DNA from: a virus
Lineage: Duplodnaviria > Heunggongvirae > Uroviricota > Caudoviricetes
Length of the DNA: 64,000 nucleotides
Direction: 5' to 3' (one strand)
Virus record (IMG/VR): IMGVR_UViG_3300031133_000383
Span: 373,044-437,043 of that record
The position numbers were made by a program, and so were the translations under genes. Of the stretch, positions 1 through 64,000 are shown in pieces (within the stretch, counting starts at the first letter, position 1; every line of letters starts with the position of its first letter). The notes beneath the pieces are model-generated. The model made no database searches, was not told where the DNA came from, and worked only from the letters and a program-made list of their open reading frames with translations.

Positions 1-1
1 A

Positions 2-499
2 CAATTTGCTCCGAAATGGACACCAGTTTGTCCTAGTAATATCAAACAAGATAATGATTCAAGACTGCATTCCGATATTTGGATTGCATTGGGGTTCGAT
101 TTCGATGGTCAAGAATACGACTATAGCACTAAAGAAAACTTAATTCTGTCGGCGATTGTTGATGAACTTCATAACGAAGTTTTCCCAGCCGGTGAATTTA
201 TCACTTTGAACTCGGCGGGGCTGAAAACATTTACAGGTAAAGTAGTTACTCCACAGTCAAAAAAAATTACAAAACATGATATTCTGGTTATTCCACATGC
301 TGGATCTGAATTTGAGATTTTTGCTCGGCAAGCGGGTCTTGTCATTTCAGAAGTAGGTGGTAAACTGGCTCACTTAGTCATTGTAGGTCGAGAAATGGGA
401 TTGCCTTTGGTTCGAGTTGATAATGCATGCGAGTTATTCAAGGAAGACGTTGTTATTTCTCTTAACTTTGATGAATGTACTTTAAAAGTAAAACGATAA
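2..499 (+). CDS. 5'-truncated protein with C-terminal PEP-utilising enzyme mobile (phosphohistidine swivel) domain
   Basis: Frame open from base 2; EVGGKLAHLVIVGREMGLP matches the GG-x-SH-AI-ARE-GIP swivel motif. Confidence 0.7.
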   Translation, partial: QFAPKWTPVCPSNIKQDNDSRLHSDIWIALGFDFDGQEYDYSTKENLILSAIVDELHNEVFPAGEFITLNSAGLKTFTGKVVTPQSKKITKHDILVIPHAGSEFEIFARQAGLVISEVGGKLAHLVIVGREMGLPLVRVDNACELFKEDVVISLNFDECTLKVKR

Positions 500-511
500 T
501 ACGAAACATAG

Positions 512-566
512 GTAACATACTCACGGCCATGAATCACCGGGATTTCCGGTAAAATATTCTAAATTT
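512..566. repeat. Dispersed ~55-bp intergenic repeat, copy 1
   Basis: TACTCACGGCCATGAATCACCGG core recurs at 42619-42674. Confidence 0.7.
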
Positions 567-625
567 TTGTTTTCATTTAGGCTGTTTTGATGTATAATCT
601 CCTAAATCGTTAAGAGATTCTAGCC

Positions 626-1126
626 ATGAGCGAAAAGCCTACAAAAATCATCCCCTTCATTCCTCACTATAAACGTGGAAACAATGAAGTAGTTTTAGAA
701 ACGGAATCTGATTTTTATGACCGTCTTGGCAATAAGGCTAGGGTTACTAAAGTCGTTTATCGTGACAACAAAGGTAAATTTCACGAAGAAACTATTCGTG
801 TCAAATGGGAACAGCTAATTGACATCAAAAAGACGGTTCCTGAGAAAGTTCATTTGGTTCGGGCCTATATCAGTTTGATGGTGTGCAGTAATGGCTTGTT
901 TTTTTATACTACTTTAGCCATGAGTAATGGTGTTGTATCAACTCCAAAATGTTCAAAAGAACTCTATAAGGCTTTGTATGATGTTTTTTATTTTGCCAAT
1001 ATGTTTGGTATCGAACCTGATATCTATGAACCCTCTGAGCATGTTTCTGCTGCTGAGATTGCAGCGGCTTACGAAGAAATTAGCCTTCTTGTTGAAAGCA
1101 AAAAAAATCGAAAATCTGACATGTGA
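626..1126 (+). CDS. hypothetical protein
   Basis: 166-aa ORF with TATAAT promoter and GAG RBS. Confidence 0.75.
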   Translation: MSEKPTKIIPFIPHYKRGNNEVVLETESDFYDRLGNKARVTKVVYRDNKGKFHEETIRVKWEQLIDIKKTVPEKVHLVRAYISLMVCSNGLFFYTTLAMSNGVVSTPKCSKELYKALYDVFYFANMFGIEPDIYEPSEHVSAAEIAAAYEEISLLVESKKNRKSDM

Positions 1127-1512
1127 TTGATATGCTAATCTTCTTTCCTGTTCTTATTTTGGTATTGAATTGGCCTTTATATTTTATAGGTCTAATGGAT
1201 ATCTATACATTTCAAGATCTTTTTAAGTTTTTTAGTTATATGATGATGATAAGTATAGGTTTGAACATTTTTTATACTTTTTTGTCAATATTTTATGTAT
1301 TTAGAATTCGCAATTTGAGCAATAAATATCATATTGTTCCATGGCTAGTTTGTTTGAATAGTTTAATTGCTTTTAAATTTATAGCATATTATGGTTATTT
1401 GAATTGGCTTCCAACTTTTTTGATTTGGTGTATGGTTACAATAACATTTTGCTTATTATCTTTTAAAATAATAGTGAAAAACCATCATAGAAAAATACAA
1501 TCTTTTGATTGA
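1123..1512 (+). CDS. hypothetical membrane protein (about 4 TM)
   Basis: Hydrophobic segments; overlaps upstream stop. Confidence 0.6.
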   Translation: MIDMLIFFPVLILVLNWPLYFIGLMDIYTFQDLFKFFSYMMMISIGLNIFYTFLSIFYVFRIRNLSNKYHIVPWLVCLNSLIAFKFIAYYGYLNWLPTFLIWCMVTITFCLLSFKIIVKNHHRKIQSFD

Positions 1513-1576
1513 TTTTTGTCTGTCTTCAGGCTATAATATCTCCTATTAAAATCAAATTCACAAAATAGAGGTTAAC

Positions 1577-1813
1577 ATGATTAAGTCATTAAAAGAGTAT
1601 GCATCTGTTGCTCGCCTGTGGGTCATTGAATATGAAAAATCTATTTTAGAATTGGGGATCACACATACTCTTGGAGGTACGTTTACTTCAAAAGAAGATT
1701 TATATTCTGCTATTGAAAGCCAGCTTAAAACTATTTTGAACAGTAAGGAACTTGAAGAAGATATTTCTTTTGAGTCTGCTCTTTTGATTCTTAAAGGTCA
1801 GAATGTAGCATAA
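1577..1813 (+). CDS. hypothetical protein
   Basis: GAGG RBS, downstream terminator. Confidence 0.75.
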   Translation: MIKSLKEYASVARLWVIEYEKSILELGITHTLGGTFTSKEDLYSAIESQLKTILNSKELEEDISFESALLILKGQNVA

Positions 1814-1826
1814 TATTTTTTACTTT

Positions 1827-1851
1827 AAAGCCATCTTCGGGTGGCTTTTTT
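1827..1851 (+). terminator. intrinsic terminator
   Basis: AAAGCCATC-TTCG-GGTGGCTTTTTT. Confidence 0.85.
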
Positions 1852-2056
1852 GATCAAGTTAAATTGATTTCCATTATTGTTAAAAACTCGTTTAAATCAA
1901 AAATATTTCGACAGTCATTTGTATTTAAAAAAGCTACAACATCTTCTTTTCCTTATTTTTCTAAATTTACCTTAATATTTTCTCTATCTTACTCTCTTTA
2001 GCTTTTTTATCAATAGCTTTACAATATGACATTTTTTATTTTTCTTTAAATAGTTG

Positions 2057-2085
2057 TTGACTGTAAACCATCATTTTGATAATAT
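2057..2085 (+). promoter_or_regulatory. sigma70-like promoter of tRNA/ncRNA operon
   Basis: TTGACT-17bp-TAATAT with extended TG. Confidence 0.75.
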
Positions 2086-2096
2086 AGTCACATCAA

Positions 2097-2180
2097 GCCC
2101 GAGTGGTGGAATGGTAGACGCGGTGGATTCAAAATCCTCTGTCGAAAGACGTGCCGGTTCGAGTCCGGCTTCGGGCACCA
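2097..2180 (+). tRNA. tRNA-Leu(CAA)
   Basis: Cloverleaf, long variable arm, loop TTCAAAA, encoded CCA. Confidence 0.95.
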
Positions 2181-2195
2181 AATTTATATTTTAAC

Positions 2196-2340
2196 TGTTG
2201 AAAAGAGATGCTGTGCTAATACCAGTGTGGCAGTAGAGGTGGTGACCTATTACTTTATTGCATGATGTTAGCAGGGTTATGAAAGTCACTATAATAGTTA
2301 AGGGTTGGTAGTAATGCATTTTCAATCTCTCTATGCATTA
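2196..2340 (+). ncRNA. structured ncRNA family A, copy 1 (unassigned)
   Basis: Tandem paralog at 2369-2520 with compensatory stem changes. Confidence 0.7.
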
Positions 2341-2368
2341 TGACTTTTATTGTTGGTAAGGTTTCAAT

Positions 2369-2520
2369 TGTCGAAAAGAGATGCAGTGGTAACACCCAAG
2401 CGGTGATAGAATTGGTGACCTATTATTTTATCACACGATGTTGCCATTAGTCAGGAAAGTCACTATAACAATTGAGACAGCAGTAGATGTGTTGTGTGCT
2501 TTAAATCTCTTTGTACACTG
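2369..2520 (+). ncRNA. structured ncRNA family A, copy 2 (unassigned)
   Basis: Shares GAAAAGAGATGC, GGTGACCTATTA, GAAAGTCACTATAA and AATCTCT with copy 1. Confidence 0.7.
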
Positions 2521-2568
2521 CATGCTGGACTACTGATTTGTAACGCAGGTTTTTATCCCTGCATTCTA

Positions 2569-2655
2569 TTTTGTTTAGGCTTGTAGCTCAGATGGTAGAG
2601 CGGAGGGCAGAAACCCTCGCGTCGGAGATTCGATTTCTTCCTCGCCTAGACAAAA
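2569..2655 (+). ncRNA. tRNA-Phe-like RNA with 6-nt anticodon loop, extended acceptor stem, no CCA
   Basis: Canonical D and T arms; GAGGG-CAGAAA-CCCTC; paralog at 16119. Confidence 0.7.
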
Positions 2656-2811
2656 TTTTTTATTTTTAATCAATCAAAGATGACAGCTATTTGAACTCTG
2701 GATTGGTGTAATGATTTTTTTCAACAACCTTGAGCTTGATGTTTTCAAAAAAGAAATCATGGTTAAAAATCTTGACTTCTTTAGCATCTGATGCTAATAT
2801 AACCACACAAA

Positions 2812-2895
2812 GCCCGAGTGGTGAAATGGTAGACGCGGGGGACTTAAAATCCCCTTCCTTACGGAGTGCCGGTTCGAGTCCGGCCTCGGGCACCA
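2812..2895 (+). tRNA. tRNA-Leu(TAA)
   Basis: Cloverleaf, loop CTTAAAA, CCA. Confidence 0.95.
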
Positions 2896-2903
2896 AATTT
2901 TAT

Positions 2904-2977
2904 TTCTCGTTAGTTTAACGGTAGAACAGCGGCCTCTAAAACCGTGTATGCGGGTTCGAATCCCGCACGAGGAACCA
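2904..2977 (+). tRNA. amber suppressor tRNA (anticodon CTA)
   Basis: GCGGC-CTCTAAA-ACCGT anticodon arm; intact D, T and acceptor arms; CCA. Confidence 0.85.
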
Positions 2978-2984
2978 GTATCAT

Positions 2985-3061
2985 GGGACTTTAGCTCAGT
3001 TGGTTAGAGCGTCCGACTCATAATCGGCAGGTCGTAGGTTCAAGTCCTACAAGTCCCACCA
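2985..3061 (+). tRNA. tRNA-CAT, probably Ile2 (lysidine type)
   Basis: Loop CTCATAA; paired 1-72; body resembles bacterial tRNA-Ile2. Confidence 0.85.
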
Positions 3062-3138
3062 AATTATCAAAAATTGTCTATATATTGTATATTTCCTTTA
3101 ATCAGGACAATTTGTTGCTACATCCTCTGAGGTGCCAA

Positions 3139-3489
3139 ATGAATTCAATTGATGTGAATAAAATAACCCCATCTTGGTATGTCAAAGATAATATTCTTTT
3201 TTTAGATATTCATTATTGGAAACGTAACGAAACAACAGAAGGCCACTGTGGAAGCACTCTAATTTGGAGGAAGACTATCATAAATGGCAATCTGATCGCC
3301 GCTTATAATTCCATAGTAAAATCAGCTAAAAAATATTTTGATTTACCCTACCTTAAAAAAATCAAGGTGGATAAGTCACCTGCAGTAACGCCTATTGATG
3401 AAAATCATGACTTTGATTTCTATCATCCTCTAGTAGTTTTTTTTATCGGGGTGCTTGTCGGTATGATTTTTATTAAAATGTTGAATTAA
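3139..3489 (+). CDS. hypothetical protein with C-terminal TM anchor
   Basis: GAGGTG RBS before ATG 3139; hydrophobic tail. Confidence 0.7.
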   Translation: MNSIDVNKITPSWYVKDNILFLDIHYWKRNETTEGHCGSTLIWRKTIINGNLIAAYNSIVKSAKKYFDLPYLKKIKVDKSPAVTPIDENHDFDFYHPLVVFFIGVLVGMIFIKMLN

Positions 3490-3523
3490 CTTTTTAATTT
3501 CGATACAGTATGGATATCTATTA

Positions 3524-4726
3524 ATGACAAACCGCCTTGAACTACTGTTAGCGAATACGCCTATTGAATCTGTTTTTGATCATTCAGATTTTAGTGTTGT
3601 TACAGAAGCTGCTAATGTAGGCGAAGTCAGTTTCAATCATTTTGATTTTTTAACTGATAAATCGTATACCGCTACTACCTTTTTCACTGGTCTTGTTCAA
3701 TCTCTTTCTTTTATCTTTCCAAATTTTACGATTTCCGAAATTAAAAGTTTAAGTTCTACGGCTTACTTTTACTTTGACATTTTCCCATTTCCTCAGATTA
3801 TGAATGATATGCATGCTTCTAATTTCAAAGTGCATGTACTTAATCGAAAAGATACAGTTCGTGTAAATTTCAACCTCTTTACTCTTTCGTTTCGTTTTAA
3901 AAAATGGATTTTTAGTTTTAGTGATACGTTCAAAAAAGAACAGGAAATGGAATCCATTTCTTTTGTTAATATTCATACTGCTATGCTGAGATCTTTTAAA
4001 GAATTGATTTCAGATGTCATGATTAAGCCACCTCTATTATTTAATAATGCAATCTTCAAGAAAATTATTGAAAATAAATCTAACTTTTCCTTTAACTCCA
4101 TGCGTTATGAAGATGTTTTTACACACGAAACTGATGTCAATTTTTCTAGGCATATTAAAAAAATTCAACCGTTGATGATTGTAGGCGATCTTCGCTCTAT
4201 CAAGGGTGTTGCTCAACCAGCTATGTTGTATGTAAAAGGTGATATTCGCGTAACTCGTAATGTTTTGAATGTTGCTAAATCAAGTGAAACACAAGTATAT
4301 TTTCGTTATGAATCCCTTGATTTTATAGACTCGCTATTTTCAGTGACTTTTTCTTCTGAGCAACTATCTTCTTTACGAAAGATACTTAATTTGATTAACA
4401 AGATTAATATTTGTTTTGAAAAAGAAGCGTATTCAGGTATTGAAGTCATTCGTATTAACAATTCCAAAAAAGCTATTTATAATTTGATTAAAGAAAAAAA
4501 TGCATTTCATATTACATTTGGTAGAACTAGTATTCATATCAATCGTTATATTGAATGCTCTATAATTATTAATAATTCATACCAATCTATCAAAGTTGAA
4601 AGTTTTGAAGAAGCTTTTAATTGTATTTATCAGGCATTCGCTGTACACGTTGCTAATTATTTTAATATTGATCAAAGCCTAGTGAATGATGACTATATCA
4701 ACTTATTGGAAATGGTTCGTCATTGA
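3524..4726 (+). CDS. hypothetical protein, C-terminal M-x-x-x signature group
   Basis: 400 aa; ends LLEMVRH. Confidence 0.8.
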   Translation: MTNRLELLLANTPIESVFDHSDFSVVTEAANVGEVSFNHFDFLTDKSYTATTFFTGLVQSLSFIFPNFTISEIKSLSSTAYFYFDIFPFPQIMNDMHASNFKVHVLNRKDTVRVNFNLFTLSFRFKKWIFSFSDTFKKEQEMESISFVNIHTAMLRSFKELISDVMIKPPLLFNNAIFKKIIENKSNFSFNSMRYEDVFTHETDVNFSRHIKKIQPLMIVGDLRSIKGVAQPAMLYVKGDIRVTRNVLNVAKSSETQVYFRYESLDFIDSLFSVTFSSEQLSSLRKILNLINKINICFEKEAYSGIEVIRINNSKKAIYNLIKEKNAFHITFGRTSIHINRYIECSIIINNSYQSIKVESFEEAFNCIYQAFAVHVANYFNIDQSLVNDDYINLLEMVRH

Positions 4727-4784
4727 CTTTTTTTTATAATTTTATATACTTCTTTTATTTTTATAATATTATTTCGGAGAATAT

Positions 4785-5492
4785 ATGATTAAAATTATGG
4801 AGTATATTGGCCCAGTCTTTACTGTAAATAATCCTCGATATAAACTAGTGCCTATTGAAGAAACAATACAATCTGCCTGTGTCAATGATGACTGTATCAA
4901 TTATCATCAGCCTCTTTTTGATGGTGTCTTTTGTCCTTTTTGTGGGATGAAAGGAGAGTCTTTTTCTTATACAGTTGATCGTTATTTAACACAAGAACTT
5001 GTTCCCGAAGATGAACAATGTAATCTCTATCTCAAAGCAATAGAACTAGAATCCAGAACGCTTCGTTTTATTCCAAAATTCAAGTCTTATCAATATAGCC
5101 CAAGTTTTTCGTTAATTCATTTTGTTTCAAAAAAATGTTCAAATTATACTTGCCAAGACAACAACCACGAATATCATGATGATTATGATTTTTGTTATCA
5201 GTGTGGATCTAAACTTTCAAATAATATTGATTCTCAACAAAATACTATATTTATTGATGATATTTTAAAAGAACAGAAAAATCAAATATCCTTAATTTTA
5301 TGTGATTCAATAGAACATTATGTTCTGCATAATTTGGATGAATTGATTTCAACACCGTTATTTGATCAGTTTATTATTGATTTCATGAACAGAAAAGAAT
5401 ACAAATCAATTATTAAAGAACTTGAATATATTTATGGTACAGGTACAGTTGTTGTTGAAAATAGACATATAACTTATCGACCAGATATTTAA
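4785..5492 (+). CDS. protein with two zinc-ribbon repeats
   Basis: CxxxxC..FCPFCG and CxxxxC..FCYQCG. Confidence 0.7.
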   Translation: MIKIMEYIGPVFTVNNPRYKLVPIEETIQSACVNDDCINYHQPLFDGVFCPFCGMKGESFSYTVDRYLTQELVPEDEQCNLYLKAIELESRTLRFIPKFKSYQYSPSFSLIHFVSKKCSNYTCQDNNHEYHDDYDFCYQCGSKLSNNIDSQQNTIFIDDILKEQKNQISLILCDSIEHYVLHNLDELISTPLFDQFIIDFMNRKEYKSIIKELEYIYGTGTVVVENRHITYRPDI

Positions 5493-5664
5493 GAATTCTC
5501 TGTTATTTATGAATACATATTGAATTTTTAAGAGGATGGGAAAAATATCTTGACCTTTAGTAAAAATCTTGATATTATTATAGGTATTAAAGCCTACAGC
5601 AGGTTTCCTATGGAGTATGCTAAGTGTTTAATGCATACAACTAACTGTTACTGCTGTTTATTTT

Positions 5665-5738
5665 GCGGAATTGGTCTAGTGGTTGGGCCGTAGCCTTCCA
5701 AGCTACAGAGACGAGTTCGATCCTCGTATTCCGCTCCA
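5665..5738 (+). tRNA. tRNA-Gly(TCC)
   Basis: Loop CTTCCAA, U73, CCA. Confidence 0.92.
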
Positions 5739-5895
5739 AATTTCAACAATGTGGTGGTAAAACAGCCCTATCTAAAAAAAATAAATATCCGATGAATAAT
5801 TAAAGCCTCTAAAAGAGGCTTTTTTATTGTCTTTAGTCTTCTTCTATTATATATTATATGTTAATATTATCATCTATTTTCATAGGCATTTAAAA

Positions 5896-6915
5896 ATGGC
5901 AACAACATTCTTTCACTTTTTATTTTACTTTTTATTTCCAGAATATGTAAAATTCAACAAGATTAAATACAAAGTACGTCGAAAATTTACATTTACAAAG
6001 GTTATTTATTATGCAAAATTTGATAATTATTTTTTGAAAATTTCATATTCATATGTAGATGTTATTAAATCTATTTTTTTCAAAAAAGATTTTGAAAATT
6101 TAAATTTTTGTCTTTGGTATAAAGATATTTGCATTACACGAGTTAATTTGAAACATACTTATACAAGTATCTTTGTTAATAATTATGATATTATTTTTTA
6201 CTCTATACAATATTTAAATGATTTTATTAGTTGTTTAGAGCAAAATGTAACATCTGATAACTTATTGGAAATTTGTAATCAATTAATCGATATTCCTTCA
6301 CCTGAGTTTATTATGTTTACATTTTACTATCAAAACTCTTATTCAATACGGTTTCCAAGTTATTCTAATGTCCCATTTTTCGGTTCAGTTTCAGACACTG
6401 AATCTTTTCATGATTTATGTGTTCTTATTTATGATAAATTTATTTATTTTAATAACTTTGAATCATTAAATAATAAAGATACCGTAGTAAAAGCTATGAA
6501 AGTATATCAAACATTGCAGACAATTTATTCTAAATACTCCATATCTGTCAATCGTTTTTCTAGACCTGAGAGTGGTCTTGTATTTCTAACATGTATCAGT
6601 TATGGTTCAACAGATGTATCTACAAATGATTTTTTAATTTTAGATTTAGATAACAAAACAGGTATTCTGTTTATCAATTTTTGGAGCGATAGCTACCTCT
6701 TTAATGTTGGTTTTACTTCCTCATCTTTACCTGAATTAGTTCGTCTTGTTATGCAGTATCATGCTGGCGTTTATTTGATGATAAATAAATCACCTATTAT
6801 TGAGAATAGTGAAAAGCCTTATTTTTATAGTAATTTTAATAGTGAGTTCGATTATAAATTTGATAAGATGGATGACTCAATGTTAGATATAATTCAAATG
6901 ATGCATTTAAAATGA
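5896..6915 (+). CDS. hypothetical protein, C-terminal signature group
   Basis: Long F/Y/N-rich ORF; ends IIQMMHLK. Confidence 0.75.
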   Translation: MATTFFHFLFYFLFPEYVKFNKIKYKVRRKFTFTKVIYYAKFDNYFLKISYSYVDVIKSIFFKKDFENLNFCLWYKDICITRVNLKHTYTSIFVNNYDIIFYSIQYLNDFISCLEQNVTSDNLLEICNQLIDIPSPEFIMFTFYYQNSYSIRFPSYSNVPFFGSVSDTESFHDLCVLIYDKFIYFNNFESLNNKDTVVKAMKVYQTLQTIYSKYSISVNRFSRPESGLVFLTCISYGSTDVSTNDFLILDLDNKTGILFINFWSDSYLFNVGFTSSSLPELVRLVMQYHAGVYLMINKSPIIENSEKPYFYSNFNSEFDYKFDKMDDSMLDIIQMMHLK

Positions 6916-6986
6916 AATTTTCAAATTTTTAACAAGTCTTTCTTAATATGTTGACTTTAGTTAATATCTACTGTATTATTGCGTCT

Positions 6987-7082
6987 TATTGGATTGAGAT
7001 GACGCTGAAATCGCCTCACAGAAAGGGCAGATCATCTTGTGGTATAGCGGCGATTGAATGGGTTCGAGGCCCATGTCCGATA
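6987..7082 (+). ncRNA. tRNA-like RNA (acceptor stem + T arm, no D stem or anticodon arm)
   Basis: TATTGGAT/GTCCGATA stem, ATGGG-TTCGAGG-CCCAT T arm, AATCGCC/GGCGATT helix; promoter at 6951. Confidence 0.55.
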
Positions 7083-7219
7083 CTGAATTGAATGATTTAG
7101 ACATTTGGTTTAAATCGTAATTATATAGAAGCATAAACAAAAAAAATAAGCACCACATACTTTTTATTAGGAAAATGGTGCTGTATTTTAAACTATAATT
7201 TTTTAATCTTGGAAAATAT

Positions 7220-7867
7220 ATGATTATAGAAAATGATGTCGTAAATTATATAGATTCTTACTTTAAAAAAAAGTTTAAAAATGTCAAATTGTATAATCCT
7301 ACCGTCACTTTATTTTCATCGTTACAAAATCAGGACGCACCTCATCGGTCTTATTCAGCTAAAATGACTATCGATGATAAACCTATAAATTTCTTAGTCT
7401 ATTATACTTTAAAAGATAATGAAGAAGGTGTTTTGTATCTAAACTCTATTAAAGTTAGTTTTATTAAGCAAGATATTAATCTTGTACTAAGTTTTATTCG
7501 CTCTATGGGACAATTAAAAAACTCTTCTGTTTTGGAAGATGTTAATACTTATCTCCTTAATATCTATAATTCAAATCTTCCACAAAAAATCAATATCAAC
7601 TTTCTTCAAAATTTTCATTTAAATAATATTCTTGTTCATAATGAAATCCGCATATACGACCTAAAAGATAACTTATCAGAAAATGAACATTCTGATTTTT
7701 TGATTGCTACTCATATTGGTCGTAAAAGTTCCATTTTAACTGATTTATCTTTGCCAGCTTTACCAAAATACGGTTCTGCAAATGTAGATGAAATCAGAAG
7801 CTTCCTTGATGCCTACCAGATTATAAAAAACGAAATTTTTGAATTGTTTAAGATCAACAGTTATTAG
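7220..7867 (+). CDS. hypothetical protein, C-terminal signature group
   Basis: 215 aa; ends LFKINSY. Confidence 0.75.
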   Translation: MIIENDVVNYIDSYFKKKFKNVKLYNPTVTLFSSLQNQDAPHRSYSAKMTIDDKPINFLVYYTLKDNEEGVLYLNSIKVSFIKQDINLVLSFIRSMGQLKNSSVLEDVNTYLLNIYNSNLPQKININFLQNFHLNNILVHNEIRIYDLKDNLSENEHSDFLIATHIGRKSSILTDLSLPALPKYGSANVDEIRSFLDAYQIIKNEIFELFKINSY

Positions 7868-8094
7868 TTTATTCATATGCTATTGAAATTATCCATTTAA
7901 GAACACCGAAAAGATTGTTGTCTTTTTCTATATTTTTTGGTATAATTACTTCCTATTCAAAGAGGAATGACCATTATGAACAAGATTATTTCTGCTATTG
8001 TTTTTGCACTGGCTTTTTCATCTTTCAATGCTAATGCAATGATTGATGTTTCGGACAAAAAATAAACCGTCACCTAATTCAAGAGGCACTACTA

Positions 8095-8568
8095 ATGTCA
8101 AAATCTATTCAGACAGCATCCACTATTGCTGATATGACTTATGAACAGAAAATTGAATATTTCTTATTTGATGATGGTTCTGTTTCCGGTCTGCGTTACA
8201 AAGAGCGTAGTAAATTTTGGAGAAGCATGGGGTTGTGGGAGGGTGGTTATTTTCCTGAACTGCATCAGGTTGCCTTGAAACTCATGATGTATAAGGGTAA
8301 TAAAGACAACCTTGATCAGACTATTAACTCGATCTCTGATATTTTACCTTTTCTGAAAGAATATCAAGGCATCAAACAGTTGGGTGTTTTTGAGCACACT
8401 CTTTCTGAAAATGGTCGATTCATTGTCGAGATTTCGGCATCGTCATATGAATTGGTTCTTTATCGCTATCATCGTCGCAGCGTTATAAAAGCATTTGATG
8501 ACTTGCGTTCTTTGGTTGAATATGTTCAAGAATATCATTACTATGAAAATTCTATGATTGCAGAATGA
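8095..8568 (+). CDS. hypothetical protein
   Basis: GAGG RBS, 157 aa. Confidence 0.8.
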   Translation: MSKSIQTASTIADMTYEQKIEYFLFDDGSVSGLRYKERSKFWRSMGLWEGGYFPELHQVALKLMMYKGNKDNLDQTINSISDILPFLKEYQGIKQLGVFEHTLSENGRFIVEISASSYELVLYRYHRRSVIKAFDDLRSLVEYVQEYHYYENSMIAE

Positions 8569-8588
8569 TTTAACAGTGCAAAAAACTG

Positions 8589-8696
8589 TTGACGTGTAGA
8601 TGTTTTTTTGATACTATAGCTTTATTGAAACAGCGAAACAACCAGCTAAAAAGTTTTGAAAAAGATGTTGCTAAGGTTTGTGTTTTGTGTTAGAAT
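8589..8696 (+). promoter_or_regulatory. tandem sigma70-like promoters upstream of ncRNA family B / tRNA-Cys
   Basis: TTGACG-17-TACTAT and TTGCTA-17-TAGAAT. Confidence 0.7.
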
Positions 8697-8715
8697 GACA
8701 GCATGAAATGAATAC

Positions 8716-8845
8716 GGAGCCTGTCAGCGAACAGGTTGGGTGGTAGCGGTGTCGCGGGCAAGCCATCACAGTGAAAGTTACATTGATGCAGGGGTTGCAT
8801 TGATTAAAACGATTGGGCGAATCGGTTTCTTTCACAACTTAATTT
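8716..8845 (+). ncRNA. structured ncRNA family B, copy 1
   Basis: Three paralogs with covarying stems. Confidence 0.75.
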
Positions 8846-8889
8846 GATAATAGGTAGTAGTTGTTGTACTGTCTAGTTTGAAGAGATAT

Positions 8890-9019
8890 GGAGCCTGTCT
8901 ACAAGCAGGTTGGGTGGTAGCGGTGTCGCGGGCGAACCATCGACGTGAAAGATTCATTGATGCGGGGAAGGCATTGATTAAAACGGTTAGGTGGACCGGC
9001 TTCTTTCACAACCTAATTT
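8890..9019 (+). ncRNA. structured ncRNA family B, copy 2
   Basis: Tandem paralog directly before tRNA-Cys. Confidence 0.75.
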
Positions 9020-9021
9020 AT

Positions 9022-9095
9022 GGCTGCTTGGCAGAATGGTCATGCACCGGATTGCAAATCCGAGTATGGGGGTTCGATTCCCTCAGCAGCCTCCA
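9022..9095 (+). tRNA. tRNA-Cys(GCA)
   Basis: Loop TTGCAAA, U73, CCA. Confidence 0.93.
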
Positions 9096-9100
9096 ACACA

Positions 9101-9127
9101 AAAGACTTCTTCGGAAGTCTTTTTTTT
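9101..9127 (+). terminator. intrinsic terminator
   Basis: AAAGACTTC-TTCG-GAAGTCTTT + T run. Confidence 0.85.
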
Positions 9128-9250
9128 ATTTCAATATATACACAGTATGAATACATATAATTTAATAAATGTTCATTTGTAATTGTATATTGTCATTCTC
9201 ATGATTCTTTGCTATAATAGCCTTAGCTTATCAATGGTTTGAGGGATTCC

Positions 9251-9769
9251 ATGGACTTTACAAATATCGACAAAATTGATCATCAGTTCATTCAGGCCCA
9301 TGAACTTAAATCTGCCGATCTTCTAAAATACCTTTTTGGAGAGCTTACAGAAATTTCTCTCTATTATCCTGATTTTTATGCATGGCTGACCAACACAGTT
9401 ATGCCCGGTTTGATTTCAGGAGAACGTAGCATTATTCTTGAGCATCGTCATGGCGAATTGGCAGGGGTTGCGATCTTGAAGGATAGTGTTGATGAGCAAA
9501 AGTTATGTTGTCTGCGAGTCATTCCTAAATTTCAGGGTATAGGCATTGGCTTGAAACTGTTTGAGAGATCTTTTAATGAGCTTGACACTGATAAACCTCT
9601 TTTATCTATTGCAGAGGAAAACACTCATAAATTTAAAAAGATTTTAGCTTATTATGGATTTCAACTGGAAGAAGAGTATTCTGATCTTTATCGCCTGAAT
9701 AAGACTGAATTTAGTTTCAATGGCGTCTTGCTTGTTCCTAAAGAAAAAAAATGGAATATTGATCAATGA
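9251..9769 (+). CDS. GNAT family N-acetyltransferase
   Basis: LRVIPKFQGIGIGLKLF acetyl-CoA motif A; YYGF motif B. Confidence 0.85.
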   Translation: MDFTNIDKIDHQFIQAHELKSADLLKYLFGELTEISLYYPDFYAWLTNTVMPGLISGERSIILEHRHGELAGVAILKDSVDEQKLCCLRVIPKFQGIGIGLKLFERSFNELDTDKPLLSIAEENTHKFKKILAYYGFQLEEEYSDLYRLNKTEFSFNGVLLVPKEKKWNIDQ

Positions 9770-20005: not shown

Positions 20006-20168
20006 GGAGCCTGCGTGAAAGTGGGTTGGGTAGCAGCGGTGTTGCGGGCGAGCTACTACGAAGAGTGAGTCAGAAGCTGTGATTCCTCTTCATGGGAATG
20101 GAGAATTGAAGTGTTGTTGGCTTTGATTAAAACGGCTGGGTGAGTCGGCTCCTTCCCAAACCTAATTT
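20006..20168 (+). ncRNA. structured ncRNA family B, copy 3 (with insertion)
   Basis: Shares GGAGCCTG, GGTTGGGT, AGCGGTGT-GCGGGC, TTGATTAAAACG, TAATTT; promoter TTGCTA-17-TAAAAT at 19944. Confidence 0.75.
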
Positions 20169-20174
20169 AGTTGG

Positions 20175-20445
20175 AGTTGCTGGTTAATGTATAGCTATTA
20201 TACAAACGGTGACTCTTGATATGGTTAAGAGTGATGTAGTTTCCACTATACAACAGCGGGCAGAAATGGATAGTTGTCATCATACTGTACCCAATTAAAG
20301 AGCAATACCTACTGCAATAGAGACTGGGCTTTTGTAGTAGCAATTAGAATCCATCTCAGCAGATAGAGTGGAGCGATAGGCGTTATTTGACCTTGACCTT
20401 TGAAGCGATGACATCTTGGTGGCTTGGTGGTGAAAAGTAACCACA
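20175..20445 (+). ncRNA. candidate ~270-nt structured ncRNA
   Basis: No ORF; multiple hairpins; followed by terminator 20452-20486. Confidence 0.5.
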
Positions 20446-20575
20446 TATATTAAAGCAATCTGTTCAAAACAGGTTGCTTTTTTTTATAAAAATCATAGTT
20501 AATTGTTAGTTTTCTTGTTTTTATTTTCTGCTTATGGTATAATCAATTTCCAATCTCTTACTAGGATTACTTATT

Positions 20576-20836
20576 ATGGAACGAGTATCAATTCAAAACA
20601 TTGTTGTGCGATTTTTCTCAGAGCGTTCACAAGCGGCTGATCAAGCAGGTATTATGAATATGAAAGTCTACCAACATGATAATATCAATCAATTCGTAGT
20701 TTGTTCAGATATTTTGGTAGAACACCCCGAAATCTTCGATACAACTGGCGTTATTTTCAGTGAAAAAACTCAAAAAAAGAATATTGAGTCTCGCCTTTGG
20801 ATTGCTGAGTTTATTAAGGATCTGAAAGAAGCCTAA
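20576..20836 (+). CDS. hypothetical protein
   Basis: AGGA RBS, promoter. Confidence 0.75.
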   Translation: MERVSIQNIVVRFFSERSQAADQAGIMNMKVYQHDNINQFVVCSDILVEHPEIFDTTGVIFSEKTQKKNIESRLWIAEFIKDLKEA

Positions 20837-20942
20837 TTCAGTCGTTTTGATTCACTAGAACCATCTATAACTATAGATGGTTTTTTTTATTGTCTTTATT
20901 CAGTCAATATTGTATAATATACGTCTTATAGGAGAAAGCTTG

Positions 20943-21485
20943 ATGAAAGTATCTAAATATTTTCTGTTCACTGCACTGTCGGTTGTTTCTTTTGTTACGT
21001 TTGCCGAACAACCCAGCCTGCCTTCTTTTGATAAATTCAGTTATCAGGGCATTAAGTTCACAGATAGTTTTGAAGATATTAGAAACAAACACTTTATCTG
21101 CAATAAACGAATTTGTGAAGATAAACAAGAAGACATGACAGTGGTCGTTTCTTTTAGCCATTCCAAAATTACACAGATTGATGTATCAACCGCTTATCGT
21201 GGAGACGATAATTGTGCAGATAATATTAATGAAATCAAACAGTATTTGATTGATAAATTTGATGCTAAAATCGATCCAATCATTGTACCGCCTATCGCTA
21301 CGGCTATAGTGATTCAGCAAACAGAAAATCCGTTAAAGGGAACAATTTCCACAGATAAGGGATTGGTCGGATTTGGACTGCGTTGCTCTCGTAAAAGTAA
21401 TGAACGTGTGTCTTATTTGAATGTTAGCTTTTCTTTTAAAAATGTTCTATCACAAAATTTCAAAGATTCCTTTACTTATGAATGA
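20943..21485 (+). CDS. exported hypothetical protein
   Basis: Signal peptide ending TFA/E. Confidence 0.75.
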   Translation: MKVSKYFLFTALSVVSFVTFAEQPSLPSFDKFSYQGIKFTDSFEDIRNKHFICNKRICEDKQEDMTVVVSFSHSKITQIDVSTAYRGDDNCADNINEIKQYLIDKFDAKIDPIIVPPIATAIVIQQTENPLKGTISTDKGLVGFGLRCSRKSNERVSYLNVSFSFKNVLSQNFKDSFTYE

Positions 21486-21518
21486 GCTAATACAACATAA
21501 TAAAACGAGGACTGCATA

Positions 21519-21659
21519 ATGATTTGTCTATTTGGATGTTCTAACCTTGTGTATGTTACAACTGAACTTGCCGGAGATAGTTTGAATGGTAGTTATGAAA
21601 TTTCAGTGTATAAATGCTCAAAGTGTGGAAAAGTTCACCGAAAAAAAGAGACACGATGA
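21519..21659 (+). CDS. 46-aa zinc-finger-like protein (not in ORF track)
   Basis: GAGG RBS; MICLFGC...YKCSKCG. Confidence 0.6.
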   Translation: MICLFGCSNLVYVTTELAGDSLNGSYEISVYKCSKCGKVHRKKETR

Positions 21660-21706
21660 ATTATGAAAATTAAGATAAAAGAAAAGGTAGCCTAAGCTAC
21701 CTTTTT

Positions 21707-22027
21707 TTATTTTTTTACTTCTTCAACGTTATCACGAAGATAACTTTCTTTTCTGGATGTTTTTAATTCATCCCATTTTCTGTTTTGCTCTGCTGTCAAT
21801 ACATTTTTAACTTCTGCTTCCTCAGCTAAACGATGTTTTTGATGTATATCACTTAGTTGTGTTTTTTGAGTGGCTGTCAAATTTAATTCTTGGTAGTATT
21901 TCCCTACTACATTTTCAAACCAGTTGCTGTCTTCTTTTGTTGTGGTGGTTGTAGTTGTGGTATCTGCAAACGCCATAGACACTGGTAGAAGTGTTGCTCC
22001 TATAACTGAAATTAGTAACTTTTTCAT
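21707..22027 (-). CDS. Spy/CpxP-like periplasmic protein
   Basis: Signal peptide; LNLTATQK and VLTAEQ LTxxQ motifs. Confidence 0.7.
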   Translation of the reverse strand: MKKLLISVIGATLLPVSMAFADTTTTTTTTKEDSNWFENVVGKYYQELNLTATQKTQLSDIHQKHRLAEEAEVKNVLTAEQNRKWDELKTSRKESYLRDNVEEVKK

Positions 22028-22214
22028 ACTTTCCTCCTAATTATTGGTTTACTCATGTTAACACCTTTTTCTTTAAAGTCAATAGTAATCATTATCATTT
22101 TCAATGATTTGTATATAACCTTATAATTTTTAATTTTACTCAAATTAATTTTTTATTTACTTTTTAGCTTTTTTTTGATATACTCTACTCTTAAATTTAT
22201 AGGAGTGCATTTTC

Positions 22215-22532
22215 ATGGTTAGCTTTATTAAACAAGAGTTCTCAGTTGATCCTGCATTTGTTGGGCAAATTACATCCAGTATGAAAGAATTTCGTTGGCT
22301 TAATGAATTCATCAATATTGAAAATGACGGCACTATTACACTATTCGACATCTCACATGGTGATACAAGTAGTGCTATTCAACAAGTCATTGATTGCTTG
22401 GACACAGAAGCTCGAAATAGCGTAAAAATGGAAATTATTGTCTCTGACAAAGATGAGGTTATTCGTTTTACATTTGACACAAAAGAACACACCATTCATA
22501 CTCAATATGCCACCGATTTTGTATGGGATTGA
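22215..22532 (+). CDS. hypothetical protein
   Basis: AGGAG RBS. Confidence 0.75.
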   Translation: MVSFIKQEFSVDPAFVGQITSSMKEFRWLNEFINIENDGTITLFDISHGDTSSAIQQVIDCLDTEARNSVKMEIIVSDKDEVIRFTFDTKEHTIHTQYATDFVWD

Positions 22533-22612
22533 TCTTTGTTTATTTAATATATTTTTGTTGAGTTCTATTTGAAGCGTGCTATGATAATGGTAATTAACAT
22601 ATATTTATTATC

Positions 22613-22954
22613 ATGGCACTTGTAGTTTACACCAACCAGTCAAAACACATTATCACTTATGCTGATTCTCCTGACTCCTTTGATGAATTAGGAAGGCCAG
22701 ATATTTCTTTTATACACTCAGTTATTGAGTCTAATGAAATTGAAAGTATTTATGATGAAGATCCGGCTGTTCTAATTTTAATCGATGGAATTCAATACTC
22801 ACTCTTATTATGTGACCAAGCGGCCTCTATAAAACGACTACCTATTAATATATTCGCCACTAAATTAGCTGTTGATATGAAAATTATAGATTCAATGGAT
22901 ACTATTAGAGGAACAGTTATCTTCATCGAATTATCAGAGTTAAGCGAAAATTAA
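22613..22954 (+). CDS. hypothetical protein
   Basis: 113-aa ORF. Confidence 0.7.
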   Translation: MALVVYTNQSKHIITYADSPDSFDELGRPDISFIHSVIESNEIESIYDEDPAVLILIDGIQYSLLLCDQAASIKRLPINIFATKLAVDMKIIDSMDTIRGTVIFIELSELSEN

Positions 22955-23082
22955 TTCATAAAATTATATAAATTTATGAAAATAAGCTATTTTTACCTCT
23001 TAAAGTCGAATAAAAATTATCTAACTTGTATTGACATGTATATAATATTTTATATAATGATACTAGAACATGGTATATATAT

Positions 23083-23616
23083 ATGAACAATAAAATAGCA
23101 CTACTTACCTTTTTAGCTTTCTCGCCTATTATATTTTCTACTACGCCTGCTTACGCTGATTATCGTATTAAAATCGGCATTCCTAACGTTGTATTAGTAG
23201 ATTCGACGCCTGTCGAAGAACCCGTTGATGAACCTGCTGATAAATGTCCAAAGCCTTCTAATAAAATGCCCACTTATCAAAATGGATTTCCTATGGTTAC
23301 GAAAGATCCGGCTAACGGTCTTGCACGTTATACTGTGCGTTATAATCATGATGGCGATAATTCAAGTTTAACAGATTTTCATAATACATCTGAACGCTAT
23401 GTAAATATTATATTATCTAGGAATGAAGGTAATTCATTTAATAGAGATGCTTACTTATTTCCATATTATGACTTCTGGTGGGATGTTAAGGATGGAGAAC
23501 AAATTAACCTAGTCGTCAGAATGGCTGTATATGATAAAGAAGCTGGCGAAATTTGTAATTATGGGGACGAACATCTTATACTTCAAAAAACTTATTCCCA
23601 GCTTATGAACGAATAA
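23083..23616 (+). CDS. exported hypothetical protein
   Basis: Signal peptide ending AYA/D. Confidence 0.75.
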   Translation: MNNKIALLTFLAFSPIIFSTTPAYADYRIKIGIPNVVLVDSTPVEEPVDEPADKCPKPSNKMPTYQNGFPMVTKDPANGLARYTVRYNHDGDNSSLTDFHNTSERYVNIILSRNEGNSFNRDAYLFPYYDFWWDVKDGEQINLVVRMAVYDKEAGEICNYGDEHLILQKTYSQLMNE

Positions 23617-23679
23617 CAAATAAAAAAAGAGATTTTAAAGTCTCTTTTGTTTTAATATGTATTATTTATTTTAATTTAT

Positions 23680-24192
23680 CTAGTTTGACCATTTTTCTTG
23701 GCATACTGTTCTTATACGTTCAACTTCATCAATAAACCATTGAAAATCTTCGTATCTATATATTTTGTAGTTTCCATTTTTCCCATACCAATTATAATGT
23801 ACTAAAGGTAACTTGGTATTAACCAACATATGTAACAGACCTCTATTTTGCCTTAATTTGCAACGTAAAGCTTCCAACATGTCTTCTCTGCTTTCCATTG
23901 TAAATGGAACCACGTTTTGTGGATTCTCTTCACAAAGTCTATCACCTAGTTGTTTTGCTGGATAACCATGTGCCAGTCTCAACTCATCATGTTTTCCGCC
24001 AAGTATCAACCAATATTGAAAACCTTCAACAGATTCGAAACAACCATATTTAGGATGATTAAATGGGTAATGTCCAAAATTACTCATTGCTTTTCCAAGC
24101 TTTGTTTTAGCTTTGCTGGCTAAATTCAGATGCGTTTTACCATCATCGTCAGGCGTGAGTTCTATGTTGGGATCAATCATTAATGGCTCCAA
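23680..24192 (-). CDS. conserved jumbo-phage protein, possibly NADAR-like
   Basis: LGKAMSNF..F.SVEGF motif reminiscent of NADAR/YbiA. Confidence 0.5.
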   Translation of the reverse strand: MEPLMIDPNIELTPDDDGKTHLNLASKAKTKLGKAMSNFGHYPFNHPKYGCFESVEGFQYWLILGGKHDELRLAHGYPAKQLGDRLCEENPQNVVPFTMESREDMLEALRCKLRQNRGLLHMLVNTKLPLVHYNWYGKNGNYKIYRYEDFQWFIDEVERIRTVCQEKWSN

Positions 24193-24259
24193 AAGTTAGT
24201 TGTATAACTATAACTCTAAAAAAAAAATAATCAACATATCAATCTATAATAAAACGATA

Positions 24260-24862
24260 TTATATAGTAAACGGCTTATTGACATTGCTATGAGATTTTT
24301 CAGCAGCATCTCTTAGGTACTTTTGCTTTTTTTCGTACATTTCCAATAGTTTATCTGCATAACACTCTATCTCCGTATTTTTCATCAGCCTTGGAACAGT
24401 AGGTTCAACCCTTTCAATTTCTACTTTTTTTGGTTTTTCAATAATTACTTTTTCAACCTTGATTTTTTCAGGTTTTGGGGGTTTTGGAGGCTTTACAGGT
24501 TTAACCTTGGGTTCAGGCTTTGGACGATTCTTGATTTCTTCTAATTGGATAGCTCTTTTTTCAGCACGCTCTTTAAGGTATTCACCACTTCTATCAATCA
24601 ACTCTTTTATGCCTTCATAGACAGGTCTATGAACGTTTGAAAGGGCTAATGCACCACTTGCAAACAATCCTACTGATGTAAATCCTGCTGTACTGGTGTA
24701 CGCTTGATCAACGTGGGCAACTGACATTGCTGCAGCACTTATACCTGCAACAATACCTACTTTCAGCATCAAAGCGATTTTAGAATTGATTTGTTCTGCC
24801 ATTTCAGTATGATTATCAATCACTTCTTGTGGTATTTTATTCTTGAACAGTCTCATTATCAA
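24260..24862 (-). CDS. hypothetical membrane protein with Pro/Lys-rich linker
   Basis: Two hydrophobic segments; PKPEPKVKPVKPPKPPKP. Confidence 0.7.
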   Translation of the reverse strand: MIMRLFKNKIPQEVIDNHTEMAEQINSKIALMLKVGIVAGISAAAMSVAHVDQAYTSTAGFTSVGLFASGALALSNVHRPVYEGIKELIDRSGEYLKERAEKRAIQLEEIKNRPKPEPKVKPVKPPKPPKPEKIKVEKVIIEKPKKVEIERVEPTVPRLMKNTEIECYADKLLEMYEKKQKYLRDAAEKSHSNVNKPFTI

Positions 24863-25004
24863 TCATGTATATTTTCTTTTATTTTATCATAACTATAATT
24901 ATTCGCAAATATCATAATATCTTATTTGGTGCATTAATAATTTGGCAACTTGTTTTATAAAATTTTTTGAGTTATACTCCAGTAAATCAATTTAGGACCA
25001 TATT

Positions 25005-25961
25005 ATGCACAGTTTCCATAAACATCACTCTCATGACCAATCCTCACATGATGAAATCAATATTGCAAATCATGATCATTGTCCGCATGAGCATCTTGCA
25101 CAAGTTCATCAACATAAAGTTCAAAGTCGAAAAAAGCTCAGTATCATCATGACCGTAACACTATTGTTTGCCATTGTTGAATTTGTAGGTGGCTGGTGGT
25201 CTGGATCTCTTGCTTTAATTTCTGATGCCTTCCACATGTTAACCGACTCATCGTCTCTTTTCATTGCTTTGCTTATGGCTATAATGGCTCAGAAACCTGC
25301 TGACAAACAGTATTCTTACGGCCATGGCCGATGGGAAGTTGTAGGAGCTTTATTTAATGGCTTGTTTATGATTTTTGTGATTGTTTTCTTGGTCTATGAA
25401 GGCATCAATAGAATCTTGAATCCACAGCCTGTTGAATCTGTTGCTATTATGGGCATTGCAGCAATTGGGTTGTTAGTCAACATATTTGCCGCTGTACTTT
25501 TACATGACTCCCATTCTTTAAATGCAAAAGGAGCCTTCATTCATGTCATGGGTGACTTACTGGGCAGTGTAGCTGCTTTGCTAGCAGGTGTTTTGATTTA
25601 CTTTACAGGTATGACAGTATTTGATCCTATCATATCATTGATTGTTTCGGCTATTTTAGTTTTTCCAACTTATAATCTGCTTAAAAGTGTTCTTCATATC
25701 TTGTTGGAAGGTGTACCCGAACATATTGATTATATTGAAGTAGGCAAAGAAATCAATAAAGTCAAAGGAGTTGTTTCAATTCATGACTTACATATCTGGA
25801 CAATGACATCAGAACATGTATCATTATCGGCTCACATTAAAATTAGAACAGTGGAAGAATGGAATACAATTCTGTCCTCTATTCAACTTGTGTTGACTGA
25901 AAAATATGATATTAATCACGTCACACTTCAACCCGAACTTATAGAACATCATCGCCCGTGA
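25005..25961 (+). CDS. cation diffusion facilitator (ZitB/CzcD-like) metal exporter
   Basis: His-rich N-terminus; SLALISDAFHMLTD, HVMGD, HDLHIW, HVTLQ. Confidence 0.95.
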   Translation: MHSFHKHHSHDQSSHDEINIANHDHCPHEHLAQVHQHKVQSRKKLSIIMTVTLLFAIVEFVGGWWSGSLALISDAFHMLTDSSSLFIALLMAIMAQKPADKQYSYGHGRWEVVGALFNGLFMIFVIVFLVYEGINRILNPQPVESVAIMGIAAIGLLVNIFAAVLLHDSHSLNAKGAFIHVMGDLLGSVAALLAGVLIYFTGMTVFDPIISLIVSAILVFPTYNLLKSVLHILLEGVPEHIDYIEVGKEINKVKGVVSIHDLHIWTMTSEHVSLSAHIKIRTVEEWNTILSSIQLVLTEKYDINHVTLQPELIEHHRP

Positions 25962-26111
25962 TGTTCTTTTTAACACATTCTTTTAAATATTATCGACTCT
26001 AATGCGACATCTTGACCAATTAAGAAATAAAATTAACTTACTTGTTTTTGTTGATATTTTTTCTTTGTTTTGGTAGAATCAATTTAAATAACTCACATAG
26101 GAAATTATACA

Positions 26112-26447
26112 ATGCCAATCGTAACCATCAATATTCAAGATACTAAAATTTCCAATATGGCTGAAAGCTGGTTTGGGGCTGTTGACAGTATTCCTGATGA
26201 TAAGCAATCTGATCGAATCCAAATTATTGAACACTCTACTCATTTATTCGATACTTTGCGTAATAATGCTGACATCAAAGCAAATGGATTGGTTTCAATT
26301 GTATTGACCAGTGATATGCTGTCAGCCGCTTCCACTGAATACTCTTTGTTTGTTCATTCCCTTCCAGCAGAAACAAAAAGCTTTTTTAATGATCAATTTG
26401 AAGATTTCTGGCAAACATTGTGTAATCATATGGCTATTAAAAGCTGA
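26112..26447 (+). CDS. hypothetical protein
   Basis: ORF with RBS and promoter. Confidence 0.7.
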   Translation: MPIVTINIQDTKISNMAESWFGAVDSIPDDKQSDRIQIIEHSTHLFDTLRNNADIKANGLVSIVLTSDMLSAASTEYSLFVHSLPAETKSFFNDQFEDFWQTLCNHMAIKS

Positions 26448-26487
26448 TGTTTATGTTTCAAGGTATATTGTTCTATAATAAAAACCG

Positions 26488-26943
26488 CTAGTCAGCGGTT
26501 TTTTGTTTTACTTTTTTTCTTTTTTGTTTTATATCATTTTTAATTTCTTGCTCTAGTTTACCTTTTCGGAAATTGCACACTGTACACATTGTTTGAGTAT
26601 TTGATAGATTATCAGCACCACCAAGTGACCGAGCCAAAATATGATCATGTGTCATCAGAACTTCTTGACCGTTTTCATTGATTCCCCATAAATTTAAATG
26701 ATAAACTTTATCCCAACTGTGTTTTTCAAGAGCAAATAACGTGCCTTCAAGACCACATTCAGCACAATTTAAGCCTTTTAGAAGGAATGTTTTTAGGCGT
26801 AAAGAAGACAGCTTGACTTTATGGCCTTGAAAATCTACTCGTTTATCCACGTTGGGAACTTTCAAGTTTAAATCCATATGGGCTTGTATCGCTTCAACCA
26901 CTAATTCCACTGTGAATGTAGTTAATCGATCATAAATTTTCAT
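26488..26943 (-). CDS. HNH endonuclease
   Basis: CAECG...THDHILARSLGGADNLSN...CTVCN. Confidence 0.9.
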   Translation of the reverse strand: MKIYDRLTTFTVELVVEAIQAHMDLNLKVPNVDKRVDFQGHKVKLSSLRLKTFLLKGLNCAECGLEGTLFALEKHSWDKVYHLNLWGINENGQEVLMTHDHILARSLGGADNLSNTQTMCTVCNFRKGKLEQEIKNDIKQKRKKVKQKTAD

Positions 26944-27041
26944 GTTGTTTCTCCGTCTTAATCTAACAGTATATATTACGTTTTTCGTGATTTCTAGTGG
27001 TCTATTAAAAAACTGCCTCACGGCAGCTTTTTTATTATTAC

Positions 27042-27383
27042 TTAATTATTTTTTGGTTTCCACCTAGGATTTATATTTTCAGCTTTTTGTTCTGTGATGG
27101 TTTTAGGGGCATAGGTTGCTTGTATAAATGCACCTATATGTGCAATTTCATAATTGGTTTTATTGCCGATTTTTTCCGAAATGATTTCATATTCCTTTCC
27201 TCTGAACTCTACACGGCTTTCTACTACTGGGCTATTGACATCATATTTCAAACCGTCTATCTTTAAACCTCCCACTTCGATTTTTCCTGTTTGAAGATCC
27301 ACCAAACATTCTTTCTGTATATTTTTTCCATCTGCATGAGTTTCAACAAATGATGCTTTTTTCTTGGTATCTGACTCTTTCAT
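27042..27383 (-). CDS. hypothetical protein
   Basis: 113-aa ORF. Confidence 0.65.
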   Translation of the reverse strand: MKESDTKKKASFVETHADGKNIQKECLVDLQTGKIEVGGLKIDGLKYDVNSPVVESRVEFRGKEYEIISEKIGNKTNYEIAHIGAFIQATYAPKTITEQKAENINPRWKPKNN

Positions 27384-27497
27384 GATAATCGTGATGTTGT
27401 TTATATTATTGTATCATATTTAAAATAGTTCTCAAATTTTGTTGTATTTTGTCTTTGCTCTTGCTATAATCAAGTTTCATTTCTATTGGAGATTTTT

Positions 27498-28043
27498 ATG
27501 TCTGACATGGCTGCTAGAATTAGTATTCTACTCACTTCCTACATTGTTTCATATTGTCATAATATTGAAAAAAAAGGGTTGTCAATTTCATATTATAATG
27601 AGGATGTACCTGAGTTTGTGACAGCATTCAATAATAACGATATCAGTGAAGCTTTGGAGTCCATTGCCAGTTTGATTTCCAGTAAATCATGGCATCCAGC
27701 AGAACATGAAAAAGAAATCAATTTTTTAAAATTTATTGAACAGCATATGGTCAAGTTATTGATTGAACTCAGTCATGAGCAACTGTTAGCCAAGACCAAA
27801 ATCATTCAGGATTTTATAATGGATCATTCCATTAATAGAATTCTTAGTTGTCCCTTTTACGAAGGGCAGATTTCAAAAAATTATATGAATTCACTTCAAA
27901 AAGTTTCAGATTATGTTTTAACTTTGAAAACAAACTATCAGTCTGTCCTTGTTGATCTATTGAATGAATTAAAACAAGAAAGTAGTCAAATATATAGTTT
28001 GCAATTACAGGTAGACGGAGAAATCTATGAGCAACACGATTAA
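27498..28043 (+). CDS. hypothetical protein
   Basis: GGAG RBS. Confidence 0.75.
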   Translation: MSDMAARISILLTSYIVSYCHNIEKKGLSISYYNEDVPEFVTAFNNNDISEALESIASLISSKSWHPAEHEKEINFLKFIEQHMVKLLIELSHEQLLAKTKIIQDFIMDHSINRILSCPFYEGQISKNYMNSLQKVSDYVLTLKTNYQSVLVDLLNELKQESSQIYSLQLQVDGEIYEQHD

Positions 28044-28458
28044 ATCAGAACATCTTCATTATTTTCGTGAAGCATTGTCTTTTGTTGAAGAATTTGTCAA
28101 AAATACGCATACCGATATCTGTCTTTTTGGAAATTCGGACAGGATTGAATTAAGTCGTATGATTACAATCAATAACAAAACTCTGGTGTTTGGTCAATCT
28201 GTTTATAAAAAACTCTCTGAACATTTTGAAAGTCAGTTTTTAAATGACATTGATGTAGAGTATTTTTCAGAAGAAGAAATAAAATATTTTGACTTTGCTT
28301 TTAATCTTCAAATCGAGTCATTATCTGCCAGTTATAAACGTTTAGCTGTTGTGACCAACAATCAAATGGTATTGTTTAATTTGAATGTTGAAATTGGGAG
28401 AGTCAAAATGGTTATGCAAGATTTAAAAGATATTATTAATATCCTGAATACCGTATAA
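28027..28458 (+). CDS. hypothetical protein
   Basis: GGAG RBS, overlaps upstream gene. Confidence 0.75.
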   Translation: MSNTIKSEHLHYFREALSFVEEFVKNTHTDICLFGNSDRIELSRMITINNKTLVFGQSVYKKLSEHFESQFLNDIDVEYFSEEEIKYFDFAFNLQIESLSASYKRLAVVTNNQMVLFNLNVEIGRVKMVMQDLKDIINILNTV

Positions 28459-28504
28459 ACTAGACTTTTATCCCCGACCATGCTATACTATTTTCATCAA
28501 TTTA

Positions 28505-29074
28505 ATGTACATGAGTTCTCACATGCATTCGTCGAACAATATCGAAAAAAACAAACGCAAACTTAATAAACCCTTGGTCAGCCATGGGGTTTCACTGGTT
28601 CGTTGGGGTGGTTTGGGAATGGTTAAACAAAAAGGAAATTATGGCCATGACACCTTTCATTCTGCACCTGAACGTTATGGCCACTATGCGTTCCTTTTTC
28701 CTTTTATCGAACTCTTTTTGATTGGGTCCACTAAAACTGTGGAATTTTCAGCCGGGGTTCGTAAGGAATTTCATGCTACTGGTGGTCAGATCTGGACTCA
28801 TTTTAAGCCAGATGATCCTAAAGATATTCTAGCCATTCACAATGATTGGTATAAAGTAGATGTGTGTATTCTCAACAAATTGATTAAAAAAGTATTCGCA
28901 CAGGATTCTGCATGTATTCAAACACGTTATTTCTTTGAGGATAAAGAAAACCGTATTCCATGGGATAAAAATAAGACTGAACGTGATTTGAAGGTTCGTC
29001 GTTTGAATCCTTATATTATGTGTTCGACTGATCACATGGAAGTTTTTGTCTGTCGGGACACCAAAATTTCTTAA
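28505..29074 (+). CDS. hypothetical phage protein
   Basis: 189 aa, FHSAPERYG motif. Confidence 0.8.
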   Translation: MYMSSHMHSSNNIEKNKRKLNKPLVSHGVSLVRWGGLGMVKQKGNYGHDTFHSAPERYGHYAFLFPFIELFLIGSTKTVEFSAGVRKEFHATGGQIWTHFKPDDPKDILAIHNDWYKVDVCILNKLIKKVFAQDSACIQTRYFFEDKENRIPWDKNKTERDLKVRRLNPYIMCSTDHMEVFVCRDTKIS

Positions 29075-29151
29075 ATTTTGAATCTATTCTTGAATTGTTA
29101 TGATTATTTTGCTATAATTGACTCAACCCAACAGAGAAACAGGAAAGAAAA

Positions 29152-29415
29152 ATGAATACCAATTTCCATATCTTTGAAATTCCACTACCAACGATTGAAA
29201 AACCAGAACCTACAAAATTTCTGCGTGTTCGTATGAAATTTAAAGGTCAAGAAATTGTTGAAACTTCAAACTTTCAAAGTCTGAATGTTTTCAATTTCAT
29301 TGCTGATGATGTGGATGTTTTGTTGTGGGAACACGTCCAAGATGATGGGGAAGTGTTAACAGAGGGTAATTCAGTAAACAGTATGAATCAGTATTTTGAA
29401 AATCTCCCAATTTGA
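29152..29415 (+). CDS. hypothetical protein
   Basis: AGGA RBS. Confidence 0.75.
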   Translation: MNTNFHIFEIPLPTIEKPEPTKFLRVRMKFKGQEIVETSNFQSLNVFNFIADDVDVLLWEHVQDDGEVLTEGNSVNSMNQYFENLPI

Positions 29416-29424
29416 GGTAACCGT

Positions 29425-29616
29425 ATGACTCCTGAAATGAAACGCCTTCATGGCCGACGCGAAGCTGATGACGATGGCTTTACCTATGTAGCTGGTAAAC
29501 ATAAGAATGGCCGCATCAAGCGTACTCGTAACAAAAATAACACCGCTCGTTGCATTCGCAGTGACAAACGCTCCGTTAAGGCAGCAGAAACTAAACGCAT
29601 GATGAATGAAAGCTGA
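29425..29616 (+). CDS. small basic protein
   Basis: GAGGT RBS, Arg/Lys-rich, terminator follows. Confidence 0.75.
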   Translation: MTPEMKRLHGRREADDDGFTYVAGKHKNGRIKRTRNKNNTARCIRSDKRSVKAAETKRMMNES

Positions 29617-29720
29617 TAGTTTTTGTAGAAAAGGGGTCCTTTGATGGGCCTTTTTTTGTTGTATAATTAAACTCAATTTGCTATAATAAGCCTCTATTCA
29701 GACAAACAGAGATATACACC

Positions 29721-30122
29721 ATGAACACACAAGAAAAGAATGCAATTTTCAATGATGATGATGTATACGATTTGATGGCTGAATTGAAGTCTGTTATTTG
29801 TATGATGGAGCCTTATTACAGTCAATGTGGTGGAGCCAACGAAGCGGAAGAGTTGTTGTCTCGTTTGGAAGCTAAGTTGCCTGTCACTGTTTCAAAAATG
29901 CATAATGCTCAATGCAAGATTTGTGGAAAAACATTTGAGCGTTCTAATTCGAAACGATTGTTGACGGATAGTCAACAAAATTCTTCTTTGAATAATCATT
30001 TGGGTCACGTTCATGGCATCACTGACTTCAAAGAGCGTAACCGTAACAGTATTCGTGCTCATGTTCAAAACATTACCTATGCTAATAAAGCCGCTGCAGA
30101 TGCGGCTAAAGAATCTGAATAG
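29721..30122 (+). CDS. C2H2 zinc-finger-like protein
   Basis: CKICGKTF ... HLGHVH. Confidence 0.65.
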   Translation: MNTQEKNAIFNDDDVYDLMAELKSVICMMEPYYSQCGGANEAEELLSRLEAKLPVTVSKMHNAQCKICGKTFERSNSKRLLTDSQQNSSLNNHLGHVHGITDFKERNRNSIRAHVQNITYANKAAADAAKESE

Positions 30123-30563
30123 TATTATTGATCAGTTAAAGAAACACGGATGTTTCTATATTTTTTATTATATATTCAGCCTCTAATTATCCTTTCAAAA
30201 CAATATTTTCATTATTTTGCCATTTTTTTGGCATCTTTTAACTCTAAAAGACTATAAAGAAATTATTTTTTATATATTTTTATATCAATTCAAAACTTTA
30301 TTCTACCGTTTTATTCCATTTTAGTCATTTTTTTGACTTTTTATTTGTAAAATATCCGTTATCATTACATGAAATATCAAGTCATATAGATTATTTAAAT
30401 ATTGAATCAATTTGAAATAAAACAATCTTGGTTCATTTCTTATTCAAAGTCATAACTCTGCATTTAATTCTAATTCCAATTATAAATTTTTTTTTAAAAT
30501 GAATGACTTGATAATTTTTATCTGAGTGTTATAGTATGCGTTAAAACATGAGGACAGGTATAT

Positions 30564-31433
30564 ATGAAAAAAGTATTAGCATTAAGTTTAGCATTGATAG
30601 GTGGCATGTCTTTAAACGCACAAGCAACAGAATCAGTGGACTTTTCAAAGCTTTCCGCACAAGATAAAGAAGCCATTGGACAAATTGCTAAAGAATACCT
30701 GATTGCTAATCCAGAAGTTTTGGTGGATGTTTCAAAAGCGTTACAAGCCAAAAATCAGGTTTCGCAAGAAGAACAAATAAGACAAGCTGCTAAAAAAGCA
30801 ATTGAACAAAAAGATGCCGTTCTTAACGATAAAGATACACCTTTTATTGGACCTAAAGATGCTAAAATTGCTATTGTCGAATTCTTTGACTATAATTGTG
30901 TTTACTGTTCTAAAGTGTCATCAGAATTAAAGGCCGTTATTAAGAATAATCCTGACATTAAATTTGTATTTAAAGATATGCCTATTTTTGCCTCTAGATT
31001 TCCAACTTCCAAATTAGCTGTTCAATTAGGTAATAAGGTTTATCAAGAAAAAGGAAGTATAGCTTATGTCAAATACCATGATGCAATCTATGATACTAAA
31101 CATTTTGAAGGTGAATTAACTGTAGCTGATGTTGAGAATGCCGCCAAACTTGTAGGTGTAGATCCTAAAATTGAACAAGATGCTTATCAAGAAAACATCA
31201 CCAAAAATATGAAACTTGCCTCCGATCTAGCTATTCATGGAACACCAGCGTTCATCTTTATGCCAACCAGTGGTCAAACAGATGACAATACTCTTGTTTT
31301 GATGCAGGCTATCAGTAAAGAACAAATGCAAGATATTATCAATCAGGTCAAAGAAAAGATCAATGTACCTGTTGCTGGTAATGCTGTTTCATCCGAAGTC
31401 GAAAAGACAACTACAAAAGCAGTAAAAAAATAA
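30564..31433 (+). CDS. exported DsbA/ScsC-like thiol:disulfide oxidoreductase
   Basis: Signal peptide; EFFDYNCVYC; GTPAF cis-Pro loop. Confidence 0.92.
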   Translation: MKKVLALSLALIGGMSLNAQATESVDFSKLSAQDKEAIGQIAKEYLIANPEVLVDVSKALQAKNQVSQEEQIRQAAKKAIEQKDAVLNDKDTPFIGPKDAKIAIVEFFDYNCVYCSKVSSELKAVIKNNPDIKFVFKDMPIFASRFPTSKLAVQLGNKVYQEKGSIAYVKYHDAIYDTKHFEGELTVADVENAAKLVGVDPKIEQDAYQENITKNMKLASDLAIHGTPAFIFMPTSGQTDDNTLVLMQAISKEQMQDIINQVKEKINVPVAGNAVSSEVEKTTTKAVKK

Positions 31434-31622
31434 ATCATACGACTTCACTGATTTACTATCAAGATATCACCTTTTACAATGAGTTATAGCATTGAAAAGG
31501 TGATTTGTTTTGAGTAGCTTGTGTCTTTTTTCGCAATACTCGTAAAACCATAAATTGTGATTCTTTTTGTCTTGTCTTAATTTTTTTTTATGGTATAATA
31601 ATATCAAAATTCGGAGAGCATC

Positions 31623-32006
31623 ATGTTCGCATCATTTAAAGACCTTTTTACCAAAAATAAACGTATATTGGCACTTGTTTTTCAAGATGGTACAGTACAT
31701 GTATTCACTAAACAAACTTTTGATTGGTCATCGCCAGTCGCATCGTTCGTGGATCATGATCTTTCTCTACTGGGTGTCGATGACAAAATGTCTGTTCAAT
31801 CCATGGAAGTTGATATTTATGATGATGTGATTCATTATCCTCATCAAACACTGTATTCTATTCCTTATGATGCACAAAGGAAGCCAGAACGCACATCAAT
31901 TTTGCCTGAATCCGTCTGGCTAGTTGTTTGGAACTATCTAGAAGGTGCCAAAGGGGAAATGACTCCACTGTCTCCCAACACTTTTAAGATGAAAGCTTCG
32001 GCTTGA
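31623..32006 (+). CDS. hypothetical protein
   Basis: GGAG RBS. Confidence 0.75.
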   Translation: MFASFKDLFTKNKRILALVFQDGTVHVFTKQTFDWSSPVASFVDHDLSLLGVDDKMSVQSMEVDIYDDVIHYPHQTLYSIPYDAQRKPERTSILPESVWLVVWNYLEGAKGEMTPLSPNTFKMKASA

Positions 32007-32105
32007 TAGCTTTCATTGATATTGTGTTCTGTTGGTTAAGCTAAAAAAAATGATTACCTTCTTTCTATTTTTTGATATAATTCCCTTCTAACGTAGGAGA
32101 ATGCA

Positions 32106-32618
32106 ATGCCTAACAAATATATCTGCAATCAACGTCGTTTCTTGGTTTTTTCTAAAAGCCTTGTTCATCGTGAAATGGCTGTAAAGGTGCTGGGTCGCGA
32201 TAAGTTGATTCATGGAGCAGGCTTTGTAAAACTAAGCGTCTTGGATGGTATCATTGCAGCAGATTGCTTTGGTAAAAGCGAATCATTGAATAAAGGCGTT
32301 CATCGTCATGACAATTCAAATATTCTTAAATCCATTGGTGTTATTGAAAATGATTCCAGTGTTGAAGCAAAGTATGTTATCTGGCGTCATAAAGTGGTTG
32401 TATTCTCTCCCGAGATTGCTTTTGAAAATGTTATAAAAGGCTCATTTATGGGAGCGACCGATATTGATAGTGCAGGCACTGTTAGCCTAACATTGCGTGA
32501 TGGCAAGATTGATGTAGTCTGTAAGCCAGCAGTAGAAACAGGTGTCGAAGTTGATCGCCTTGATGTTAGATCCATTTTTGATTTATTTCGAATTCCATCA
32601 GAACAACAATTCTCTTGA
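32106..32618 (+). CDS. hypothetical protein with two internal repeat domains
   Basis: KYI..LVFS..GAGFV repeated as KYV..VVFS..SAGTV. Confidence 0.75.
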   Translation: MPNKYICNQRRFLVFSKSLVHREMAVKVLGRDKLIHGAGFVKLSVLDGIIAADCFGKSESLNKGVHRHDNSNILKSIGVIENDSSVEAKYVIWRHKVVVFSPEIAFENVIKGSFMGATDIDSAGTVSLTLRDGKIDVVCKPAVETGVEVDRLDVRSIFDLFRIPSEQQFS

Positions 32619-32645
32619 TTATATAACCAGAAGGAATTTACTATT

Positions 32646-32981
32646 ATGCTTGATTTAGATTTGTCTTTTGAACAACAACGCAATCGTTTTGAACGCCATC
32701 ATAAATTGCAGTCGCCTGCATTTTCTGACTATACTCGAACCGAAACAGGCTATGCTGATCAGAACCTTGATTGTATTTTTAAAGGTTGGCAAATGGCTAT
32801 GAAAGCTCAACCTTCTGATGAAGTTACGTTATATTTTAGTGTGACTTATGGTTGGCTTTTTGAATATATTGAAACAGGTAGTGGTGTTGAATCTCCTGAT
32901 TTTGAAGGTTGTGATGGTGAGGAACAAGCTATTAATTGGGCGAAAGAGCAAGGATTGATCATCGTCAAAATAGAAAATTAA
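32646..32981 (+). CDS. hypothetical protein
   Basis: AAGGA RBS. Confidence 0.75.
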   Translation: MLDLDLSFEQQRNRFERHHKLQSPAFSDYTRTETGYADQNLDCIFKGWQMAMKAQPSDEVTLYFSVTYGWLFEYIETGSGVESPDFEGCDGEEQAINWAKEQGLIIVKIEN

Positions 32982-33124
32982 CAACTTGATAAAAAACCAG
33001 CATCTGTTGGTTTTTTTCTATCCTGTATTTAGTAAAATAACCGTATACAATTTTTAATATTTAAAACACACATATAGTTCTTTTCAGATTTTTTTTAAAA
33101 AATACGAAAATCATGAAAAAATGC

Positions 33125-33153
33125 TTGCCAAGGAAGATAGTTTTAGGTATTAT
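33125..33153 (+). promoter_or_regulatory. sigma70-like promoter of minigene array
   Basis: TTGCCA-17-TATTAT; very similar promoter at 42686. Confidence 0.75.
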
Positions 33154-33209
33154 AGACACATAAAGCGGCAAGCAAGAAACCTAATGAAAACAATGATTTA
33201 AAGTAGATA

Positions 33210-33537
33210 AAGTGCCAGAGGTGAGCTACCAATGCAGTAATCGTCTAAAATTAGAGAACTTATTTATTATTGAATTTAGAAAAAACTTTAACTCAAAAAA
33301 CCTATTAAAAATTAAGTCTAGAGGTGGCTAAAAATGTAAAACTAATCCAATATTAGATGACTACTATTAGATAAGATTATGAATTTATTAACCTTTAAAT
33401 TAAAATCAATACAAGTGCTCGGAGGTGAGCCAGACATGCAGTAATTAACTAAAATATATAACTTTAGACTAATTAAACATAGATGAAAGATGAGATAGAA
33501 AATCAAAACGGTGCGGTCTTACCAAATGACAATTTAA
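33210..33537 (+). other. array of Shine-Dalgarno + start-stop minigenes (MQ*, M*, MQ*, MTI*)
   Basis: GAGGTG(A) 7-8 nt before ATG at 33232, 33334, 33436 (102-nt period); weaker unit at 33526. Confidence 0.7.
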
Positions 33538-33571
33538 CGTCTCCCACCTAATGATTGTCAAGTGTCAAAAG

Positions 33572-33598
33572 AAAGACCTAGCGATAGGTCTTTTTTTT
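33572..33598 (+). terminator. intrinsic terminator closing minigene array
   Basis: AAAGACCTA-GCGA-TAGGTCTTTTTTTT. Confidence 0.88.
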
Positions 33599-33727
33599 AT
33601 TTAAATTTCTACATTGAAATTTTCTTTCAGAATCAGAAAATGATTGTTATCCTATTGAATTTTTGGTATTATAATCATCTTGAAGCAGCCTTTACGTAAA
33701 TCATCAACCACCAAAAGGAGACTTATT

Positions 33728-33742
33728 ATGCTAAGGTTTTAA
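33728..33742 (+). promoter_or_regulatory. 4-codon leader ORF (MLRF)
   Basis: AAGGAG RBS; equivalent uORF at 42769. Confidence 0.6.
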
Positions 33743-33762
33743 ACTTAACAAGGTAAATTCAT

Positions 33763-34092
33763 ATGAGCAAAACAGTTAGACGCAAATCAGTAAACATCAG
33801 CTTCAAAAAAGGCTACCTCTTCGATATCAGCGATGTAGCTGTTAATGGACTGGTAGATTGCCGTTGGTGTCCTTCATTCAATGGCCTGTCACTCAAAGAG
33901 GCTAATGCTAAAAAAATCAATTGGTTCCATTCCTGCAAAGGCCCAAGCGAACGCTACTGCCCCGGAAAAGGATACCGCCAAAAGTACAGGGCTAAGAGCA
34001 AACATCAACTCATCCGACAGTTGAAAGTGCTCGAAGACTACGAAGCCGTTCAAATCGACAAGGTTTGCTCGGATCATGAGTTCTGGTCATAA
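33763..34092 (+). CDS. basic phage protein, paralog of 42804
   Basis: Shared WFHSC.GPS..YCPGK.YRQ.YRAKSK. Confidence 0.88.
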   Translation: MSKTVRRKSVNISFKKGYLFDISDVAVNGLVDCRWCPSFNGLSLKEANAKKINWFHSCKGPSERYCPGKGYRQKYRAKSKHQLIRQLKVLEDYEAVQIDKVCSDHEFWS

Positions 34093-34162
34093 TTGGTAAA
34101 TTAAGCTTGTTATGGATTAGTATATGGTCTATAATGAGCTTTCCTATTTTTAGAGGTGACTT

Positions 34163-34639
34163 ATGAAAGAAGAACAATTGTCCCAAAGTCCAGTTCCAAC
34201 AGTTGGAACTAGCGTTATCTTTACAGGTCTCAATGGGTCTTTTGCTGATCGTCGCGTTATTAATGAACGTGAAGCTACTGCTGATGGCTCTCGTTTGACA
34301 GTGCGTAATGTTATTCCAACCATTAACAATGGTGTTGATCGTATTGATCTTGAATTTGAAGAAATTGAAGGTCAGCACAATTCAAACCTGTTTGTGGAGG
34401 CTGTTTATTGGTTTAAACATGTATTTCAGACTGAGCAAACGGTAGTTTTTACAGGTAAGGGGCCTTTTGCCTCTCAGATTGAGTCAGTAAAGGCACAGGG
34501 TGTAAAGCGTGGTGATGAATTAACCATTAAACGGGTTCGATCCAATAATGATTCTGTTTACCTTGAGTTCTATGAACTGGTTGACCTTCATAATGGCTTG
34601 ATGTTTTGTGATAAAAGTTTTTGGGCTAGACCTTGTTAA
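34163..34639 (+). CDS. hypothetical protein with two tandem repeats
   Basis: VIFTG..LEFEE..HNSNLF repeated as VVFTG..LEFYE..HNGLMF. Confidence 0.8.
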   Translation: MKEEQLSQSPVPTVGTSVIFTGLNGSFADRRVINEREATADGSRLTVRNVIPTINNGVDRIDLEFEEIEGQHNSNLFVEAVYWFKHVFQTEQTVVFTGKGPFASQIESVKAQGVKRGDELTIKRVRSNNDSVYLEFYELVDLHNGLMFCDKSFWARPC

Positions 34640-35194
34640 AATACTTGAAATGATTTCTTTTTATGCTATAATTACTCATACATAAATTGAAGGCATCATG
34701 ACAATGATTGTGTTGCCTAATGAGTGGAATCCATAGGAATATCAGTTTTAGCAGACCGTTTCTGTCCTATGGTTAAAAAATGGAATGTTGTTGTTCAAGT
34801 TTGCCTTTTTTCTTGTCCAACAGTTTACTATCTGGCACAATAATATTAGCCTTAAAAATCTGCAGTGATAGCATTGTATTTCAGGAGGCTATCATGTTTT
34901 TTTCAGTTATCTACTTGAATCAACAAGATTAGATGCTATACTGACTGGAAAGTTTAATGCTGGTTGTTCCACCAATCAGTACCGAACGTCAGGTCTATAT
35001 TAAATGGCAGAGTATCGCCGCCTGATCTCTTTTTTATGATGAAAGGCATCTTGGACTTCGGTTCTGGATTAAAACGGTTGGGTGAACTGGCCTTTTATCT
35101 CATTCTTCTAACCATAAGTGTCACTACTTATGGTTTTTTTATTGCTTATTTTTTTGTTTTTTGATACACTCTCATTATCTAATTTGAGGATACC

Positions 35195-35614
35195 GTGATG
35201 ACACCTAAATTGCAAATGTTGTGGGACGAACTTGAAAAATTCCTTCGTGATGAAAATCAGCGTCTTCAACAATTCAATAATCTTGAACATCAACCTCGTA
35301 AAGCTGGGGCGGGATCTCTTATTTTTAATCGTAGCCCGAAAACGCAGCTAGTTTTGGGATGGAGTCACTATGACTATAATCATTCTCAAACAACTTACAA
35401 TTTGTGTTTGCAGATTGGTTCTGCAACAAAAAATGCATTGACTAATTATGAGGCAACTCTTAAATCAATAATGTCTTTGCCATCAATTTCTCATTTTGAA
35501 AAAGTAGAACGCTTTGAGAGTGTCACACATGTTTATGATGCAGGTAAAGCTGTCAGTATCATTGCTAAATCAGAGGGTAGTAATTTTTATTGGATTGGGA
35601 TTAAACATTCATGA
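35195..35614 (+). CDS. hypothetical protein
   Basis: GAGG RBS. Confidence 0.75.
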   Translation: MMTPKLQMLWDELEKFLRDENQRLQQFNNLEHQPRKAGAGSLIFNRSPKTQLVLGWSHYDYNHSQTTYNLCLQIGSATKNALTNYEATLKSIMSLPSISHFEKVERFESVTHVYDAGKAVSIIAKSEGSNFYWIGIKHS

Positions 35615-36396
35615 TTGATTCGCTGTTTGCAAAAATTGATACCATAGAAAAGGCACAAGATCCTGCTTTTCTGTCTATACTCTTTGAAAAACTGATTTTA
35701 CTGCTTGAAACAGTCGGTTTAAATAATAATTATGAATACCACGATTTCAATTTTAAGCCTAAGAAAAAAATAGATGTAGACAAACAACGGTTTGTCATCA
35801 GTTTTCCAGAAGGCATTATTTTTGTAGGTTATCAACAATATTCAGTACAGAAATTTTCTGTTGTTCTTGGTATCAACAATAATGCTCATACTGATTTGTC
35901 CAAACTTAATTGGTCTATTCACAGTCGTAAATGTTCAATAACTGTCGCCGTAAATAACGATCTTGAATATGAAAGCATGTTTATTCATAACAGGCTTAAT
36001 TTTAGGTTGGAATCAATAAATCCGTTTGATGATTATGTTTCTTGTTTTGATGCAGAATACCATTATGATAAAAACCTTAATGTAAAAAAGAAATTTAAAT
36101 TTAGAGAAATGGAACGTTATGATGATATTAGTTTTATTTTTGAATTAACATTACCGCCTATCTTTTATACGAATAATATTCAATTTGAAAATCATTTCTT
36201 TTCTTTTATGGATGCATTTGAAAAAAATAATCCACTCTTAAAAGAGCTTTTTCCCTTTATTCCTGATTTTTCTACTATTTTACATGACCATTCTGCTTTT
36301 AATGATATGTGTTTTACTTTTGCTGAAAGATATGAAGATACACGCTCAGATTTTTTTAATAATATATTGGTGTTTGAAATGAGTACTTTTGTATGA
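35611..36396 (+). CDS. ~255-aa paralog family member
   Basis: FEK, LPPIFY, FP motifs; ends FEMSTFV. Confidence 0.85.
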   Translation: MIDSLFAKIDTIEKAQDPAFLSILFEKLILLLETVGLNNNYEYHDFNFKPKKKIDVDKQRFVISFPEGIIFVGYQQYSVQKFSVVLGINNNAHTDLSKLNWSIHSRKCSITVAVNNDLEYESMFIHNRLNFRLESINPFDDYVSCFDAEYHYDKNLNVKKKFKFREMERYDDISFIFELTLPPIFYTNNIQFENHFFSFMDAFEKNNPLLKELFPFIPDFSTILHDHSAFNDMCFTFAERYEDTRSDFFNNILVFEMSTFV

Positions 36397-37166
36397 CCAT
36401 GATTGAAGTCTTCAGTAAAATAAAAACAAAAGAAGATATTTCACCCGATGTGAAACGATTTGTTTTTGAGAAATTCTTAACATTGATGCAGGATGCTGGT
36501 TTTATTGTAGACTATTTATTTGATGACTTTAAAATGTTGTGGATCGGTTCGCTTCCATATACTTTAGGTTTTTTATGTCCATTTAAAGATGGCCTTCTTA
36601 AAATTGGCTATCATGCATTAGAACAAAATTTTAATGTTCAACTAACCATCAATCCAAAAACTAAATTATCAAAACCCCTTTTTATGATTGATGACATGTC
36701 ATCATCAAGCATTTATTTGCAAGTAGATAACGATTTTAATTTTAAATCCATTAATTTCTCTTATCGGATATGTTTTGAAGATGAAGTTGGTTCTGTAGAC
36801 TCAGACGGAGCTTTTTTAGATATTGATTACACTTATGACCATGTATCACCTCCTTTAAAAGAATTCAAAATCTGTCAATATTTTACAAGTATTGATAGTA
36901 ATGATTGTGACCATTCATTAAAGCTTCCACCCATCTTTTATAAGAATGATTTAGATTTCGATCATTTATTTTTTGACTATATCTCTAATTTTACTAAAAA
37001 AGATTCTGTATTTAATACTGTGTTTCCCAATACACCTAGCCTTTATGATGTTATAAATGATCCTGCTGTTTTACAACAATTATGCATTCAATTTTCTAAT
37101 GATTACTATGATCATTATTCTGTATTGTGTGATCGTCTATTGGTTTTAAATATGAGTAAGATTTAA
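36393..37166 (+). CDS. ~255-aa paralog family member
   Basis: LPPIFY; ends LNMSKI. Confidence 0.85.
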   Translation: MTMIEVFSKIKTKEDISPDVKRFVFEKFLTLMQDAGFIVDYLFDDFKMLWIGSLPYTLGFLCPFKDGLLKIGYHALEQNFNVQLTINPKTKLSKPLFMIDDMSSSSIYLQVDNDFNFKSINFSYRICFEDEVGSVDSDGAFLDIDYTYDHVSPPLKEFKICQYFTSIDSNDCDHSLKLPPIFYKNDLDFDHLFFDYISNFTKKDSVFNTVFPNTPSLYDVINDPAVLQQLCIQFSNDYYDHYSVLCDRLLVLNMSKI

Positions 37167-37936
37167 TGATAACAATGACACTTTCTGTTTATTTGGGAAA
37201 AATTAAAAATCAAGATGATGTCGATTTTTATACTTCCATTATTTTCGAAAAGTTCATGAAATTTATGTCATTTACAGGATCTCCACCACCTTATACCATT
37301 AATGATTTTAATATTGTTTTTGAAAGAATTAATGGTCTTTCATTTAGATTGATGTGCTCTTTTCCTGATGGTAGATTAATAATTAATTACAATGGTGGCA
37401 TGCCCACTGTTAAGCTACAATTGAGCAGTATTCCCACTAATATGAAAGAACTGTTTATTTTAGATGATATAAACAATTTATTTGTCATGCCTTATATCGG
37501 TCCTGATTTAGATTTTAACGGTATCTATCTATCATATCGGTTTATGTTTAAACTTGTAGACAATCAAAATGAAGGAGTTATTTGTTATTTTGATGTTGGT
37601 TTTGATTATTCAAAATACCTAGATTTAAATCAAATTTTTAATTTTAATGAAGTACAAGACAATAAAAAATCGACTTGTGTATATCGCTTTCAAATGCCTT
37701 CCATATTTACTGCCAGAGACTTAAAATTCAACTATACATTTCTTAAATTTTTAAAAGCCTTAGCACTTGATAAACAATCTTTTGAACTTGCATTTCCAGA
37801 ATATCCTAGATATGAAGAGTTTATGTTTGATCATACTGTTTTCAAAAAGATATGCTTAGCATTTTCAGATGACTATCAATCTGATTCTCCCACTATCTCT
37901 GATAAATTTTATTTATTTAGCATGTTAAATGTTTAG
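37166..37936 (+). CDS. ~255-aa paralog family member
   Basis: MPSIF, FPEYP; ends FSMLNV. Confidence 0.85.
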   Translation: MITMTLSVYLGKIKNQDDVDFYTSIIFEKFMKFMSFTGSPPPYTINDFNIVFERINGLSFRLMCSFPDGRLIINYNGGMPTVKLQLSSIPTNMKELFILDDINNLFVMPYIGPDLDFNGIYLSYRFMFKLVDNQNEGVICYFDVGFDYSKYLDLNQIFNFNEVQDNKKSTCVYRFQMPSIFTARDLKFNYTFLKFLKALALDKQSFELAFPEYPRYEEFMFDHTVFKKICLAFSDDYQSDSPTISDKFYLFSMLNV

Positions 37937-37989
37937 TTGTTTTTTCTATTTATTTATCATATAACCCCATTTATTTAAGGAAAGTGATA

Positions 37990-38326
37990 ATGAAAAAAAA
38001 TATTAGACAATGTTTTGATCAGTTAATGATATGTCAATATGAGTATTTATGATATGGGTGTTGCAGCCAACCTGAAATCAACTAATTTTACTTATTTGGA
38101 CTTTGCAAAAACGGATGATACTTGTTATGTTTCCTATAATTTTTTAAAATTATATATAAAACAGAATACTTTCATGCCTATTTTTCATGAGTTTCCTGAT
38201 TTTTATTCAATATATAACAATCATAAAGTTTTTGAGTCATTGTGTGTTGACTTCTATAATGATTATATAAGTTAAAAACCTCTTATTCCTGATAAAATAT
38301 TGGTTTTGTCTATGTCAACTATCTGA
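37990..38326 (+). pseudogene. degenerate fragment of the ~255-aa family
   Basis: FHEFP..CVDFYNDY, then out-of-frame DKILVLSMSTI*. Confidence 0.6.
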
Positions 38327-38397
38327 GACGTTAAATCTTGGGTTGTTACTGTTTTTGTTTTATGCTATAATTTTGTTTTAATTTTGGAGTAAATGCT

Positions 38398-38793
38398 ATG
38401 TCACTTGAAAGAACATCATCCAGTTACTCATATGAAGTCAGCATTGATCATTTTAATGCGATTGAAGCACGAGATGATATTGGTTCAAAACTGGATTGGA
38501 ATTGGTATGGCTTGATGACCTTACTTGAAAAAGCATTGGGTTTTCATAACATTGAATACAATGGTCACTTTGGTTCTGCTATCTATTTTACTGTGTATGA
38601 AGACGATCTTCAACTTACGTCGATTGTTGGTCAAGTTATCAATGATTATGCAGAGGGTGTTGATTTGGCATCTATCTTTGAATATATCAATCGTTATAAT
38701 AAACTTGAAGGCGAGCGTATGTATTTTTGTAATGCAATTGCTCAAAAAGAAATTGATGCCAATGAAGCACAAGACAATGAAAATGATGAATAA
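38398..38793 (+). CDS. hypothetical protein
   Basis: GGAG RBS. Confidence 0.8.
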   Translation: MSLERTSSSYSYEVSIDHFNAIEARDDIGSKLDWNWYGLMTLLEKALGFHNIEYNGHFGSAIYFTVYEDDLQLTSIVGQVINDYAEGVDLASIFEYINRYNKLEGERMYFCNAIAQKEIDANEAQDNENDE

Positions 38794-38836
38794 TAATATT
38801 TATTTTTAAAAAAATTGATTGATAAGGAGCAAAGAT

Positions 38837-39190
38837 ATGAAGATTAGTGAAAGTTTGATTTATGAAGTTGGCGATCCTGTTAAGTTTATGGCTAATGCAG
38901 CTATTAAGGAAGGTTATGGATATCGGGAGGGCATTGTTTATGATGGCAAAATCATTTCCCACCAAGAAGGTTATCAAACTCTTGTAGAAATTGTAGGCGA
39001 TAATGGTCAAGTAGTGAAGATAACGGTAGGCTATAGTATTTTTGAACTTGGTATGAAATCTATTACTCTGGCTCTTTCAGCGGCTGAATTGGCTGAGCGA
39101 CTTGATGCATGGATTGAGCAGGCAGTGGCAGATGAAACAACCAAATATGAAGATAGAGTGATGGAACTCAAAAGCGTTACCTTCTGGTAA
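38837..39190 (+). CDS. hypothetical protein
   Basis: AAGGAG RBS. Confidence 0.8.
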   Translation: MKISESLIYEVGDPVKFMANAAIKEGYGYREGIVYDGKIISHQEGYQTLVEIVGDNGQVVKITVGYSIFELGMKSITLALSAAELAERLDAWIEQAVADETTKYEDRVMELKSVTFW

Positions 39191-39215
39191 TCGCCTTCTT
39201 TTTTAGGAGTCTATA

Positions 39216-39989
39216 ATGAAGCAAATCATTAAGCCACAAGTTAAAATTTTCTTTGAAGAAGAATTTGGGATTTGTGTCTCTAAAATTCTTTTTGCCCGTA
39301 AACAGACTCAAATAAATCATTTTAAAGGATTCGTTTATTCAGAACTCAGTCAAAAACATGAGTTTTATGTAAATTTTGAAGACGAATGTAATTATACTAT
39401 TTCATTATATGTTAATCAAGACGATTTATTATATCATAAAGATTCTGTACAATCATTGATTTCAAACAATCTATTATTGGAAAAATTTAAAATCATTGAA
39501 GCATTAGATTTTAAGTTTAAAAATTTTTTTACTAAAGTTATAGATTGCAGTATTTTTTATAAAAAAACATTTAAAAGCAATCAATCACAAGTCACTAGAC
39601 AGCAACAATATTTCTTAATGAATTCTTTTGGTTCAAAAACTAAGCAAATAGGCCATGTCCCTGCTGCTAAAAACATGATTATTAAATTTACTGATAAAAC
39701 AATCAGTTTCAAAGATGATTTTATTAAATTCTTTCATACTAATAAAGCGTATCCACCTATGTCAGACTATAAAGGAGTAGGTTTGCAAACTTGGACATAT
39801 AATGAAGAAAATATTGATAAGGTTCTGAATCTCTTATATTATAACTTTTTCTATTATATTACTTATTATAATAGTTATAAATCTCCATTTGACTATTTGT
39901 CATTGGATGATGTTTTTCAAATGAACTATAAAGATCTTCATTATGTTTTTATAACAGAACACACTGTTAATAAAATGATTGCCATTTGA
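39216..39989 (+). CDS. hypothetical protein, C-terminal signature group
   Basis: Ends VNKMIAI. Confidence 0.8.
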   Translation: MKQIIKPQVKIFFEEEFGICVSKILFARKQTQINHFKGFVYSELSQKHEFYVNFEDECNYTISLYVNQDDLLYHKDSVQSLISNNLLLEKFKIIEALDFKFKNFFTKVIDCSIFYKKTFKSNQSQVTRQQQYFLMNSFGSKTKQIGHVPAAKNMIIKFTDKTISFKDDFIKFFHTNKAYPPMSDYKGVGLQTWTYNEENIDKVLNLLYYNFFYYITYYNSYKSPFDYLSLDDVFQMNYKDLHYVFITEHTVNKMIAI

Positions 39990-40046
39990 TTTAGATAAAA
40001 TAAAAGCCTGTTTGTTAGACAGGCTTTATTTTTTATAGAAATTGAC

Positions 40047-40358
40047 TTACTTCATAGGTAATGTAATTCGAATTTTTCGGCAACGTTGTTTATTATTTTC
40101 AATAACAGGTGCGAAAACTTCATCATGATAGCAAATACCAATTGAATCGTTGACAAATCTAGCCGTATAGATTCGATCTGCCAGCATTGCTGGTGTTACT
40201 GCCTGATAACTACCTGCTAGCGAGCCATTCAAGCTGGCAAAGCTTTCTTGCCAAAGATGCAAGCATTTGTAGGTTTGCATATCAGCATGGTTATCAAAGA
40301 GCCATTCAAGGCATTCTTGTGCAGATTTCCATTCATAATAGTCAACGTGGATACTCAT
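40047..40358 (-). CDS. hypothetical protein
   Basis: 103-aa ORF. Confidence 0.7.
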   Translation of the reverse strand: MSIHVDYYEWKSAQECLEWLFDNHADMQTYKCLHLWQESFASLNGSLAGSYQAVTPAMLADRIYTARFVNDSIGICYHDEVFAPVIENNKQRCRKIRITLPMK

Positions 40359-40484
40359 GATTTAACTCACTCGATTTAAGATTGGCTAATGATAGCACAA
40401 ATTTAGCTAGTCTTCAAATATTTTAATACTGTACTGTTTAAAAAGATTTCAATCATTTTGTATAACAACCTTAATTATTTTACA

Positions 40485-41444
40485 TTATATTAATTTAAAT
40501 TTTGGCTTGTTTTTAGGTTCAATTACTTCTATGCTTTGTGGTTGTGGTTTTTGATTCATCTTGTCCAACAATTTAATAGTGTAGTAGGCATCATTTCCAC
40601 TGTTGTGCATTTCTTTTTTAGAATGGTCTATTTCATATTCGGTCAACATGGATTGCAATGTTTTTTGGCAGCCTTCTAGTCGTTGAGTATCAATAATCTG
40701 CAGGTTTTTGAAATCGCTGATCCATATTCCATGTATTCCAAACAATCTTAAATCTTCTTGATGAGAGTGGAACAGAACATAATCAGCTAATTCCAGTTGT
40801 CCTTTGATAATATCAGTCATCTTGTCCAAAGAGATGATTTCAGTTTTCCCAAACCTAAACCTTCTTTGCAAACTGCCATCACTTTTAGATTCATAGGCTG
40901 TATCAATCAAATAATGTTTGGATATCATGTTTTCACCTTGCTTAACCGTCATGCCCATTTCAGTTATCAAATCTTTTTTGTTGGAAAACTCAAAGTCTAT
41001 GGATACAATCCGTTTTCTTTCAATATCGGCTGGCAGGGTATTGACTAACATTTTTTTCAATGCCTTTTTGACATTAGATAATTTCTGAGCAAGTCTTTCA
41101 CCACCTATTGCCTTCATTTTGGCTAAAATAGCCTTTCTAACATCTCCTATGTTAGCGACTGTAAATTCTTCCATCTCTTTATAGATCTCTGGATTAGCCA
41201 TGCCAACTCTTTTAACACTAAAACCTCTTTCCATTTTTAAAGTGGCAAACAAATTTATTTTTTCAAAATCATCTTGCGAGATATGAATTTCGTCTGTATT
41301 TTTAGGAAAATAAACTTTTTGAACTTTTAAAATATTGAAAATATTGGAATCGCTGTAGAAATCCATAATTTGTTTTTTCTTTCTGGGAGATTTTGTCGTA
41401 TTAGCTAATGATTTACGGATTTTGTTAGTACTGTAATAATTCAT
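40485..41444 (-). CDS. DEDDh 3'-5' exonuclease domain protein
   Basis: SIDFE, FHS..EDL, IIDT, HNSGNDA motifs. Confidence 0.85.
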   Translation of the reverse strand: MNYYSTNKIRKSLANTTKSPRKKKQIMDFYSDSNIFNILKVQKVYFPKNTDEIHISQDDFEKINLFATLKMERGFSVKRVGMANPEIYKEMEEFTVANIGDVRKAILAKMKAIGGERLAQKLSNVKKALKKMLVNTLPADIERKRIVSIDFEFSNKKDLITEMGMTVKQGENMISKHYLIDTAYESKSDGSLQRRFRFGKTEIISLDKMTDIIKGQLELADYVLFHSHQEDLRLFGIHGIWISDFKNLQIIDTQRLEGCQKTLQSMLTEYEIDHSKKEMHNSGNDAYYTIKLLDKMNQKPQPQSIEVIEPKNKPKFKLI

Positions 41445-41581
41445 AGAAACGTAGATATTTGTTTATTACATTTTATCATTAAACTTTAATAAAAAAAGCT
41501 TCCGATATTCTTTCACATTTAAAACTTGCCTTTTTTACTATTATTTATTATAATAATTTATTATTTTTTAGGAGTTGTGTC

Positions 41582-42577
41582 ATGGCAAAAATCTTAACAG
41601 GAGATAGACCAACAGGTTCACTTCATCTTGGTCATTTTGTCGGTTCCTTACGCAATCGTGTTGAACTGCAGCATTTACACCAGCAAACCATTTTGATTGC
41701 TGATAATCAGGCGTTGACTGACAATATGGGGAATCCTATAAAAGTCCGTGATAACGTCATTGAAGTTGCCAAAGACTATCTAGCGTGTGGCATCGATCCT
41801 ACTAAGACAACGATTTGTGTCCAGTCACATCTACCAGCTATTGCCGAATTGACAATGTTGTATCTCAACCTTGTAACCGTTTCTCGTTTAGAACGAAATC
41901 CTACCATTCGCGATGAGATTAAAGCCAAGAATTTTGAGCGAAGTATCCCCGCAGGCTTCTTGGCTTATCCAGTGGCTCAAGCCGCTGACATTACTGCATT
42001 CAAAGCCGATCTTGTCCCAGTGGGTGAAGACCAGCTTCCATTGATTGAACAGGCGAATGAAATCGTCCACAAGTTAAACACTCAGATAGGTTTTGAGATT
42101 GTTCCATCCATCAAAGCACTTACTTCAACAGTGGGACGACTACCAAGCCTTGATGGCAAGTCTAAAATGAGCAAATCGCTTGGTAATACGATCAATCTGT
42201 ACGCAAGCATGAAAGATATTCAAAAAGCCGTTAATTTGATGTTTACTGACAGTAGTCATCTTCGTGTACAAGATCCCGGCCAAGTGGAAGGTAACGTGGT
42301 GTTTACCTACCTTGATGCGTTTGATCCTGATGTGAATGAGGTGGCTAATCTGAAAGAGTTCTATCAACGTGGTGGATTAGGTGATGGCACTTTGAAAAAG
42401 CGGCTGGTGGGAGTTTTAGAGACTGTTATTGCTCCTATCCGAGAACAAAGACTGTTGCTAAATACTCAGCATGATTTTGTACTGGATGTGTTGAAGCAAG
42501 GCACAGCGAAAGCCCAACTAGAAACGCATCAAAACGTCAATGAAATTAAAGATGTTTTTGGTTTTTTCAAATTTTAA
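41582..42577 (+). CDS. trpS: tryptophanyl-tRNA synthetase
   Basis: TGDRPTGSLHLGH (HIGH), VPVGEDQ, KMSKS. Confidence 0.97.
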   Translation: MAKILTGDRPTGSLHLGHFVGSLRNRVELQHLHQQTILIADNQALTDNMGNPIKVRDNVIEVAKDYLACGIDPTKTTICVQSHLPAIAELTMLYLNLVTVSRLERNPTIRDEIKAKNFERSIPAGFLAYPVAQAADITAFKADLVPVGEDQLPLIEQANEIVHKLNTQIGFEIVPSIKALTSTVGRLPSLDGKSKMSKSLGNTINLYASMKDIQKAVNLMFTDSSHLRVQDPGQVEGNVVFTYLDAFDPDVNEVANLKEFYQRGGLGDGTLKKRLVGVLETVIAPIREQRLLLNTQHDFVLDVLKQGTAKAQLETHQNVNEIKDVFGFFKF

Positions 42578-42618
42578 ATAAATGACAATTTTGAAGTTTT
42601 GAATATTCGTCTTACAAA

Positions 42619-42674
42619 GTGACGTACTCACGGCAATGAATTACCGGAGATGCCCGCAAAAGATCCTGAATTTT
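42619..42674. repeat. Dispersed ~55-bp intergenic repeat, copy 2
   Basis: Similar to 512-566. Confidence 0.7.
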
Positions 42675-42768
42675 CCAAAAAACGCTTGCCATAATATCCA
42701 AAATTAGGTATTATGGCTATCTCAACAATACAGACACATTTATTAATCATCCTAAAAGGAGAAAGCCC

Positions 42769-42783
42769 ATGTTTATTATTTAA
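42769..42783 (+). promoter_or_regulatory. 4-codon leader ORF (MFII)
   Basis: AAGGAG RBS; ends TAAACTTAA like the 33728 uORF. Confidence 0.6.
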
Positions 42784-42803
42784 ACTTAATAGAGGATATA
42801 AAT

Positions 42804-43127
42804 ATGAGCAGGACAATCCGTCGCAAAAAGAATAATTTCGTCAACCTCTTCTTGCTGAGCGAAAGGGATTTGAACGAACATGGTCGGGTCGAGGGTCACT
42901 GGGATAAAGCACTGGCTGGTTTGACCTTGGAAGAAGCCAACAAGAAAAAAATGCAGTGGTTCCATTCCTGCAGCGGCCCAAGCTTCGACTACTGCCCCGG
43001 AAAAGCTTACCGTCAGGAATACCGGGCGAAAAGCAAACAGCAACTCAGGGAGCAATTGAACGTGCTCGATGATTACGAAGCGGTAGCCATCGACAAGATC
43101 TGCAACGACTGGCGTTACTGGATGTAA
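42804..43127 (+). CDS. basic phage protein, paralog of 33763
   Basis: MSRTIRRK; shared C-terminal half; GC-richer codons. Confidence 0.88.
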   Translation: MSRTIRRKKNNFVNLFLLSERDLNEHGRVEGHWDKALAGLTLEEANKKKMQWFHSCSGPSFDYCPGKAYRQEYRAKSKQQLREQLNVLDDYEAVAIDKICNDWRYWM

Positions 43128-43180
43128 CTTAACAAGACCTTTCTGTAAAGGTCTTTTTTATTTTCTAAAAGGATTATATT

Positions 43181-43594
43181 ATGAAGAAAATGATTGTGTA
43201 TCGACTTGAAAATAGCCAAGGTGTTGGCCCCTTCCGTGGTGGTCATCGAGATGAAGCTGAATTGTTGAAAGGGCATATGGGCATTCGTCAATGTCTTGTT
43301 GAATGCGGTCGTATGAAGCCTAGAGTATTTAAGAAACTGTCTGCTTTGGGTTGGAATTGTGCTTGGAGTTCGGAAGTTGCCTTTAATGAGTGGATGAACG
43401 GCAAGACAGAATTTTTTAGTGAACTTGGTTACTTTAAAGTACTCTATGAAGTTGAGCAGTATAAGTTGTGTGATGAACAGCAGCTTTGTCAGTATGACGA
43501 AAACTTTGAAGACTATGTATTTTTCGATATTGATGGTTTTCAGGTATTTTTTAATCCACGACGAGCAGTTAAAGTTGCACCATTTACCATTTAG
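43181..43594 (+). CDS. hypothetical phage protein
   Basis: VYRLENSQGVGPF N-terminus. Confidence 0.8.
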   Translation: MKKMIVYRLENSQGVGPFRGGHRDEAELLKGHMGIRQCLVECGRMKPRVFKKLSALGWNCAWSSEVAFNEWMNGKTEFFSELGYFKVLYEVEQYKLCDEQQLCQYDENFEDYVFFDIDGFQVFFNPRRAVKVAPFTI

Positions 43595-43696
43595 CTGTTT
43601 TAAATAGTTGCAATTCGACTTTGTTTTAATTATGTTTGTTCAGCAATACAAGTCAAACTGGAATATATAGCGTTTAATGCTTTTATTGGAGAAATT

Positions 43697-44479
43697 ATGG
43701 ATTTTAAAACTTATATAAAAAGGTTTAATCATGATGGAGTAAACAATTTTCCAATAAAATTTCATGGTGTCATGACAGAGAAGCTGGTCGAGCTTCTTAA
43801 ATGTGTATGTAAAATCGATCTTTCTATGATGTCTCCTGATGATGAGTGTTATTTTAAATTTGATAGTGATTTCAAACAACATCATGTCGTTAAATATCAT
43901 TTTAACTATACAGGTGACGATGTTGGTGAGGCGGAAGCATTGATTGGCGTCAGTGGCGACCGATTTTTTGTATCATTTCGTTTTTATAAAAAGGAAAAGC
44001 ATCCAAGTCTTCCAGCGGGAGCCTATTGTGTAGATGTTGATGTAGATGATCAGTTTCAATATATATCTGCAGAATTTGAGATTCGTTATGATTTCGGGCT
44101 AAAATCAAATAACAATAAGCATCGGGCTACTTTATTTTTTTACAAAGTCCTCGATAAAAATTTTAAACTAAGCACAGTGATTAGTTGCAGAAACCTAAAT
44201 AGCCATAAAACACATACTTTGCTTAAAACAAAAGATCTTCCCGCTTTATTCTTTGAAAACGACCATCACTTTTATGATACATTGAAAGAAATGTTAGAGT
44301 ATTGCGAAATGCAACCGAATTTATTCTATTCTGTATTCTCAGAATATCCAGAGCATATAGAACTAGTGTCCAGTAGTAAAGCTGTTAAAAAGTTTCTGAC
44401 TTTATACCATGATCAATTTACAAATGATTCTTCGATTTTAGACGCAAGGCTGCTATTACTTGAAATGAAGGATATTTAA
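43697..44479 (+). CDS. ~255-aa paralog family member
   Basis: CKIDLS, FSEYP; ends LLEMKDI. Confidence 0.85.
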   Translation: MDFKTYIKRFNHDGVNNFPIKFHGVMTEKLVELLKCVCKIDLSMMSPDDECYFKFDSDFKQHHVVKYHFNYTGDDVGEAEALIGVSGDRFFVSFRFYKKEKHPSLPAGAYCVDVDVDDQFQYISAEFEIRYDFGLKSNNNKHRATLFFYKVLDKNFKLSTVISCRNLNSHKTHTLLKTKDLPALFFENDHHFYDTLKEMLEYCEMQPNLFYSVFSEYPEHIELVSSSKAVKKFLTLYHDQFTNDSSILDARLLLLEMKDI

Positions 44480-44480
44480 G

Positions 44481-45224
44481 ATGTCTACTATTTATAAAGA
44501 ACTCACTACCGTTAAAACAATTAATAATAACCCTAACATTCAAAAAAAACTTGTTGATATATTTAAAATAATTTGTGATATTGACCTTTCACATGAAGAA
44601 ACCCCTTTCATATTTGATGGGGGTTCATTACGTAAAAAGATTGTTTATAACTATAAGTTTAAATATGGCGTTGCATATGTTGAAACTTATGAACAAGAAA
44701 TGCGTGTAATCTTTGTTTTTAATAATTCTGAAAATCTCGTCATTCCATTTAATATACCTCTGCGTTCTAGTCGTTGTGTAGTTCAAGTCGATCATGACTT
44801 GAATTTTATAGACGGACGATTCGGGTTTTTTACCTCTTTTTCAAATAAAAATAGCGAAGAAAAAGAATCTGGCTATATTTTACTTTGTTTTGAAAGTATC
44901 AATAATGGGACTATGTGGTATAATCAGGTCTCTTACAGTAATACTGTATTAGAAGAAAAAATAGGTTTACAGCCTTCTAGTATTGATGAAATTTACTCAA
45001 TCCCAAATGACGAATTTGAACAAATTTTTATCAAATTTATGACATACTGTTCGAAAAATACAGAATATTTTTATAATGTTTTTAGTGAATACCCTAAATG
45101 TAAGTATATAGTTGAGAATATTAACGAATTAATTATATTTTTAAATTTATTAAGCCAACAATATGTTGAGAACCCAACACTTTTAAAATCACGTATACTT
45201 TTATTGACCATGCAGGTAATTTAA
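44481..45224 (+). CDS. ~255-aa paralog family member
   Basis: CDIDLS, FSEYP; ends LLTMQVI. Confidence 0.85.
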   Translation: MSTIYKELTTVKTINNNPNIQKKLVDIFKIICDIDLSHEETPFIFDGGSLRKKIVYNYKFKYGVAYVETYEQEMRVIFVFNNSENLVIPFNIPLRSSRCVVQVDHDLNFIDGRFGFFTSFSNKNSEEKESGYILLCFESINNGTMWYNQVSYSNTVLEEKIGLQPSSIDEIYSIPNDEFEQIFIKFMTYCSKNTEYFYNVFSEYPKCKYIVENINELIIFLNLLSQQYVENPTLLKSRILLLTMQVI

Positions 45225-45226
45225 TT

Positions 45227-45985
45227 ATGAATGTTTATGACAGACTCTTAGAAATAAATGATTCAAATGATTTAATTACCAAGATGGAAGATGAAATCAC
45301 TCAAAAATTATCAAAATTACTATACGATTCCTGTAATATAGATTTATCTAATATTGATGTCTCATTCAAGCAAAAAGAAATTAGTCGTCGTGATGGTATT
45401 GACATACATATTAAGTATGTAGCCGGATTCGTGCAAGCGACACTTTCGCTATTACCAGCAGAAAATAAATTAGAAGTTGAATTTTTTTTATCCAAGAATT
45501 CATGTAGTAAACAGTTTAACCATAAAGCCAGAGAATACTGTCTGGATGTTGACCATGAACTTGTGTTGAAAAGAACAAAATTCAACAATAACTTTCTGTT
45601 CATAAAAGAAAAATCCAATCAGGTTTTTCATATTCTTCTCAGTGTTGAAACGTGTATAGTTGATAAAAATAATTTTTCTAAAAAATTTGAGTGGACCGAT
45701 CACCAATTTAATTCAGCAAAAAAAAATTTGAAAGATTTTGGATTAAGTGCTTATTTCTATCACAATAATCAACCTTTTGAAGATCTATTGACATTTTTCT
45801 TGTTTAATGCGGCGAATCATTCTTTACTGTTTTTTGAGTTATTTGATGAATATCCAAATGCTATTGATTTAACCCATTCTATTGAAAAGATGGTTCAATT
45901 TCTAGAACTATTTAAACATCAATATCTAAGTGATCCTGATTTACTCAAATCGAGAATTCTATTAATGAAAATGAACACAATCTAA
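45227..45985 (+). CDS. ~255-aa paralog family member
   Basis: CNIDLS, FDEYP; ends LMKMNTI. Confidence 0.85.
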   Translation: MNVYDRLLEINDSNDLITKMEDEITQKLSKLLYDSCNIDLSNIDVSFKQKEISRRDGIDIHIKYVAGFVQATLSLLPAENKLEVEFFLSKNSCSKQFNHKAREYCLDVDHELVLKRTKFNNNFLFIKEKSNQVFHILLSVETCIVDKNNFSKKFEWTDHQFNSAKKNLKDFGLSAYFYHNNQPFEDLLTFFLFNAANHSLLFFELFDEYPNAIDLTHSIEKMVQFLELFKHQYLSDPDLLKSRILLMKMNTI

Positions 45986-46158
45986 TTTATATAATATGTT
46001 TTATTGATATAAAGGTCTTGTCGTGATATGATACTGGCTCATATACATGACCTACAATACATGCTGATAAAAAAATCAGACATGCTTAAAAAAGAGTTTA
46101 AAGATAATAAAGAAAAATTGAAAGTATAATTTATTTTAAAATTATTAAGGAGTGAATT

Positions 46159-47259
46159 TTGTTTAATTTATTTAAGATGTTTAAGTCAAAAACCAATTTC
46201 GATGGGTTCTCTTGTGATGATGTCTTCGTTGGTGAACAACAAATGCCTTTTGATACTGGTATTTCCTTTTTATATACCTGTTATTTTTCTGACTATTACA
46301 TAGCATTTGAATACAAGAAATATACTTCTTCTTCTAACATTTTAGGTATCAGCACGCTTTCATATCAAAACACTGTTATCTATAGAGAACAACATAATTT
46401 AAATTTAAGCAATCTTAGTATTAGTGATTATTTGAAACAAAGTTTCAAAAAGATAATTAATTATGCAAGAAAATTCGATACAAATCATTTAAATATTATT
46501 TTACCTTTTTTTAAAACTGAGTCGGTATTTCAAACTAAAAGTCTTGAACTTATGTTAACATCAACTTATCCCAGATGCTTTATATATACAGTATCTCTAA
46601 TGCAAGCACATGGAGCCAAGTATAATTCTTTTTTAAATAGAACCAGCAGTTCTAATATCCATAGGTTTCCTGTTATTAGTTACGATAATAAAGTGTTTGA
46701 TTGCTTATCTCCCGGTGATTACCGTCATCTTGCAAGACTTAACCAAGATAGAATTTACCAAATAGATGATATATCAAGTCAAATTAAGAAAACTCTTGAT
46801 GATACCACATTTACTGTTCATGCTTATGACAATCAGTATACTCATGTTTTCTTGAATACTGCTGATGCATCCACGCTTTTTTATGGCGTGATCAATTCAC
46901 AAAAAGAATATTATCCTTCTCATTTAAAAGAAGATGATGACTTTTTCAACGATATTTCTTTGCATGTTTTTTGGATGGTTAACTTTGAAAATAGAACAAC
47001 AGCACTTAATATTTTTATTTATGATGATGATAAATTAATTGAAGAATATAGTCATTCAATGGACACTAAATTTGAAGGGGATCTTATTGATTTAGAATAT
47101 TATTCTAAATTCTTTCAGGAAACCCTATCAAAATTAGTACATTGTTATTATCCAAATAGAAAATTAATAGAACTTTTAAACAATGAATTAAGCCTTGATG
47201 AAATTGAAGACAGACTAACCGAAGAGCAATACCATTTGTTTAAAATGATTACAATCTAA
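46159..47259 (+). CDS. hypothetical protein, C-terminal signature group
   Basis: AAGGAG RBS with TTG start; ends LFKMITI. Confidence 0.8.
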   Translation: MFNLFKMFKSKTNFDGFSCDDVFVGEQQMPFDTGISFLYTCYFSDYYIAFEYKKYTSSSNILGISTLSYQNTVIYREQHNLNLSNLSISDYLKQSFKKIINYARKFDTNHLNIILPFFKTESVFQTKSLELMLTSTYPRCFIYTVSLMQAHGAKYNSFLNRTSSSNIHRFPVISYDNKVFDCLSPGDYRHLARLNQDRIYQIDDISSQIKKTLDDTTFTVHAYDNQYTHVFLNTADASTLFYGVINSQKEYYPSHLKEDDDFFNDISLHVFWMVNFENRTTALNIFIYDDDKLIEEYSHSMDTKFEGDLIDLEYYSKFFQETLSKLVHCYYPNRKLIELLNNELSLDEIEDRLTEEQYHLFKMITI

Positions 47260-47343
47260 TAAGGATTTTTCAAATTTAAAATCAATGGCAATTCTCTTAG
47301 CTTTCTGTTATACTTTACATCTCATTTTAATGGATCTTTTACT

Positions 47344-47838
47344 ATGAATCAACTGGTGTGCTTGCTTAAAACGTTGAAATCTTTGAAGTTGAATGTTCAT
47401 ACTGAAATGCCATCGGTGGACGATTTTCAATTATTGATTGGCACTGATAGGTGCAGTCTTGCGGCTCATCATATTCGTAAAGAAATTCACTATCACCACG
47501 AACACAATAAACTGACAGATGACACCCATCAAATCCAGCTTCTCAAAATGATTCACAATCAGGTCATTGATAAGGGCATTGCTCATCAGCGAGAGTATTT
47601 CGATAGTCTTTTCGAAATCATTCATTCAAATGATGAGTTGAAACCTATTTTCCTGTATCATGAATTTAAAAACAGTGGTTACAAACTAAATCAACCAGAG
47701 CATTACGAAAAATTTTTGAAAATGACACGTAAGCTTAATGCAAAAGAATTTAAAGATAAAGAACTTATCATTTTCCTTTGTGCCAAAATTCTTGAAACTT
47801 ATGATGAAATCAATAAAATGAAATCTCAATATATGTAA
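47344..47838 (+). CDS. hypothetical protein
   Basis: 164-aa ORF. Confidence 0.75.
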   Translation: MNQLVCLLKTLKSLKLNVHTEMPSVDDFQLLIGTDRCSLAAHHIRKEIHYHHEHNKLTDDTHQIQLLKMIHNQVIDKGIAHQREYFDSLFEIIHSNDELKPIFLYHEFKNSGYKLNQPEHYEKFLKMTRKLNAKEFKDKELIIFLCAKILETYDEINKMKSQYM

Positions 47839-47850
47839 AGTATAATCATA

Positions 47851-48187
47851 GGAAAGCCTTTGGATAGCTGTCAATTAAAGGCGTATCATACCAAGCTCGC
47901 TTAATTATTCATTGGCTACACGACATTCCAGAACATTCGCTTATTGTTGTCCATTGTTGATCGGGTATTTCCCGATCAGCCGCTGTTGTTAAGTTTATGC
48001 CGGACATCCTTGGTTACCCATTAGATCCTGCTCCATTTTTAGATGTGATTACCACTTGATGAACAGACACGTTTATGATAAACTATTGACTGTATATCAG
48101 TCTATGGGGAAATAAGCATGAAACGTGGCACTTATATCGCCAGTCGAGCAAGTTTACCAGAACGATCAGAGGCGTGGAGAAAACTAC
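47851..48187 (+). ncRNA. candidate ~330-nt structured ncRNA
   Basis: GC-richer, no long ORF, several stems, TATAAT at 47841; strand uncertain. Confidence 0.45.
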
Positions 48188-49777
48188 GTAAACTACCCCG
48201 CCCTGAAGGACGGAGCTTTTTTAGTTTTGTTGAAGCCTGATTCTATCAGTAAACTGATTAAAGTCTGCTTCTTTGGGTAGTTTACGATACCCTTACTGGC
48301 TTCTTTAAAATACAGATCTCTCCATTCTTTAAATTTACCACTACTTTCTAAATACTTTCTTAGTATATTTCCTGCTCCATTTATATCCGAATTTATCAAT
48401 ATCCCTTCCTTGCTTTTGAACATCCCTCTTTTGGTTCTTCTACCAAGATAGTTCTCTTGGTGTTTCATTGGTTCTAGGTCAATGAAACTTGTTTTTGATG
48501 TGTAAGATTCTTCGCATCTTACTACTTCAATACCTTTTGCTTTTGCCTTATATTCAAGTACGTCCTTGAATTTGGCATGAGGAATAAATACAAAGTTTTG
48601 ATTATTAATTTTACCGATATTAATGTCTTGTTTCTGTTCTTTATTTTCACCTACAATTATCTTGTTTATATTGTGTTTCACACAATATTCTACAATAAAC
48701 TTTGTAGAACGGTGGAAATAATCATTAATTTTATTATTTCTTTTATGAGTTAACTTATTTTTCTTTTTAATTAATTCATTCGTTTCTAATTTTTCATTCT
48801 TGCGTAGTTCTATTTTGCTTTGCAACTTAGATGCTTTTTTATTGAAAAATTGATTTATAGATTTAATATATTTACCATCAATAATAAAAGAACTTCCGTT
48901 TTTAGAATTAAAACATCCTGCCAAATTATTTAAACCCGGATCTATTGATAGATATTGACCATTATCATCTTTTCTTGTCTCGATAGTTGTTTTGTAAACA
49001 ACTTCGAGTTTAAATTGAATAGGAGCTTTTCCATGTGGAATAATTCGTATTTCATTAATGGTTTGAATATGTTTTGGTACTTTAAATTCAAAACAATGAC
49101 TTGTATTAGGATAAAGTTTTTTAAATGCTTTAGAAGCATTGAATTTGAAAATATTAACATTATCCAAGTTAGATGACTTTACTTTATCAAATAAAATACT
49201 ACGTCCTTGAATAACAATGTTTGACAATACCGTTTCATTGTTTTTCTTTTTATATCGAGCTATTTTCACTTCTTTATTATAAGTCCCTTTCTTCTTGGCT
49301 TTCAACAAGCCAAGAAAGGAATTAAAATCACGATGAGCTAATTGAACGACTTGCTGCGAGCAGTCGTTTAAAAGAATAGAGAAATTTTCATTGGTTTTAC
49401 ATAAATGGTAATTATCCTTAAAAGCCAATATTTTACCATCAAAATAATTTTGTCGAATTTGATAAAGAGCAAAATTGTACATAAGAGAAGAATGAGTAGC
49501 GTGTTTAACAAGAAAATCATGATCAAGAGGGGCAAGAGAATTAAGCCACATTTGGCAAACTCTAGTTTCAATCAATGGATTTTTCTTTTTAGTGTTACGT
49601 TTCAAAACTTTCCCCTAAGACAACTAATAAATCAGTTGACAAAATAATAGAAGACATTATAGGATACTAAAAATAAAAGTCAACAAAGAATCAGTTGTCA
49701 ATTAAAAGAAGGCAGTTGAGACTATTCCTCCCCGCCCTGAAGGACGAGGCTTCCAAGTCTCTAATTGATTTCAAAGG
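48188..49777 (-). mobile_element. IS200/IS605-family (IS1341-type, tnpB-only) element
   Basis: Both ends carry GTCCTTCAGGGCGGGG hairpins; left end preceded by TCAC as in the 63615 copy. Confidence 0.85.
48193..49605 (-). CDS. tnpB: RNA-guided endonuclease TnpB
   Basis: SIDPGLNN (RuvC I), IIVGE, EESYTSK, NSDINGAGNI. Confidence 0.92.
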   Translation of the reverse strand: MKRNTKKKNPLIETRVCQMWLNSLAPLDHDFLVKHATHSSLMYNFALYQIRQNYFDGKILAFKDNYHLCKTNENFSILLNDCSQQVVQLAHRDFNSFLGLLKAKKKGTYNKEVKIARYKKKNNETVLSNIVIQGRSILFDKVKSSNLDNVNIFKFNASKAFKKLYPNTSHCFEFKVPKHIQTINEIRIIPHGKAPIQFKLEVVYKTTIETRKDDNGQYLSIDPGLNNLAGCFNSKNGSSFIIDGKYIKSINQFFNKKASKLQSKIELRKNEKLETNELIKKKNKLTHKRNNKINDYFHRSTKFIVEYCVKHNINKIIVGENKEQKQDINIGKINNQNFVFIPHAKFKDVLEYKAKAKGIEVVRCEESYTSKTSFIDLEPMKHQENYLGRRTKRGMFKSKEGILINSDINGAGNILRKYLESSGKFKEWRDLYFKEASKGIVNYPKKQTLISLLIESGFNKTKKAPSFRAG

Positions 49778-49989
49778 GTGATATAAATACATGGTCAGAA
49801 GATAGAAAAATATCGATAGAAAAAGAATCAACCGTATTGGTCAATAAATTATTTGAAGAAACTGAACAAATATTGTCTGGCTATAAAAATTGTATCGACT
49901 TATTTGCCAAGGAATTATTGGAATACAGAAGTTTATCTATCGAGCATATCGATGATTGGAAAAACAAAATATTAAAAAAAGCCTCTTAA
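49778..49989 (+). pseudogene. gene fragment resembling FtsH/M41 C-terminal helices, abutting the IS left end
   Basis: SEDRKISIEKE..KLFEETEQIL..LFAKELLEYRSL. Confidence 0.45.
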
Positions 49990-50007
49990 GAGGCTTTTTG
50001 TTTCATT

Positions 50008-50475
50008 TTACATTCTGGTTACTCGGGTTTGACCATTCAGGTTCATAATGCGAATTCTATCGCCTATACTGAATCTTTCATTTGCTTGTACTTGTTGAAC
50101 TACAGAACGGGTTACACCACTGTCCAAGTTAAAAGTAATTTCTACACCATTACTTCGTGTCATTAAACTTTCACCATAAGCACCTAGTAATCCACCGCCC
50201 ACTGCACCAACGATAGTGGTAATAATACTACCAGTACCACCACCCATTGTACTACCAGCCACTCCACCAATACCAGCACCAGCAATAGCACCGATTGGGG
50301 TTTTTGTACCCTCTATCTGAACAGGGCGTAATGCAACTATTGTACCTAACATAACAGTTTGTACTTGTCTTGCATCGTCTCTTGAATAGACATCACCCCC
50401 TAAATTTGAAACACAGCCACCCAATGTTGCTGAAAAAGCCAGAATAACGGCCAAACTTATTTTACTTAAATTCAT
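50008..50475 (-). CDS. slyB: SlyB-like outer-membrane lipoprotein (glycine zipper 2TM)
   Basis: Lipobox LGGC; GAIAGAGIGGVAGS glycine zipper; GVEIT. Confidence 0.88.
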   Translation of the reverse strand: MNLSKISLAVILAFSATLGGCVSNLGGDVYSRDDARQVQTVMLGTIVALRPVQIEGTKTPIGAIAGAGIGGVAGSTMGGGTGSIITTIVGAVGGGLLGAYGESLMTRSNGVEITFNLDSGVTRSVVQQVQANERFSIGDRIRIMNLNGQTRVTRM

Positions 50476-50705
50476 AAATCACCTCTATTTGGTTATATTG
50501 CTTATATGATCTTTATTCACTTACTAATAAAAGATCTTGTTTTTGACTTAACTTGATTGTATATTAAAATTAGAAAAAATCAAGATAGTCAATCTCTACT
50601 GTTGTTTGATTATTTTTATATTATTTTTTATTTAATACGTGTTTCGTCTTTAAGTTTATTTGTTTTATGCTATTATATAATTAACAACAACCGTAAAGGT
50701 AAAAT

Positions 50706-51137
50706 ATGCATCCAATCAATGATGAAAAGTATAAAGATATTTTGGTTAAAGCTCTTGAAACCGCTCATGATTCACTTAGTCAAAATGATGTTATCATGAA
50801 AAGAGTTCTGTCTCCTGAAAAAGCTGACAAATTCTCAGAGCAAAATGGTTTTGTTTTGGGCATGATCAACAATGTAAAAACAAAAGTAACCAGTGATATG
50901 CCTCTTCATCCGGGTGATGTAGCCACTGTCAACAGAGCATTGGTTGAATACATTCAGAAAGTTGAGAATACACAATCTCATATGATGTATATGGTTCAAG
51001 ATTTGAATGATCTTAAAGATTTCAAAATTGCTGTTGAAGATGTTCACAAAACTCAAATGAGATTTTCTGCTGAACAATCACAAGATCAAGCTCAAAAAAT
51101 GCAGTTGATGCAAAGAAATAGACCAAGCCCTATGTAA
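50706..51137 (+). CDS. hypothetical helical protein
   Basis: AAGG RBS, terminator. Confidence 0.75.
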   Translation: MHPINDEKYKDILVKALETAHDSLSQNDVIMKRVLSPEKADKFSEQNGFVLGMINNVKTKVTSDMPLHPGDVATVNRALVEYIQKVENTQSHMMYMVQDLNDLKDFKIAVEDVHKTQMRFSAEQSQDQAQKMQLMQRNRPSPM

Positions 51138-51325
51138 TATAGCTGCTTATAAAAAACGCCTTCAGAGGCTTTTTTTTATTGTTGACAATTTTCTATTTTC
51201 ATTATAAATTTGTATATCGGTAAGGTTTTATGTATGACAAGATTATATGAATTTACACAAGAACATGATATACCTATGAAAAAAACTAATCTTTATAAAA
51301 TGATAAAAATATAATTTTAATAGTA

Positions 51326-51673
51326 TTATGAATAATGAGTAAACAATAAGAAATTGAGAGTGAGATTGTGGTCTATTGCAAACTTTTCTTTAAGCTCTAC
51401 TCTTACTGATTGCTCATCAAATGTTTGTTGATTAAACACAGTCATTGGAAAGCCTTCATAACTTTCGTAAGTGCTTGCAACTAACTTTCCAATAATAGCA
51501 TATTCTTGACTCATTCCATCTACAACAACTATCAAGTCACCTTTCTTTTGTTTTTTTGATTTCCAATATTGACTATGAATATACTCATTTTCTTCAATAT
51601 TGTATTTTTCATTGTATTGTTTGGCTGTCATTTTTACGCCATATATTAAATAGTGCCTTGCATTTACAGACAT
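51326..51673 (-). CDS. hypothetical phage protein
   Basis: AAGGAG RBS; VVDGMSQEY. Confidence 0.8.
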   Translation of the reverse strand: MSVNARHYLIYGVKMTAKQYNEKYNIEENEYIHSQYWKSKKQKKGDLIVVVDGMSQEYAIIGKLVASTYESYEGFPMTVFNQQTFDEQSVRVELKEKFAIDHNLTLNFLLFTHYS

Positions 51674-51824
51674 AATTGCACTCCTTTTGGAAACCTTACT
51701 ATACTTTAAAAAATCTGTAAGAGCAATAAAAAATTTATCAACCTGCTACTGATTTTGTTGTTGTATAGTTTAAAAATATAGCGTATAATAAACACCTATC
51801 TTATACAAACATGAGGTTTTATCA

Positions 51825-52136
51825 ATGTCTCAACAAAAACAACAGCCTGTTCAAGTTCATCTTATTGGTCAATATGCGACTTTAGTTGGGCATTCTTTTA
51901 TGTTTCCGGCTGGCTGCAAAGTCTTTATTCAAAAACGAGTAGATGATAGCAAAAATCAGAAATCGGTTTATCAGGGCAATTATTGTTCGGCTTTAAACAC
52001 TGTTGTTGAAGTTCAATTTGATGCAAAGACTCTTCGACATTCTGATTATAAGGAACATCCTGTGCGAGGTACATATCAAGTAATCTTGAAAGAATCTGAT
52101 CTTGATTTAACTGCTTTACCAGAAATTCCGTTTTAA
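51825..52136 (+). CDS. hypothetical protein
   Basis: GAGG RBS. Confidence 0.75.
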   Translation: MSQQKQQPVQVHLIGQYATLVGHSFMFPAGCKVFIQKRVDDSKNQKSVYQGNYCSALNTVVEVQFDAKTLRHSDYKEHPVRGTYQVILKESDLDLTALPEIPF

Positions 52137-52194
52137 ATTTCCACTATAAAAAAGGTCCGAAGACCTTTTTTATTTATATTTTTGGGAGAATTGT

Positions 52195-53058
52195 ATGTTT
52201 TTTAAAAATAAAAAAACGAAAGCATCAATAAAAGAAAAAAAAGATATTGATAAATTTGTTAATTATATTAAAAAAACTTATAATTTTGATAAAGTTGATA
52301 TTATTGATTTAAATTCTAAACTGGATATGAATAATTTGGTTGTTCGGGCAGCCATTGATGATATATGCAGCTTATCAGAGGATAATAATATCACTTTTGA
52401 TCTAGAAAGAATACAAAGGGCCTTCTATAATCTTGTTAGTCAATATAATAAACCAAGTATTATGGTATTGACTCGACAGCATCATCATTTTAATGAAATT
52501 TCTTATATGCTTTTTTATAAGACAGATAATTCATTTATTATCCCTGTTAAATATCTAAGTGATTATACTATTTTTGGAAAACATACATTGATTGACAAAG
52601 ATCGAGGATATGGTTTTTTGCAAGTTGATTATTATCAGTTTCTAATTGATAATTATATTGAATCAATAGATCAAGGAATATACTTTCAAATAAAATACAA
52701 TCCTGAATTTCCGATTTTGAGCATTTCTGAAAATATTAGATTGGTTAACAATAGTGACACTTCTAATTTTCACGTTGATATATTAATTCGTAAAGGCCAT
52801 GGTATAAAAGCTGACGGTTCCTTGTTTGATGGCATACATATTGAACTTTGGCTTAAAGACGTTCTTCTTAAATCTGGTACAGCTACTGTACCCGATGGGA
52901 ATAAATACCTTGTTTCTTTACTAGATGATTTTCTTTTTCCTCTTAATTTTTCATCTGATGAATATTCCACTTTAAATATTACGCCATCCTTATCTGTTGA
53001 CTTTATTGAAAATGTTCCAGACGAGTTGTTGACTATTAAAAAGATGTTGAATATTTAA
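52195..53058 (+). CDS. hypothetical protein, paralog of 53172, C-terminal signature group
   Basis: FIIPV, YGF, F.P.N; ends KKMLNI. Confidence 0.8.
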   Translation: MFFKNKKTKASIKEKKDIDKFVNYIKKTYNFDKVDIIDLNSKLDMNNLVVRAAIDDICSLSEDNNITFDLERIQRAFYNLVSQYNKPSIMVLTRQHHHFNEISYMLFYKTDNSFIIPVKYLSDYTIFGKHTLIDKDRGYGFLQVDYYQFLIDNYIESIDQGIYFQIKYNPEFPILSISENIRLVNNSDTSNFHVDILIRKGHGIKADGSLFDGIHIELWLKDVLLKSGTATVPDGNKYLVSLLDDFLFPLNFSSDEYSTLNITPSLSVDFIENVPDELLTIKKMLNI

Positions 53059-53171
53059 ATTGCAAATACTTAAATAAATGATAGTTTTATAATATCTGAG
53101 ATATTTATGGACATAGCAGTTAATAGGAAATTTTTGATATTGATAGATGATAAATTAAACAAGAGGCCGAC

Positions 53172-53915
53172 ATGAACAACGAAATATTGGAATTATTTAC
53201 TTCAAAGTATTTTTACAATGATGTATCAATCTATGATCAAAAAACATTCAAAGATATTATTAGCATTCATCCTGTCCTGTATGCAGATGATTTTTTAAAT
53301 TTGCCATCTTCTTTCGATATTATAGATTTTGAAAAATACTTTTATCCTATCAGTGCTGATTTTCAGATTATGGTTGCTACTAAAAAAATGTACAGTAGAC
53401 AAAAACATATAGTGATAGGGTTTTATGAAAAAAATGATACTGTCTTTATTCCTATTCCTGATTTAGGCAGTCAGTTTGAACATATCACTCAAGACTTGGG
53501 TTTTGTAATGAATCACAACTATTTCACAGGTGTCAAGGACTATGGTTTTATTCATTTAATGCAAATTACAAATGGTAAAATATATAATATATTTTCAGCT
53601 TTATTTGAGCCAAAGTACGAAAAAAGTGTTTTGTGTAAAAATTTAATTGAAGTTATTGTAACAGAGGCTTACACTGCTGAGAACAACCATGCATTGAATT
53701 TGAAATTGTATTCGAATGAAAAAATCATCAAGCAGGTCACTATTGAATTTGATGTTGAGATTACAACAATGCAGTCTATCATTGAAAAATTCATGTTGCC
53801 CTTCAATCTTACAAAATCCGAATTATTGTCATTTTCTATTCAACCTGCATTGACTGCTGATTTTGTTGAATCGTTTACGCCCACTGATGAAATTTTAAAG
53901 TTGATAAATATTTGA
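53172..53915 (+). CDS. hypothetical protein, paralog of 52195
   Basis: VFIPI, YGF; ends LKLINI. Confidence 0.8.
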   Translation: MNNEILELFTSKYFYNDVSIYDQKTFKDIISIHPVLYADDFLNLPSSFDIIDFEKYFYPISADFQIMVATKKMYSRQKHIVIGFYEKNDTVFIPIPDLGSQFEHITQDLGFVMNHNYFTGVKDYGFIHLMQITNGKIYNIFSALFEPKYEKSVLCKNLIEVIVTEAYTAENNHALNLKLYSNEKIIKQVTIEFDVEITTMQSIIEKFMLPFNLTKSELLSFSIQPALTADFVESFTPTDEILKLINI

Positions 53916-53977
53916 TTTTTTCCTTTGACGATTCATGTAAAAAGGTTATTATGTAATTAACAAACAGGAGAAATAAA

Positions 53978-54196
53978 ATGAAATTTTTTGATAGCAAAGG
54001 AAAGATTTTAACAGGTTATGTCATTTTTGATCGTGATGGTTTCTTGAAAACAGAAGTCGAACAAGAACTCAACAATGTGCATATTGATTCTTATCCTGCA
54101 CGTTCAGATCTTGTACGGTGTTTTTATGCTAAACGATTTTGGAATGCCAATAAAGATGGAGCAGGATCACATCAGTCTGTTTTTGTAAAAATCTAA
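53978..54196 (+). CDS. hypothetical protein
   Basis: AGGAG RBS, terminator. Confidence 0.75.
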   Translation: MKFFDSKGKILTGYVIFDRDGFLKTEVEQELNNVHIDSYPARSDLVRCFYAKRFWNANKDGAGSHQSVFVKI

Positions 54197-54278
54197 GCCT
54201 TTTCGAAGGCTTTTTTCTTGCGTGTATAACGGTATTTTGATATAATCGTGCCATTCAATTACTCACTAGGAGTTACGT

Positions 54279-55382
54279 ATGGAATTGTTTTTGATTGGCA
54301 TTCCACTTGCTTTCATTTTTCCCTTGATTTGCAAGCTTATTTTTCCACATGCTGTGACTGTGAAAGAGTACATACTCACAGCCGGTGTCAATGTCGTTTG
54401 TGTGGTTCTTTTTAGTTTCCTTATTGGTTTTCATGCCACCTATGATGAAGAAATTTGGAGTGGACAGGTTACCAAAAAATACTCTGAGCGTGTTTCCTGT
54501 GATCATTCTTATTCCTGCAATTGTCGCCAAGTTCAGTCAGGAACTGACAGTCGAGGCAATGCCACCTATATTCAACAGTGCGATACCTGCTATGAACATG
54601 CCTACGATATTGACTGGGTTGTTGCAAGCAATATTGGAAAGCTTGATATTGATCGAGTGGATCGTCGTGGTGAAAAAGAACCACCACGTTTCAGCAAAGT
54701 TAAAATTGGTGAACCTTTTGCAATGACTCGTATGTTTAAAAACTACATTAAGGCTTCTCCCAATACTTTGTTTAAAAACCCTGAATCATTGATTGCTCCT
54801 TTTATTGGCAAGCTACCAGCTTACCCATTAATCACAGATTACTATCATATTCAGCGAGTGTTTACACAGGATGTTGTAGTGGATAATACTTTGAATATCA
54901 TGCTCAATGAAATGATGCGTAAATGGGGACCGGGTAAGCAAGCCAATGTGCTGGCTGTATTTTTAGGTGAAGGCTACAGTCAAGATTATTTTCAAGCTCT
55001 CCAATCTTTCTGGTTGGGTGGTAAAAAGAATGATGTAGTCATAGTCACTCAGCTTGAAAAGGATGGTAAAATAGGTTGGACCCGTGTCTTTTCTAGGGCA
55101 GAAAATGCTGTTTTTGAAAAATCCATTGAAATGGATGTCAATAACATGGGTGTTTTCACACCAGTGGCTTTTGTTAAAATCATTGATACCAATATCAATG
55201 AGCGTTATAAGCGAATGGATTTTGAGCAATTCAAGTACTTGCTGGAAGATGCAAAACCTTCTACTAATGCCTTGATTATTGCTATCGTCATGTCACTGCT
55301 TATCAACTTGGCCATGAGCTTCTTTATCGTCAAGCAAGATGTTTTTGGTGAATCAAATAGTTTTCGTCGCCGTATGTTTTAA
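54279..55382 (+). CDS. conserved large-phage membrane protein with Cys/His-rich periplasmic region
   Basis: 2 N-terminal + 1 C-terminal TM; CDHSYSCNC..CDTCYEH; WLGGKKNDV. Confidence 0.8.
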   Translation: MELFLIGIPLAFIFPLICKLIFPHAVTVKEYILTAGVNVVCVVLFSFLIGFHATYDEEIWSGQVTKKYSERVSCDHSYSCNCRQVQSGTDSRGNATYIQQCDTCYEHAYDIDWVVASNIGKLDIDRVDRRGEKEPPRFSKVKIGEPFAMTRMFKNYIKASPNTLFKNPESLIAPFIGKLPAYPLITDYYHIQRVFTQDVVVDNTLNIMLNEMMRKWGPGKQANVLAVFLGEGYSQDYFQALQSFWLGGKKNDVVIVTQLEKDGKIGWTRVFSRAENAVFEKSIEMDVNNMGVFTPVAFVKIIDTNINERYKRMDFEQFKYLLEDAKPSTNALIIAIVMSLLINLAMSFFIVKQDVFGESNSFRRRMF

Positions 55383-55475
55383 GCGAATCAAAATATAAAA
55401 TAATGCTTGTTTCATTATGCTAATGATGTTAAAATGCACACCTAACTTAATAAAACTCTTAAGGAGAGTCAACCG

Positions 55476-56099
55476 ATGAATCAAATTAAAAATCAAAAAG
55501 GCAGTGCCACAACCCTTATTATCGTTCTTGTCGCCTTTTTTGGATTGATGTTTGTGTTTGCTGCAGGTATTGGTTTGTATGCAGTCAATAAACGAAATTC
55601 TTTTATTGCTGTTGAAAATGGCATTGTTTTTAGCTACGAAGAATCAAAAAACGTTCATTCTAACTACGTGCTAAAGATTAAGGAAATGGCACAAGTGCCT
55701 GCAATGGCTACCGCTCAACTGGCCACCATTATTCGAGAAGCTATTCAAGGACGGTATGGTGATGATGGTTCTAAAGCAGTCTTCCAGTTTATTAAGGAAC
55801 AGAACCCCACTGTTGATCAAAGCCTGTATACCAACATTCAAAAAGAGATTACGGGTGGTCGTTCAGACTTCAAAACATCAATTACTCGGGTAAATGACCG
55901 AAAACAAGTAGCTACCAATATGTTGGATGATACCGTAGGTGGGTTCTTCCTTAAGTTTATGGGTATGCCTCGTAAGCATTTTGGGTACGATGGTGATAAG
56001 GATGACTACCCTGTCATTATGTCAGAACAATCGGCTGAGACGTTTAAGACTGGTATCGATAAAGGCGTTGAATTGATGCCAGCACCTACTACAAAGTAG
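55476..56099 (+). CDS. LemA-like membrane-anchored protein
   Basis: N-terminal TM, helical body; adjacent to the 54279 membrane protein. Confidence 0.6.
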   Translation: MNQIKNQKGSATTLIIVLVAFFGLMFVFAAGIGLYAVNKRNSFIAVENGIVFSYEESKNVHSNYVLKIKEMAQVPAMATAQLATIIREAIQGRYGDDGSKAVFQFIKEQNPTVDQSLYTNIQKEITGGRSDFKTSITRVNDRKQVATNMLDDTVGGFFLKFMGMPRKHFGYDGDKDDYPVIMSEQSAETFKTGIDKGVELMPAPTTK

Positions 56100-56226
56100 C
56101 AGGTGACCGCTTATTGAAAGATCGAAAAACTTCAACCTTGTGTTGGAGTTTTTTTTTGAGTGAAATCGTTGCTTTTTAGGAAAAAAATTGATAAAATAAG
56201 GGTTCAATTAAACTTGTCTTCAAGAG

Positions 56227-56610
56227 GTGTTTATGAGCAAACAAAAATTCAGTTCCAATAAATTGAGTCGTCTAGAAGAAGTTTACTTTGTGGCTGATGA
56301 AGCAGGTCTTGTTCGCGACAGTAAAGAATACGAAAAAACTAAGTCAGATCGCTATCCTTATTGGCATGATCCCGAAACTGGTCGAAAGTTTCGTTACAAT
56401 GAAGAGACTAATTGCTTCGATATTAGTACGTTGGATATGGATCGTTGGGCCAATTCACAACTAATTTCCGTGGATCTACCAAAAACTCTCGAAGGATTGT
56501 CTTTGTTGATTCAGCAGGCTCATTTTATTACAGATCCTAAACCAATTGACGAAAGCATTAAGCAAAAAGCACCTCACTCTAGGAAATGTAAAAATATTCG
56601 ACACCAGTAA
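56227..56610 (+). CDS. hypothetical protein
   Basis: GAGG RBS. Confidence 0.75.
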   Translation: MFMSKQKFSSNKLSRLEEVYFVADEAGLVRDSKEYEKTKSDRYPYWHDPETGRKFRYNEETNCFDISTLDMDRWANSQLISVDLPKTLEGLSLLIQQAHFITDPKPIDESIKQKAPHSRKCKNIRHQ

Positions 56611-56688
56611 AACAATATTCAAATATATCTAAATTTTATTGGCCTATTACTTGTTTTATGATATACTAAATCAACTTAAAATACGAGA

Positions 56689-57543
56689 TTGCCTATGAAC
56701 AAGAATTATAAAATATGCGTAAAACTTAATTATGATCAAGAAACCGCTGAAAAAAAGTCGCGTATTATTGAACTACAAGATTTTATTCATAGGGTCATGC
56801 AAAATCATGGATGGCGTGAATCTGAACCTAATGACAACGTTATTGATTATGTCTTCTCAATTGGTGGCGATGGTACGATGTTGCATACCATGCAATCTCA
56901 TGTTCAAACACGTTCAGTAGTGGTTGGAATCAATGCAGGAAATGTCGGGTTTCTCACCCCTTATAATATCGAAAATGTTTTTGATCTATCAGTGTTCAAA
57001 TTCTTGGATGATAGCTTTACACCACGCATTGAAGATCGTAGTATTCTACAAAATAGTTTCAAGAATAGTTGTGATTCCAGTCTTGCTGTCAATGAGTATA
57101 GTTTCTATGCCAGCAACGTTAATGACATTCTTGACTACTCGATTGAAGTGGAATACAAAGGACATGCTAGCCCTGCTGGTCACTACCGTGCGAATACTCT
57201 TTTGATTTCTGGACCCTGTGGTTCGACTGCTTACAACATGAATGCAGGCGGTGCTATTGTTGACCCTACTGTTCGATGTATGCAAATCATGATGATTGCT
57301 CCTACAATTCTTGGTATTCGTCCTTTGATTATTGGTCGAAATTCAACTATCAACATTCGCTTCAAAAATGATGTGAAAGTTTTTATCGATGGCATGCCTT
57401 ACAGAGAAATTAAAGCATCAGAAAGTGAAGTTTTTTCCATCAATCTTTTGTTAGAAGAATCAAAAGTAATGCTACCAAATGATTTCAACTTTTACAGTAT
57501 GTTAAGCCAAAAGCTTCACTGGAACAATGGGAGTGGTGTATGA
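56689..57543 (+). CDS. nadK: NAD(+) kinase
   Basis: GGDGT, GINAGNVGFL, NE, GSTAYNMNAGG. Confidence 0.92.
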   Translation: MPMNKNYKICVKLNYDQETAEKKSRIIELQDFIHRVMQNHGWRESEPNDNVIDYVFSIGGDGTMLHTMQSHVQTRSVVVGINAGNVGFLTPYNIENVFDLSVFKFLDDSFTPRIEDRSILQNSFKNSCDSSLAVNEYSFYASNVNDILDYSIEVEYKGHASPAGHYRANTLLISGPCGSTAYNMNAGGAIVDPTVRCMQIMMIAPTILGIRPLIIGRNSTINIRFKNDVKVFIDGMPYREIKASESEVFSINLLLEESKVMLPNDFNFYSMLSQKLHWNNGSGV

Positions 57544-57779
57544 GCGACTATGAAGATGCAAAAGCTGCTGGTTTGACTCAGCAGGATCGTTGGATGGATG
57601 GTGTTGATCATCATCCTATGTCTAAAAAGTTAATGGCTTTTTTACAGGATCATGACTTGCATGATTATGATGACTACTTTTGTTGGAAATCAGGTGGTGA
57701 TGGTGATAATGGTGAAAATTTGATGTATCAAATGGATGCATTCTTTGAATTATTGGATAAACAAAAAAATGAAAAATAA
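57540..57779 (+). CDS. hypothetical phage protein
   Basis: FCWKSGGDGDNGE motif. Confidence 0.8.
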   Translation: MSDYEDAKAAGLTQQDRWMDGVDHHPMSKKLMAFLQDHDLHDYDDYFCWKSGGDGDNGENLMYQMDAFFELLDKQKNEK

Positions 57780-58392
57780 ACAGTTTTTTCTATTTTTTCA
57801 ACCTATATTGATAACTGTCATTTTGTCAATTCTTTTAATGACCCATATCTATATTGAAGTGGGTATATCCTCTCGCCTCATGCCAAGTATTGGTTTGTTT
57901 TTGGGACATACATCTTTGTATTTCTTTTTTATCTACAAAAAAGCAATAATGATACGTTCAGCTTTTCATATTGTGTTTATGTCCGTAATACTGTTACTTG
58001 GATTCTTTAATCAGACATTTGTTCTTTATGATTTGTTTCTAAATACTCTTTGTGCGTTAGGTTTTATTGCTGCTGCTGTCTTTGAATTACGCAGTGTTAA
58101 TAGCATACTAAAAAACAATGATTTTGAATCCAATTTTAACGCCAAACCTTCGATGTACATATATATCAATAATGATTTGAAGCTATTGTACAAATGGAAA
58201 TTATCAACACCTCCTAAATTTGGATCGGATCATTTCACTTATCTTAATAATGATATTCAATTTGATAAAAAAGGCATTAAAAACACCGATTTGACTTATG
58301 ATATTATCAAACAATATTTAAACACAAGTCTATTAACAATAAAACAATTTGAAAAAAATGATTTGAAAACTATCGAAATGCTTTATCATTGA
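57769..58392 (+). CDS. 4-TM membrane protein, C-terminal signature group
   Basis: Hydrophobic N-half; ends TIEMLYH. Confidence 0.75.
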   Translation: MKNKQFFLFFQPILITVILSILLMTHIYIEVGISSRLMPSIGLFLGHTSLYFFFIYKKAIMIRSAFHIVFMSVILLLGFFNQTFVLYDLFLNTLCALGFIAAAVFELRSVNSILKNNDFESNFNAKPSMYIYINNDLKLLYKWKLSTPPKFGSDHFTYLNNDIQFDKKGIKNTDLTYDIIKQYLNTSLLTIKQFEKNDLKTIEMLYH

Positions 58393-58581
58393 TATTTTTC
58401 TTATAGTCATCAATAAAGAAGAATAAGCTATTAGATAGCCAGTATTGCTATTTTCATATATTATGATACCATTAATCTATTTAAAAACAGGTATTCATTA
58501 TGAAGATATTTGCACAAGCCTATCTTGATACTTACCATTTGCCATGGAGTCAAAGCATTCAGCCTGCTGATAAGGTATTAC

Positions 58582-59767
58582 CAAATCTTAGTAAAAAGAA
58601 TGCCCCTCGATTCATCTATGGGGATGAATTTTTATGATTCAAATTATTGACTTTATTGATAATTTATTGTAAAATTCTGAGATGAATAATCTAACGACCA
58701 TTAAAACTCTAAAAATTAGAGTTAAAGACAAACATAAAGGCGTTCTTTGCCAAATGGCGAAGAACGTTAATCTCGTTTGGAACTTCGTTAATGAAATCAG
58801 TACTCGCTCAATTGTTGAGCGTAACAAATTCCTTTCCGCTAGAGATCTTCAAAAATACACCGATGGTTCTTCAAAACTACTCAAATTGCATAGTCAAACT
58901 ATTCAAGGAATTTGTGATGAATATGCTACTCGTAGAATTCAATTCAAGAAAAGAAAATTAAAATGGCGAAAATCGGTAGGATCTAGACGATCTCTTGGTT
59001 GGGTTCCTTTTAAGGCTAGTGCTGTTTCTTATAAAAATGGTCAAATTCATTTTAATAAACATCATTTTTCTATTTGGGACAGTTACGGACTGTCCAAATA
59101 TAAATTTAAAAGTGGTTCTTTTAATGAAGATGCTCGTGGTCGATGGTACTTCAACGTAGCAGTTGAAGTTCCAAGAACATTCTCTTCAAGCCAAGGTAGT
59201 GTAGGGATTGATCTTGGGTTTAAAGAATCTGCTGTCTGCAGTGACGGTTTTAAAACAGAAAGAAATAGGATTTATCGTTCTTATGAAAAGAAATTAGCTA
59301 TTGCTCAACGTTCTAACAACAAAGTTAGAACGAGAGCTATTCACGCTAAAATTGCTAATATTCGAAAAGATACACTTCATAAATTCACACATCATTTAGT
59401 CAAAAACTACAGTGAAATTTATGTAGGTGATTTGAGCATTAAGAAAATGCTCAAAGCCAAAAGAGGAAAGTCTACGTTAGATGCCGCTCATGGCATGATA
59501 AGAAGTATGCTGGTTTATAAATGCGATAACGCAGGCATACATCACAATGTGAATGTAGACGAAAAAAACACTACCCGCACCTGTCATTCGTGTAAGTCTC
59601 TAACAGGACCGAAAGGATTAGATGGGCTGCGAATAAGAGTATGGACTTGTTGTGTGTGTGGTGACACACACAATCGGGATGAAAATTCCGCTAAGAATAT
59701 ACTTGAGGTCGGACATGGCCTTCTAGCAGTAGGAATCCCCTTGCTTTAGCTATGGGGTGGATGTCAA
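58582..59767 (+). mobile_element. IS605-family tnpB-only element
   Basis: Inserted 3' of TTAC, right end TCAA (IS608-like); CCCC..ATGGGG hairpins at both ends. Confidence 0.88.
58682..59749 (+). CDS. tnpB: RNA-guided endonuclease TnpB
   Basis: GIDLG, VGD, zinc ribbon CHSC/CCVC, RDENSAKNI. Confidence 0.95.
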   Translation: MNNLTTIKTLKIRVKDKHKGVLCQMAKNVNLVWNFVNEISTRSIVERNKFLSARDLQKYTDGSSKLLKLHSQTIQGICDEYATRRIQFKKRKLKWRKSVGSRRSLGWVPFKASAVSYKNGQIHFNKHHFSIWDSYGLSKYKFKSGSFNEDARGRWYFNVAVEVPRTFSSSQGSVGIDLGFKESAVCSDGFKTERNRIYRSYEKKLAIAQRSNNKVRTRAIHAKIANIRKDTLHKFTHHLVKNYSEIYVGDLSIKKMLKAKRGKSTLDAAHGMIRSMLVYKCDNAGIHHNVNVDEKNTTRTCHSCKSLTGPKGLDGLRIRVWTCCVCGDTHNRDENSAKNILEVGHGLLAVGIPLL

Positions 59768-60380
59768 ACAGTCTTGATCATTTCTATGGACGCATGGTTA
59801 TTGTGACTGAACAAATAGACGTTAACCAGTTTGCTTTAGATTCAGATTATCTAGATACTTCAAAAAAAGATACAATTTCCAATTGGAATCATTCTTGTAT
59901 TCAACAATTGCATTCTATACTGCAACAAGATATTTCGAATGGCATAACACTGGTTTGTGGTTTTCTTTTTTGATAAAAATAAAATCAGTTGTTTTGATAG
60001 TTCATTTGTTGGTTATTTTTATTTATCTACTGTTTGGGAGAATATACTCGGCGGTAGTGAAAGTTATTGTCTTGATTATGATGACATTGTTGAATATGCA
60101 AATTTCTTCAATCTACCTATGCCAAAAGTGATGTATCGTGGACTATTTGACAAGTATAAACTCATTGACATTGCTGACAAATTAGACAGCTTGACAATTA
60201 ATGGTTATATTTTGAGAACTGTTGATGGCTTTATGCGACATGAATTAAACAAGTGTGTTGCAATATATAGATCACCGACTGTTAAGAAGCTATTGTTTTA
60301 GTTATCATCTAAAAATTAAATTGACAGCTATTTTACTTTTTTGGTATACTATACATTCATTATTGATTGGAGTTAAAAAG

Positions 60381-60584
60381 ATGACTGATCGCAATATTGT
60401 TGGCATTATGTTCAGAACCTCAGAAGATTTCTTGAATATCAAGCAAATGATTGGCAATATTTATGACACCATGAACCAAGCCGACACGCCAACTATTGAA
60501 CAAACAGAAAACCATGTAGTAGGCAAAGTTGATATTGAGCTTATTGCTTGGGTAGAAAATTCAATTCCCAGTTTTTTTAAATAG
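60381..60584 (+). CDS. hypothetical protein
   Basis: GGAG RBS before ATG 60381. Confidence 0.65.
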   Translation: MTDRNIVGIMFRTSEDFLNIKQMIGNIYDTMNQADTPTIEQTENHVVGKVDIELIAWVENSIPSFFK

Positions 60585-60591
60585 GTGTTTT

Positions 60592-60780
60592 ATGGGTAGC
60601 AAATACAAAGACAAACATAAACAAACACAAACACCAGCAGAACGAAAACGAATAGCTTTCAGTGATAAGTATTCTTATTGCTCTAACTGTAGTCGTAAAT
60701 CATATACACACTCTACTTTAATTAAATATTCGAAATGTAGTTGCGGTGGCACTTATCAATCTTTTGGTTTTTCAGCATAG
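60592..60780 (+). CDS. small zinc-ribbon protein
   Basis: CSNC ... CSCGG. Confidence 0.7.
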   Translation: MGSKYKDKHKQTQTPAERKRIAFSDKYSYCSNCSRKSYTHSTLIKYSKCSCGGTYQSFGFSA

Positions 60781-60788
60781 GTATTTGC

Positions 60789-61478
60789 ATGAAAGTTAGA
60801 ATTCCATCAAGACATACTGGATTAATTCGCGAATTCTATCCTTCTGTTGATCTGAATGATTTGTATATTGCTGAACAGCATGTATTTAACGATTTTATCT
60901 TTAAATCCTGCAAGCTACAATTTTTGAATTCAATTATTTATAGAGATAGCGATAGGTATTTTATTTTATTTGAAGGATGTGTGTTTACTCTTCCAGCCAA
61001 TGTTGAAGACACCTACAATTTTGATTTGCAAATAATCATGCTGAGAGCATTTCTTCAAAATACTCAGTTCGTGAGTAATAAAAAACAATTCAATTATCTA
61101 TCACTACTTTATAGCCTATTTTTTAATGCTTCGAAACACCTTTTTAATCAATTATTTAGTAAAATATACAATAATAAAAACTATAAAGATTTCCAACTGG
61201 AAAAGGGAATGTATAATCATGAGTATGACTATTCTTTTTCATGTAATTTTTTAGATGAAAAAATTAAGTTATCTCCCGGCTTTCACAAGAAACATCTTTT
61301 TTTAAAGATTGAGTTAGTGTCGCAAAAATTCTCAAAATCATACCCAGTTAAAAATTTTTCATTGGATCAGTTTATTCTTGATTTTACGAATGATAACGGG
61401 TATAATGTAAGCTCATTTAAAGAAGCTAAAGATCATCTTCAAGACTATATTTTGTTGAGATCGATGGGCAATTATTAA
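60789..61478 (+). CDS. hypothetical protein, C-terminal signature group
   Basis: Ends LRSMGNY. Confidence 0.75.
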   Translation: MKVRIPSRHTGLIREFYPSVDLNDLYIAEQHVFNDFIFKSCKLQFLNSIIYRDSDRYFILFEGCVFTLPANVEDTYNFDLQIIMLRAFLQNTQFVSNKKQFNYLSLLYSLFFNASKHLFNQLFSKIYNNKNYKDFQLEKGMYNHEYDYSFSCNFLDEKIKLSPGFHKKHLFLKIELVSQKFSKSYPVKNFSLDQFILDFTNDNGYNVSSFKEAKDHLQDYILLRSMGNY

Positions 61479-61490
61479 TTGGAGAACCTT

Positions 61491-61877
61491 ATGGAACTTA
61501 CTGATTCGCAAATTGAACTGTTAGAAAAACACAATTGGTCGGTAGATTACTTTTTTGATGGTCCGGCAGGTTTTTTGCTAACTCATTTTGAAGGTTCAGT
61601 TATTCATAACTCTCATGTGGCTCTAGCTTCTTTGCTGGAAGAGCTTCTTCATGAGGATGTAGTCACTGTATTGTCAGATGCCGAAGAAGAAGAACGTGAT
61701 TCAGTTGCCACACCTTCATTAACTAATCTAGAAATTTTAACTCATTTTGATTATGTTATGGAATGTGAATCACCTTTGGAAATTTCTTTTCCTGATAGTG
61801 ATGAGTTTGTTTCTGGCTGGGGTGCGGTATCACTTATTAATGGATTGCGAGATCAGCTAAAAAATACAATTATTTAA
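61491..61877 (+). CDS. acidic hypothetical protein
   Basis: GGAG RBS; ECESPLEI. Confidence 0.75.
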   Translation: MELTDSQIELLEKHNWSVDYFFDGPAGFLLTHFEGSVIHNSHVALASLLEELLHEDVVTVLSDAEEEERDSVATPSLTNLEILTHFDYVMECESPLEISFPDSDEFVSGWGAVSLINGLRDQLKNTII

Positions 61878-61922
61878 TTTTAAATATTCTTTGCCCACTT
61901 ACTTATCAAGAGAACACTTCTT

Positions 61923-62333
61923 ATGTTTATCAATCCTTATACTGACGTTAATGTATCTACTGGTCAATTACATTTCCGTGATGCTTTGAATAATATTATT
62001 GAACGTACAGAGCAAGAACATCCTTATAGCTTTTCAAACCATTGTACATGGGTTGCTAATGAGAGCGTATTGGCTAAAGCAGAAAAGCTGATTAATTCAG
62101 GAGTTGTTTATTCTGATCGTATGTTTGAAGCGGATGCTGACAAATACGATCAATCTTGCAGAGATATTTTTAACAATCAAGGCCAGAATTTTTCGAGCCG
62201 TTTGCCTAAAGATATTGAAAAGATGTTGCGTCTGTACTTTGATACTTCATCCCTTGTATTAACCCACATTTATAAATCTTGTAATGTAAGTAATGGTTTT
62301 CCGACTTGGGCTTTTACTTATTGCTACGAATAA
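61923..62333 (+). CDS. hypothetical phage protein
   Basis: HPYSF, VYSDR, NVSNGFP motifs. Confidence 0.8.
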   Translation: MFINPYTDVNVSTGQLHFRDALNNIIERTEQEHPYSFSNHCTWVANESVLAKAEKLINSGVVYSDRMFEADADKYDQSCRDIFNNQGQNFSSRLPKDIEKMLRLYFDTSSLVLTHIYKSCNVSNGFPTWAFTYCYE

Positions 62334-62500
62334 GGTATACTCATGAAAGAATTCCAGCAAGATCTGCAGTTCTTACTGCAAATTCATTGAAGAATTCATT
62401 ATTGACGAAAATTTTGACGCAATTCTATAACATTTTTTATTGCTTAATAATGGTTATTTTGTTATAATCAAAGCATCTAACCCATTAAGAGGAAGCTGTC

Positions 62501-62995
62501 ATGAGTTACCAACAAAAGCAACTTGCCAAGGCCATTAAGATTGCAGCTTCTGCTCATGTCAATGATTTTGATAAAGGAGGACAAGCTTATATTCTACACC
62601 CTATGCGGGTCATGAATGGCCTTGAAAGCAAAGATCCCGAAGTAATGCAAATTGCTATTCTTCATGATGTCATTGAAGACTGTAAAGACTGGTCGTGTCA
62701 ACGACTTCGTGAAGAAGGTTTTTCTGAACGTGTTCTCACTGCCTTGAACTTGATGTCAAAAACTGATGAAGACCACGAAGCGGGTGACGAAGGCTATTTT
62801 AACTATATTCGTCGTATGTTTGGCAATATTGATGCGATATTGGTCAAAATGTCTGATATTCGTGATAATAGTCAAGTGACTCGATTGAAAGGTTTGCGTG
62901 AAAAAGATACAAAACGTATGGTTAAATATGCTAGGGCTTATCAAATGCTAGAAAAGCGTCTTGAAGAAATTCGCACAGCTTGCATGAGTAAGTAG
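62501..62995 (+). CDS. HD-domain phosphohydrolase, small (p)ppGpp-hydrolase-like
   Basis: AH..DKGGQAYILHP, LHDVIED, VKMSDIRDN. Confidence 0.88.
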   Translation: MSYQQKQLAKAIKIAASAHVNDFDKGGQAYILHPMRVMNGLESKDPEVMQIAILHDVIEDCKDWSCQRLREEGFSERVLTALNLMSKTDEDHEAGDEGYFNYIRRMFGNIDAILVKMSDIRDNSQVTRLKGLREKDTKRMVKYARAYQMLEKRLEEIRTACMSK

Positions 62996-63058
62996 TTTAA
63001 TCAATATTGAATATAATGCAGTCTTGATGGCTGCATTTTTTTTGGGAGTTATACAAAA

Positions 63059-63631
63059 ATGACTAGTTCATTTCAATATGAGATTGTAGAAAAATCTTAT
63101 CATCAATTAAACAATATTTATATTCGTAGTTTGAACCCAACGAATGTTGCTAACTTATCTGTTGATGCTATTGAAAAGCTTTTTTTATCAAATGAGCTTT
63201 TTGTACTAGATTCTAGTGGCTTATCTTATATTGAAAGTATATCATCCCGTTTATTCAATTCAATTCATTATCCAAACTTGGTCGTTAACGTTAAATTCTT
63301 TGAAAGACTGCTTGATTCATCTGAAAAATTTGAAGTTTATTATTATCTGTTTTCAAAAAATTTCAATCTTTCTGGCAATTCTACAAAAAAATTGAAGCCT
63401 TATTGTTTTGACAATAAATATTCAAGCAGCTTTGAGTTGTTGGATGGTTCTGCTGATGCCTATACCATTAAATCAACACTTAAAAAAATTCGTAAATACA
63501 CTAAAAAGACTTCATTTATTAAAACTTTTTATTCTATACGAACAAATTCTTTTTTTGATGCCGTTTTCCCTTGTTCTCATGATTATATTGTGCCAACATT
63601 TTTAAAATATTCACCCTTTGAAATCAATTAG
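63059..63631 (+). CDS. hypothetical protein probably truncated by IS insertion
   Basis: Last codons (PFEIN*) come from the IS left end. Confidence 0.65.
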   Translation: MTSSFQYEIVEKSYHQLNNIYIRSLNPTNVANLSVDAIEKLFLSNELFVLDSSGLSYIESISSRLFNSIHYPNLVVNVKFFERLLDSSEKFEVYYYLFSKNFNLSGNSTKKLKPYCFDNKYSSSFELLDGSADAYTIKSTLKKIRKYTKKTSFIKTFYSIRTNSFFDAVFPCSHDYIVPTFLKYSPFEIN

Positions 63632-64000
63632 AGACTTGGAAGCCTCGTCCTTCAGGGCGGGGAGGAATAGTCTCTTATGTCTTCTTTCAATTGACAACTT
63701 ATTGAATGTTGACTTTTATTTTTAGTCTCCTATAATATTTTCTATTATTTTGTCAACTTGTTTATATGTTGTCTTAGGAGAAACATTTGAAGCTTAACAC
63801 TAAAAAGAAAAATCCATTGATTGAGACTAGAGTCTGCCAAATGTGGCTTAATTCTCTTTCTTCTTTCGATCACGATTTTCTTTTTAAACTTTCTACTCAT
63901 TCTTCTCTTATGTACAATTTTGCACTTTATCAAATTCGGCAAAACTATTTTAAATCAAATTTATTGTCTTTTAAAGATAATTATCATTTATGTAAAAACA
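63615..64000 (+). mobile_element. second copy of the IS1341-type element (left end, cut by window edge)
   Basis: Highly similar to the reverse complement of ~49390-49777. Confidence 0.9.
63787..64000 (+). CDS. tnpB: TnpB N-terminus (partial)
   Basis: TTG start, MKLNTKKKNPLIETRVCQMWLNSL, matching the 49605 TnpB. Confidence 0.88.
   Translation, partial: MKLNTKKKNPLIETRVCQMWLNSLSSFDHDFLFKLSTHSSLMYNFALYQIRQNYFKSNLLSFKDNYHLCKN

Follow-up and report, generated by a model that had tools for sequence, protein, structure and literature searches.

A probable stable-RNA island of mosaic origin in a giant phage-like element

The IMG/VR record IMGVR_UViG_3300031133_000383 represents an AT-rich element of at least 437 kb, from which a window of 64,000 nt (positions 373,044-437,043 of the record) was analysed; coordinates below refer to this window unless stated otherwise, and all features located in it by coordinates lie on the + strand. 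Non-coding sequence makes up 27.5% of the stretch between 2 and 21 kb, compared with 10.5% of the upstream genome. This stretch contains at least seven predicted promoter-to-terminator units, of the sigma-70 type, that would yield RNA and not protein, with promoters and terminators predicted from consensus matches. The inventory drawn up in an earlier, sequence-only reading of the locus was borne out: 11 canonical tRNAs, three tRNA mimics, three multicopy families of structured RNA, a minigene array, two uORF-led proteins and a tryptophanyl-tRNA synthetase (TrpRS). Its statement that several of these elements are under the strongest promoters was narrowed to RNA family C, whose two promoters are the only ones of these elements among the eight promoter-like sites scoring 11/12 between 1.5 and 21 kb. 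Among the RNAs of the window, Rfam matches were restricted to the tRNA family.

ARAGORN detected 12 tRNA genes, 11 of them canonical (Leu-CAA, Leu-TAA, a CTA suppressor, three CAT, Gly-TCC, Cys-GCA, Pro-TGG, Asn-GTT, and Thr-TGT) and the twelfth corresponding to the aberrant mimic M2. Every canonical gene encodes its CCA, and the amber suppressor tRNA(CTA) is present in a genome that uses the standard code. The two CAT tRNAs starting at 12424 and 15854 exhibit an initiator-like A1xA72 mismatch together with A11:U24, without the three G:C pairs of the anticodon stem. The anticodons match the codons favoured by the element, in which TTA and TTG rank first for Leu and ACA ranks first for Thr, and ATA accounts for 24% of Ile codons.

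The first RNA unit starts with a promoter-like site (TTGACT-17-TAATAT with TG) followed by tRNA-Leu(CAA) at 2097-2180 (2057..2180). The first copy of family A (2186..2350; MFE z -2.1) begins about 9 nt past the CCA of this tRNA, and is followed by the second copy (2359..2540) and by mimic M1 (2568..2656). Another promoter-like site precedes tRNA-Leu(TAA) (2812-2895), the amber suppressor (2904-2977), and tRNA-Met(CAT) (2985-3061) in the segment 2772..3061, and tRNA-Gly(TCC) forms a stand-alone unit (5550..5822) composed of a promoter-like site, the tRNA (5665-5738), and a terminator-like site (5802-5822). Further downstream (8708..9123), the family B copies B1 (8708-8851) and B2 (8882-9021) are followed by tRNA-Cys(GCA) (9022-9095) and a terminator-like site (9100-9123). 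Family C appears in two units. In the first (12069..12533), a promoter (TTGACA-17-TATACT with TG) precedes C1 (12098-12332), tRNA-Pro(TGG) (12333-12410), an initiator-like tRNA(CAT) (12424-12502), and a terminator-like site. The second, which is the longest RNA unit (15261..16222), comprises a promoter, C2 (15290-15522), tRNA-Asn (15523-15598), a 70-aa ORF (15626-15838), the other initiator-like tRNA(CAT) (15854-15930), a structured spacer (15931-16029), tRNA-Thr (16030-16105), mimic M2 (16119-16194), and a terminator. The boundaries of C1 and tRNA-Pro (12332/12333), C2 and tRNA-Asn (15522/15523), and B2 and tRNA-Cys (9021/9022) abut. Finally, B3 (19998-20174) lies in a stand-alone unit (19944..20480) with a promoter-like site, a 3' tail RNA (20175-20450), and a terminator-like site (20452-20480), and a diverged copy, B4, was found at 34971..35115 (25.1 bits, E 0.002).

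A check of the whole genome placed all copies of the three families inside the window: two of A, three of B plus the diverged one, and two of C. Family B provides the strongest covariation: across 12 copies from five genomes, 98.4% of alignment cells are paired, 16 of 28 pairs are compensatory, and none of 500 shuffles equalled this result. Families A and C are each based on two paralogous copies, and a second sample, 98.8% identical, added no covariation. Between these copies, 9 of 46 pairs are compensatory for A1 and A2, and the C copies, 83% identical, exhibit two compensatory pairs and an MFE z of about -3 (-3.3 for C1), against a control value of -0.17 +/- 0.8 for coding sequences. In the predicted closing helix of family C, the 5' part pairs with the last bases of the RNA, about 4 nt upstream of the tRNA. 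The spacer RNA at 15931-16029 has an MFE z of -4.2. A weak single-copy candidate with its own promoter-like site (15148..15250) reaches a z of 0.15, and a 55-64-nt core of it is kept beside the B cluster of one relative (G004).

The three mimics depart from canonical tRNAs in different ways. M1 adopts a cloverleaf fold whose anticodon loop has 6 nt (CAGAAA), carries two acceptor mismatches, lacks CCA, is found by the Rfam tRNA model at 2577-2648 (40.4 bits), and has an outer helix that reaches 13 bp through flanking sequence (MFE z -3.4). M2, which has the loop UAGAAG and a CCA, is 79% alike to M1; all five anticodon-stem pairs differ between the two yet still pair, and the 6-nt loop YAGAAR is common to both. 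M3 (6951..7085, RNA 6988-7085) has its own promoter, is kept in four relatives, and combines an acceptor stem and T arm that covary over five genomes with a pseudoknot-like body, without CCA. An independent tRNA-like element with CCA and a 6-nt loop was found in relatives G001 and G004. Because of the 6-nt loops of M1 and M2 and the missing anticodon arm of M3, the mimics cannot decode and would be at most decoys.

The fit between anticodons and preferred codons could indicate a plain codon-supply tRNA island, in which the flanking RNAs would be leaders or spacers for transcript stability or processing, without any function in trans. Indeed, many jumbo phages carry tRNA islands, as does XacN1 with 56 tRNA genes within its terminal repeats (PMC5852040). 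We consider this reading quite unlikely for the window, as family B covaries strongly over five genomes and is also found away from canonical tRNAs, with its own promoter and terminator, compensatory changes have preserved the structures of A, C, and M, and multi-helix folds of 150-230 nt far exceed the needs of a spacer.

On balance, we favour as the probable explanation that the 2-21 kb stretch of this giant phage-like element is an enlarged island of stable RNAs, of mosaic origin, in which RNAs co-transcribed with tRNAs are freed by host processing. Five units would co-transcribe canonical tRNAs with non-tRNA structured RNAs located 0-42 nt from a tRNA or mimic: A1, A2, and M1 behind tRNA-Leu, B1 and B2 ahead of tRNA-Cys, C1 ahead of tRNA-Pro, C2 ahead of tRNA-Asn, and the spacer RNA and M2 around tRNA-Thr. 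By analogy with the processing of Escherichia coli tRNA operons, host RNase P would cut at the tRNA 5' ends, and an endonuclease with 3' trimming would act past each encoded CCA. Since A, B1/B2, C1/C2, the spacer, and M1/M2 adjoin tRNAs or mimics within predicted units, these cuts would release them as discrete stable RNAs. The host is probably a Gram-negative bacterium, likely a gammaproteobacterium. The earlier proposal that tRNA operons serve as processing cassettes thus applies to eight or nine non-tRNA RNAs lying 0-42 nt from a tRNA or mimic in predicted units, but does not extend to B3, B4, M3, and the minigene array, which carry their own promoter and terminator and require no tRNA. In the relatives, likewise, each B copy has its own promoter between B and the upstream tRNA-like element.

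Outside the tRNA units, the minigene array (33126..33600) consists of a promoter, three units, each with a strong Shine-Dalgarno sequence, ATG, 0-1 codon and a stop, and a terminator. The ATGs (33232, 33334, and 33436) are spaced by exactly 102 nt, and the predicted transcript is unusually unstructured (MFE z +1.5). No peptidyl-tRNA hydrolase gene was found in the genome. A 4-codon uORF (MLRF) leads a 109-aa basic protein (33763-34092; segment 33728..34092), and another one (MFII) leads a paralogous 107-aa basic protein (42768..43127), a position kept in four relatives. TrpRS (41582..42577; Pfam tRNA-synt_1b, 2e-52) is 94-97% identical to its counterparts in the relatives and about 70% identical to that of Acinetobacter.

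Comparison with four syntenic relatives separated these elements into two groups. All four keep B, M3, the 3' tail RNA, tRNA-Cys, the uORF proteins, TrpRS, Rnl1, and Rnl2, with the B cluster directly downstream of tRNA-like elements, and two (G001 and G004) keep the minigene array, immediately 3' of TrpRS and with a varying sense codon. A, C, M1/M2, and the other ten of the 11 tRNAs were found in none of these 150-193-kb records, at least one of which is cut from a much larger contig. These comparisons portray the ensemble as a mosaic rather than a single machine inherited as a whole, with an apparently older shared core and lineage-specific A, C, M1/M2, and ten tRNAs. The sequence-only reading proposed that the elements may act together and itself counted a lack of co-occurrence against this idea; the four relatives show such a lack. 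A single integrated module jointly acting on the ribosome or translation apparatus for host takeover is very unlikely, although the elements are packed into 46 kb, the genome elsewhere carries bS21, HPF, a Thg1-like gene, Rnl1, and Rnl2, and translation genes are carried by huge phages (PMC7162821). Besides the lack of co-occurrence, the translation genes are spread over 437 kb (61 kb, 119 kb, 355-364 kb, and 414 kb of the genome) and extend beyond 2057-48187, as does a second RNA island; a distance of 20-30 kb, filled with transporter, DsbA-like, and ORFan genes, separates TrpRS and the array from the tRNA units, and no RNA has a recognisable ribosome- or factor-binding motif.

The nature of the replicon also bears on function. 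It might not be a lytic phage but part of a non-viral or partly viral element of more than 1 Mb, or of an unbinned cell, with the island serving its own gene expression instead of the takeover of a host. In relative G002, 5.2 kb are 100% identical to part of a 1,859,102-bp JGI contig, and in four assemblies its edge proteins were located on contigs of more than 1 Mb, with further ORFan paralogues on their flanks. Moreover, the 437-kb record gave no Pfam match to Terminase_6N (which had none in the relatives either), Terminase_6C, Gp23 of the T4-type capsid, Phage_sheath_1 of the tail sheath, or RNAP beta, and contains cell-type genes encoding an MCP, a TolC-like OEP, MFS and CDF transporters, a DsbA-like protein, and DnaK. 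Nevertheless, we regard this alternative as unlikely. IMG/VR classifies the record as viral, with a CheckV completeness of 98%, and phage-typical domains (ART-PolyVal, PBECR5, Rnl1, and Lar-like) were found. One ORF of 778 aa has a match to phrog_33734 and shares 45% identity with proteins of two Xanthomonas jumbo phages, XacN1 and Xoo-sp13. Counted from the first ATG, 778 aa is also the maximum ORF length (796 codons stop to stop), no cellular core gene is among the 30 largest ORFs, and no close relative was found in GTDB genomes.

The repair genes (Rnl1, Rnl2, and Thg1-like), together with the variant initiator tRNAs, make a role in host takeover or counter-defence plausible, on the premise that the element is a phage, a status that is itself uncertain. 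More specifically, the island might be a kit against tRNA-targeting immunity, in which the variant tRNAs replace host tRNAs cut by anticodon nucleases, mimics serve as decoys or inhibitors of anticodon nucleases or other tRNA-binding host proteins (a decoy role being pure inference), and the Rnl1, Rnl2, and Thg1-like enzymes perform repair. Phage tRNAs with anticodon-loop changes do evade tRNA-targeting defences (PMC10264068), and some tRNAs of the window, notably the variant initiators, which retain the 1x72 mismatch and A11:U24 with an altered anticodon stem, could also replace host tRNAs destroyed by anticodon nucleases. The maintenance of the YAGAAR loop through five compensatory stem changes, the independent 6-nt-loop element of G001 and G004, and the T4-type Rnl1, Rnl2 (both 69-75% conserved in the relatives), and Thg1-like gene point in the same direction, the Pfam Rnl1 model having matched none of 14 control cell genomes. 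As most tRNAs are also explained by plain codon supply, and families A, B, and C are left unaccounted for, we hold this possibility as tentative and rather doubtful. It is compatible with the RNA-island explanation and, if true, would give its parts a function.

With respect to known systems, RNA C and RNA D of phage T4 are freed by host tRNA-processing enzymes. They are transcribed from the tRNA region (rnaC and rnaD), and their roles are unknown (PMC3014915). The window resembles T4 in that non-tRNA RNAs, predicted to be stable, are placed among tRNA genes and would share their transcripts, but differs in that its RNAs belong to at least five families, some of them with 2-4 copies, spread over several separate operons, and in its three non-decoding mimics; no sequence or Rfam relation of its RNAs to any described RNA was found. 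A very large AT-rich genome, a concentration of many tRNAs towards one end of the contig, and genes for bS21, HPF, and an aminoacyl-tRNA synthetase are shared with jumbo and huge phages (PMC5852040, PMC7162821), in contrast with the lack of virion or packaging genes in 437 kb by the Pfam models tried and with relatives in contigs of more than 1 Mb; no description of embedded structured RNAs in such phages was found in the literature searched. Minigenes sequester tRNA as peptidyl-tRNA (PMC2490762), and the array, from its sequence, resembles toxic minigenes of the lambda bar type (strong Shine-Dalgarno, AUG, 0-1 sense codon, stop), from which it differs by its three units, dedicated unstructured transcript, exact 102-nt spacing, and conservation in two relatives. 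Altered anticodon stem-loops alongside RNA repair enzymes recall the defence-evading tRNAs of T5 type (PMC10264068). Unlike those variants, M1, M2, and M3 are non-decoding and at most decoys, a role for which no description in phage tRNA-like genes was found in the literature searched. Finally, in the MHV68 TMERs and in MALAT1-mascRNA, tRNA-like folds set the ends of neighbouring non-coding RNAs via RNase P or RNase Z. Those systems are eukaryotic and depend on RNA polymerase III or nuclear processing, whereas the units of the window are of the bacterial sigma-70 type, with predicted intrinsic terminators.

All the elements listed by the sequence-only reading of this stretch (tRNAs, a suppressor, initiator-like tRNAs, tRNA mimics, structured RNA families, a minigene array, uORF-led proteins and TrpRS) were confirmed. 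They lie in the final 64 kb of a single 437,043-bp IMG/VR virus record of ~32% G+C, 86% of which is covered by ORFs of at least 100 codons under code 11. An alternative genetic code was rejected on the basis of this coverage and of the stop codons of 274 long ORFs, which end in TAA (165), TGA (77) or TAG (32, that is 12%); TAG is thus used as a stop and the standard code fits. ARAGORN predicted 26 tRNA genes in the whole record, 12 of them in the window. Eleven of the latter are canonical, each encoding its CCA, and include three CAT tRNAs and a CTA amber suppressor; among annotated phage tRNAs, the suppressor is closest to a tRNA-Trp and to suppressors from mycobacteriophages. The tRNA set of the window agrees with the favoured codons of the element. 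Two of the CAT tRNAs (12424-12502 and 15854-15930) are initiator-like, with an unpaired 1:72 position (A1xA72) and an A11:U24 pair in the ARAGORN cloverleaves. The unpaired 1:72 position of the E. coli initiator tRNA is C1xA72, and the acceptor stem of the tRNA at 15854-15930 presumably differs from that of E. coli tRNA-fMet at base 1 only. Neither tRNA has the initiator-type run of three G:C pairs that would close the bottom of its anticodon stem; the stems read c-g, t-a, a-t, g-c, c-g (12424) and c-g, c-g, a-t, g-c, t+g (15854). With ORFs of 50 codons counted as coding, the non-coding share reaches 27.5% in window 2-21 kb, versus 10.5% in the genome upstream of the window.

Transcription units were delimited by consensus-match promoters and terminators, together with a reading of the sequence. 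The predicted units are P2057 (tRNA-Leu, both copies of RNA family A, A1 and A2, and the tRNA mimic M1), P2772 (tRNA-Leu, suppressor, tRNA-Met), P5550 (tRNA-Gly, terminator), P6951 (the mimic M3), P8589 (the family B copies B1 and B2, tRNA-Cys, terminator), P12069 (the family C copy C1, tRNA-Pro, initiator-like tRNA, terminator), P15261 (C2, tRNA-Asn, a 70-aa ORF, initiator-like tRNA, a spacer, tRNA-Thr, the mimic M2, terminator), and P19944 (B3, the tail RNA located 3' of it, terminator). Family A, B1/B2, C1/C2, the spacer, and M1/M2 share their predicted promoter-to-terminator intervals with tRNAs. The 3' ends of C1, C2, and B2 are separated by 0-2 nt from the 5' end of the following tRNA, and ~9 nt lie between a CCA and the start of A1, so that tRNA processing, carried out by RNase P and the 3'-end machinery as in the tRNA operons of E. 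coli, would free these RNAs. The anatomy supports, for most but not all of the RNAs, the proposal that tRNA operons serve as processing cassettes. The accompanying statement that several elements are under the strongest promoters was overstated, because, of all these promoters, just those of C1 and C2 rank among the eight best-scoring sites.

The 70-aa basic ORF inside the tRNA operon (15626-15838) has homologues in the relatives described below, again among RNAs, and was considered as a protein partner of these RNAs. This was rejected, since homologues in ~45-kb siphophage contigs are found in head-tail modules, flanked by a DUF7370 gene and the tail terminator, indicating a general phage protein; a relation to the uORF-led proteins was not detectable. 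A 75-aa Cys-rich ORF (19723-19950), with a weak match to Lar restriction alleviation (E 4e-5, below the family cut-off), is found directly upstream of the B3 promoter.

Among known RNA families, nothing but tRNA was detected by Rfam in the searched sequences, either at the gathering score or at E<=1. Family B has strong covariation support from five genomes and is present in three full copies (8708, 8882, and 19998) and a diverged one (34971) in the window, and in two copies in each of four relatives. In an alignment of 12 sequences, which was fitted to the model and hence favours the structure, 98.4% of the cells are paired and 16 of 28 pairs are compensatory; such pairing was reached by none of 500 shuffles, and slid controls were 22-49% paired. 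An extra long-range helix around the last two hairpins covaries as well, as judged by eye. What comes next downstream is either a tRNA, a terminator or a further member of the family, which does not fit a riboswitch or cis-regulatory leader, and every B copy of the relatives has its own promoter. A role as TnpB guide-scaffold RNA was also rejected, as the TnpB gene has no adjoining B match. No match to family B was found in the bacterial genomes searched. The two copies of family A share 75% identity, with 9 of 46 pairs compensatory, and those of family C share 83%, with only 2 compensatory pairs and folding z-scores of -3.3 and -3.1 relative to shuffles. The 99-nt spacer between tRNA-Met and tRNA-Thr reached a z of -4.2, and coding controls gave -0.17 +/- 0.8. 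Exact or gapped pattern scans of IMG/VR returned 0 matches to A, C, and M (mimic) sequences, nhmmer detected no homologues of these in the four relatives, and short BLAST matches turned out to be chance. Window positions 5821-16951 are 98.8% identical to an 11-kb ENA contig (L061, ERZ27247436), which is thus the same element in an independent assembly and adds no covariation.

The mimics M1 (2568-2656) and M2 (16119-16194) score above the gathering score of 29 for Rfam RF00005 (40.4 and 31.4 bits, respectively). At full stem pairing they have 6-nt loops, CAGAAA and UAGAAG (YAGAAR), so that both lack the 7-nt anticodon loop, with its U33 and readable triplet, of a canonical tRNA. For M2, the one drawing that ARAGORN can offer has a 4-base anticodon in an 8-nt loop. 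Between M1 and M2 each of the five anticodon-stem pairs has changed, pairing being kept. The acceptor stem of M2 has one mismatch and is followed by CCA; that of M1 has two mismatches and lacks CCA, and its flanks lengthen the outer helix to 13 bp. M3 (6988-7085) has its own promoter-like site, an acceptor stem and T arm that covary across five genomes, and a body able to form two interleaved helices. It was identified as a tmRNA neither by ARAGORN in tmRNA mode nor by the Rfam tmRNA model. The tRNA mimics are held under selection for structure despite their inability to decode. Derivation of M2 from tRNA-Arg(TCT) was considered but not adopted: its best match in phage ABPH49 of Acinetobacter is an ordinary tRNA-Arg that comes after tRNA-Thr, but in its D loop, T loop, A73, and GAA M2 is more like tRNA-Phe. 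Elsewhere in the record, the Ser/Tyr tRNA cluster contains a tRNA-like sequence of 86 nt (genome 260180-260268) that has an acceptor stem, a T arm, and CCA and is not called by ARAGORN. A second RNA-dense zone, 26% non-coding, occupies genome 330-337 kb, and a 66-nt tRNA-like element with CCA (genome 336249-336317, ~36.7 kb before the window) lies in a non-coding operon and is kept in all four relatives (G001 64714, G002 125541, G004 23335, and G005 48531).

The family B pattern retrieved five IMG/VR records, four of which were compared whole (150-193 kb, 34% G+C). These relatives are syntenic with genome 320-437 kb, with protein identities of 30-96%. Family B, M3, the tail RNA, tRNA-Cys, the uORF-led proteins, TrpRS, and the RNA ligases Rnl1 and Rnl2 are common to all four. 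Families A and C, M1/M2, and ten of the eleven tRNAs are absent from the four records, each of which carries only tRNAs Arg-CCG, Leu-TAG, and Cys-GCA. Co-occurrence across related genomes therefore holds for an older core, the minigene array being present in two of the four, and fails for the remaining elements, so that the view of one concerted module is not supported. The set is thus mosaic, with lineage-specific elements added to an older core.

The association of tRNA-like folds with other RNAs is itself conserved in the relatives, where an element of 100-122 nt that has an acceptor stem, a T arm, and CCA precedes the B cluster. A second element just upstream of the cluster, specific to G001 and G004 among these records, is a perfect cloverleaf of 71 nt that ends in CCA, has the 6-nt anticodon loop GUUGUA, and scores 34.2 bits with the Rfam tRNA model. 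The tRNA-like elements upstream of the G001 cluster are located at L043:8160-8233 and L043:7897-8021 and are also found in G004; ARAGORN called neither the cloverleaf nor the longer element in these two genomes, and the longer one matches the tmRNA model weakly. The possibility that TLE-1, a tRNA-like element of the relatives, is a tmRNA finds no agreement in ARAGORN tmRNA mode, which gave no call, or in the Rfam tmRNA score of 18.6 bits in G001 versus a gathering score of 47. Intron-containing tRNAs, considered as an explanation of the long tRNA-like elements, were not found.

The minigene array of the core (ATGs at 33232, 33334, and 33436) consists of ATG CAG TAA, ATG TAA, and ATG CAG TAA, each with 0-1 codon between start and stop and a strong Shine-Dalgarno match of GAGGTGA type 5' of it. 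The array folds less well than shuffled sequence (z +1.5). It is kept in G001 and G004, including the start-stop design, directly after TrpRS, with a varying sense codon. As known here from sequence, the array has the Shine-Dalgarno site, start, very few sense codons, and stop of a lambda bar-type minigene; no peptidyl-tRNA hydrolase gene was found in the 437-kb record. The two paralogous basic proteins (33763 and 42804) are each preceded by a 4-codon uORF, whose position is kept in all four relatives. The product predicted from 41582-42577 is solidly assigned as a class I tryptophanyl-tRNA synthetase, with a match to Pfam PF00579 (2e-52) over residues 3-277; its nearest named cellular homologues are Acinetobacter TrpRS proteins (69-72% identity). 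TrpRS is 94-97% identical between the element and the relatives, far above neighbouring proteins (30-85%), suggesting either strong constraint or recent exchange.

Mobile genes were also observed around this region. A TnpB gene (48193-49605, minus strand) with OrfB_IS605 and Cas12f1-like TNB domains is found directly after the span of the RNA elements (2057-48187), and at least two further TnpB genes occur elsewhere in the record. The non-coding stretch 47904-48121, within 47904-48192, is kept in relatives without the adjoining TnpB and coincides exactly with the ends of the G004 and G005 records. At a non-syntenic site, G002 carries a 96% identical copy of the transposase at 58682-59749 (phrog_506), indicating an active IS common to the relatives.

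The nature of the replicon was also considered. In favour of a virus are the record's classification by IMG/VR and CheckV, a 778-aa protein with counterparts in the Xanthomonas jumbo phages XacN1 and Xoo-sp13, polyvalent-protein domains, and Rnl1, as well as the absence from the record of cellular core genes and of ORFs longer than 778 aa from the first ATG, and of close relatives from GTDB genomes. Within the 437-kb contig no Pfam match was obtained for RNAP beta, nor for the terminase (Terminase_6N, Terminase_6C), T4-type capsid (Gp23) or tail sheath (Phage_sheath_1), although divergent versions of these virion and packaging genes, or genes beyond the contig, are possible. Ten large ORFans gave no PHROG matches, and no phage hallmarks were found with Pfam and PHROGs among the 30 largest ORFs, which include a methyl-accepting chemotaxis protein, a TolC-like outer-membrane efflux protein, MFS transporters, an amidase, DnaK, and LigA (locations named for such cell-type genes are genome 85426-87084, 115723-117132, and 113040-114554). 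G002, a 179-kb "provirus" in IMG/VR, is 100% identical (54623-59820, L074) to part of a 1,859,102-bp JGI metagenome contig, and proteins at both of its edges are also encoded on contigs >1 Mb in four assemblies (L075-L078). The DNA past the "provirus" borders is again ORFan-rich, with runs of ~250-aa paralogues, SIR2, and two FtsH-like proteins. In the window, 35611-37936 and 43697-45985 each hold three tandem paralogous ORFs of ~250-260 aa without Pfam match, and runs resembling these fill the G002 flanks in the large contigs. As no virion genes are recognisable in its 437 kb and its relatives lie within contigs of 1.3-1.9 Mb, the replicon may be of a giant-element kind worth closing and classifying.

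The record also encodes a T4-type RNA ligase 1 (Rnl1), an Rnl2-type ligase, a Thg1-like enzyme, bS21, and HPF. These RNA-repair and translation genes are scattered over the genome and form no module. Evasion of defences that target tRNAs has been proposed for phage tRNAs whose anticodon arms are altered (PMC10264068), and by analogy the variant initiator tRNAs, repair enzymes, and non-decoding mimics would be compatible with such evasion. A more far-reaching scenario, which we regard as improbable, is that a giant, possibly >1 Mb, phage-like element maintains non-decoding tRNA look-alikes (the 6-nt-loop M1/M2, the independent 6-nt-loop element of the relatives, and the pseudoknotted M3) that serve specifically to bind or decoy tRNA-binding proteins of the host (for example, anticodon nucleases, synthetases or modification enzymes), and uses tRNA punctuation for the mass production of the new trans-acting RNAs A, B, and C and of a start-stop minigene RNA, all of them targeting host translation. 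Family B, the mimics, the variant initiator tRNAs, the amber suppressor, and the minigene RNA are clonable candidates for testing the manipulation of translation or of tRNA-directed immunity.

What the non-tRNA RNAs of phage tRNA clusters do is a question that dates back to the discovery of RNA C and RNA D of phage T4, which derive from its tRNA region and whose role is still not known (PMC3014915); the present element offers a richer, comparative case. Its layout, with structured non-tRNA RNAs inside tRNA transcription units, is like that of the T4 tRNA region, but much enlarged and with several new RNA families, and we class the finding as a new variant of the T4-type arrangement of stable RNAs.

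Follow-up and report, generated by a model that had tools for sequence, protein, structure and literature searches.

Small stable RNAs encoded in phage tRNA operons have been known since the species 1 and species 2 RNAs of T4. These two RNAs, RNAC (species 1, 139 nt) and RNAD (species 2, 119 nt), are encoded in tandem directly after tRNA-Arg at the end of the unit, and their roles are still unknown (PMC3014915, PMC9697503). Other phage-borne RNAs with a link to tRNA genes are GOLLD (RF02032) and ROOL, which have elaborate folds and whose multimeric cages were shown by cryo-EM (PMC12286853), and the theta ribozymes, small pseudoknotted RNAs that directly adjoin a phage tRNA gene (PMC10879173). 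Tandem pseudoknotted repeats are also formed by ToxI and by the pseudo-ToxI of phage phiTE, which the phage can use as a protein decoy (PMC3594212). The locus described here, which we call family A, is likewise phage-borne and tRNA-linked, with an elaborate pseudoknotted fold, and it consists of two small non-coding genes, A1 and A2, that follow each other in tandem directly after a tRNA gene, as in T4.

The window, that is, the whole stretch of 64,000 nucleotides that we analysed, is the terminal 64 kb of a 437,043-bp virus record. The phage genome has 30.9% G+C, uses the standard genetic code, carries 26 tRNA genes according to ARAGORN, and codes for DnaK, an NAD-dependent ligase and an M3 peptidase. 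The first-pass annotation had placed a tandem pair of structured RNAs inside a tRNA-Leu operon, and this placement is borne out by a promoter-like site and the gene for tRNA-Leu(CAA) in front of the pair (Table 1). The site, recognised by its match to the consensus only, would begin the unit about 5 nt ahead of tRNA-Leu; a second, near-identical one at 2772-2800 lies ahead of the next tRNA-Leu/tRNA group. A promoter of their own was looked for at A1 and A2 by the consensus scan, and none was found. The order of genes in the window is tRNA-Leu(CAA), A1, A2, a tRNA-like element and tRNA-Leu(UAA). The tRNA-like element was missed by ARAGORN and recognised by the Rfam tRNA model only; it has a 6-nt anticodon loop (CAGAAA), two mismatches in the acceptor stem and no encoded CCA, and it has a paralog at 16119-16194. 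The hairpin that separates it from A2 is a leaky terminator at best, since contigs from RNA libraries cross it.

Table 1 Features of the family A unit and of the fold of its two copies (positions in the window)
Feature	Positions	Strand	Basis or remarks
Promoter-like site, sigma-70 type	2057-2085	+	Consensus scan: TTGACT, 17 nt, TAATAT, TG before the -10
tRNA-Leu(CAA), first gene of the unit, CCA encoded	2097-2180	+	ARAGORN; Rfam tRNA model, 47.8 bits
Copy A1	2204-2340	+	Pairings, slid controls, RNAalifold
Copy A2	2377-2520	+	Pairings, slid controls, RNAalifold
Terminator-like element: short G+C hairpin, then T-rich tract	2545-2562	+	Between A2 and the tRNA-like element
Aberrant tRNA-like element, end of the unit	2577-2648	+	Rfam tRNA model, 40.4 bits, mismatches marked
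Helix Pa	A1 2214-2221/2266-2273; A2 2387-2394/2439-2446	+	
Helix Pb	A1 2230-2238/2253-2261; A2 2403-2411/2426-2434	+	
Pseudoknot PK1 (GGTGAC/GTCACT)	A1 2241-2246/2285-2290; A2 2414-2419/2459-2464	+	
Pseudoknot PK2 (AGAGAT/ATCTCT)	A1 2204-2209/2325-2330; A2 2377-2382/2505-2510	+	
Helix P3	A1 2312-2319/2333-2340; A2 2492-2499/2513-2520	+	
Possible extra helix P0	A1 2194-2198; A2 2367-2371; each with the strand just after PK1	+	RNAalifold columns 1-5/102-106

In the predicted fold, Pa and Pb are stacked in one long hairpin with a conserved asymmetric internal loop between them, which carries CC..G.G on its 5' strand and AYGA on its 3' strand. PK1 joins the loop of Pb to a 6-7-mer located 3' of Pa, and PK2 is predicted to join AUCUCU in the loop of P3 to AGAGAU at the 5' end, thereby closing the domain. 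The pairings quoted at first pass for the divergent copies were all present in their places: the invariant GGTGAC is able to pair with a downstream GTCACT in both copies, and the 5' AGAGAT and its partner ATCTCT in the loop of the 3' hairpin are present and invariant in both. RNAalifold found Pa, Pb and P3 unaided, and it also indicated that AGAGAU can pair alternatively with the 3' strand of PK1. The additional helix P0 pairs ACUGU with AUAGU in A1 and AUUGU with ACAAU in A2, with one pair changed on both sides; this helix is uncertain, as the RNA-library contigs begin 3' of it, at 2202-2205. The folding energies of the single sequences were ordinary (z-scores of -0.5 and -1.7 for the two copies).

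Selection on the structure can be followed in the differences between A1 and A2, which are 77-83% identical and whose units lie 173 nt apart. In this within-phage comparison, which is one between two sequences, 20 of the 50 helix sites differ (40% substitution), and nevertheless 24 of the 25 pairs are retained, 7 of them changed on both sides. Standard pairs occupy 98.6% of the cells in the two-row alignment; when the 3' partners were slid by 1-3 columns as a control, 28-51% were paired and 0-2 double-changed pairs were left. Placing 20 random changes with the observed transition bias matched the observed result in 656 of 1,000,000 trials, a figure that is somewhat optimistic, because the structure was picked with both copies in view. 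The pseudoknot strands behave differently from the helices: none of their 24 positions has changed, versus 25 of 77 unpaired positions, so that these strands are conserved, yet show no covariation within the phage. All four of them are included in four blocks of 7-14 nt that are 100% identical between the copies, and outside the invariant blocks A1 and A2 differ at one third of their positions. The conserved G-U pairs fit the plus strand only, which is the strand of the tRNAs.

Coding was considered as well. The longest open reading frame over the copies has 46 aa, and in the only shared frame the substitutions are spread 8/6/6 over the codon positions, that is, without bias; a minus-strand peptide common to both copies was rejected for the lack of such a codon-position bias. 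We conclude that A1 and A2 are very probably genes for structured non-coding RNAs whose fold is under selection.

No described family accounts for these RNAs. An Rfam search had been proposed at first pass as a check, and Rfam 15 gave no match over 2196-2520, either at gathering score or at E<=10; tRNAs are the only families it finds at gathering score in the window. A covariance model built from A1 and A2 only (R1) detected no third copy in the window or in the whole genome, and a third copy beside tRNA-Leu(UAG) was looked for and is absent. Further copies or antisense targets of the invariant blocks are absent from the genome. Blastn against phages, plasmids and E. coli genomes returned nothing, and no more than chance matches or the sister strain came out of exact-pattern scans, which covered collections of viral, metagenome and genome sequences. 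The T4 genes resemble the pair in arrangement rather than in sequence: R1 scored at most 5.5 bits on the rnaC/rnaD stretch, with nothing significant in that region of T4, and MAFFT gave no meaningful alignment. RNAC ends in a tRNA-like T arm, and RNAC and RNAD are not evidently paralogous to one another, whereas the members of family A are paralogs of each other and have pseudoknots. GOLLD and ROOL are 3-5 times larger, and their models have no match in the window at gathering score or at E<=10. From the theta ribozymes, family A differs in that it has neither the HDV strand order nor P1.1, P3 or P4 elements, and no HDV-type Rfam model matches at E<=10. The units of ToxI are about 36 nt long. 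They are near-identical and are cut by the adjacent toxin, in contrast to the diverged copies of family A with their spacing of 173 nt, and no toxin-like Pfam domain was found in the flanking open reading frames.

A distant relationship did come to light in other phages. When R1 was run unfiltered on the tRNA region of Xanthomonas phage XacN1, the best match (12 bits) had a tRNA gene on one side and a weak tRNA-like gene on the other, and its alignment took in Pa, the internal loop and Pb. The element, an unannotated pseudoknot of about 80 nt in a tRNA spacer, is here named the X module. Copies with 85-94% identity to that of XacN1 lie in the unannotated tRNA spacers of Menderavirus phages, BUDD and Xoo-sp13, and blastn with the Xoo-sp13 module returned the same 14 records again. 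Its carriers include the Xanthomonas phages XacN1, Xoo-sp13 and BUDD and six Stenotrophomonas phages of the genus Menderavirus (Moby, YB07, IME-SM1, BUCT608, Yut2 and Ps15). The module is not listed in Rfam, and we found no description of it in the literature. It consists of an 11-bp Pa and a 9-bp Pb with a conserved purine-purine mismatch; its internal loop has CCCAAGGG on the 5' strand opposite ACGA, and a 6-mer in the loop of Pb pairs with a 6-mer at least 5 nt after Pa. In these relatives PK1 covaries: GCCAGU/ACUGGC, GCUAGU/ACUAGC, GCCGGU/ACCGGC and CCUAGU/ACUAGG are all found.

The match was examined in both directions. R1 ranked the module first in all five loci (XacN1 and four others), with 5-14 bits and at approximately positions 21-80 of the model. 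Conversely, we built a model from five X sequences only, without A1 and A2 (R2), and ran it unfiltered on both strands of the 64-kb window. A2 (2382-2462) was the top match, with 21.8 bits and an E-value of 4e-4, and A1 (2209-2289) was the second-best in the 128 kb searched, with 10.5 bits and an E-value of 1; these E-values are rough, since the calibration was shortened. Both copies align to R2 over its full length and in the expected register. Their internal loops, CCCAAGCG/ACGA in A2 and CCAGUGUG/AUGA in A1, are near-identical to CCCAAGGG/ACGA of the X module, and when nine sequences (A1, A2 and seven X members) were aligned to R2, Pa and Pb were paired through many pair types, Pb having 9 bp throughout. 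The scores behind the link are weak (5-22 bits), and A1 and A2 cannot be counted as two independent sequences; the topology of the pseudoknot, on the other hand, is encoded in neither model. On account of the reciprocal top ranks, the near-identical internal loops and the same pseudoknot topology, we regard it as likely that the Pa-Pb-PK1 core of A1 and A2 and the X module share a common ancestor.

The two elements have in common Pa and Pb, the near-identical loop, the 9-bp Pb, the topology of PK1 and the neighbourhood of tRNA-Leu. The X module differs from family A in its single copy, its longer Pa, the purine-purine mismatch in Pb and the letters of PK1, and the loops around PK1 measure 2+6 nt in family A versus 4+2 nt in the X module. 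Moreover, it has neither P3 nor PK2 and adjoins tRNAs at 5-10 nt, whereas family A has two copies, is rich in A+T and exceeds the module in length by about 60 nt. Among the X relatives and in the collections searched, P3 and PK2 were seen nowhere beyond A1 and A2. Family A would thus probably consist of the X core, the 3' hairpin P3 and a closing PK2, the latter two being an add-on of this phage. For the three helices and, through the relatives, for PK1, the compared sequences appear to provide good evolutionary evidence. Of the two pseudoknots claimed at first pass, PK1 gained support from the covariation in relatives; PK2 and P3 are confined to the two copies and lack covariation support, and PK2, which is invariant, is still a prediction. 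Similarly, the assignment to an unassigned class of structured RNA agrees with the absence of an Rfam match and with the compensatory changes, but the class is not an entirely isolated one, as Pa, Pb and PK1 are common to the X module. What we describe is a real new RNA fold of a general kind that was already known, namely structured RNAs in phage tRNA operons.

In every lineage the module is located in a tRNA array, a few to about 190 nt from tRNA genes, and the next standard tRNA gene on its 3' side is one for tRNA-Leu. The order is tRNA-Pro, X, tRNA-Leu(UAG) and a two-piece tmRNA in Menderavirus; tRNA-Leu(UAA), X and tRNA-Leu(CAA) in BUDD; X, 110 nt and tRNA-Leu(UAG) in Xoo-sp13; and a tRNA, X, a weak tRNA-like gene and tRNA-Leu(UAG) in XacN1. 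Since the tRNA-Leu genes fall into three lineages, the association counts as about three observations instead of five. Its cause could be function, or the joint movement of the whole cassette. A known feature of XacN1 is the very large set of tRNA genes in its long terminal repeats (PMC5852040).

Four metatranscriptome runs, which come from at least three studies, yielded assembled contigs that show 0-1 differences from the window; the stretches covered are 2203-2626 in one run, 2205-2627 in another, 2387-2645 in a third, and 2202-2352 plus 2348-2498 in the fourth. Being assembled, these contigs carry no information on strand, true ends or abundance, and DNA carry-over is possible. Three of them start within 4 nt of one another, with no loose end, and DNA contigs of a sister strain (L009 and L023) run on past both sides of the region. 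Taken together, this hints weakly at an RNA whose 5' end lies near 2202, immediately ahead of the PK2 strand, and, equally weakly, the contigs hint at RNA that bridges A1 and A2 as well as A2 and the tRNA-like element. One RNA of about 445 nt with the tRNA-like element as its end fits the data as well as separate units of about 140 nt do. Contigs from the RNA libraries are absent over 1850-2100 and 2650-2810, an absence that carries no weight.

Our preferred reading, to which we assign a probability of about 0.5, is that A1 and A2 are paralogous non-coding RNA genes of about 140 nt whose products are released from a tRNA precursor and act in trans. Host RNA polymerase would transcribe tRNA-Leu(CAA), A1, A2 and the tRNA-like element from the promoter-like site of the unit. 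Cutting within the AU-rich spacer would remove tRNA-Leu and leave an RNA that starts at about 2202, part of which would stay joined via A2 to the tRNA-like 3' end. The tRNA-processing enzymes of the host would in this way release an abundant, stable, trans-acting RNA, as with T4 RNAC and RNAD; by analogy with T4, this release by tRNA processing is somewhat more probable than the reading as a whole. The RNA might then act in the sphere of tRNA and translation, as a scaffold or decoy that binds a protein, and two copies would double the binding sites. A protein-binding or decoy role is a tentative guess, based on the T4 precedent and on the duplication, the strong promoter-like site and the compact fold with its invariant blocks.

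The same features were weighed for other explanations. The frozen pseudoknot strands could find their partners in the other copy or in another molecule, and not solely within one copy, to form dimers or larger assemblies made of RNA only. That the helices covary between A1 and A2 and the 24 pseudoknot positions are frozen is what would be expected if each strand had to match the other copy, and the copies are in tandem and joined in RNA-library contigs; in addition, the tRNA region of XacN1 contains an unannotated GOLLD RNA (RF02032, 227 bits) as well, some 200 nt upstream of the module, and cages and oligomers made solely of RNA have been documented in nature for GOLLD, for ROOL and for some RNAs of less than 200 nt (PMC12286853; bioRxiv 10.64898/2026.07.01.735769). 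If true, this would be a miniature counterpart of GOLLD and ROOL, tied to tRNA-Leu and common to culturable Xanthomonas and Stenotrophomonas phages. However, a tertiary core or a contact with protein explains the invariance equally, the nucleotides flanking the pseudoknots are invariant too, and in the single-copy relatives PK1 covaries as an ordinary intramolecular pseudoknot; we therefore hold such assemblies to be unlikely. Quite unlikely in our view is self-cleavage, by which the RNA might aid the cutting of the tRNA precursor in the manner of the HDV-like theta ribozymes. A compact fold with two pseudoknots and invariant core blocks directly behind a tRNA would suit a ribozyme, the start points of the RNA-library contigs (2202-2205) fall at the 5' edge of the PK2 strand, and ribozymes that process phage tRNA arrays exist (PMC10879173). 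Against this, no Rfam ribozyme family matches even at E<=10, the order of strands (PK2 5', Pa, Pb, PK1 5', Pb', Pa', PK1 3', P3, PK2 3', P3') is unlike that of the nested double pseudoknot of HDV (P1-P2-P3-P1.1-P4, cut at the 5' end of P1), contigs of two runs span the corresponding site of A2 (about 2375), a sign against efficient cleavage there, and the AU-rich spacer after the tRNA is an ordinary target of host RNases.

We give little credence to a role in cis, in which the pair would be a tandem riboswitch-like leader that senses a ligand or factor, or a processing or stability element that controls the tRNA-like gene. Two aptamer-like domains do stand in tandem ahead of a weak terminator-like hairpin and the tRNA-like element, and the pairing of AGAGAU with the 3' strand of PK1 would offer an alternative conformation, but on the 3' side there is neither an open reading frame nor a standard expression platform, no such terminator accompanies A1, the hairpin is crossed by RNA-library contigs, and in the relatives the module lies 5-10 nt from tRNAs on both sides, which leaves an expression platform no room. 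Base pairing of conserved single-stranded blocks with a phage or host mRNA, the mode of action of many phage small RNAs, would account for invariant blocks of 12-14 nt. It is very unlikely here: the 437-kb genome contains no outstanding complementary site (<=2 mismatches), and the internal pseudoknots use up most of the invariant blocks. Finally, the exact form of family A occurs in one phage lineage only and has no close homolog in the collections searched, as a decaying duplication or a spacer without a function of its own might; yet compensatory changes, frozen blocks and a core common to distant phages are unexpected of neutral sequence, and we consider this the least probable explanation by its own merits, hardly credible at all.

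Several specific identities were tried and rejected. The G-U at the base of PK1 resembles that of HDV P1, but by eye the partners for P2, P3 and P4 are absent, so that an HDV fold was dismissed. A riboswitch was rejected because no open reading frame follows, the hairpin after A2 is read through and no Rfam riboswitch matches. The sister strains have a TnpB element about 200 nt upstream; family A is unchanged where that element is missing, and the 3' end of the element scores 1.6 bits with R1, so an omega RNA of TnpB was discarded. A 23-bit match of R1 inside the tnpB coding region has neither Pb nor P3 and was taken as chance. The bulged strand of the internal loop lacks the G-A required of a K-turn. 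Capture of a tRNA CCA end by UGGU in the loop of Pb, as in a T-box, was rejected because the X module does not conserve it and Rfam yields no T-box match. A piece of a tmRNA was rejected as well, as ARAGORN finds no tmRNA in the window or in the whole genome and Rfam finds none in the window.

The phage itself has no close relative among the deposited phages. Relatives of the neighbouring proteins are absent from IMG/VR and from a set of 5.8 billion proteins, the product of a 710-aa open reading frame has no phage matches, and a search of the genome for the terminase domain PF03237 gave none. The sister strain (L009 and L023) is 99.8% identical to the phage; the stretch 2097-2660 shows no differences between the strains, which is uninformative, since there are just 12 differences in 5 kb. 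Through the RNA core, an uncultured 437-kb phage would be linked to phages that can be grown and edited, namely XacN1, BUDD, Moby and IME-SM1, and the question thus becomes testable; concrete hypotheses can be drawn from the frozen pseudoknot strands and from the repeated placement beside tRNA-Leu. The family belongs in RNA databases, because it is at present left blank or mis-annotated in phage genomes. The product of a 777-aa open reading frame shares 45% identity with proteins from two Xanthomonas jumbo phages, XacN1 and Xoo-sp13, and DNA near-identical to that of the phage is present in phyllosphere, leaf, seed and dairy metagenomes.

Besides the pseudoknot RNA copies A1 and A2, the window holds, next to tRNAs, two more pairs of paralogous stretches that lack ORFs, with copies that are 79-94% identical. 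Both pairs end where a tRNA (Cys; Pro and Asn) begins, and none of these paralogous stretches had a match in Rfam. Two aberrant tRNA-like genes, each with a 6-nt anticodon loop, are likewise paralogous to one another. The one with the loop CAGAAA additionally lacks an encoded CCA, shows mismatches in its acceptor stem and is connected to A2 by contigs from RNA libraries.

Coordinates of the features (window; L032, tRNA region of Xanthomonas phage XacN1; L033 and L036, tRNA loci of Stenotrophomonas Menderavirus phages; L009 and L023, DNA contigs of the sister strain)
Feature	Position	Remark
ORF-free paralogous pair	window 8712-8845 / 8886-9019	
ORF-free paralogous pair	window 12060-12332 / 15252-15521	
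Aberrant tRNA-like gene, loop CAGAAA	window 2577-2648	paralog of 16119-16194
Aberrant tRNA-like gene, loop UAGAAG	window 16119-16194	paralog of 2577-2648
Amber-suppressor-type tRNA, anticodon CUA	window 2904-2977	
GOLLD RNA, XacN1	L032:9071-9484	AP018399, about 38.6 kb
tmRNA, XacN1	L032:7678-8122	AP018399, about 37.2 kb
Permuted (two-piece) tmRNA, Menderavirus phages	L033:640-1028; L036:635-1009	
IS200/IS605-type element, 1,186 bp	L009:1211-2396; L023:1483-2668	insertion point at window 1992/1993
Resident TnpB copy	window 58682-59770	84% protein, 81% DNA identity to sister-strain insertion

Among the relatives that carry the X module (the pseudoknot module to which the core of A1 and A2 probably belongs), the tRNA region of XacN1 contains a full-length GOLLD RNA (227 bits) and a tmRNA with the tag ANANTFDYALAA. 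Both stretches recur in the other terminal repeat, and neither RNA is named in the text of the XacN1 paper (PMC5852040). In the Menderavirus phages, a two-piece tmRNA with the tag VAANDDSYTVRIAA directly follows the tRNA-Leu downstream of the X module; part of this stretch is annotated in Moby as a 37-aa hypothetical protein, and in BUCT608 the tRNAs carry the label 'similar to hypothetical protein'.

In the 99.8% identical sister strains, the IS200/IS605-type element is inserted directly 3' of TTAC, approximately 65 nt upstream of the promoter-like site of tRNA-Leu. It encodes a 365-aa TnpB (OrfB_IS605 and Cas12f1-like TNB), whose ORF extends 9 nt beyond the element end into the flank. The resident TnpB copy contains one in-frame TAG; the same genome also has the CUA-anticodon tRNA. 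Strain differences are few, and one of them, 2952 G>A, lies inside that tRNA.

Reading TAG as sense hardly lengthened the ORFs genome-wide. Under any reading of the stop codons except TAA as sense, the longest ORF in the whole 437-kb genome was below 800 aa, and only 123 frames exceeded 300 codons. This is a giant phage unusually rich in small genes.

Follow-up and report, generated by a model that had tools for sequence, protein, structure and literature searches.

The window analysed here is a stretch of 64,000 nucleotides (positions 373,044 to 437,043) of the 437-kb IMG/VR record IMGVR_UViG_3300031133_000383. It holds 85 open reading frames (ORFs), among them a series of genes with a common C-terminal signature (Table 1). 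An earlier, sequence-only reading of this DNA had quoted 16 such endings, all of which we found in the sequence. The positions attached to them were correct as starts of plus-strand genes and not as sites of the tails, except that 38326 marks the end of a pseudogene remnant. This remnant derives by deletion from a paralog whose intact 261-aa form (P0065) was seen elsewhere. Two of the window genes have Ile (7220) or Leu (53172) instead of Met at the fourth position from the end (-4), and two (5896 and 35611) have one additional residue behind the motif.

Table 1. Genes of the window that carry the C-terminal tail or a variant of it.
Coordinates	Strand	Gene	Length (aa)	Ending	Remarks
3524..4726	+	Orphan, family B126	400	LLEMVRH	Orthologs in 3 relatives end TLEMSxY
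5896..6915	+	Orphan	339 (from ATG 5896)	IIQMMHLK	One additional residue; ORF open from TTG 5827
7220..7867	+	Variant bearer	215	LFKINSY	Ile at -4
35611..36396	+	B0 paralog	261	VFEMSTFV	One additional residue
36393..37166	+	B0 paralog	257	VLNMSKI	
37166..37936	+	B0 paralog	256	LFSMLNV	
38039..38326	+	B0 pseudogene remnant		VLSMSTI (still present)	Internal deletion, premature TAA at 38273
39216..39989	+	Orphan	257	VNKMIAI	Homologs in relatives end VRDMVxI
43697..44479	+	B0 paralog	260	LLEMKDI	Structure modelled
44481..45224	+	B0 paralog	247	LLTMQVI	
45227..45985	+	B0 paralog	252	LMKMNTI	
46159..47259	+	B17 family	366	LFKMITI	Structure modelled
52195..53058	+	B11 family	287	IKKMLNI	
53172..53915	+	Distant paralog of 52195	247	ILKLINI	Leu at -4; E = 9e-6 without tails
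57736..58392	+	Membrane bearer	218	TIEMLYH	Three predicted TM helices, then soluble C-terminal part
60741..61478	+	Orphan	245	LRSMGNY	Orthologs end IRKMxxI

We tested the enrichment of Met at -4, a check proposed in the sequence-only reading, for which a frequency no higher than background would have spoken against the proposed tag. This residue was present in 14 of the 85 window ORFs (P = 8.5e-9), and in 102 of the 530 ORFs of the whole 437-kb record, where 12 were expected (P = 4e-61). At each of the other tail positions, Met was found in 8 to 16 of the 530 ORFs, with no excess at the flanking positions. The tail signal is real, and is bigger than was originally stated: we identified the full motif on approximately 111 ORFs, or about one gene in five, which make up 19% of the DNA in the record. 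An acidic patch occupies -15 to -10, and the hydrophobic heptad behind it reads hydrophobic-hydrophobic-[E/K]-M-hydrophobic-x-[I/Y]-stop; together they form a constant module of approximately 14 residues, which is predicted to be a short helix. Asp and Glu account for 25-41% of residues at -15 to -10, compared to 12% in the carrier body, and for 0-7% at -9, -7, -6, -4, -3 and -1, yet -5 is acidic in 45% of carriers. Nearly all carriers have hydrophobic residues at -1, -3 and -4. In four related contigs, carriers constitute 17-19% of ORFs, and Met at -4 is likewise enriched, including in DNA outside the "provirus" borders of these contigs.

The motif is held in register with the stop codon. Among all proteins matching motif columns -14 to -4, the only columns scored in this test, three residues follow the Met in 256 cases, four in five cases and two in one case, with the remaining offsets at background; only four matches to the full motif lie well inside proteins. 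Information is concentrated at the second codon positions of the tail, at least 10 different codons occur at position -7, TAA, TAG and TGA stops are all in use, and no conservation was seen downstream of the stop. A search for upstream k-mers found only a weak enrichment of GAAGAT. The sequences thus show the tail to be selected at the protein level and locked onto the stop codon. An origin in chance, in composition bias or in a signal at the DNA level, with gene ends overlapping a promoter, terminator or coupling site, could draw on the AT-rich genome, with its abundance of codons for Ile, Tyr, Asn and Lys, and on the single codon, ATG, that specifies Met at -4. However, the probability of the observed Met count and the lack of an excess at flanking positions speak against this group of explanations, as does a 42-kb stretch of the jumbo phage XacN1, in which 0 of 47 ORFs have Met at -4. 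Many different codons for hydrophobic residues, synonymous and non-synonymous, are used at the conserved positions, and this codon diversity, together with the use of all three stops and the lack of downstream conservation, rules out the promoter, terminator and coupling readings. As a group, we regard these explanations as vanishingly improbable.

Outside of the tail, the carriers are diverse in sequence. With the last 15 residues removed, the 15 intact window carriers fall into nine families by BLAST, of which one has six members, one has two and seven are singletons; phmmer searches with tails removed left 85 of 113 carriers as singletons, and 291 pooled carriers without tails separated into 106 BLAST components. 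Comparisons by hhalign of 20 tail-less family profiles, all of them shallow, gave less than 12% probability for 188 of 190 pairs, with weak links for B0-B1 (68%), B62-B63 (45%) and B0-B26 (11%). When tails were included, the common stretch had a median of 13 columns and ended at both C-termini in 114 of the 190 pairs, while some family pairs had 40-50 C-terminal columns in common. No Pfam domain was identified in any of 112 carriers, and a PHROGs search with 10 window carriers gave no significant match.

Several properties ascribed to the carriers by the sequence-only reading extend beyond the window. They are rich in F, Y and N, as it had noted, and also in I, C and H, and it had listed a membrane protein among them; gene 57736 has three predicted membrane helices, and six to eight carriers are predicted polytopic membrane proteins. 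Lengths are close to the 200-400 aa previously suggested, with the 5th to 95th percentiles at 188-364 aa (interquartile range 217-274 aa), and the explanation that we prefer below gives about 190-370 aa. The division into several unrelated families stands insofar as many families, including membrane proteins, are not alignable without the tail. True portability is not supported: since known domains are absent from the carriers, there is no case of the tag on a protein that arose independently. Instead of unrelated proteins each acquiring a tag, the carriers may represent a single ancient superfamily, because there is no known domain in any of the 112, the lengths are narrow, and 40-50 C-terminal residues are common to some families.

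The description of a diversifying repertoire was borne out, as the carriers are duplicating and diverge rapidly. Between two relatives, the identity of carriers is 44%, compared to 71% for other genes, and carriers occur in tandem arrays, with 44 neighbouring pairs observed against 23 expected. The B0 family has six copies here, plus the pseudogene remnant, and 13-14 in relatives. Met at -4 is kept in all full-length relatives of this multicopy family among 1.84 billion representative proteins.

The element itself is giant, AT-rich and phage-like, and its assignment as a phage is uncertain. The phage origin that had been assumed is doubtful because the record of a close relative is a piece of a 1.9-Mb contig, and the flanks of this contig outside the piece carry the same tagged genes. 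We additionally detected neither of the virion genes sought, Terminase_6N and tail sheath, in a search of record G000. The jumbo phage XacN1 has one orphan gene in common with the element. Similarity of the DnaK sequence points only broadly to the Gammaproteobacteria. TnpB is at most 47% identical to anything in species genomes, and TrpRS has no close relative there. Literature searches on the tail motif, on the samples and on megabase-sized bacterial elements found nothing relevant.

We modelled the structures of one B0 carrier (gene 43697) and one B17 carrier (gene 46159). The B0 model contains two N-terminal helices, an eight-stranded sheet and a C-terminal subdomain of five helices, the last of which finishes with the tail (pLDDT 82-93); judging from this model, the tail could be purely structural. 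In the B17 model, the tail helix (residues 355-364) follows a low-confidence linker and is unpacked from the body (pLDDT 44-52), and such a detached, greasy helix suggests that a partner would be needed. Both models are alpha+beta and soluble, and have in common only a general layout, an antiparallel sheet flanked by helices. In Foldseek (PDB, BFVD) and VIA-wide searches, no B0 match was convincing, the best having Z 5.0. For B17, the best match was to actin-capping protein (Z 8.5 over 109 residues), and its N-terminal domain matched a toxin-immunity protein (Z 7.6); we rejected these matches as proof of kinship, since they reflect common sheet-plus-helix arrangements.

We consider it somewhat more likely than not that the tail is a docking handle at the terminus of a diversifying repertoire, bound by one common partner. 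The last residues and the free end would plug into a closed-ended hydrophobic pocket of this partner, the variable body would bind the target or provide the specific activity, and each member would be linked to the same machine or place by its constant tail. That a partner reads the tail is what we infer from these features. Within this explanation, a hub or adaptor complex is a tentative candidate for the partner, and an export or packaging receptor or a protease recognising a C-degron are each improbable ones. The proposal of a portable address tag read by one factor thus survives in part: the tail is selected, stop-locked, present in many non-alignable families and compatible with a single reader, but no reader was found. 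The candidates PDZ_2, Clp-type AAA_2, DnaN and T4 gp45, like the type IV secretion parts considered below, were absent above cut-off from approximately 1.1 Mb of the element and its relatives, in records that are fragmentary and with a host that could supply such a protein. PDZ (PF13180) was absent from five records, and the tails present a hydrophobic-x-hydrophobic-COOH ligand pattern; DnaN (PF00712) had no match in the records searched. The sole match to gp45 (PF02916) scored 18 bits, below cut-off, and falls inside a B0 carrier, and was discarded as probably spurious. A weak ClpP-like match was identified at G000:237437-237613.

A strong rival, which we regard as possible rather than probable, is that the tail is the structural end-helix of one hyper-diverged paralog superfamily with a single ancestor. 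It would be the final and most conserved part of a shared domain, capping the fold or forming an oligomer interface and carrying no address. This would agree with the orphan status of all 112 carriers, their narrow lengths and tandem arrangement, the weak profile links and the extended C-terminal columns common to some family pairs, as well as with the confident placement of the B0 tail at the end of a helical subdomain and the sheet-and-helix layout of both models. However, C-terminal helices usually tolerate added or lost end residues, whereas here exactly three follow the Met, by 256 to 7 and in approximately 100 families. The tail is also found on polytopic membrane proteins, is detached and of low confidence in the B17 model, and sits on bodies that, once tail-less, give no profile-profile signal in 188 of the 190 family pairs.

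An export or packaging signal, either a translocation signal of type IVB (Dot/Icm)-like form or a cargo-loading peptide for a particle, with Lys-rich tails as a second class, seems unlikely. Dot/Icm signals have a hydrophobic residue among the last three to four and an upstream E-block, with Glu and Asp depleted at the very end, and substrates of type IVA systems are recognisable by a positively charged tail (PMC12981334). [quoted passage not shown] Six to eight carriers have TM helices, and TM segments are found in approximately one in three of the type IV effectors known (PMC12981334). At least four K/R are present in the last 10 residues of 10.7% of non-carriers, compared to 2.4% of internal windows; the DnaK is 70-73% identical to gammaproteobacterial DnaK, and the element encodes ART-PolyVal and PBECR5 domains, which typify proteins that are co-delivered with DNA. 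In contrast to the tail, known type IV signals, including those of Dot/Icm, are loose and degenerate, without an invariant residue or fixed register. Searches of five records, which are fragments of a larger replicon, detected no type IV machinery: VirB4 (PF03135) and T4CP (PF02534) are absent from G000, and TrbI (PF03743) and the T2SSE/DotB-like ATPase (PF00437) from G000-G004 above cut-off. Membrane carriers are, moreover, unlikely capsid cargo, and a substrate set comprising 20% of all genes would be without precedent. Slightly less credible still is a C-terminal degron, directing timed turnover by a host or element protease of the ClpXP, Lon, FtsH or Tsp type. ssrA-type ClpX recognition is characterised by a strict dependence on the distance to the free C-terminus, the tail is hydrophobic, and a mixture of soluble and membrane carriers is expected of FtsH or Clp substrates. 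However, the sequence resembles neither -LAA nor any other bacterial C-degron described, the element yielded only the weak ClpP-like match and no Clp-type AAA_2 or PDZ, and it is hard to explain why approximately 100 fast-evolving genes should all keep a self-destruction signal.

The proposed docking handle finds parallels in several known systems. In T4-type phages, gp43 (RB69/T4), gp55 and gp33 have C-terminal tails that bind the sliding clamp. Unrelated proteins are thereby docked on one hub through a few hydrophobic residues at their very C-terminus, as is proposed for the carriers. RB69 gp43 ends in LFDMFDF, with Met at -4 and the same hydrophobic-hydrophobic-acidic-Met-hydrophobic-x-hydrophobic order as the carriers; its score against the 14-column profile is 5.9, below 93 of the 94 carriers from which the profile was built (10th percentile 10.0, 90th percentile 18.7). 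The clamp-binding proteins function in replication and transcription, whereas here there are approximately 100 orphans, none of the 112 with a Pfam domain, and no gp45-type or DnaN clamp was detected on this element. Poxvirus ankyrin/PRANC-F-box and SOCS-box proteins combine a variable body with a constant C-terminal adaptor box, and are similarly large, fast-evolving tandem families in a large viral or mobile genome, whose sole constant part is a C-terminal module into one machine. These boxes, however, span 30-50 residues rather than approximately 14, are not stop-locked, and bind eukaryotic ubiquitin-ligase parts.

T4 internal proteins bear a capsid targeting sequence, and encapsulin cargo bears loading peptides; both are short terminal addresses into an HK97-type shell for diverse, rapidly changing proteins. 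Encapsulin peptides are C-terminal, like the tail here, but have another consensus; the T4 sequence is N-terminal and cleaved by the prohead protease, whereas the tail is C-terminal and stop-anchored. In contrast to such capsid-loading systems, the carriers include membrane proteins, and neither Terminase_6N nor tail sheath was detected in G000. Finally, class II PDZ ligands and ssrA-type ClpX degrons require a free C-terminus and have hydrophobic last and third-last positions. The conserved part is longer here and is centred on an invariant Met, and carriers end in M-hydrophobic-x-[I/Y] rather than -LAA, leaving only the dependence on the terminus in common with ssrA.

We tentatively propose, as a possibility that goes further, that a phage-like bacterial element of megabase scale uses a proteome-wide C-terminal addressing code, in which one fifth of its genes would be interchangeable, fast-evolving modules on an invariant Met-x-x-Ile-COOH handle into a single machine, and a second, Lys-rich tail class would mark other proteins. 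If true, this would represent a bacterial counterpart of the viral adaptor families that use F-boxes or SOCS-boxes, or else a new way of loading cargo or exporting it. Met exactly at -4 provides a simple signature for such elements in metagenomes, where they are currently mis-split into "proviruses". If the tail is a docking handle, one 14-residue peptide would give experimental access to approximately 100 unknown proteins per genome, offering one bait for the common machine and one tag by which to relocate or remove all of the carriers. The handle would also define the way in which a fifth of the coding capacity is organised in a giant mobile element that has no classification.

We identified an excess of methionine at the fourth position from the C-terminus (-4) of proteins encoded throughout the record. 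In a greedy, non-overlapping set of ORFs of at least 80 aa from the whole 437,043-bp sequence (n = 530), Met was found at -4 in 102 ORFs against 12 expected from Met frequency (P = 4e-61), and in 8-16 at each other position of the last twelve, confirming at the scale of the record a signature that the sequence-only reading had noticed on about 16 dissimilar proteins of the window. Within the window, which covers positions 373,044-437,043 of the single IMG/VR record, 14 of 85 ORFs have Met at -4 (P = 8.5e-9). All the endings quoted by that reading were found in the window sequence, and its coordinates are the starts of plus-strand genes, with the exception of 38326, the end of a pseudogene remnant of carrier family B0 for which an intact 261-aa counterpart, the paralog P0065, exists elsewhere. 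When variants are counted, in which Ile, Leu or Ala replaces the Met or one residue is added after the motif, approximately 111 ORFs carry the tail, spanning 19% of the record's DNA. The tail was also present on 17-19% of ORFs in four related IMG/VR contigs, the TrpRS of which are 94-97% identical. Met at -4 was found in 0 of 47 ORFs in a 42-kb stretch of the jumbo phage XacN1, which has one orphan gene in common with this record.

Features located in the window and in the whole record
Feature	Sequence	Coordinates	Strand	Remarks
tRNA, CTA (amber suppressor) anticodon	Window	2904-2977 / 16119-16194		Coordinates are those of the pair with the next row; in tRNA array
tRNA-like gene, four-base anticodon call (agaa)	Window	2904-2977 / 16119-16194		Coordinates are those of the pair with the previous row
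Lys/Arg-rich tail, example	Window	18906-19370	-	
Lys/Arg-rich tail, example	Window	24260-24862	-	
B0 pseudogene remnant	Window	38039-38326	+	Ends VLSMSTI; internal deletion and premature TAA at 38273
TrpRS	Window	41582-42577		94-97% identical among relatives; at most 46% to the TrpRS matches in species genomes
TnpB-like transposon gene	Window	48193-49605	-	
TnpB-like transposon gene	Window	58682-59749	+	
TnpB-like transposon gene	Record	321692-323293		
Two MoxR-type AAA+ proteins and DUF2201 zincin-plus-VWA protein	Record	154405-162637		Cluster
Loci of the six ~600-aa paralogs	Record	20688-24188; 53903-57360; 70264-73787; 326356-329947; 238249-240114; 295083-296909		
phrog_33734 paralog	Record	191517-193853	-	
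phrog_33734 paralog	Record	18366-20576	+	

The anatomy of the motif was computed on 87 families, using one representative per family. At positions -15 to -10, 25-41% of residues are acidic, compared with 12% in the protein body. Hydrophobic residues occur at -13, -9, -7 (L/I/V), -6, -3 and the Met position -4, the last residue (-1) is Ile or Tyr, and -5 holds Glu or Lys; upstream of about -15, information content drops to background. The tail signal acts at the protein level, as its information is concentrated at second codon positions, position -7 is encoded by at least 10 codons, all three stop codons are used, and no conservation was found in the DNA 3' of the tail genes. We scored register on columns -14 to -4 only, excluding the last three residues to avoid bias. 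In the five-genome pool, Met was followed by exactly three residues in 256 proteins, by four in 5 and by two in 1, the remaining offsets being at background, and only 4 full-motif matches lay well inside proteins. The constancy of this register across about 100 families without other remaining similarity argues that the chain-end position is itself under selection.

We assessed kinship between the carriers by sequence comparison. No Pfam domains were identified in 112 carriers, 85 of 113 were singletons in phmmer searches once the last 15 residues had been cut, and 291 pooled carriers fell into 106 BLAST components. In profile comparisons of the 20 families with at least three members, hhalign exceeded 12% probability in only two pairs, B0-B1 (68%) and B62-B63 (45%). 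When the final 70 residues were part of the comparison, the best alignment reached both C-termini in 114 of 190 family pairs, over a median of 13 columns, and a few pairs had 40-50 columns in common. Between 6 and 8 carriers, including window gene 57736, are polytopic membrane proteins whose C-terminal part is soluble. From these comparisons, we read the carriers as belonging to several clans, or perhaps to a single very old superfamily, with the tail as the only feature that would be kept throughout. Of the portable address tag proposed earlier, a stop-locked tail on both soluble and membrane proteins is retained; the tag may not be fully portable, as the tail was never seen together with a known domain.

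The carriers diverge rapidly between related elements. Median identity between two relatives was 44% for carriers versus 71% for other genes, and only 17% of this record's carriers had a detectable homolog in the relatives, despite the near-identical TrpRS of the same region; the tail-bearing genes adjoining TrpRS share only 20-50% identity across the same elements. Carriers are frequently adjacent (44 pairs versus 23 expected). Family B0 has 6 copies and a remnant here, and 13-14 tandem copies in two relatives. A search with its profile through 1.84 billion representative proteins yielded only 65 clusters; Met at -4 is present in all the full-length ones.

The record (31% GC) contains 26 tRNA genes, including several Met and Ser copies, and no 16S rRNA was found in it. 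It is labelled by IMG/VR as a virus (CheckV completeness 98%), and its relatives as proviruses. Terminase_6N, tail sheath, VirB4 and coupling protein were not found in the record, and neither TrbI nor T2SSE gave a match above cut-off in the record or its four relatives. Recognisable genes include a DnaK 70-73% identical to those of Gammaproteobacteria, an NAD-dependent ligase, MoxR/VWA/zincin proteins, ART-PolyVal, PBECR5, an MFS-acyltransferase fusion and peptidase M3; an RND efflux pump (OEP, ACR_tran, MFP) lies in a relative's flank. One of these relatives, the "provirus" G002, is a segment cut out of a 1,917,244-bp contig (JGI 3300034157 Ga0370506_000001), in which orphans and tail carriers go on outside both borders (approximately 970-1190 kb; L113, L196, L197, L206), and its synteny with the record is confined to the last 113 kb of the latter (324-437 kb). 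Thus, the element is probably much larger than 437 kb. It may be megabase-sized, and could be a huge phage, a plasmid-like element or another kind of replicon.

We additionally identified several repeated gene families. One TnpB-like form, of 470 aa, occurs again at a distance of 100 kb with 90% identity, and its closest relatives in species genomes (Uabimicrobium, cyanobacteria) are at most 47% identical. Four of the six ~600-aa paralogs are followed by a partner of ~550 aa, and neither protein has a Pfam or PHROG match. One phrog_33734 paralog has a Prok-RING_4 finger; the minus-strand product is 45% identical to orphans of the Xanthomonas jumbo phages XacN1 and Xoo-sp13.

Dot/Icm signals combine an acidic block with a hydrophobic end (PMC12981334), as does the tail. 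The clamp-binding tail of RB69 polymerase, ending LFDMFDF, is alike at the level of pattern, but 93 of the 94 carriers defining the profile outscore it. Among non-carriers of the record, 10.7% have at least four Lys/Arg in the last 10 residues versus 2.4% of internal windows, and 20 of 99 do so among proteins of at least 300 aa. These may represent a second, Lys/Arg-rich tail class, although basic C-termini are common in bacteria.

The predicted structures give opposite hints as to whether the tail belongs to the fold. The B0 model (window 43697; alignment of 45 sequences; pLDDT 87.8) is confident and consists of a pair of helices, an antiparallel sheet of eight strands and a set of five C-terminal helices; the tail, itself well predicted, closes the last of these. 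In the B17 model (window 46159; 12 sequences; overall pLDDT 77), the tail helix (355-364; pLDDT 44-52) follows a low-confidence linker and is unpacked from the body. The B0 model had no convincing match in PDB and BFVD (best Z 5.0). The predicted B17 domains matched actin-capping protein (C-terminal; Z 8.5, 109 residues) and small toxin-immunity proteins (N-terminal; Z 7.6), matches that reflect common sheet-plus-helix layouts.

The main rival reading, which we consider less likely, is that a hyper-diverged superfamily uses the tail as a structural cap. The B0 model agrees with such a cap and the B17 model hints otherwise; the narrow length range of the carriers (interquartile 217-274 aa) and their common bias towards F, Y, C, H, I and N count against independent origins. 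On balance, we lean towards the tail being a terminus-anchored docking handle for one partner, given its strict register, its presence on soluble and membrane carriers, its detachment in B17 and its constancy on fast-evolving bodies. PDZ_2 is absent from all five records and Clp-type AAA_2 from the element, and searches of the records yielded no secretion machine and no clamp. The MoxR cluster, in which the one AAA+ protein examined has a BRCT domain, is conceivable as a candidate peptide-reading or peptide-processing machine. Under the docking reading, the chain terminus of each carrier would dock on one common partner.

Follow-up and report, generated by a model that had tools for sequence, protein, structure and literature searches.

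The bar sites of phage lambda are single sites embedded in other transcripts, and they carry a specific rare codon, AUA (Ile). Minigenes of this type kill hosts that are deficient in Pth, in which peptidyl-tRNA accumulates. To our knowledge, the natural role of phage minigenes has been unclear ever since bar was discovered. Ribosomes can also be attracted to RNA that is not translated at all. In the STAB-SD elements and other 5′ stabilisers of Bacillus and its phages, a strong Shine-Dalgarno sequence (SD) in untranslated RNA recruits a ribosomal subunit and no protein is made; we know of no stabiliser of this type that needs a start or a stop codon, or that acts on anything but the downstream RNA. 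A further precedent is provided by CsrB and RsmZ, dedicated RNAs that present GGA in hairpin loops and titrate CsrA/RsmA.

Among engineered minigenes of 2–8 codons, the shortest ORFs proved to be the most potent (PMC2490762). CreT is a small natural RNA that is active only if a tiny ORF, preceded by a strong ribosome-binding site (RBS), is efficiently translated; it has a single such ORF, in which two rare codons read by the same tRNA follow one another. It is paired with creA, a gene derived from a CRISPR repeat, is subject to repression by CreA/Cascade and is located next to cas genes (PMC8501985). The Start-Stop sites of E. coli have been found to bind ribosomes. They are single, lie out of frame inside protein-coding genes and have a mild effect in cis (Meydan et al., 10.1101/520783).

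Here we describe an array of related elements in G000, a 437-kb IMG/VR virus record of 31% G+C with a CheckV completeness of 98%. The window, that is, the whole stretch of DNA analysed, comprises the final 64 kb of this record, and the array locus within it is denoted W. Both lambda bar and the engineered minigenes act by translation, without a protein product, and the units of the array resemble bar in being phage-borne and in consisting of an SD, an AUG, one or two sense codons and a stop (units 1 and 3 both encode MQ). Unlike bar, they form conserved tandem arrays on dedicated or tRNA-linked transcripts and include some pure start-stops; moreover, whereas bar addresses one scarce tRNA, the last sense codon varies over 12 amino acids within the family. 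The tiny ORF behind a strong RBS is a feature that family units share with CreT, but there are several units, they have no tandem rare codons, and only 0–2 (once 4) sense codons follow the ATG. In contrast to the creA/cas setting of CreT, no CRISPR-like repeat flanks the array, and the only Cas12f/TnpB-like ORFs near it are 15–25 kb away. The AUG-stop arrangement behind an SD that defines Start-Stops recurs in unit 2 and in the first units of the L002 and L100 arrays; however, the family units reside in non-coding RNAs, are arrayed and are mixed with versions of 2–3 codons. STAB-SD elements differ in that the family has an invariant AUG, keeps an early stop and has many units in a 3′-terminal position. 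As in CsrB and RsmZ, a dedicated RNA carries a repeated SD-like motif, but the modules of the family have no hairpins, no CsrA gene was found in the phage, and an AUG and a stop follow each motif. GGA occurs in the family only within GGAGG variants, and the rsmX match in an Rfam search was weak, sub-threshold and outside the array. Our literature search yielded no paper describing tandem SD/start/stop arrays as dedicated RNAs, and no Rfam family matched the units.

A predicted dedicated transcript without a long ORF

Judged from its sequence, the segment 33125–33598 is best explained as a gene for a non-coding RNA of about 440 nt. It can be divided into the following features:

33125–33153, plus strand: sigma-70-type promoter from a consensus scan, with −35 TTGCCA (33125–33130), a 17-nt spacer and −10 TATTAT (33148–33153)
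33160–33209, plus strand: conserved 5′ leader (AGACACATMAAG ... AAGAAMCCTAAYGAAAACAA), aligned with L081 and L113
33210–33240, plus strand: unit 1, consisting of AAGTGCC, A, GAGGTGA (33218–33224), 7 nt, ATG (33232), CAG and TAA (33238–33240); encodes MQ
33241–33312, plus strand: inter-unit spacer 1, A-rich and unstructured, with semi-conserved linear motifs, namely TTAGAGAAC about 18 nt past the ATG and a TTTAAC/TTAACC box ahead of the next unit
33313–33339, plus strand: unit 2, of a variant type, consisting of AAGTCT, A, GAGGTGG (33321–33327), 6 nt, ATG (33334) and TAA (33337–33339); a start-stop encoding M
33340–33412, plus strand: inter-unit spacer 2 (TTAGATGAC ... TTATTAACC ...), from the same 36-module alignment as spacer 1
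33413–33444, plus strand: unit 3, consisting of AAGTGCT, C, GGAGGTGA (33421–33428), 7 nt, ATG (33436), CAG and TAA (33442–33444); encodes MQ
33510–33548, plus strand: conserved 3′ tail hairpin (RNAalifold), with outer stem GGTG.GG / CC.CACC, inner stem GAC/GTC and loop AATTTAAC
33567–33598, plus strand: intrinsic terminator from a scan, a 14-pair stem followed by a T run

The original prediction had placed a promoter and a terminator around some 440 nt without a long ORF, and indeed both signals were located and no conserved ORF lies between them. The promoter is the top promoter-like site of the region, with 10 of 12 consensus matches. The longest sense-strand ORF in the array has 39 aa and starts with GTG at 33212; it was rejected as a coding gene, not being conserved in the orthologues. 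The leader contains no ORF and no predicted structure. On either side, the AT-rich stretch with the array is flanked by an ORF of 111 aa (ending at 32981) and one of 109 aa (starting at 33763). The three strong-SD ATG-stop units, as first described, could be read with their coordinates and letters straight from the sequence. Their nhmmer E-values are 2e-14 (unit 1), 3e-4 (unit 2) and 3e-11 (unit 3). The subtype of unit 2, GCTAAAAATGTAAAA, also comes first in the L002 array, and a near variant, GCCAAAAATGTAAAA, comes first in the L100 array.

Such a cluster is not expected by chance. The pattern GAGGTG-N5-10-ATG has 13 sites in the 874 kb that make up both strands of G000, and three of them are inside these 440 nt; the Poisson probability of at least three is about 5e-8, and chance can therefore be excluded. 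The recurring parts of the array are cores of about 30 nt together with some short flanking motifs, and Tandem Repeats Finder detected no tandem repeat at the array. A 102-nt period of the ATGs had been noted at the outset. It is exact in the window but not conserved: since the corresponding distances in relatives are 98–118 nt, we consider the exact period a local coincidence. A CRISPR array was considered and rejected, because the repeat copies are at most 79% alike and the spacers of about 70 nt are partly conserved between phages.

The gene content of G000 includes 26 tRNA genes, DnaK, an NAD-dependent ligase, a homologue of bS21, two TnpB-like ORFs and a class I tRNA synthetase-like gene (Pfam tRNA-synt_1b, Trp/Tyr family). 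None of the 26 tRNA genes is for Gln or Glu, and neither a Pth gene nor a release-factor gene was found in G000. The bS21 gene is absent from five related records, four of them incomplete, and thus there is no obligate link between it and the array. An alternative genetic code was discarded, as the ORF statistics were no better with TAG or TGA read as sense. In database searches, ten neighbouring ORFs had no matches in PHROGs, blastn against GenBank phages gave no match, and Rfam 15 returned for 32000–35000 nothing but terminator-like noise far under threshold. Across the window, Rfam matches at gathering level are exclusively tRNAs.

The units form a family in a clade of huge phages

Pattern scans identified 37 distinct units across G000, related huge-phage records and metagenome contigs. 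In IMG/VR, the unit is present in five other large records of 150–290 kb, and a metagenome scan revealed it in further AT-rich contigs; the copies found come from a small clade of AT-rich huge-phage records. When the pattern was loosened, its matches in viral contigs were mostly ordinary gene starts. A sequence-only covariance model found three units in G000 and 10, 3, 3, 3 and 2 in the five records, every one of them with an ATG and an early stop. Among 185,579 prokaryote genomes, one for each species, the pattern produced only single chance matches in high-GC bacteria, which indicates that the element belongs to the phage clade and not to its hosts. A search of viral contigs with the two proteins flanking the array found no syntenic locus. 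Proteins encoded next to the related loci have homologues in G000; for the tRNA synthetase-like protein, the identity is 94–97%.

Four loci, W, L081, L113 and L100, are orthologous from end to end and have three units each; L120 has two. W, L081 and L113 share the −35 and −10 hexamers letter for letter; among these three the promoter spacer differs and the leader is conserved, and L100 has a different promoter region. The terminator is conserved as well, with a compensatory stem change (GACCTA/TAGGTC versus GACCTC/GAGGTC in L100 and L120). These conserved signals in the orthologues lend support to a predicted dedicated, protein-less transcript running from promoter to terminator, as had been proposed. 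Between the units, the spacers have diverged to about 70% identity among phages that keep the units. That related genomes would retain SD-ATG-stop units while their spacers diverge was among the original expectations, and this is what the 37 distinct units display.

The units occur in several genomic contexts, and in all 13 loci that were read they are co-oriented with the neighbouring tRNA genes or terminators. Arrays of 2–5 units are found on transcripts with their own promoter and terminator, often followed by a folded RNA, namely the tail hairpin in W and folded-looking, ORF-free stretches of about 200–250 nt in L002, L142 and L152. Other units are part of tRNA operons, typically 25–45 nt after tRNA-Leu(UAA), tRNA-Arg(UCU) or tRNA-Met, and there often form a two-unit cassette that ends at the terminator; this tRNA-unit-unit-terminator layout is seen in L020, L121, L128 and L156. 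The remaining context is a single unit between a gene and the terminator of that gene, as in L020b. As nothing lies downstream of the terminal cassettes, the units themselves would seem to be the cargo.

Selection maintains the parts of a probable translation start and early stop

The ATG is present in all 37 distinct units, and its distance from GAGGTG is 8 nt in 36 of them and 7 nt in one, although the letters of this short spacer vary freely. GAGGTG and ATG are the most invariant letters of the aligned units. An in-frame stop follows at +3, +6 or +9 in 36/37 units and at +15 in the remaining one; a stop equally close is found in frame +1 of 6/37 and in frame +2 of 1/37 units. Of the stop codons, 34 are TAA, two are TGA and one is TAG. 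The original prediction would not accommodate homologues in which GAGGTG persists but the ATG, the early stop or the spacing has been lost, and none were encountered among the 37 units.

The encoded peptides, by comparison, are variable. There are 15 mini-ORFs of 1–5 codons (M, MQ, MP, ME, MK, MQH, MQN, MQI, MPY, MKR, MQF, MQS, MQL, MPH and MQHKL); 11 of the 37 units have two codons (MQ, MP, ME or MK), the others one, three or five, and pure start-stops account for three. Even orthologous units change the length of their ORF, and do so by whole codons: in W, L081 and L100, respectively, unit 1 encodes MQ, ME and M, unit 2 encodes M, MP and MQI, and unit 3 encodes MQ, MP and MQN. A stop that is conserved in one frame only, whatever the codon that precedes it, is the constraint expected of translation, but not of a structural or protein-binding motif. 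Comparison of the units thus establishes, at the level of sequence conservation, that it is the SD, its distance from the AUG, the AUG itself and the in-frame stop on which selection acts. It also makes it likely that the modules are true sites of ribosome start and stop.

The second codon, whenever present, is a minor, G-ending codon (CAG 24, CCG 6, AAG 3 and GAG 1); in the phage, CAG, CCG, AAG and GAG make up 23, 7, 18 and 16% of their respective synonymous sets, and real phage genes favour AAA, ATT or AAT at this position. The last sense codons of the family specify Gln, Pro, Glu, Lys, His, Asn, Ile, Tyr, Arg, Phe, Ser and Leu. Three further elements are conserved: AAGTGCC, which immediately precedes the SD; a box of the TTAACC type some 30 nt upstream; and TTAKAKAAY, which follows the ATG at a distance of about 18 nt. 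Since this block exceeds what an RBS needs, a second ligand is possible.

In the window units, the SD can pair with the tail of 16S rRNA over 7–8 contiguous positions. The pairing energies predicted for a generic 16S 3′ tail are −11.7, −10.6 and −15.4 kcal/mol for units 1, 2 and 3, and over all units they range from −10.6 to −16.2 kcal/mol, values that may be different for the tail of the actual host. The predicted median for 384 phage genes is −5.8, and only 2–4% of these genes pair as strongly as the units. One observation goes against reading the units as start sites: in the phage's own genes, which use SDs of the AGGAG type, the SD is about 3–4 nt closer to the ATG than the GAGG of the units is.

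In RNAalifold, the alignment of 36 modules of 120 nt yielded no consensus pair; the same alignment contains conserved linear blocks. The whole transcript folds no better than shuffled sequences (z = −0.2). Taken together, the lack of consensus pairs and this z-score suggest that the sites are open. On the same grounds we rejected a structured non-coding RNA (riboswitch, ribozyme, or OLE- or GOLLD-like RNA). An SD-presenting hairpin was likewise dismissed, as none of its candidate stems (GTGCC/GCTAC, GCTC/GAGC and GGTG/TACC) is kept across units and RNAalifold gave no pairs.

The one conserved structure beside the terminator is the tail hairpin at 33510–33548, which is kept in L081, L100, L113 and L120. 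Its inner stem, G(A/G)C/G(T/C)C, contains one compensatory pair, A-U to G-C, in RNAalifold; outside the terminator, this single pair in a short 3′ hairpin is all the covariation detected, and the modules have none. The hairpin bears on two details of the original prediction. A weaker fourth unit had been suspected at ATG 33526, but this ATG lies inside the conserved hairpin and is probably not a minigene. We do not count it, because four relatives have GTG in its place and because the ACA/GCA change is explained by the pairing. The CCACCT stretch, which had been likened to an anti-SD, turned out to be part of the same hairpin.

A possible mechanism: ribosome loading without a product

In the mechanism that we propose, the transcript, leaving aside its 3′ hairpin and terminator, would consist of three unstructured, A-rich modules in a row, each some 100 nt long. 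Every one of them would offer a very strong SD, an ATG 8 nt past GAGGTG (7 nt in unit 2), at most one minor G-ending codon and a TAA. A 30S subunit or a 70S ribosome would dock at every module, initiate, and then terminate immediately or when one or two peptide bonds have formed. This would yield no useful peptide, and the output of the RNA would be the engagement of ribosomes as such. The spacing of about 100 nt would let all modules be occupied simultaneously. Slow filling of the A site at the minor G-ending codon would extend the time a ribosome stays, so that a strong SD, a slow second codon and an immediate stop might together achieve a longer dwell on a minimal footprint. Acting in trans, such an RNA would hold or cycle ribosomes along with initiator tRNA and the initiation, release and recycling factors.

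We favour the capture of ribosomes or factors in trans as the main role, albeit tentatively and at somewhat less than even confidence. Our preference stems from the relatives, in which the modules are terminal cargo behind tRNAs with nothing downstream to protect, and in which they are expressed from tRNA-operon promoters, presumed to be strong. On the other hand, G000 has only three units to set against tens of thousands of ribosomes. One may go further and picture abundant RNAs, often driven by tRNA operons and having ribosome occupancy as their only product, as multi-site traps that retune the pools of free ribosomes, initiator tRNA and factors, or as decoy A sites for RelE-type toxins. This extended version is possible but doubtful; if true, ribosome-occupancy RNAs would form a new class of RNAs by which viruses take over the cell, with the ribosome itself as the target.

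Alternative explanations

Some loci would suit an action in cis, in which parked ribosomes shield co-transcribed structured RNAs, or the RNA itself, from decay that depends on the 5′ end (the RNase J 5′-exonuclease, RNase E scanning) or from termination by Rho. Strong SDs and unstructured spacers are well suited to ribosome roadblocks, and in W, L081, L100, L002, L142, L152, L003 and L148 the units are followed, on the same transcript, by a structured RNA or a tRNA. However, in L020a, L121, L128, L156 and L020b they come last before the terminator and have nothing to shield; tRNAs and hairpins are already stable intrinsically; and the spacers, being A-rich and not C-rich, would make poor loading sites for Rho. 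The AUG, moreover, is invariant and the early in-frame stop is kept, though the stabilisers that we know of need neither. All this makes a shield rather unlikely. A different possibility is a trap of the bar or CreT kind, in which drop-off of peptidyl-tRNA depletes host tRNAs (for example, tRNA-Gln for CAG) or overloads Pth, and which would hurt the host more than the AT-rich phage. It can draw on the finding that the shortest minigenes are the most inhibitory and yield the most peptidyl-tRNA (PMC2490762), and on CreT RNAs, which sequester rare tRNAs through translation (PMC8501985). A second codon that is always minor and G-ending and is avoided by the phage, and 26 phage tRNA genes without one for Gln or Glu, point the same way. 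Yet the tRNA to be trapped would be that of the last sense codon, which spans 12 amino acids; three of the 37 units, as pure start-stops, would engage no elongator tRNA; tandem rare codons like those of CreT are lacking; and the phage could not spare itself with its own Pth or release factor, since it has genes for neither. We therefore regard a tRNA trap as distinctly unlikely. In particular, the depletion of one specific tRNA, which had been put forward initially, is disfavoured by the variation of the last sense codon among the 15 mini-ORFs.

Capture of ribosomes in trans also has to be weighed against explanations in which the ribosome is not the intended partner. The units might be a repeated linear site for some other ligand, such as an RNA-binding protein of phage or host or a small RNA, and the transcript a sponge or scaffold; the SD-like core would then belong to the site, and the early stop would limit the damage of accidental initiation. 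The conservation of AAGTGCC, the TTAACC box and TTAKAKAAY beyond the SD and AUG fits this explanation, and an immediate stop has been proposed to mitigate an unwanted start (10.1101/520783). We nevertheless consider it unlikely, as the most invariant elements are precisely GAGGTG and the ATG at their fixed distance, and an ATG would be needless if it were a liability. Nor does any G000 gene carry the motif, which leaves no operator to mimic, and there is no CsrA gene, no conserved GGA and no hairpin. A decoy for the translational repressor of a real gene was rejected outright, since no G000 gene has an AAGTGCC-GAGGTGA leader. Far less probable, and a remote possibility at best, is a decoy for ribosome-dependent mRNA interferases of the RelE family, which act in toxin-antitoxin systems or abortive infection and would be offered an A site with NNG, CAG or a stop. 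RelE was first reported to be specific for CAG, UCG and UAG, and its preferred cuts precede a G in the third position and follow a C (PMC5224514), and in 37/37 units the codon in the A site after initiation is CAG, CCG, AAG, GAG or TAA. This reading rests purely on a coincidence of codon preference, though, and no toxin partner has been identified; furthermore, since RelE turns over and its cleavage in vivo is broad (PMC5224514), little protection could be expected from a decoy. Finally, the units occur in multiple copies between genes, and a single genome can employ their modular subtypes in several different contexts, as might be expected of a selfish or neutral repeat that spreads by duplication and has no function of its own. 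Such an origin appears very unlikely, given that the units are conserved across phages whose spacers are at about 70% identity, that the constraints are specific to position and frame, that whole orthologous transcripts are kept with their own promoter and terminator, and that terminal inverted repeats or hairpins are absent.

Implications for huge phages

From lambda bar, Start-Stops and CreT it was already known that a tiny translated ORF can act without a protein. In the huge-phage clade described here, the same minigene logic takes the form of an RNA gene that is conserved, multi-copy and clearly under selection. The same phages also carry tRNAs, a tRNA synthetase-like gene and DnaK, and G000 has bS21 in addition. 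The array represents a clean and testable system for the effect of product-less ribosome loading during infection. Should the RNA merely shield RNA, it would be a tidy, modest extension of the known stabiliser elements. If, however, its role is the capture of ribosomes or factors, an RNA-based route would join the means by which large phages may redirect translation, and the strong SD and start-stop of the RNA would provide compact natural parts for controlling the availability of ribosomes.

RNA elements accompanying the units in related loci

In several related huge-phage records and metagenome contigs, the units (a GAGGTG-type SD followed by ATG, at most a few codons and a stop) have distinctive RNA neighbours, which fall at the following positions:

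L142:4830-5090, + strand, ORF-free stretch after the unit array, folded-looking and richer in G+C
L152:870-1130, - strand, ORF-free stretch after the unit array, folded-looking and richer in G+C
L002:6390-6600, - strand, ORF-free stretch after the unit array, folded-looking and richer in G+C
L003:2190-2290, - strand, folded-looking element of ~85-100 nt (GGGGTATCCGCTAAAGGATAC ... GGAGTGTTGAGA ...), with the last unit on one side and a tRNA gene on the other
L148:1715-1820, + strand, folded-looking element of ~85-100 nt (GGGGTATCCGCTAAAGGATAC ... GGAGTGTTGAGA ...), flanked in the same way

The post-array stretches of L142 and L152 are clear homologues of each other. All three ORF-free stretches, ~200-250 nt long, belong to the same transcript as the array and lie between the units and the terminator. 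The 3' boundary of the L003/L148 element coincides exactly with the 5' end of the tRNA. The two units of L003 are separated by two 8-codon ORFs with SD (2400-2480, - strand), whose products, MKEEFDDI* and MKDEHDDL*, are alike.

Directly 3' of the window's array terminator there is a 4-codon uORF (ATG 33728, CTA AGG TTT, TAA 33740-33742; window 33711-33765) with a strong RBS, AAAGGAG. It lies ~20 nt upstream of ATG 33763, which opens a basic 109-aa ORF, and both are preceded by a second promoter-like site at 33644-33672.

Tail box and altered copies

The conserved 3' hairpin of the window transcript (33510-33548), GGTGCGG(T/C)T ... CCTCC(A)CC, bears a possible likeness to 16S rRNA, namely to the 3' strand of helix 45 together with the core of the anti-SD (GGUGCGGCUGGAUCACCUCC); this could be due to chance. 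At L113:11590-11650 (+ strand), the tail box (TTAACGCCCTCCACCAACTGATTAAAGCAAC) is duplicated in tandem (31 nt) relative to L081. The unit at L156:10262-10290 (+ strand) has the SD GATGTG instead of GAGGTG while retaining ATG CAG CAT TAA, and is possibly a decaying copy.

Translation-related and other genes of the huge phage

The whole record from which the window derives (G000) encodes a number of translation-related and other genes:

G000:C1:61515-61673, outside the window, ribosomal protein bS21 homologue (47.6 bits)
G000:C1:182807-184708, full-length DnaK, 73% identical to Pseudomonas-type DnaK
window 2904-2977, amber-suppressor-like tRNA(CTA)
window 2577-2648 and 16119-16194, two odd tRNA-like genes
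window 48193-49605, - strand, TnpB/Cas12f-like ORF (OrfB_IS605 and Cas12f1-like TNB domain)
window 58682-59749, + strand, TnpB/Cas12f-like ORF with the same domains

A bS21 gene did not turn up in any of five related records, of which four are incomplete. Six of the 26 tRNA genes (window 2097-16194 plus the whole G000 genome) are tRNA-Met(CAT), and neither tRNA-Gln nor tRNA-Glu occurs among the 26. ORF statistics gave no hint of stop-codon recoding in G000.

Megabase contigs

Related IMG/VR 'provirus' records match, by sequence identity, parts of megabase metagenome contigs, on which several loci reside:

Ga0308158_10000001, 1.86 Mb: L121, L152, L158
Ga0247725_1000001, 1.54 Mb: L131, L122, L140, L157

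The units and phage-like tRNA operons of the 1.86-Mb contig appear to lie outside G003, a related 179-kb record, because they are not among the three units that the covariance model detects there. Either the 1.86-Mb contig represents an element that greatly exceeds the records in size, or it contains several relatives that have been joined or have integrated.
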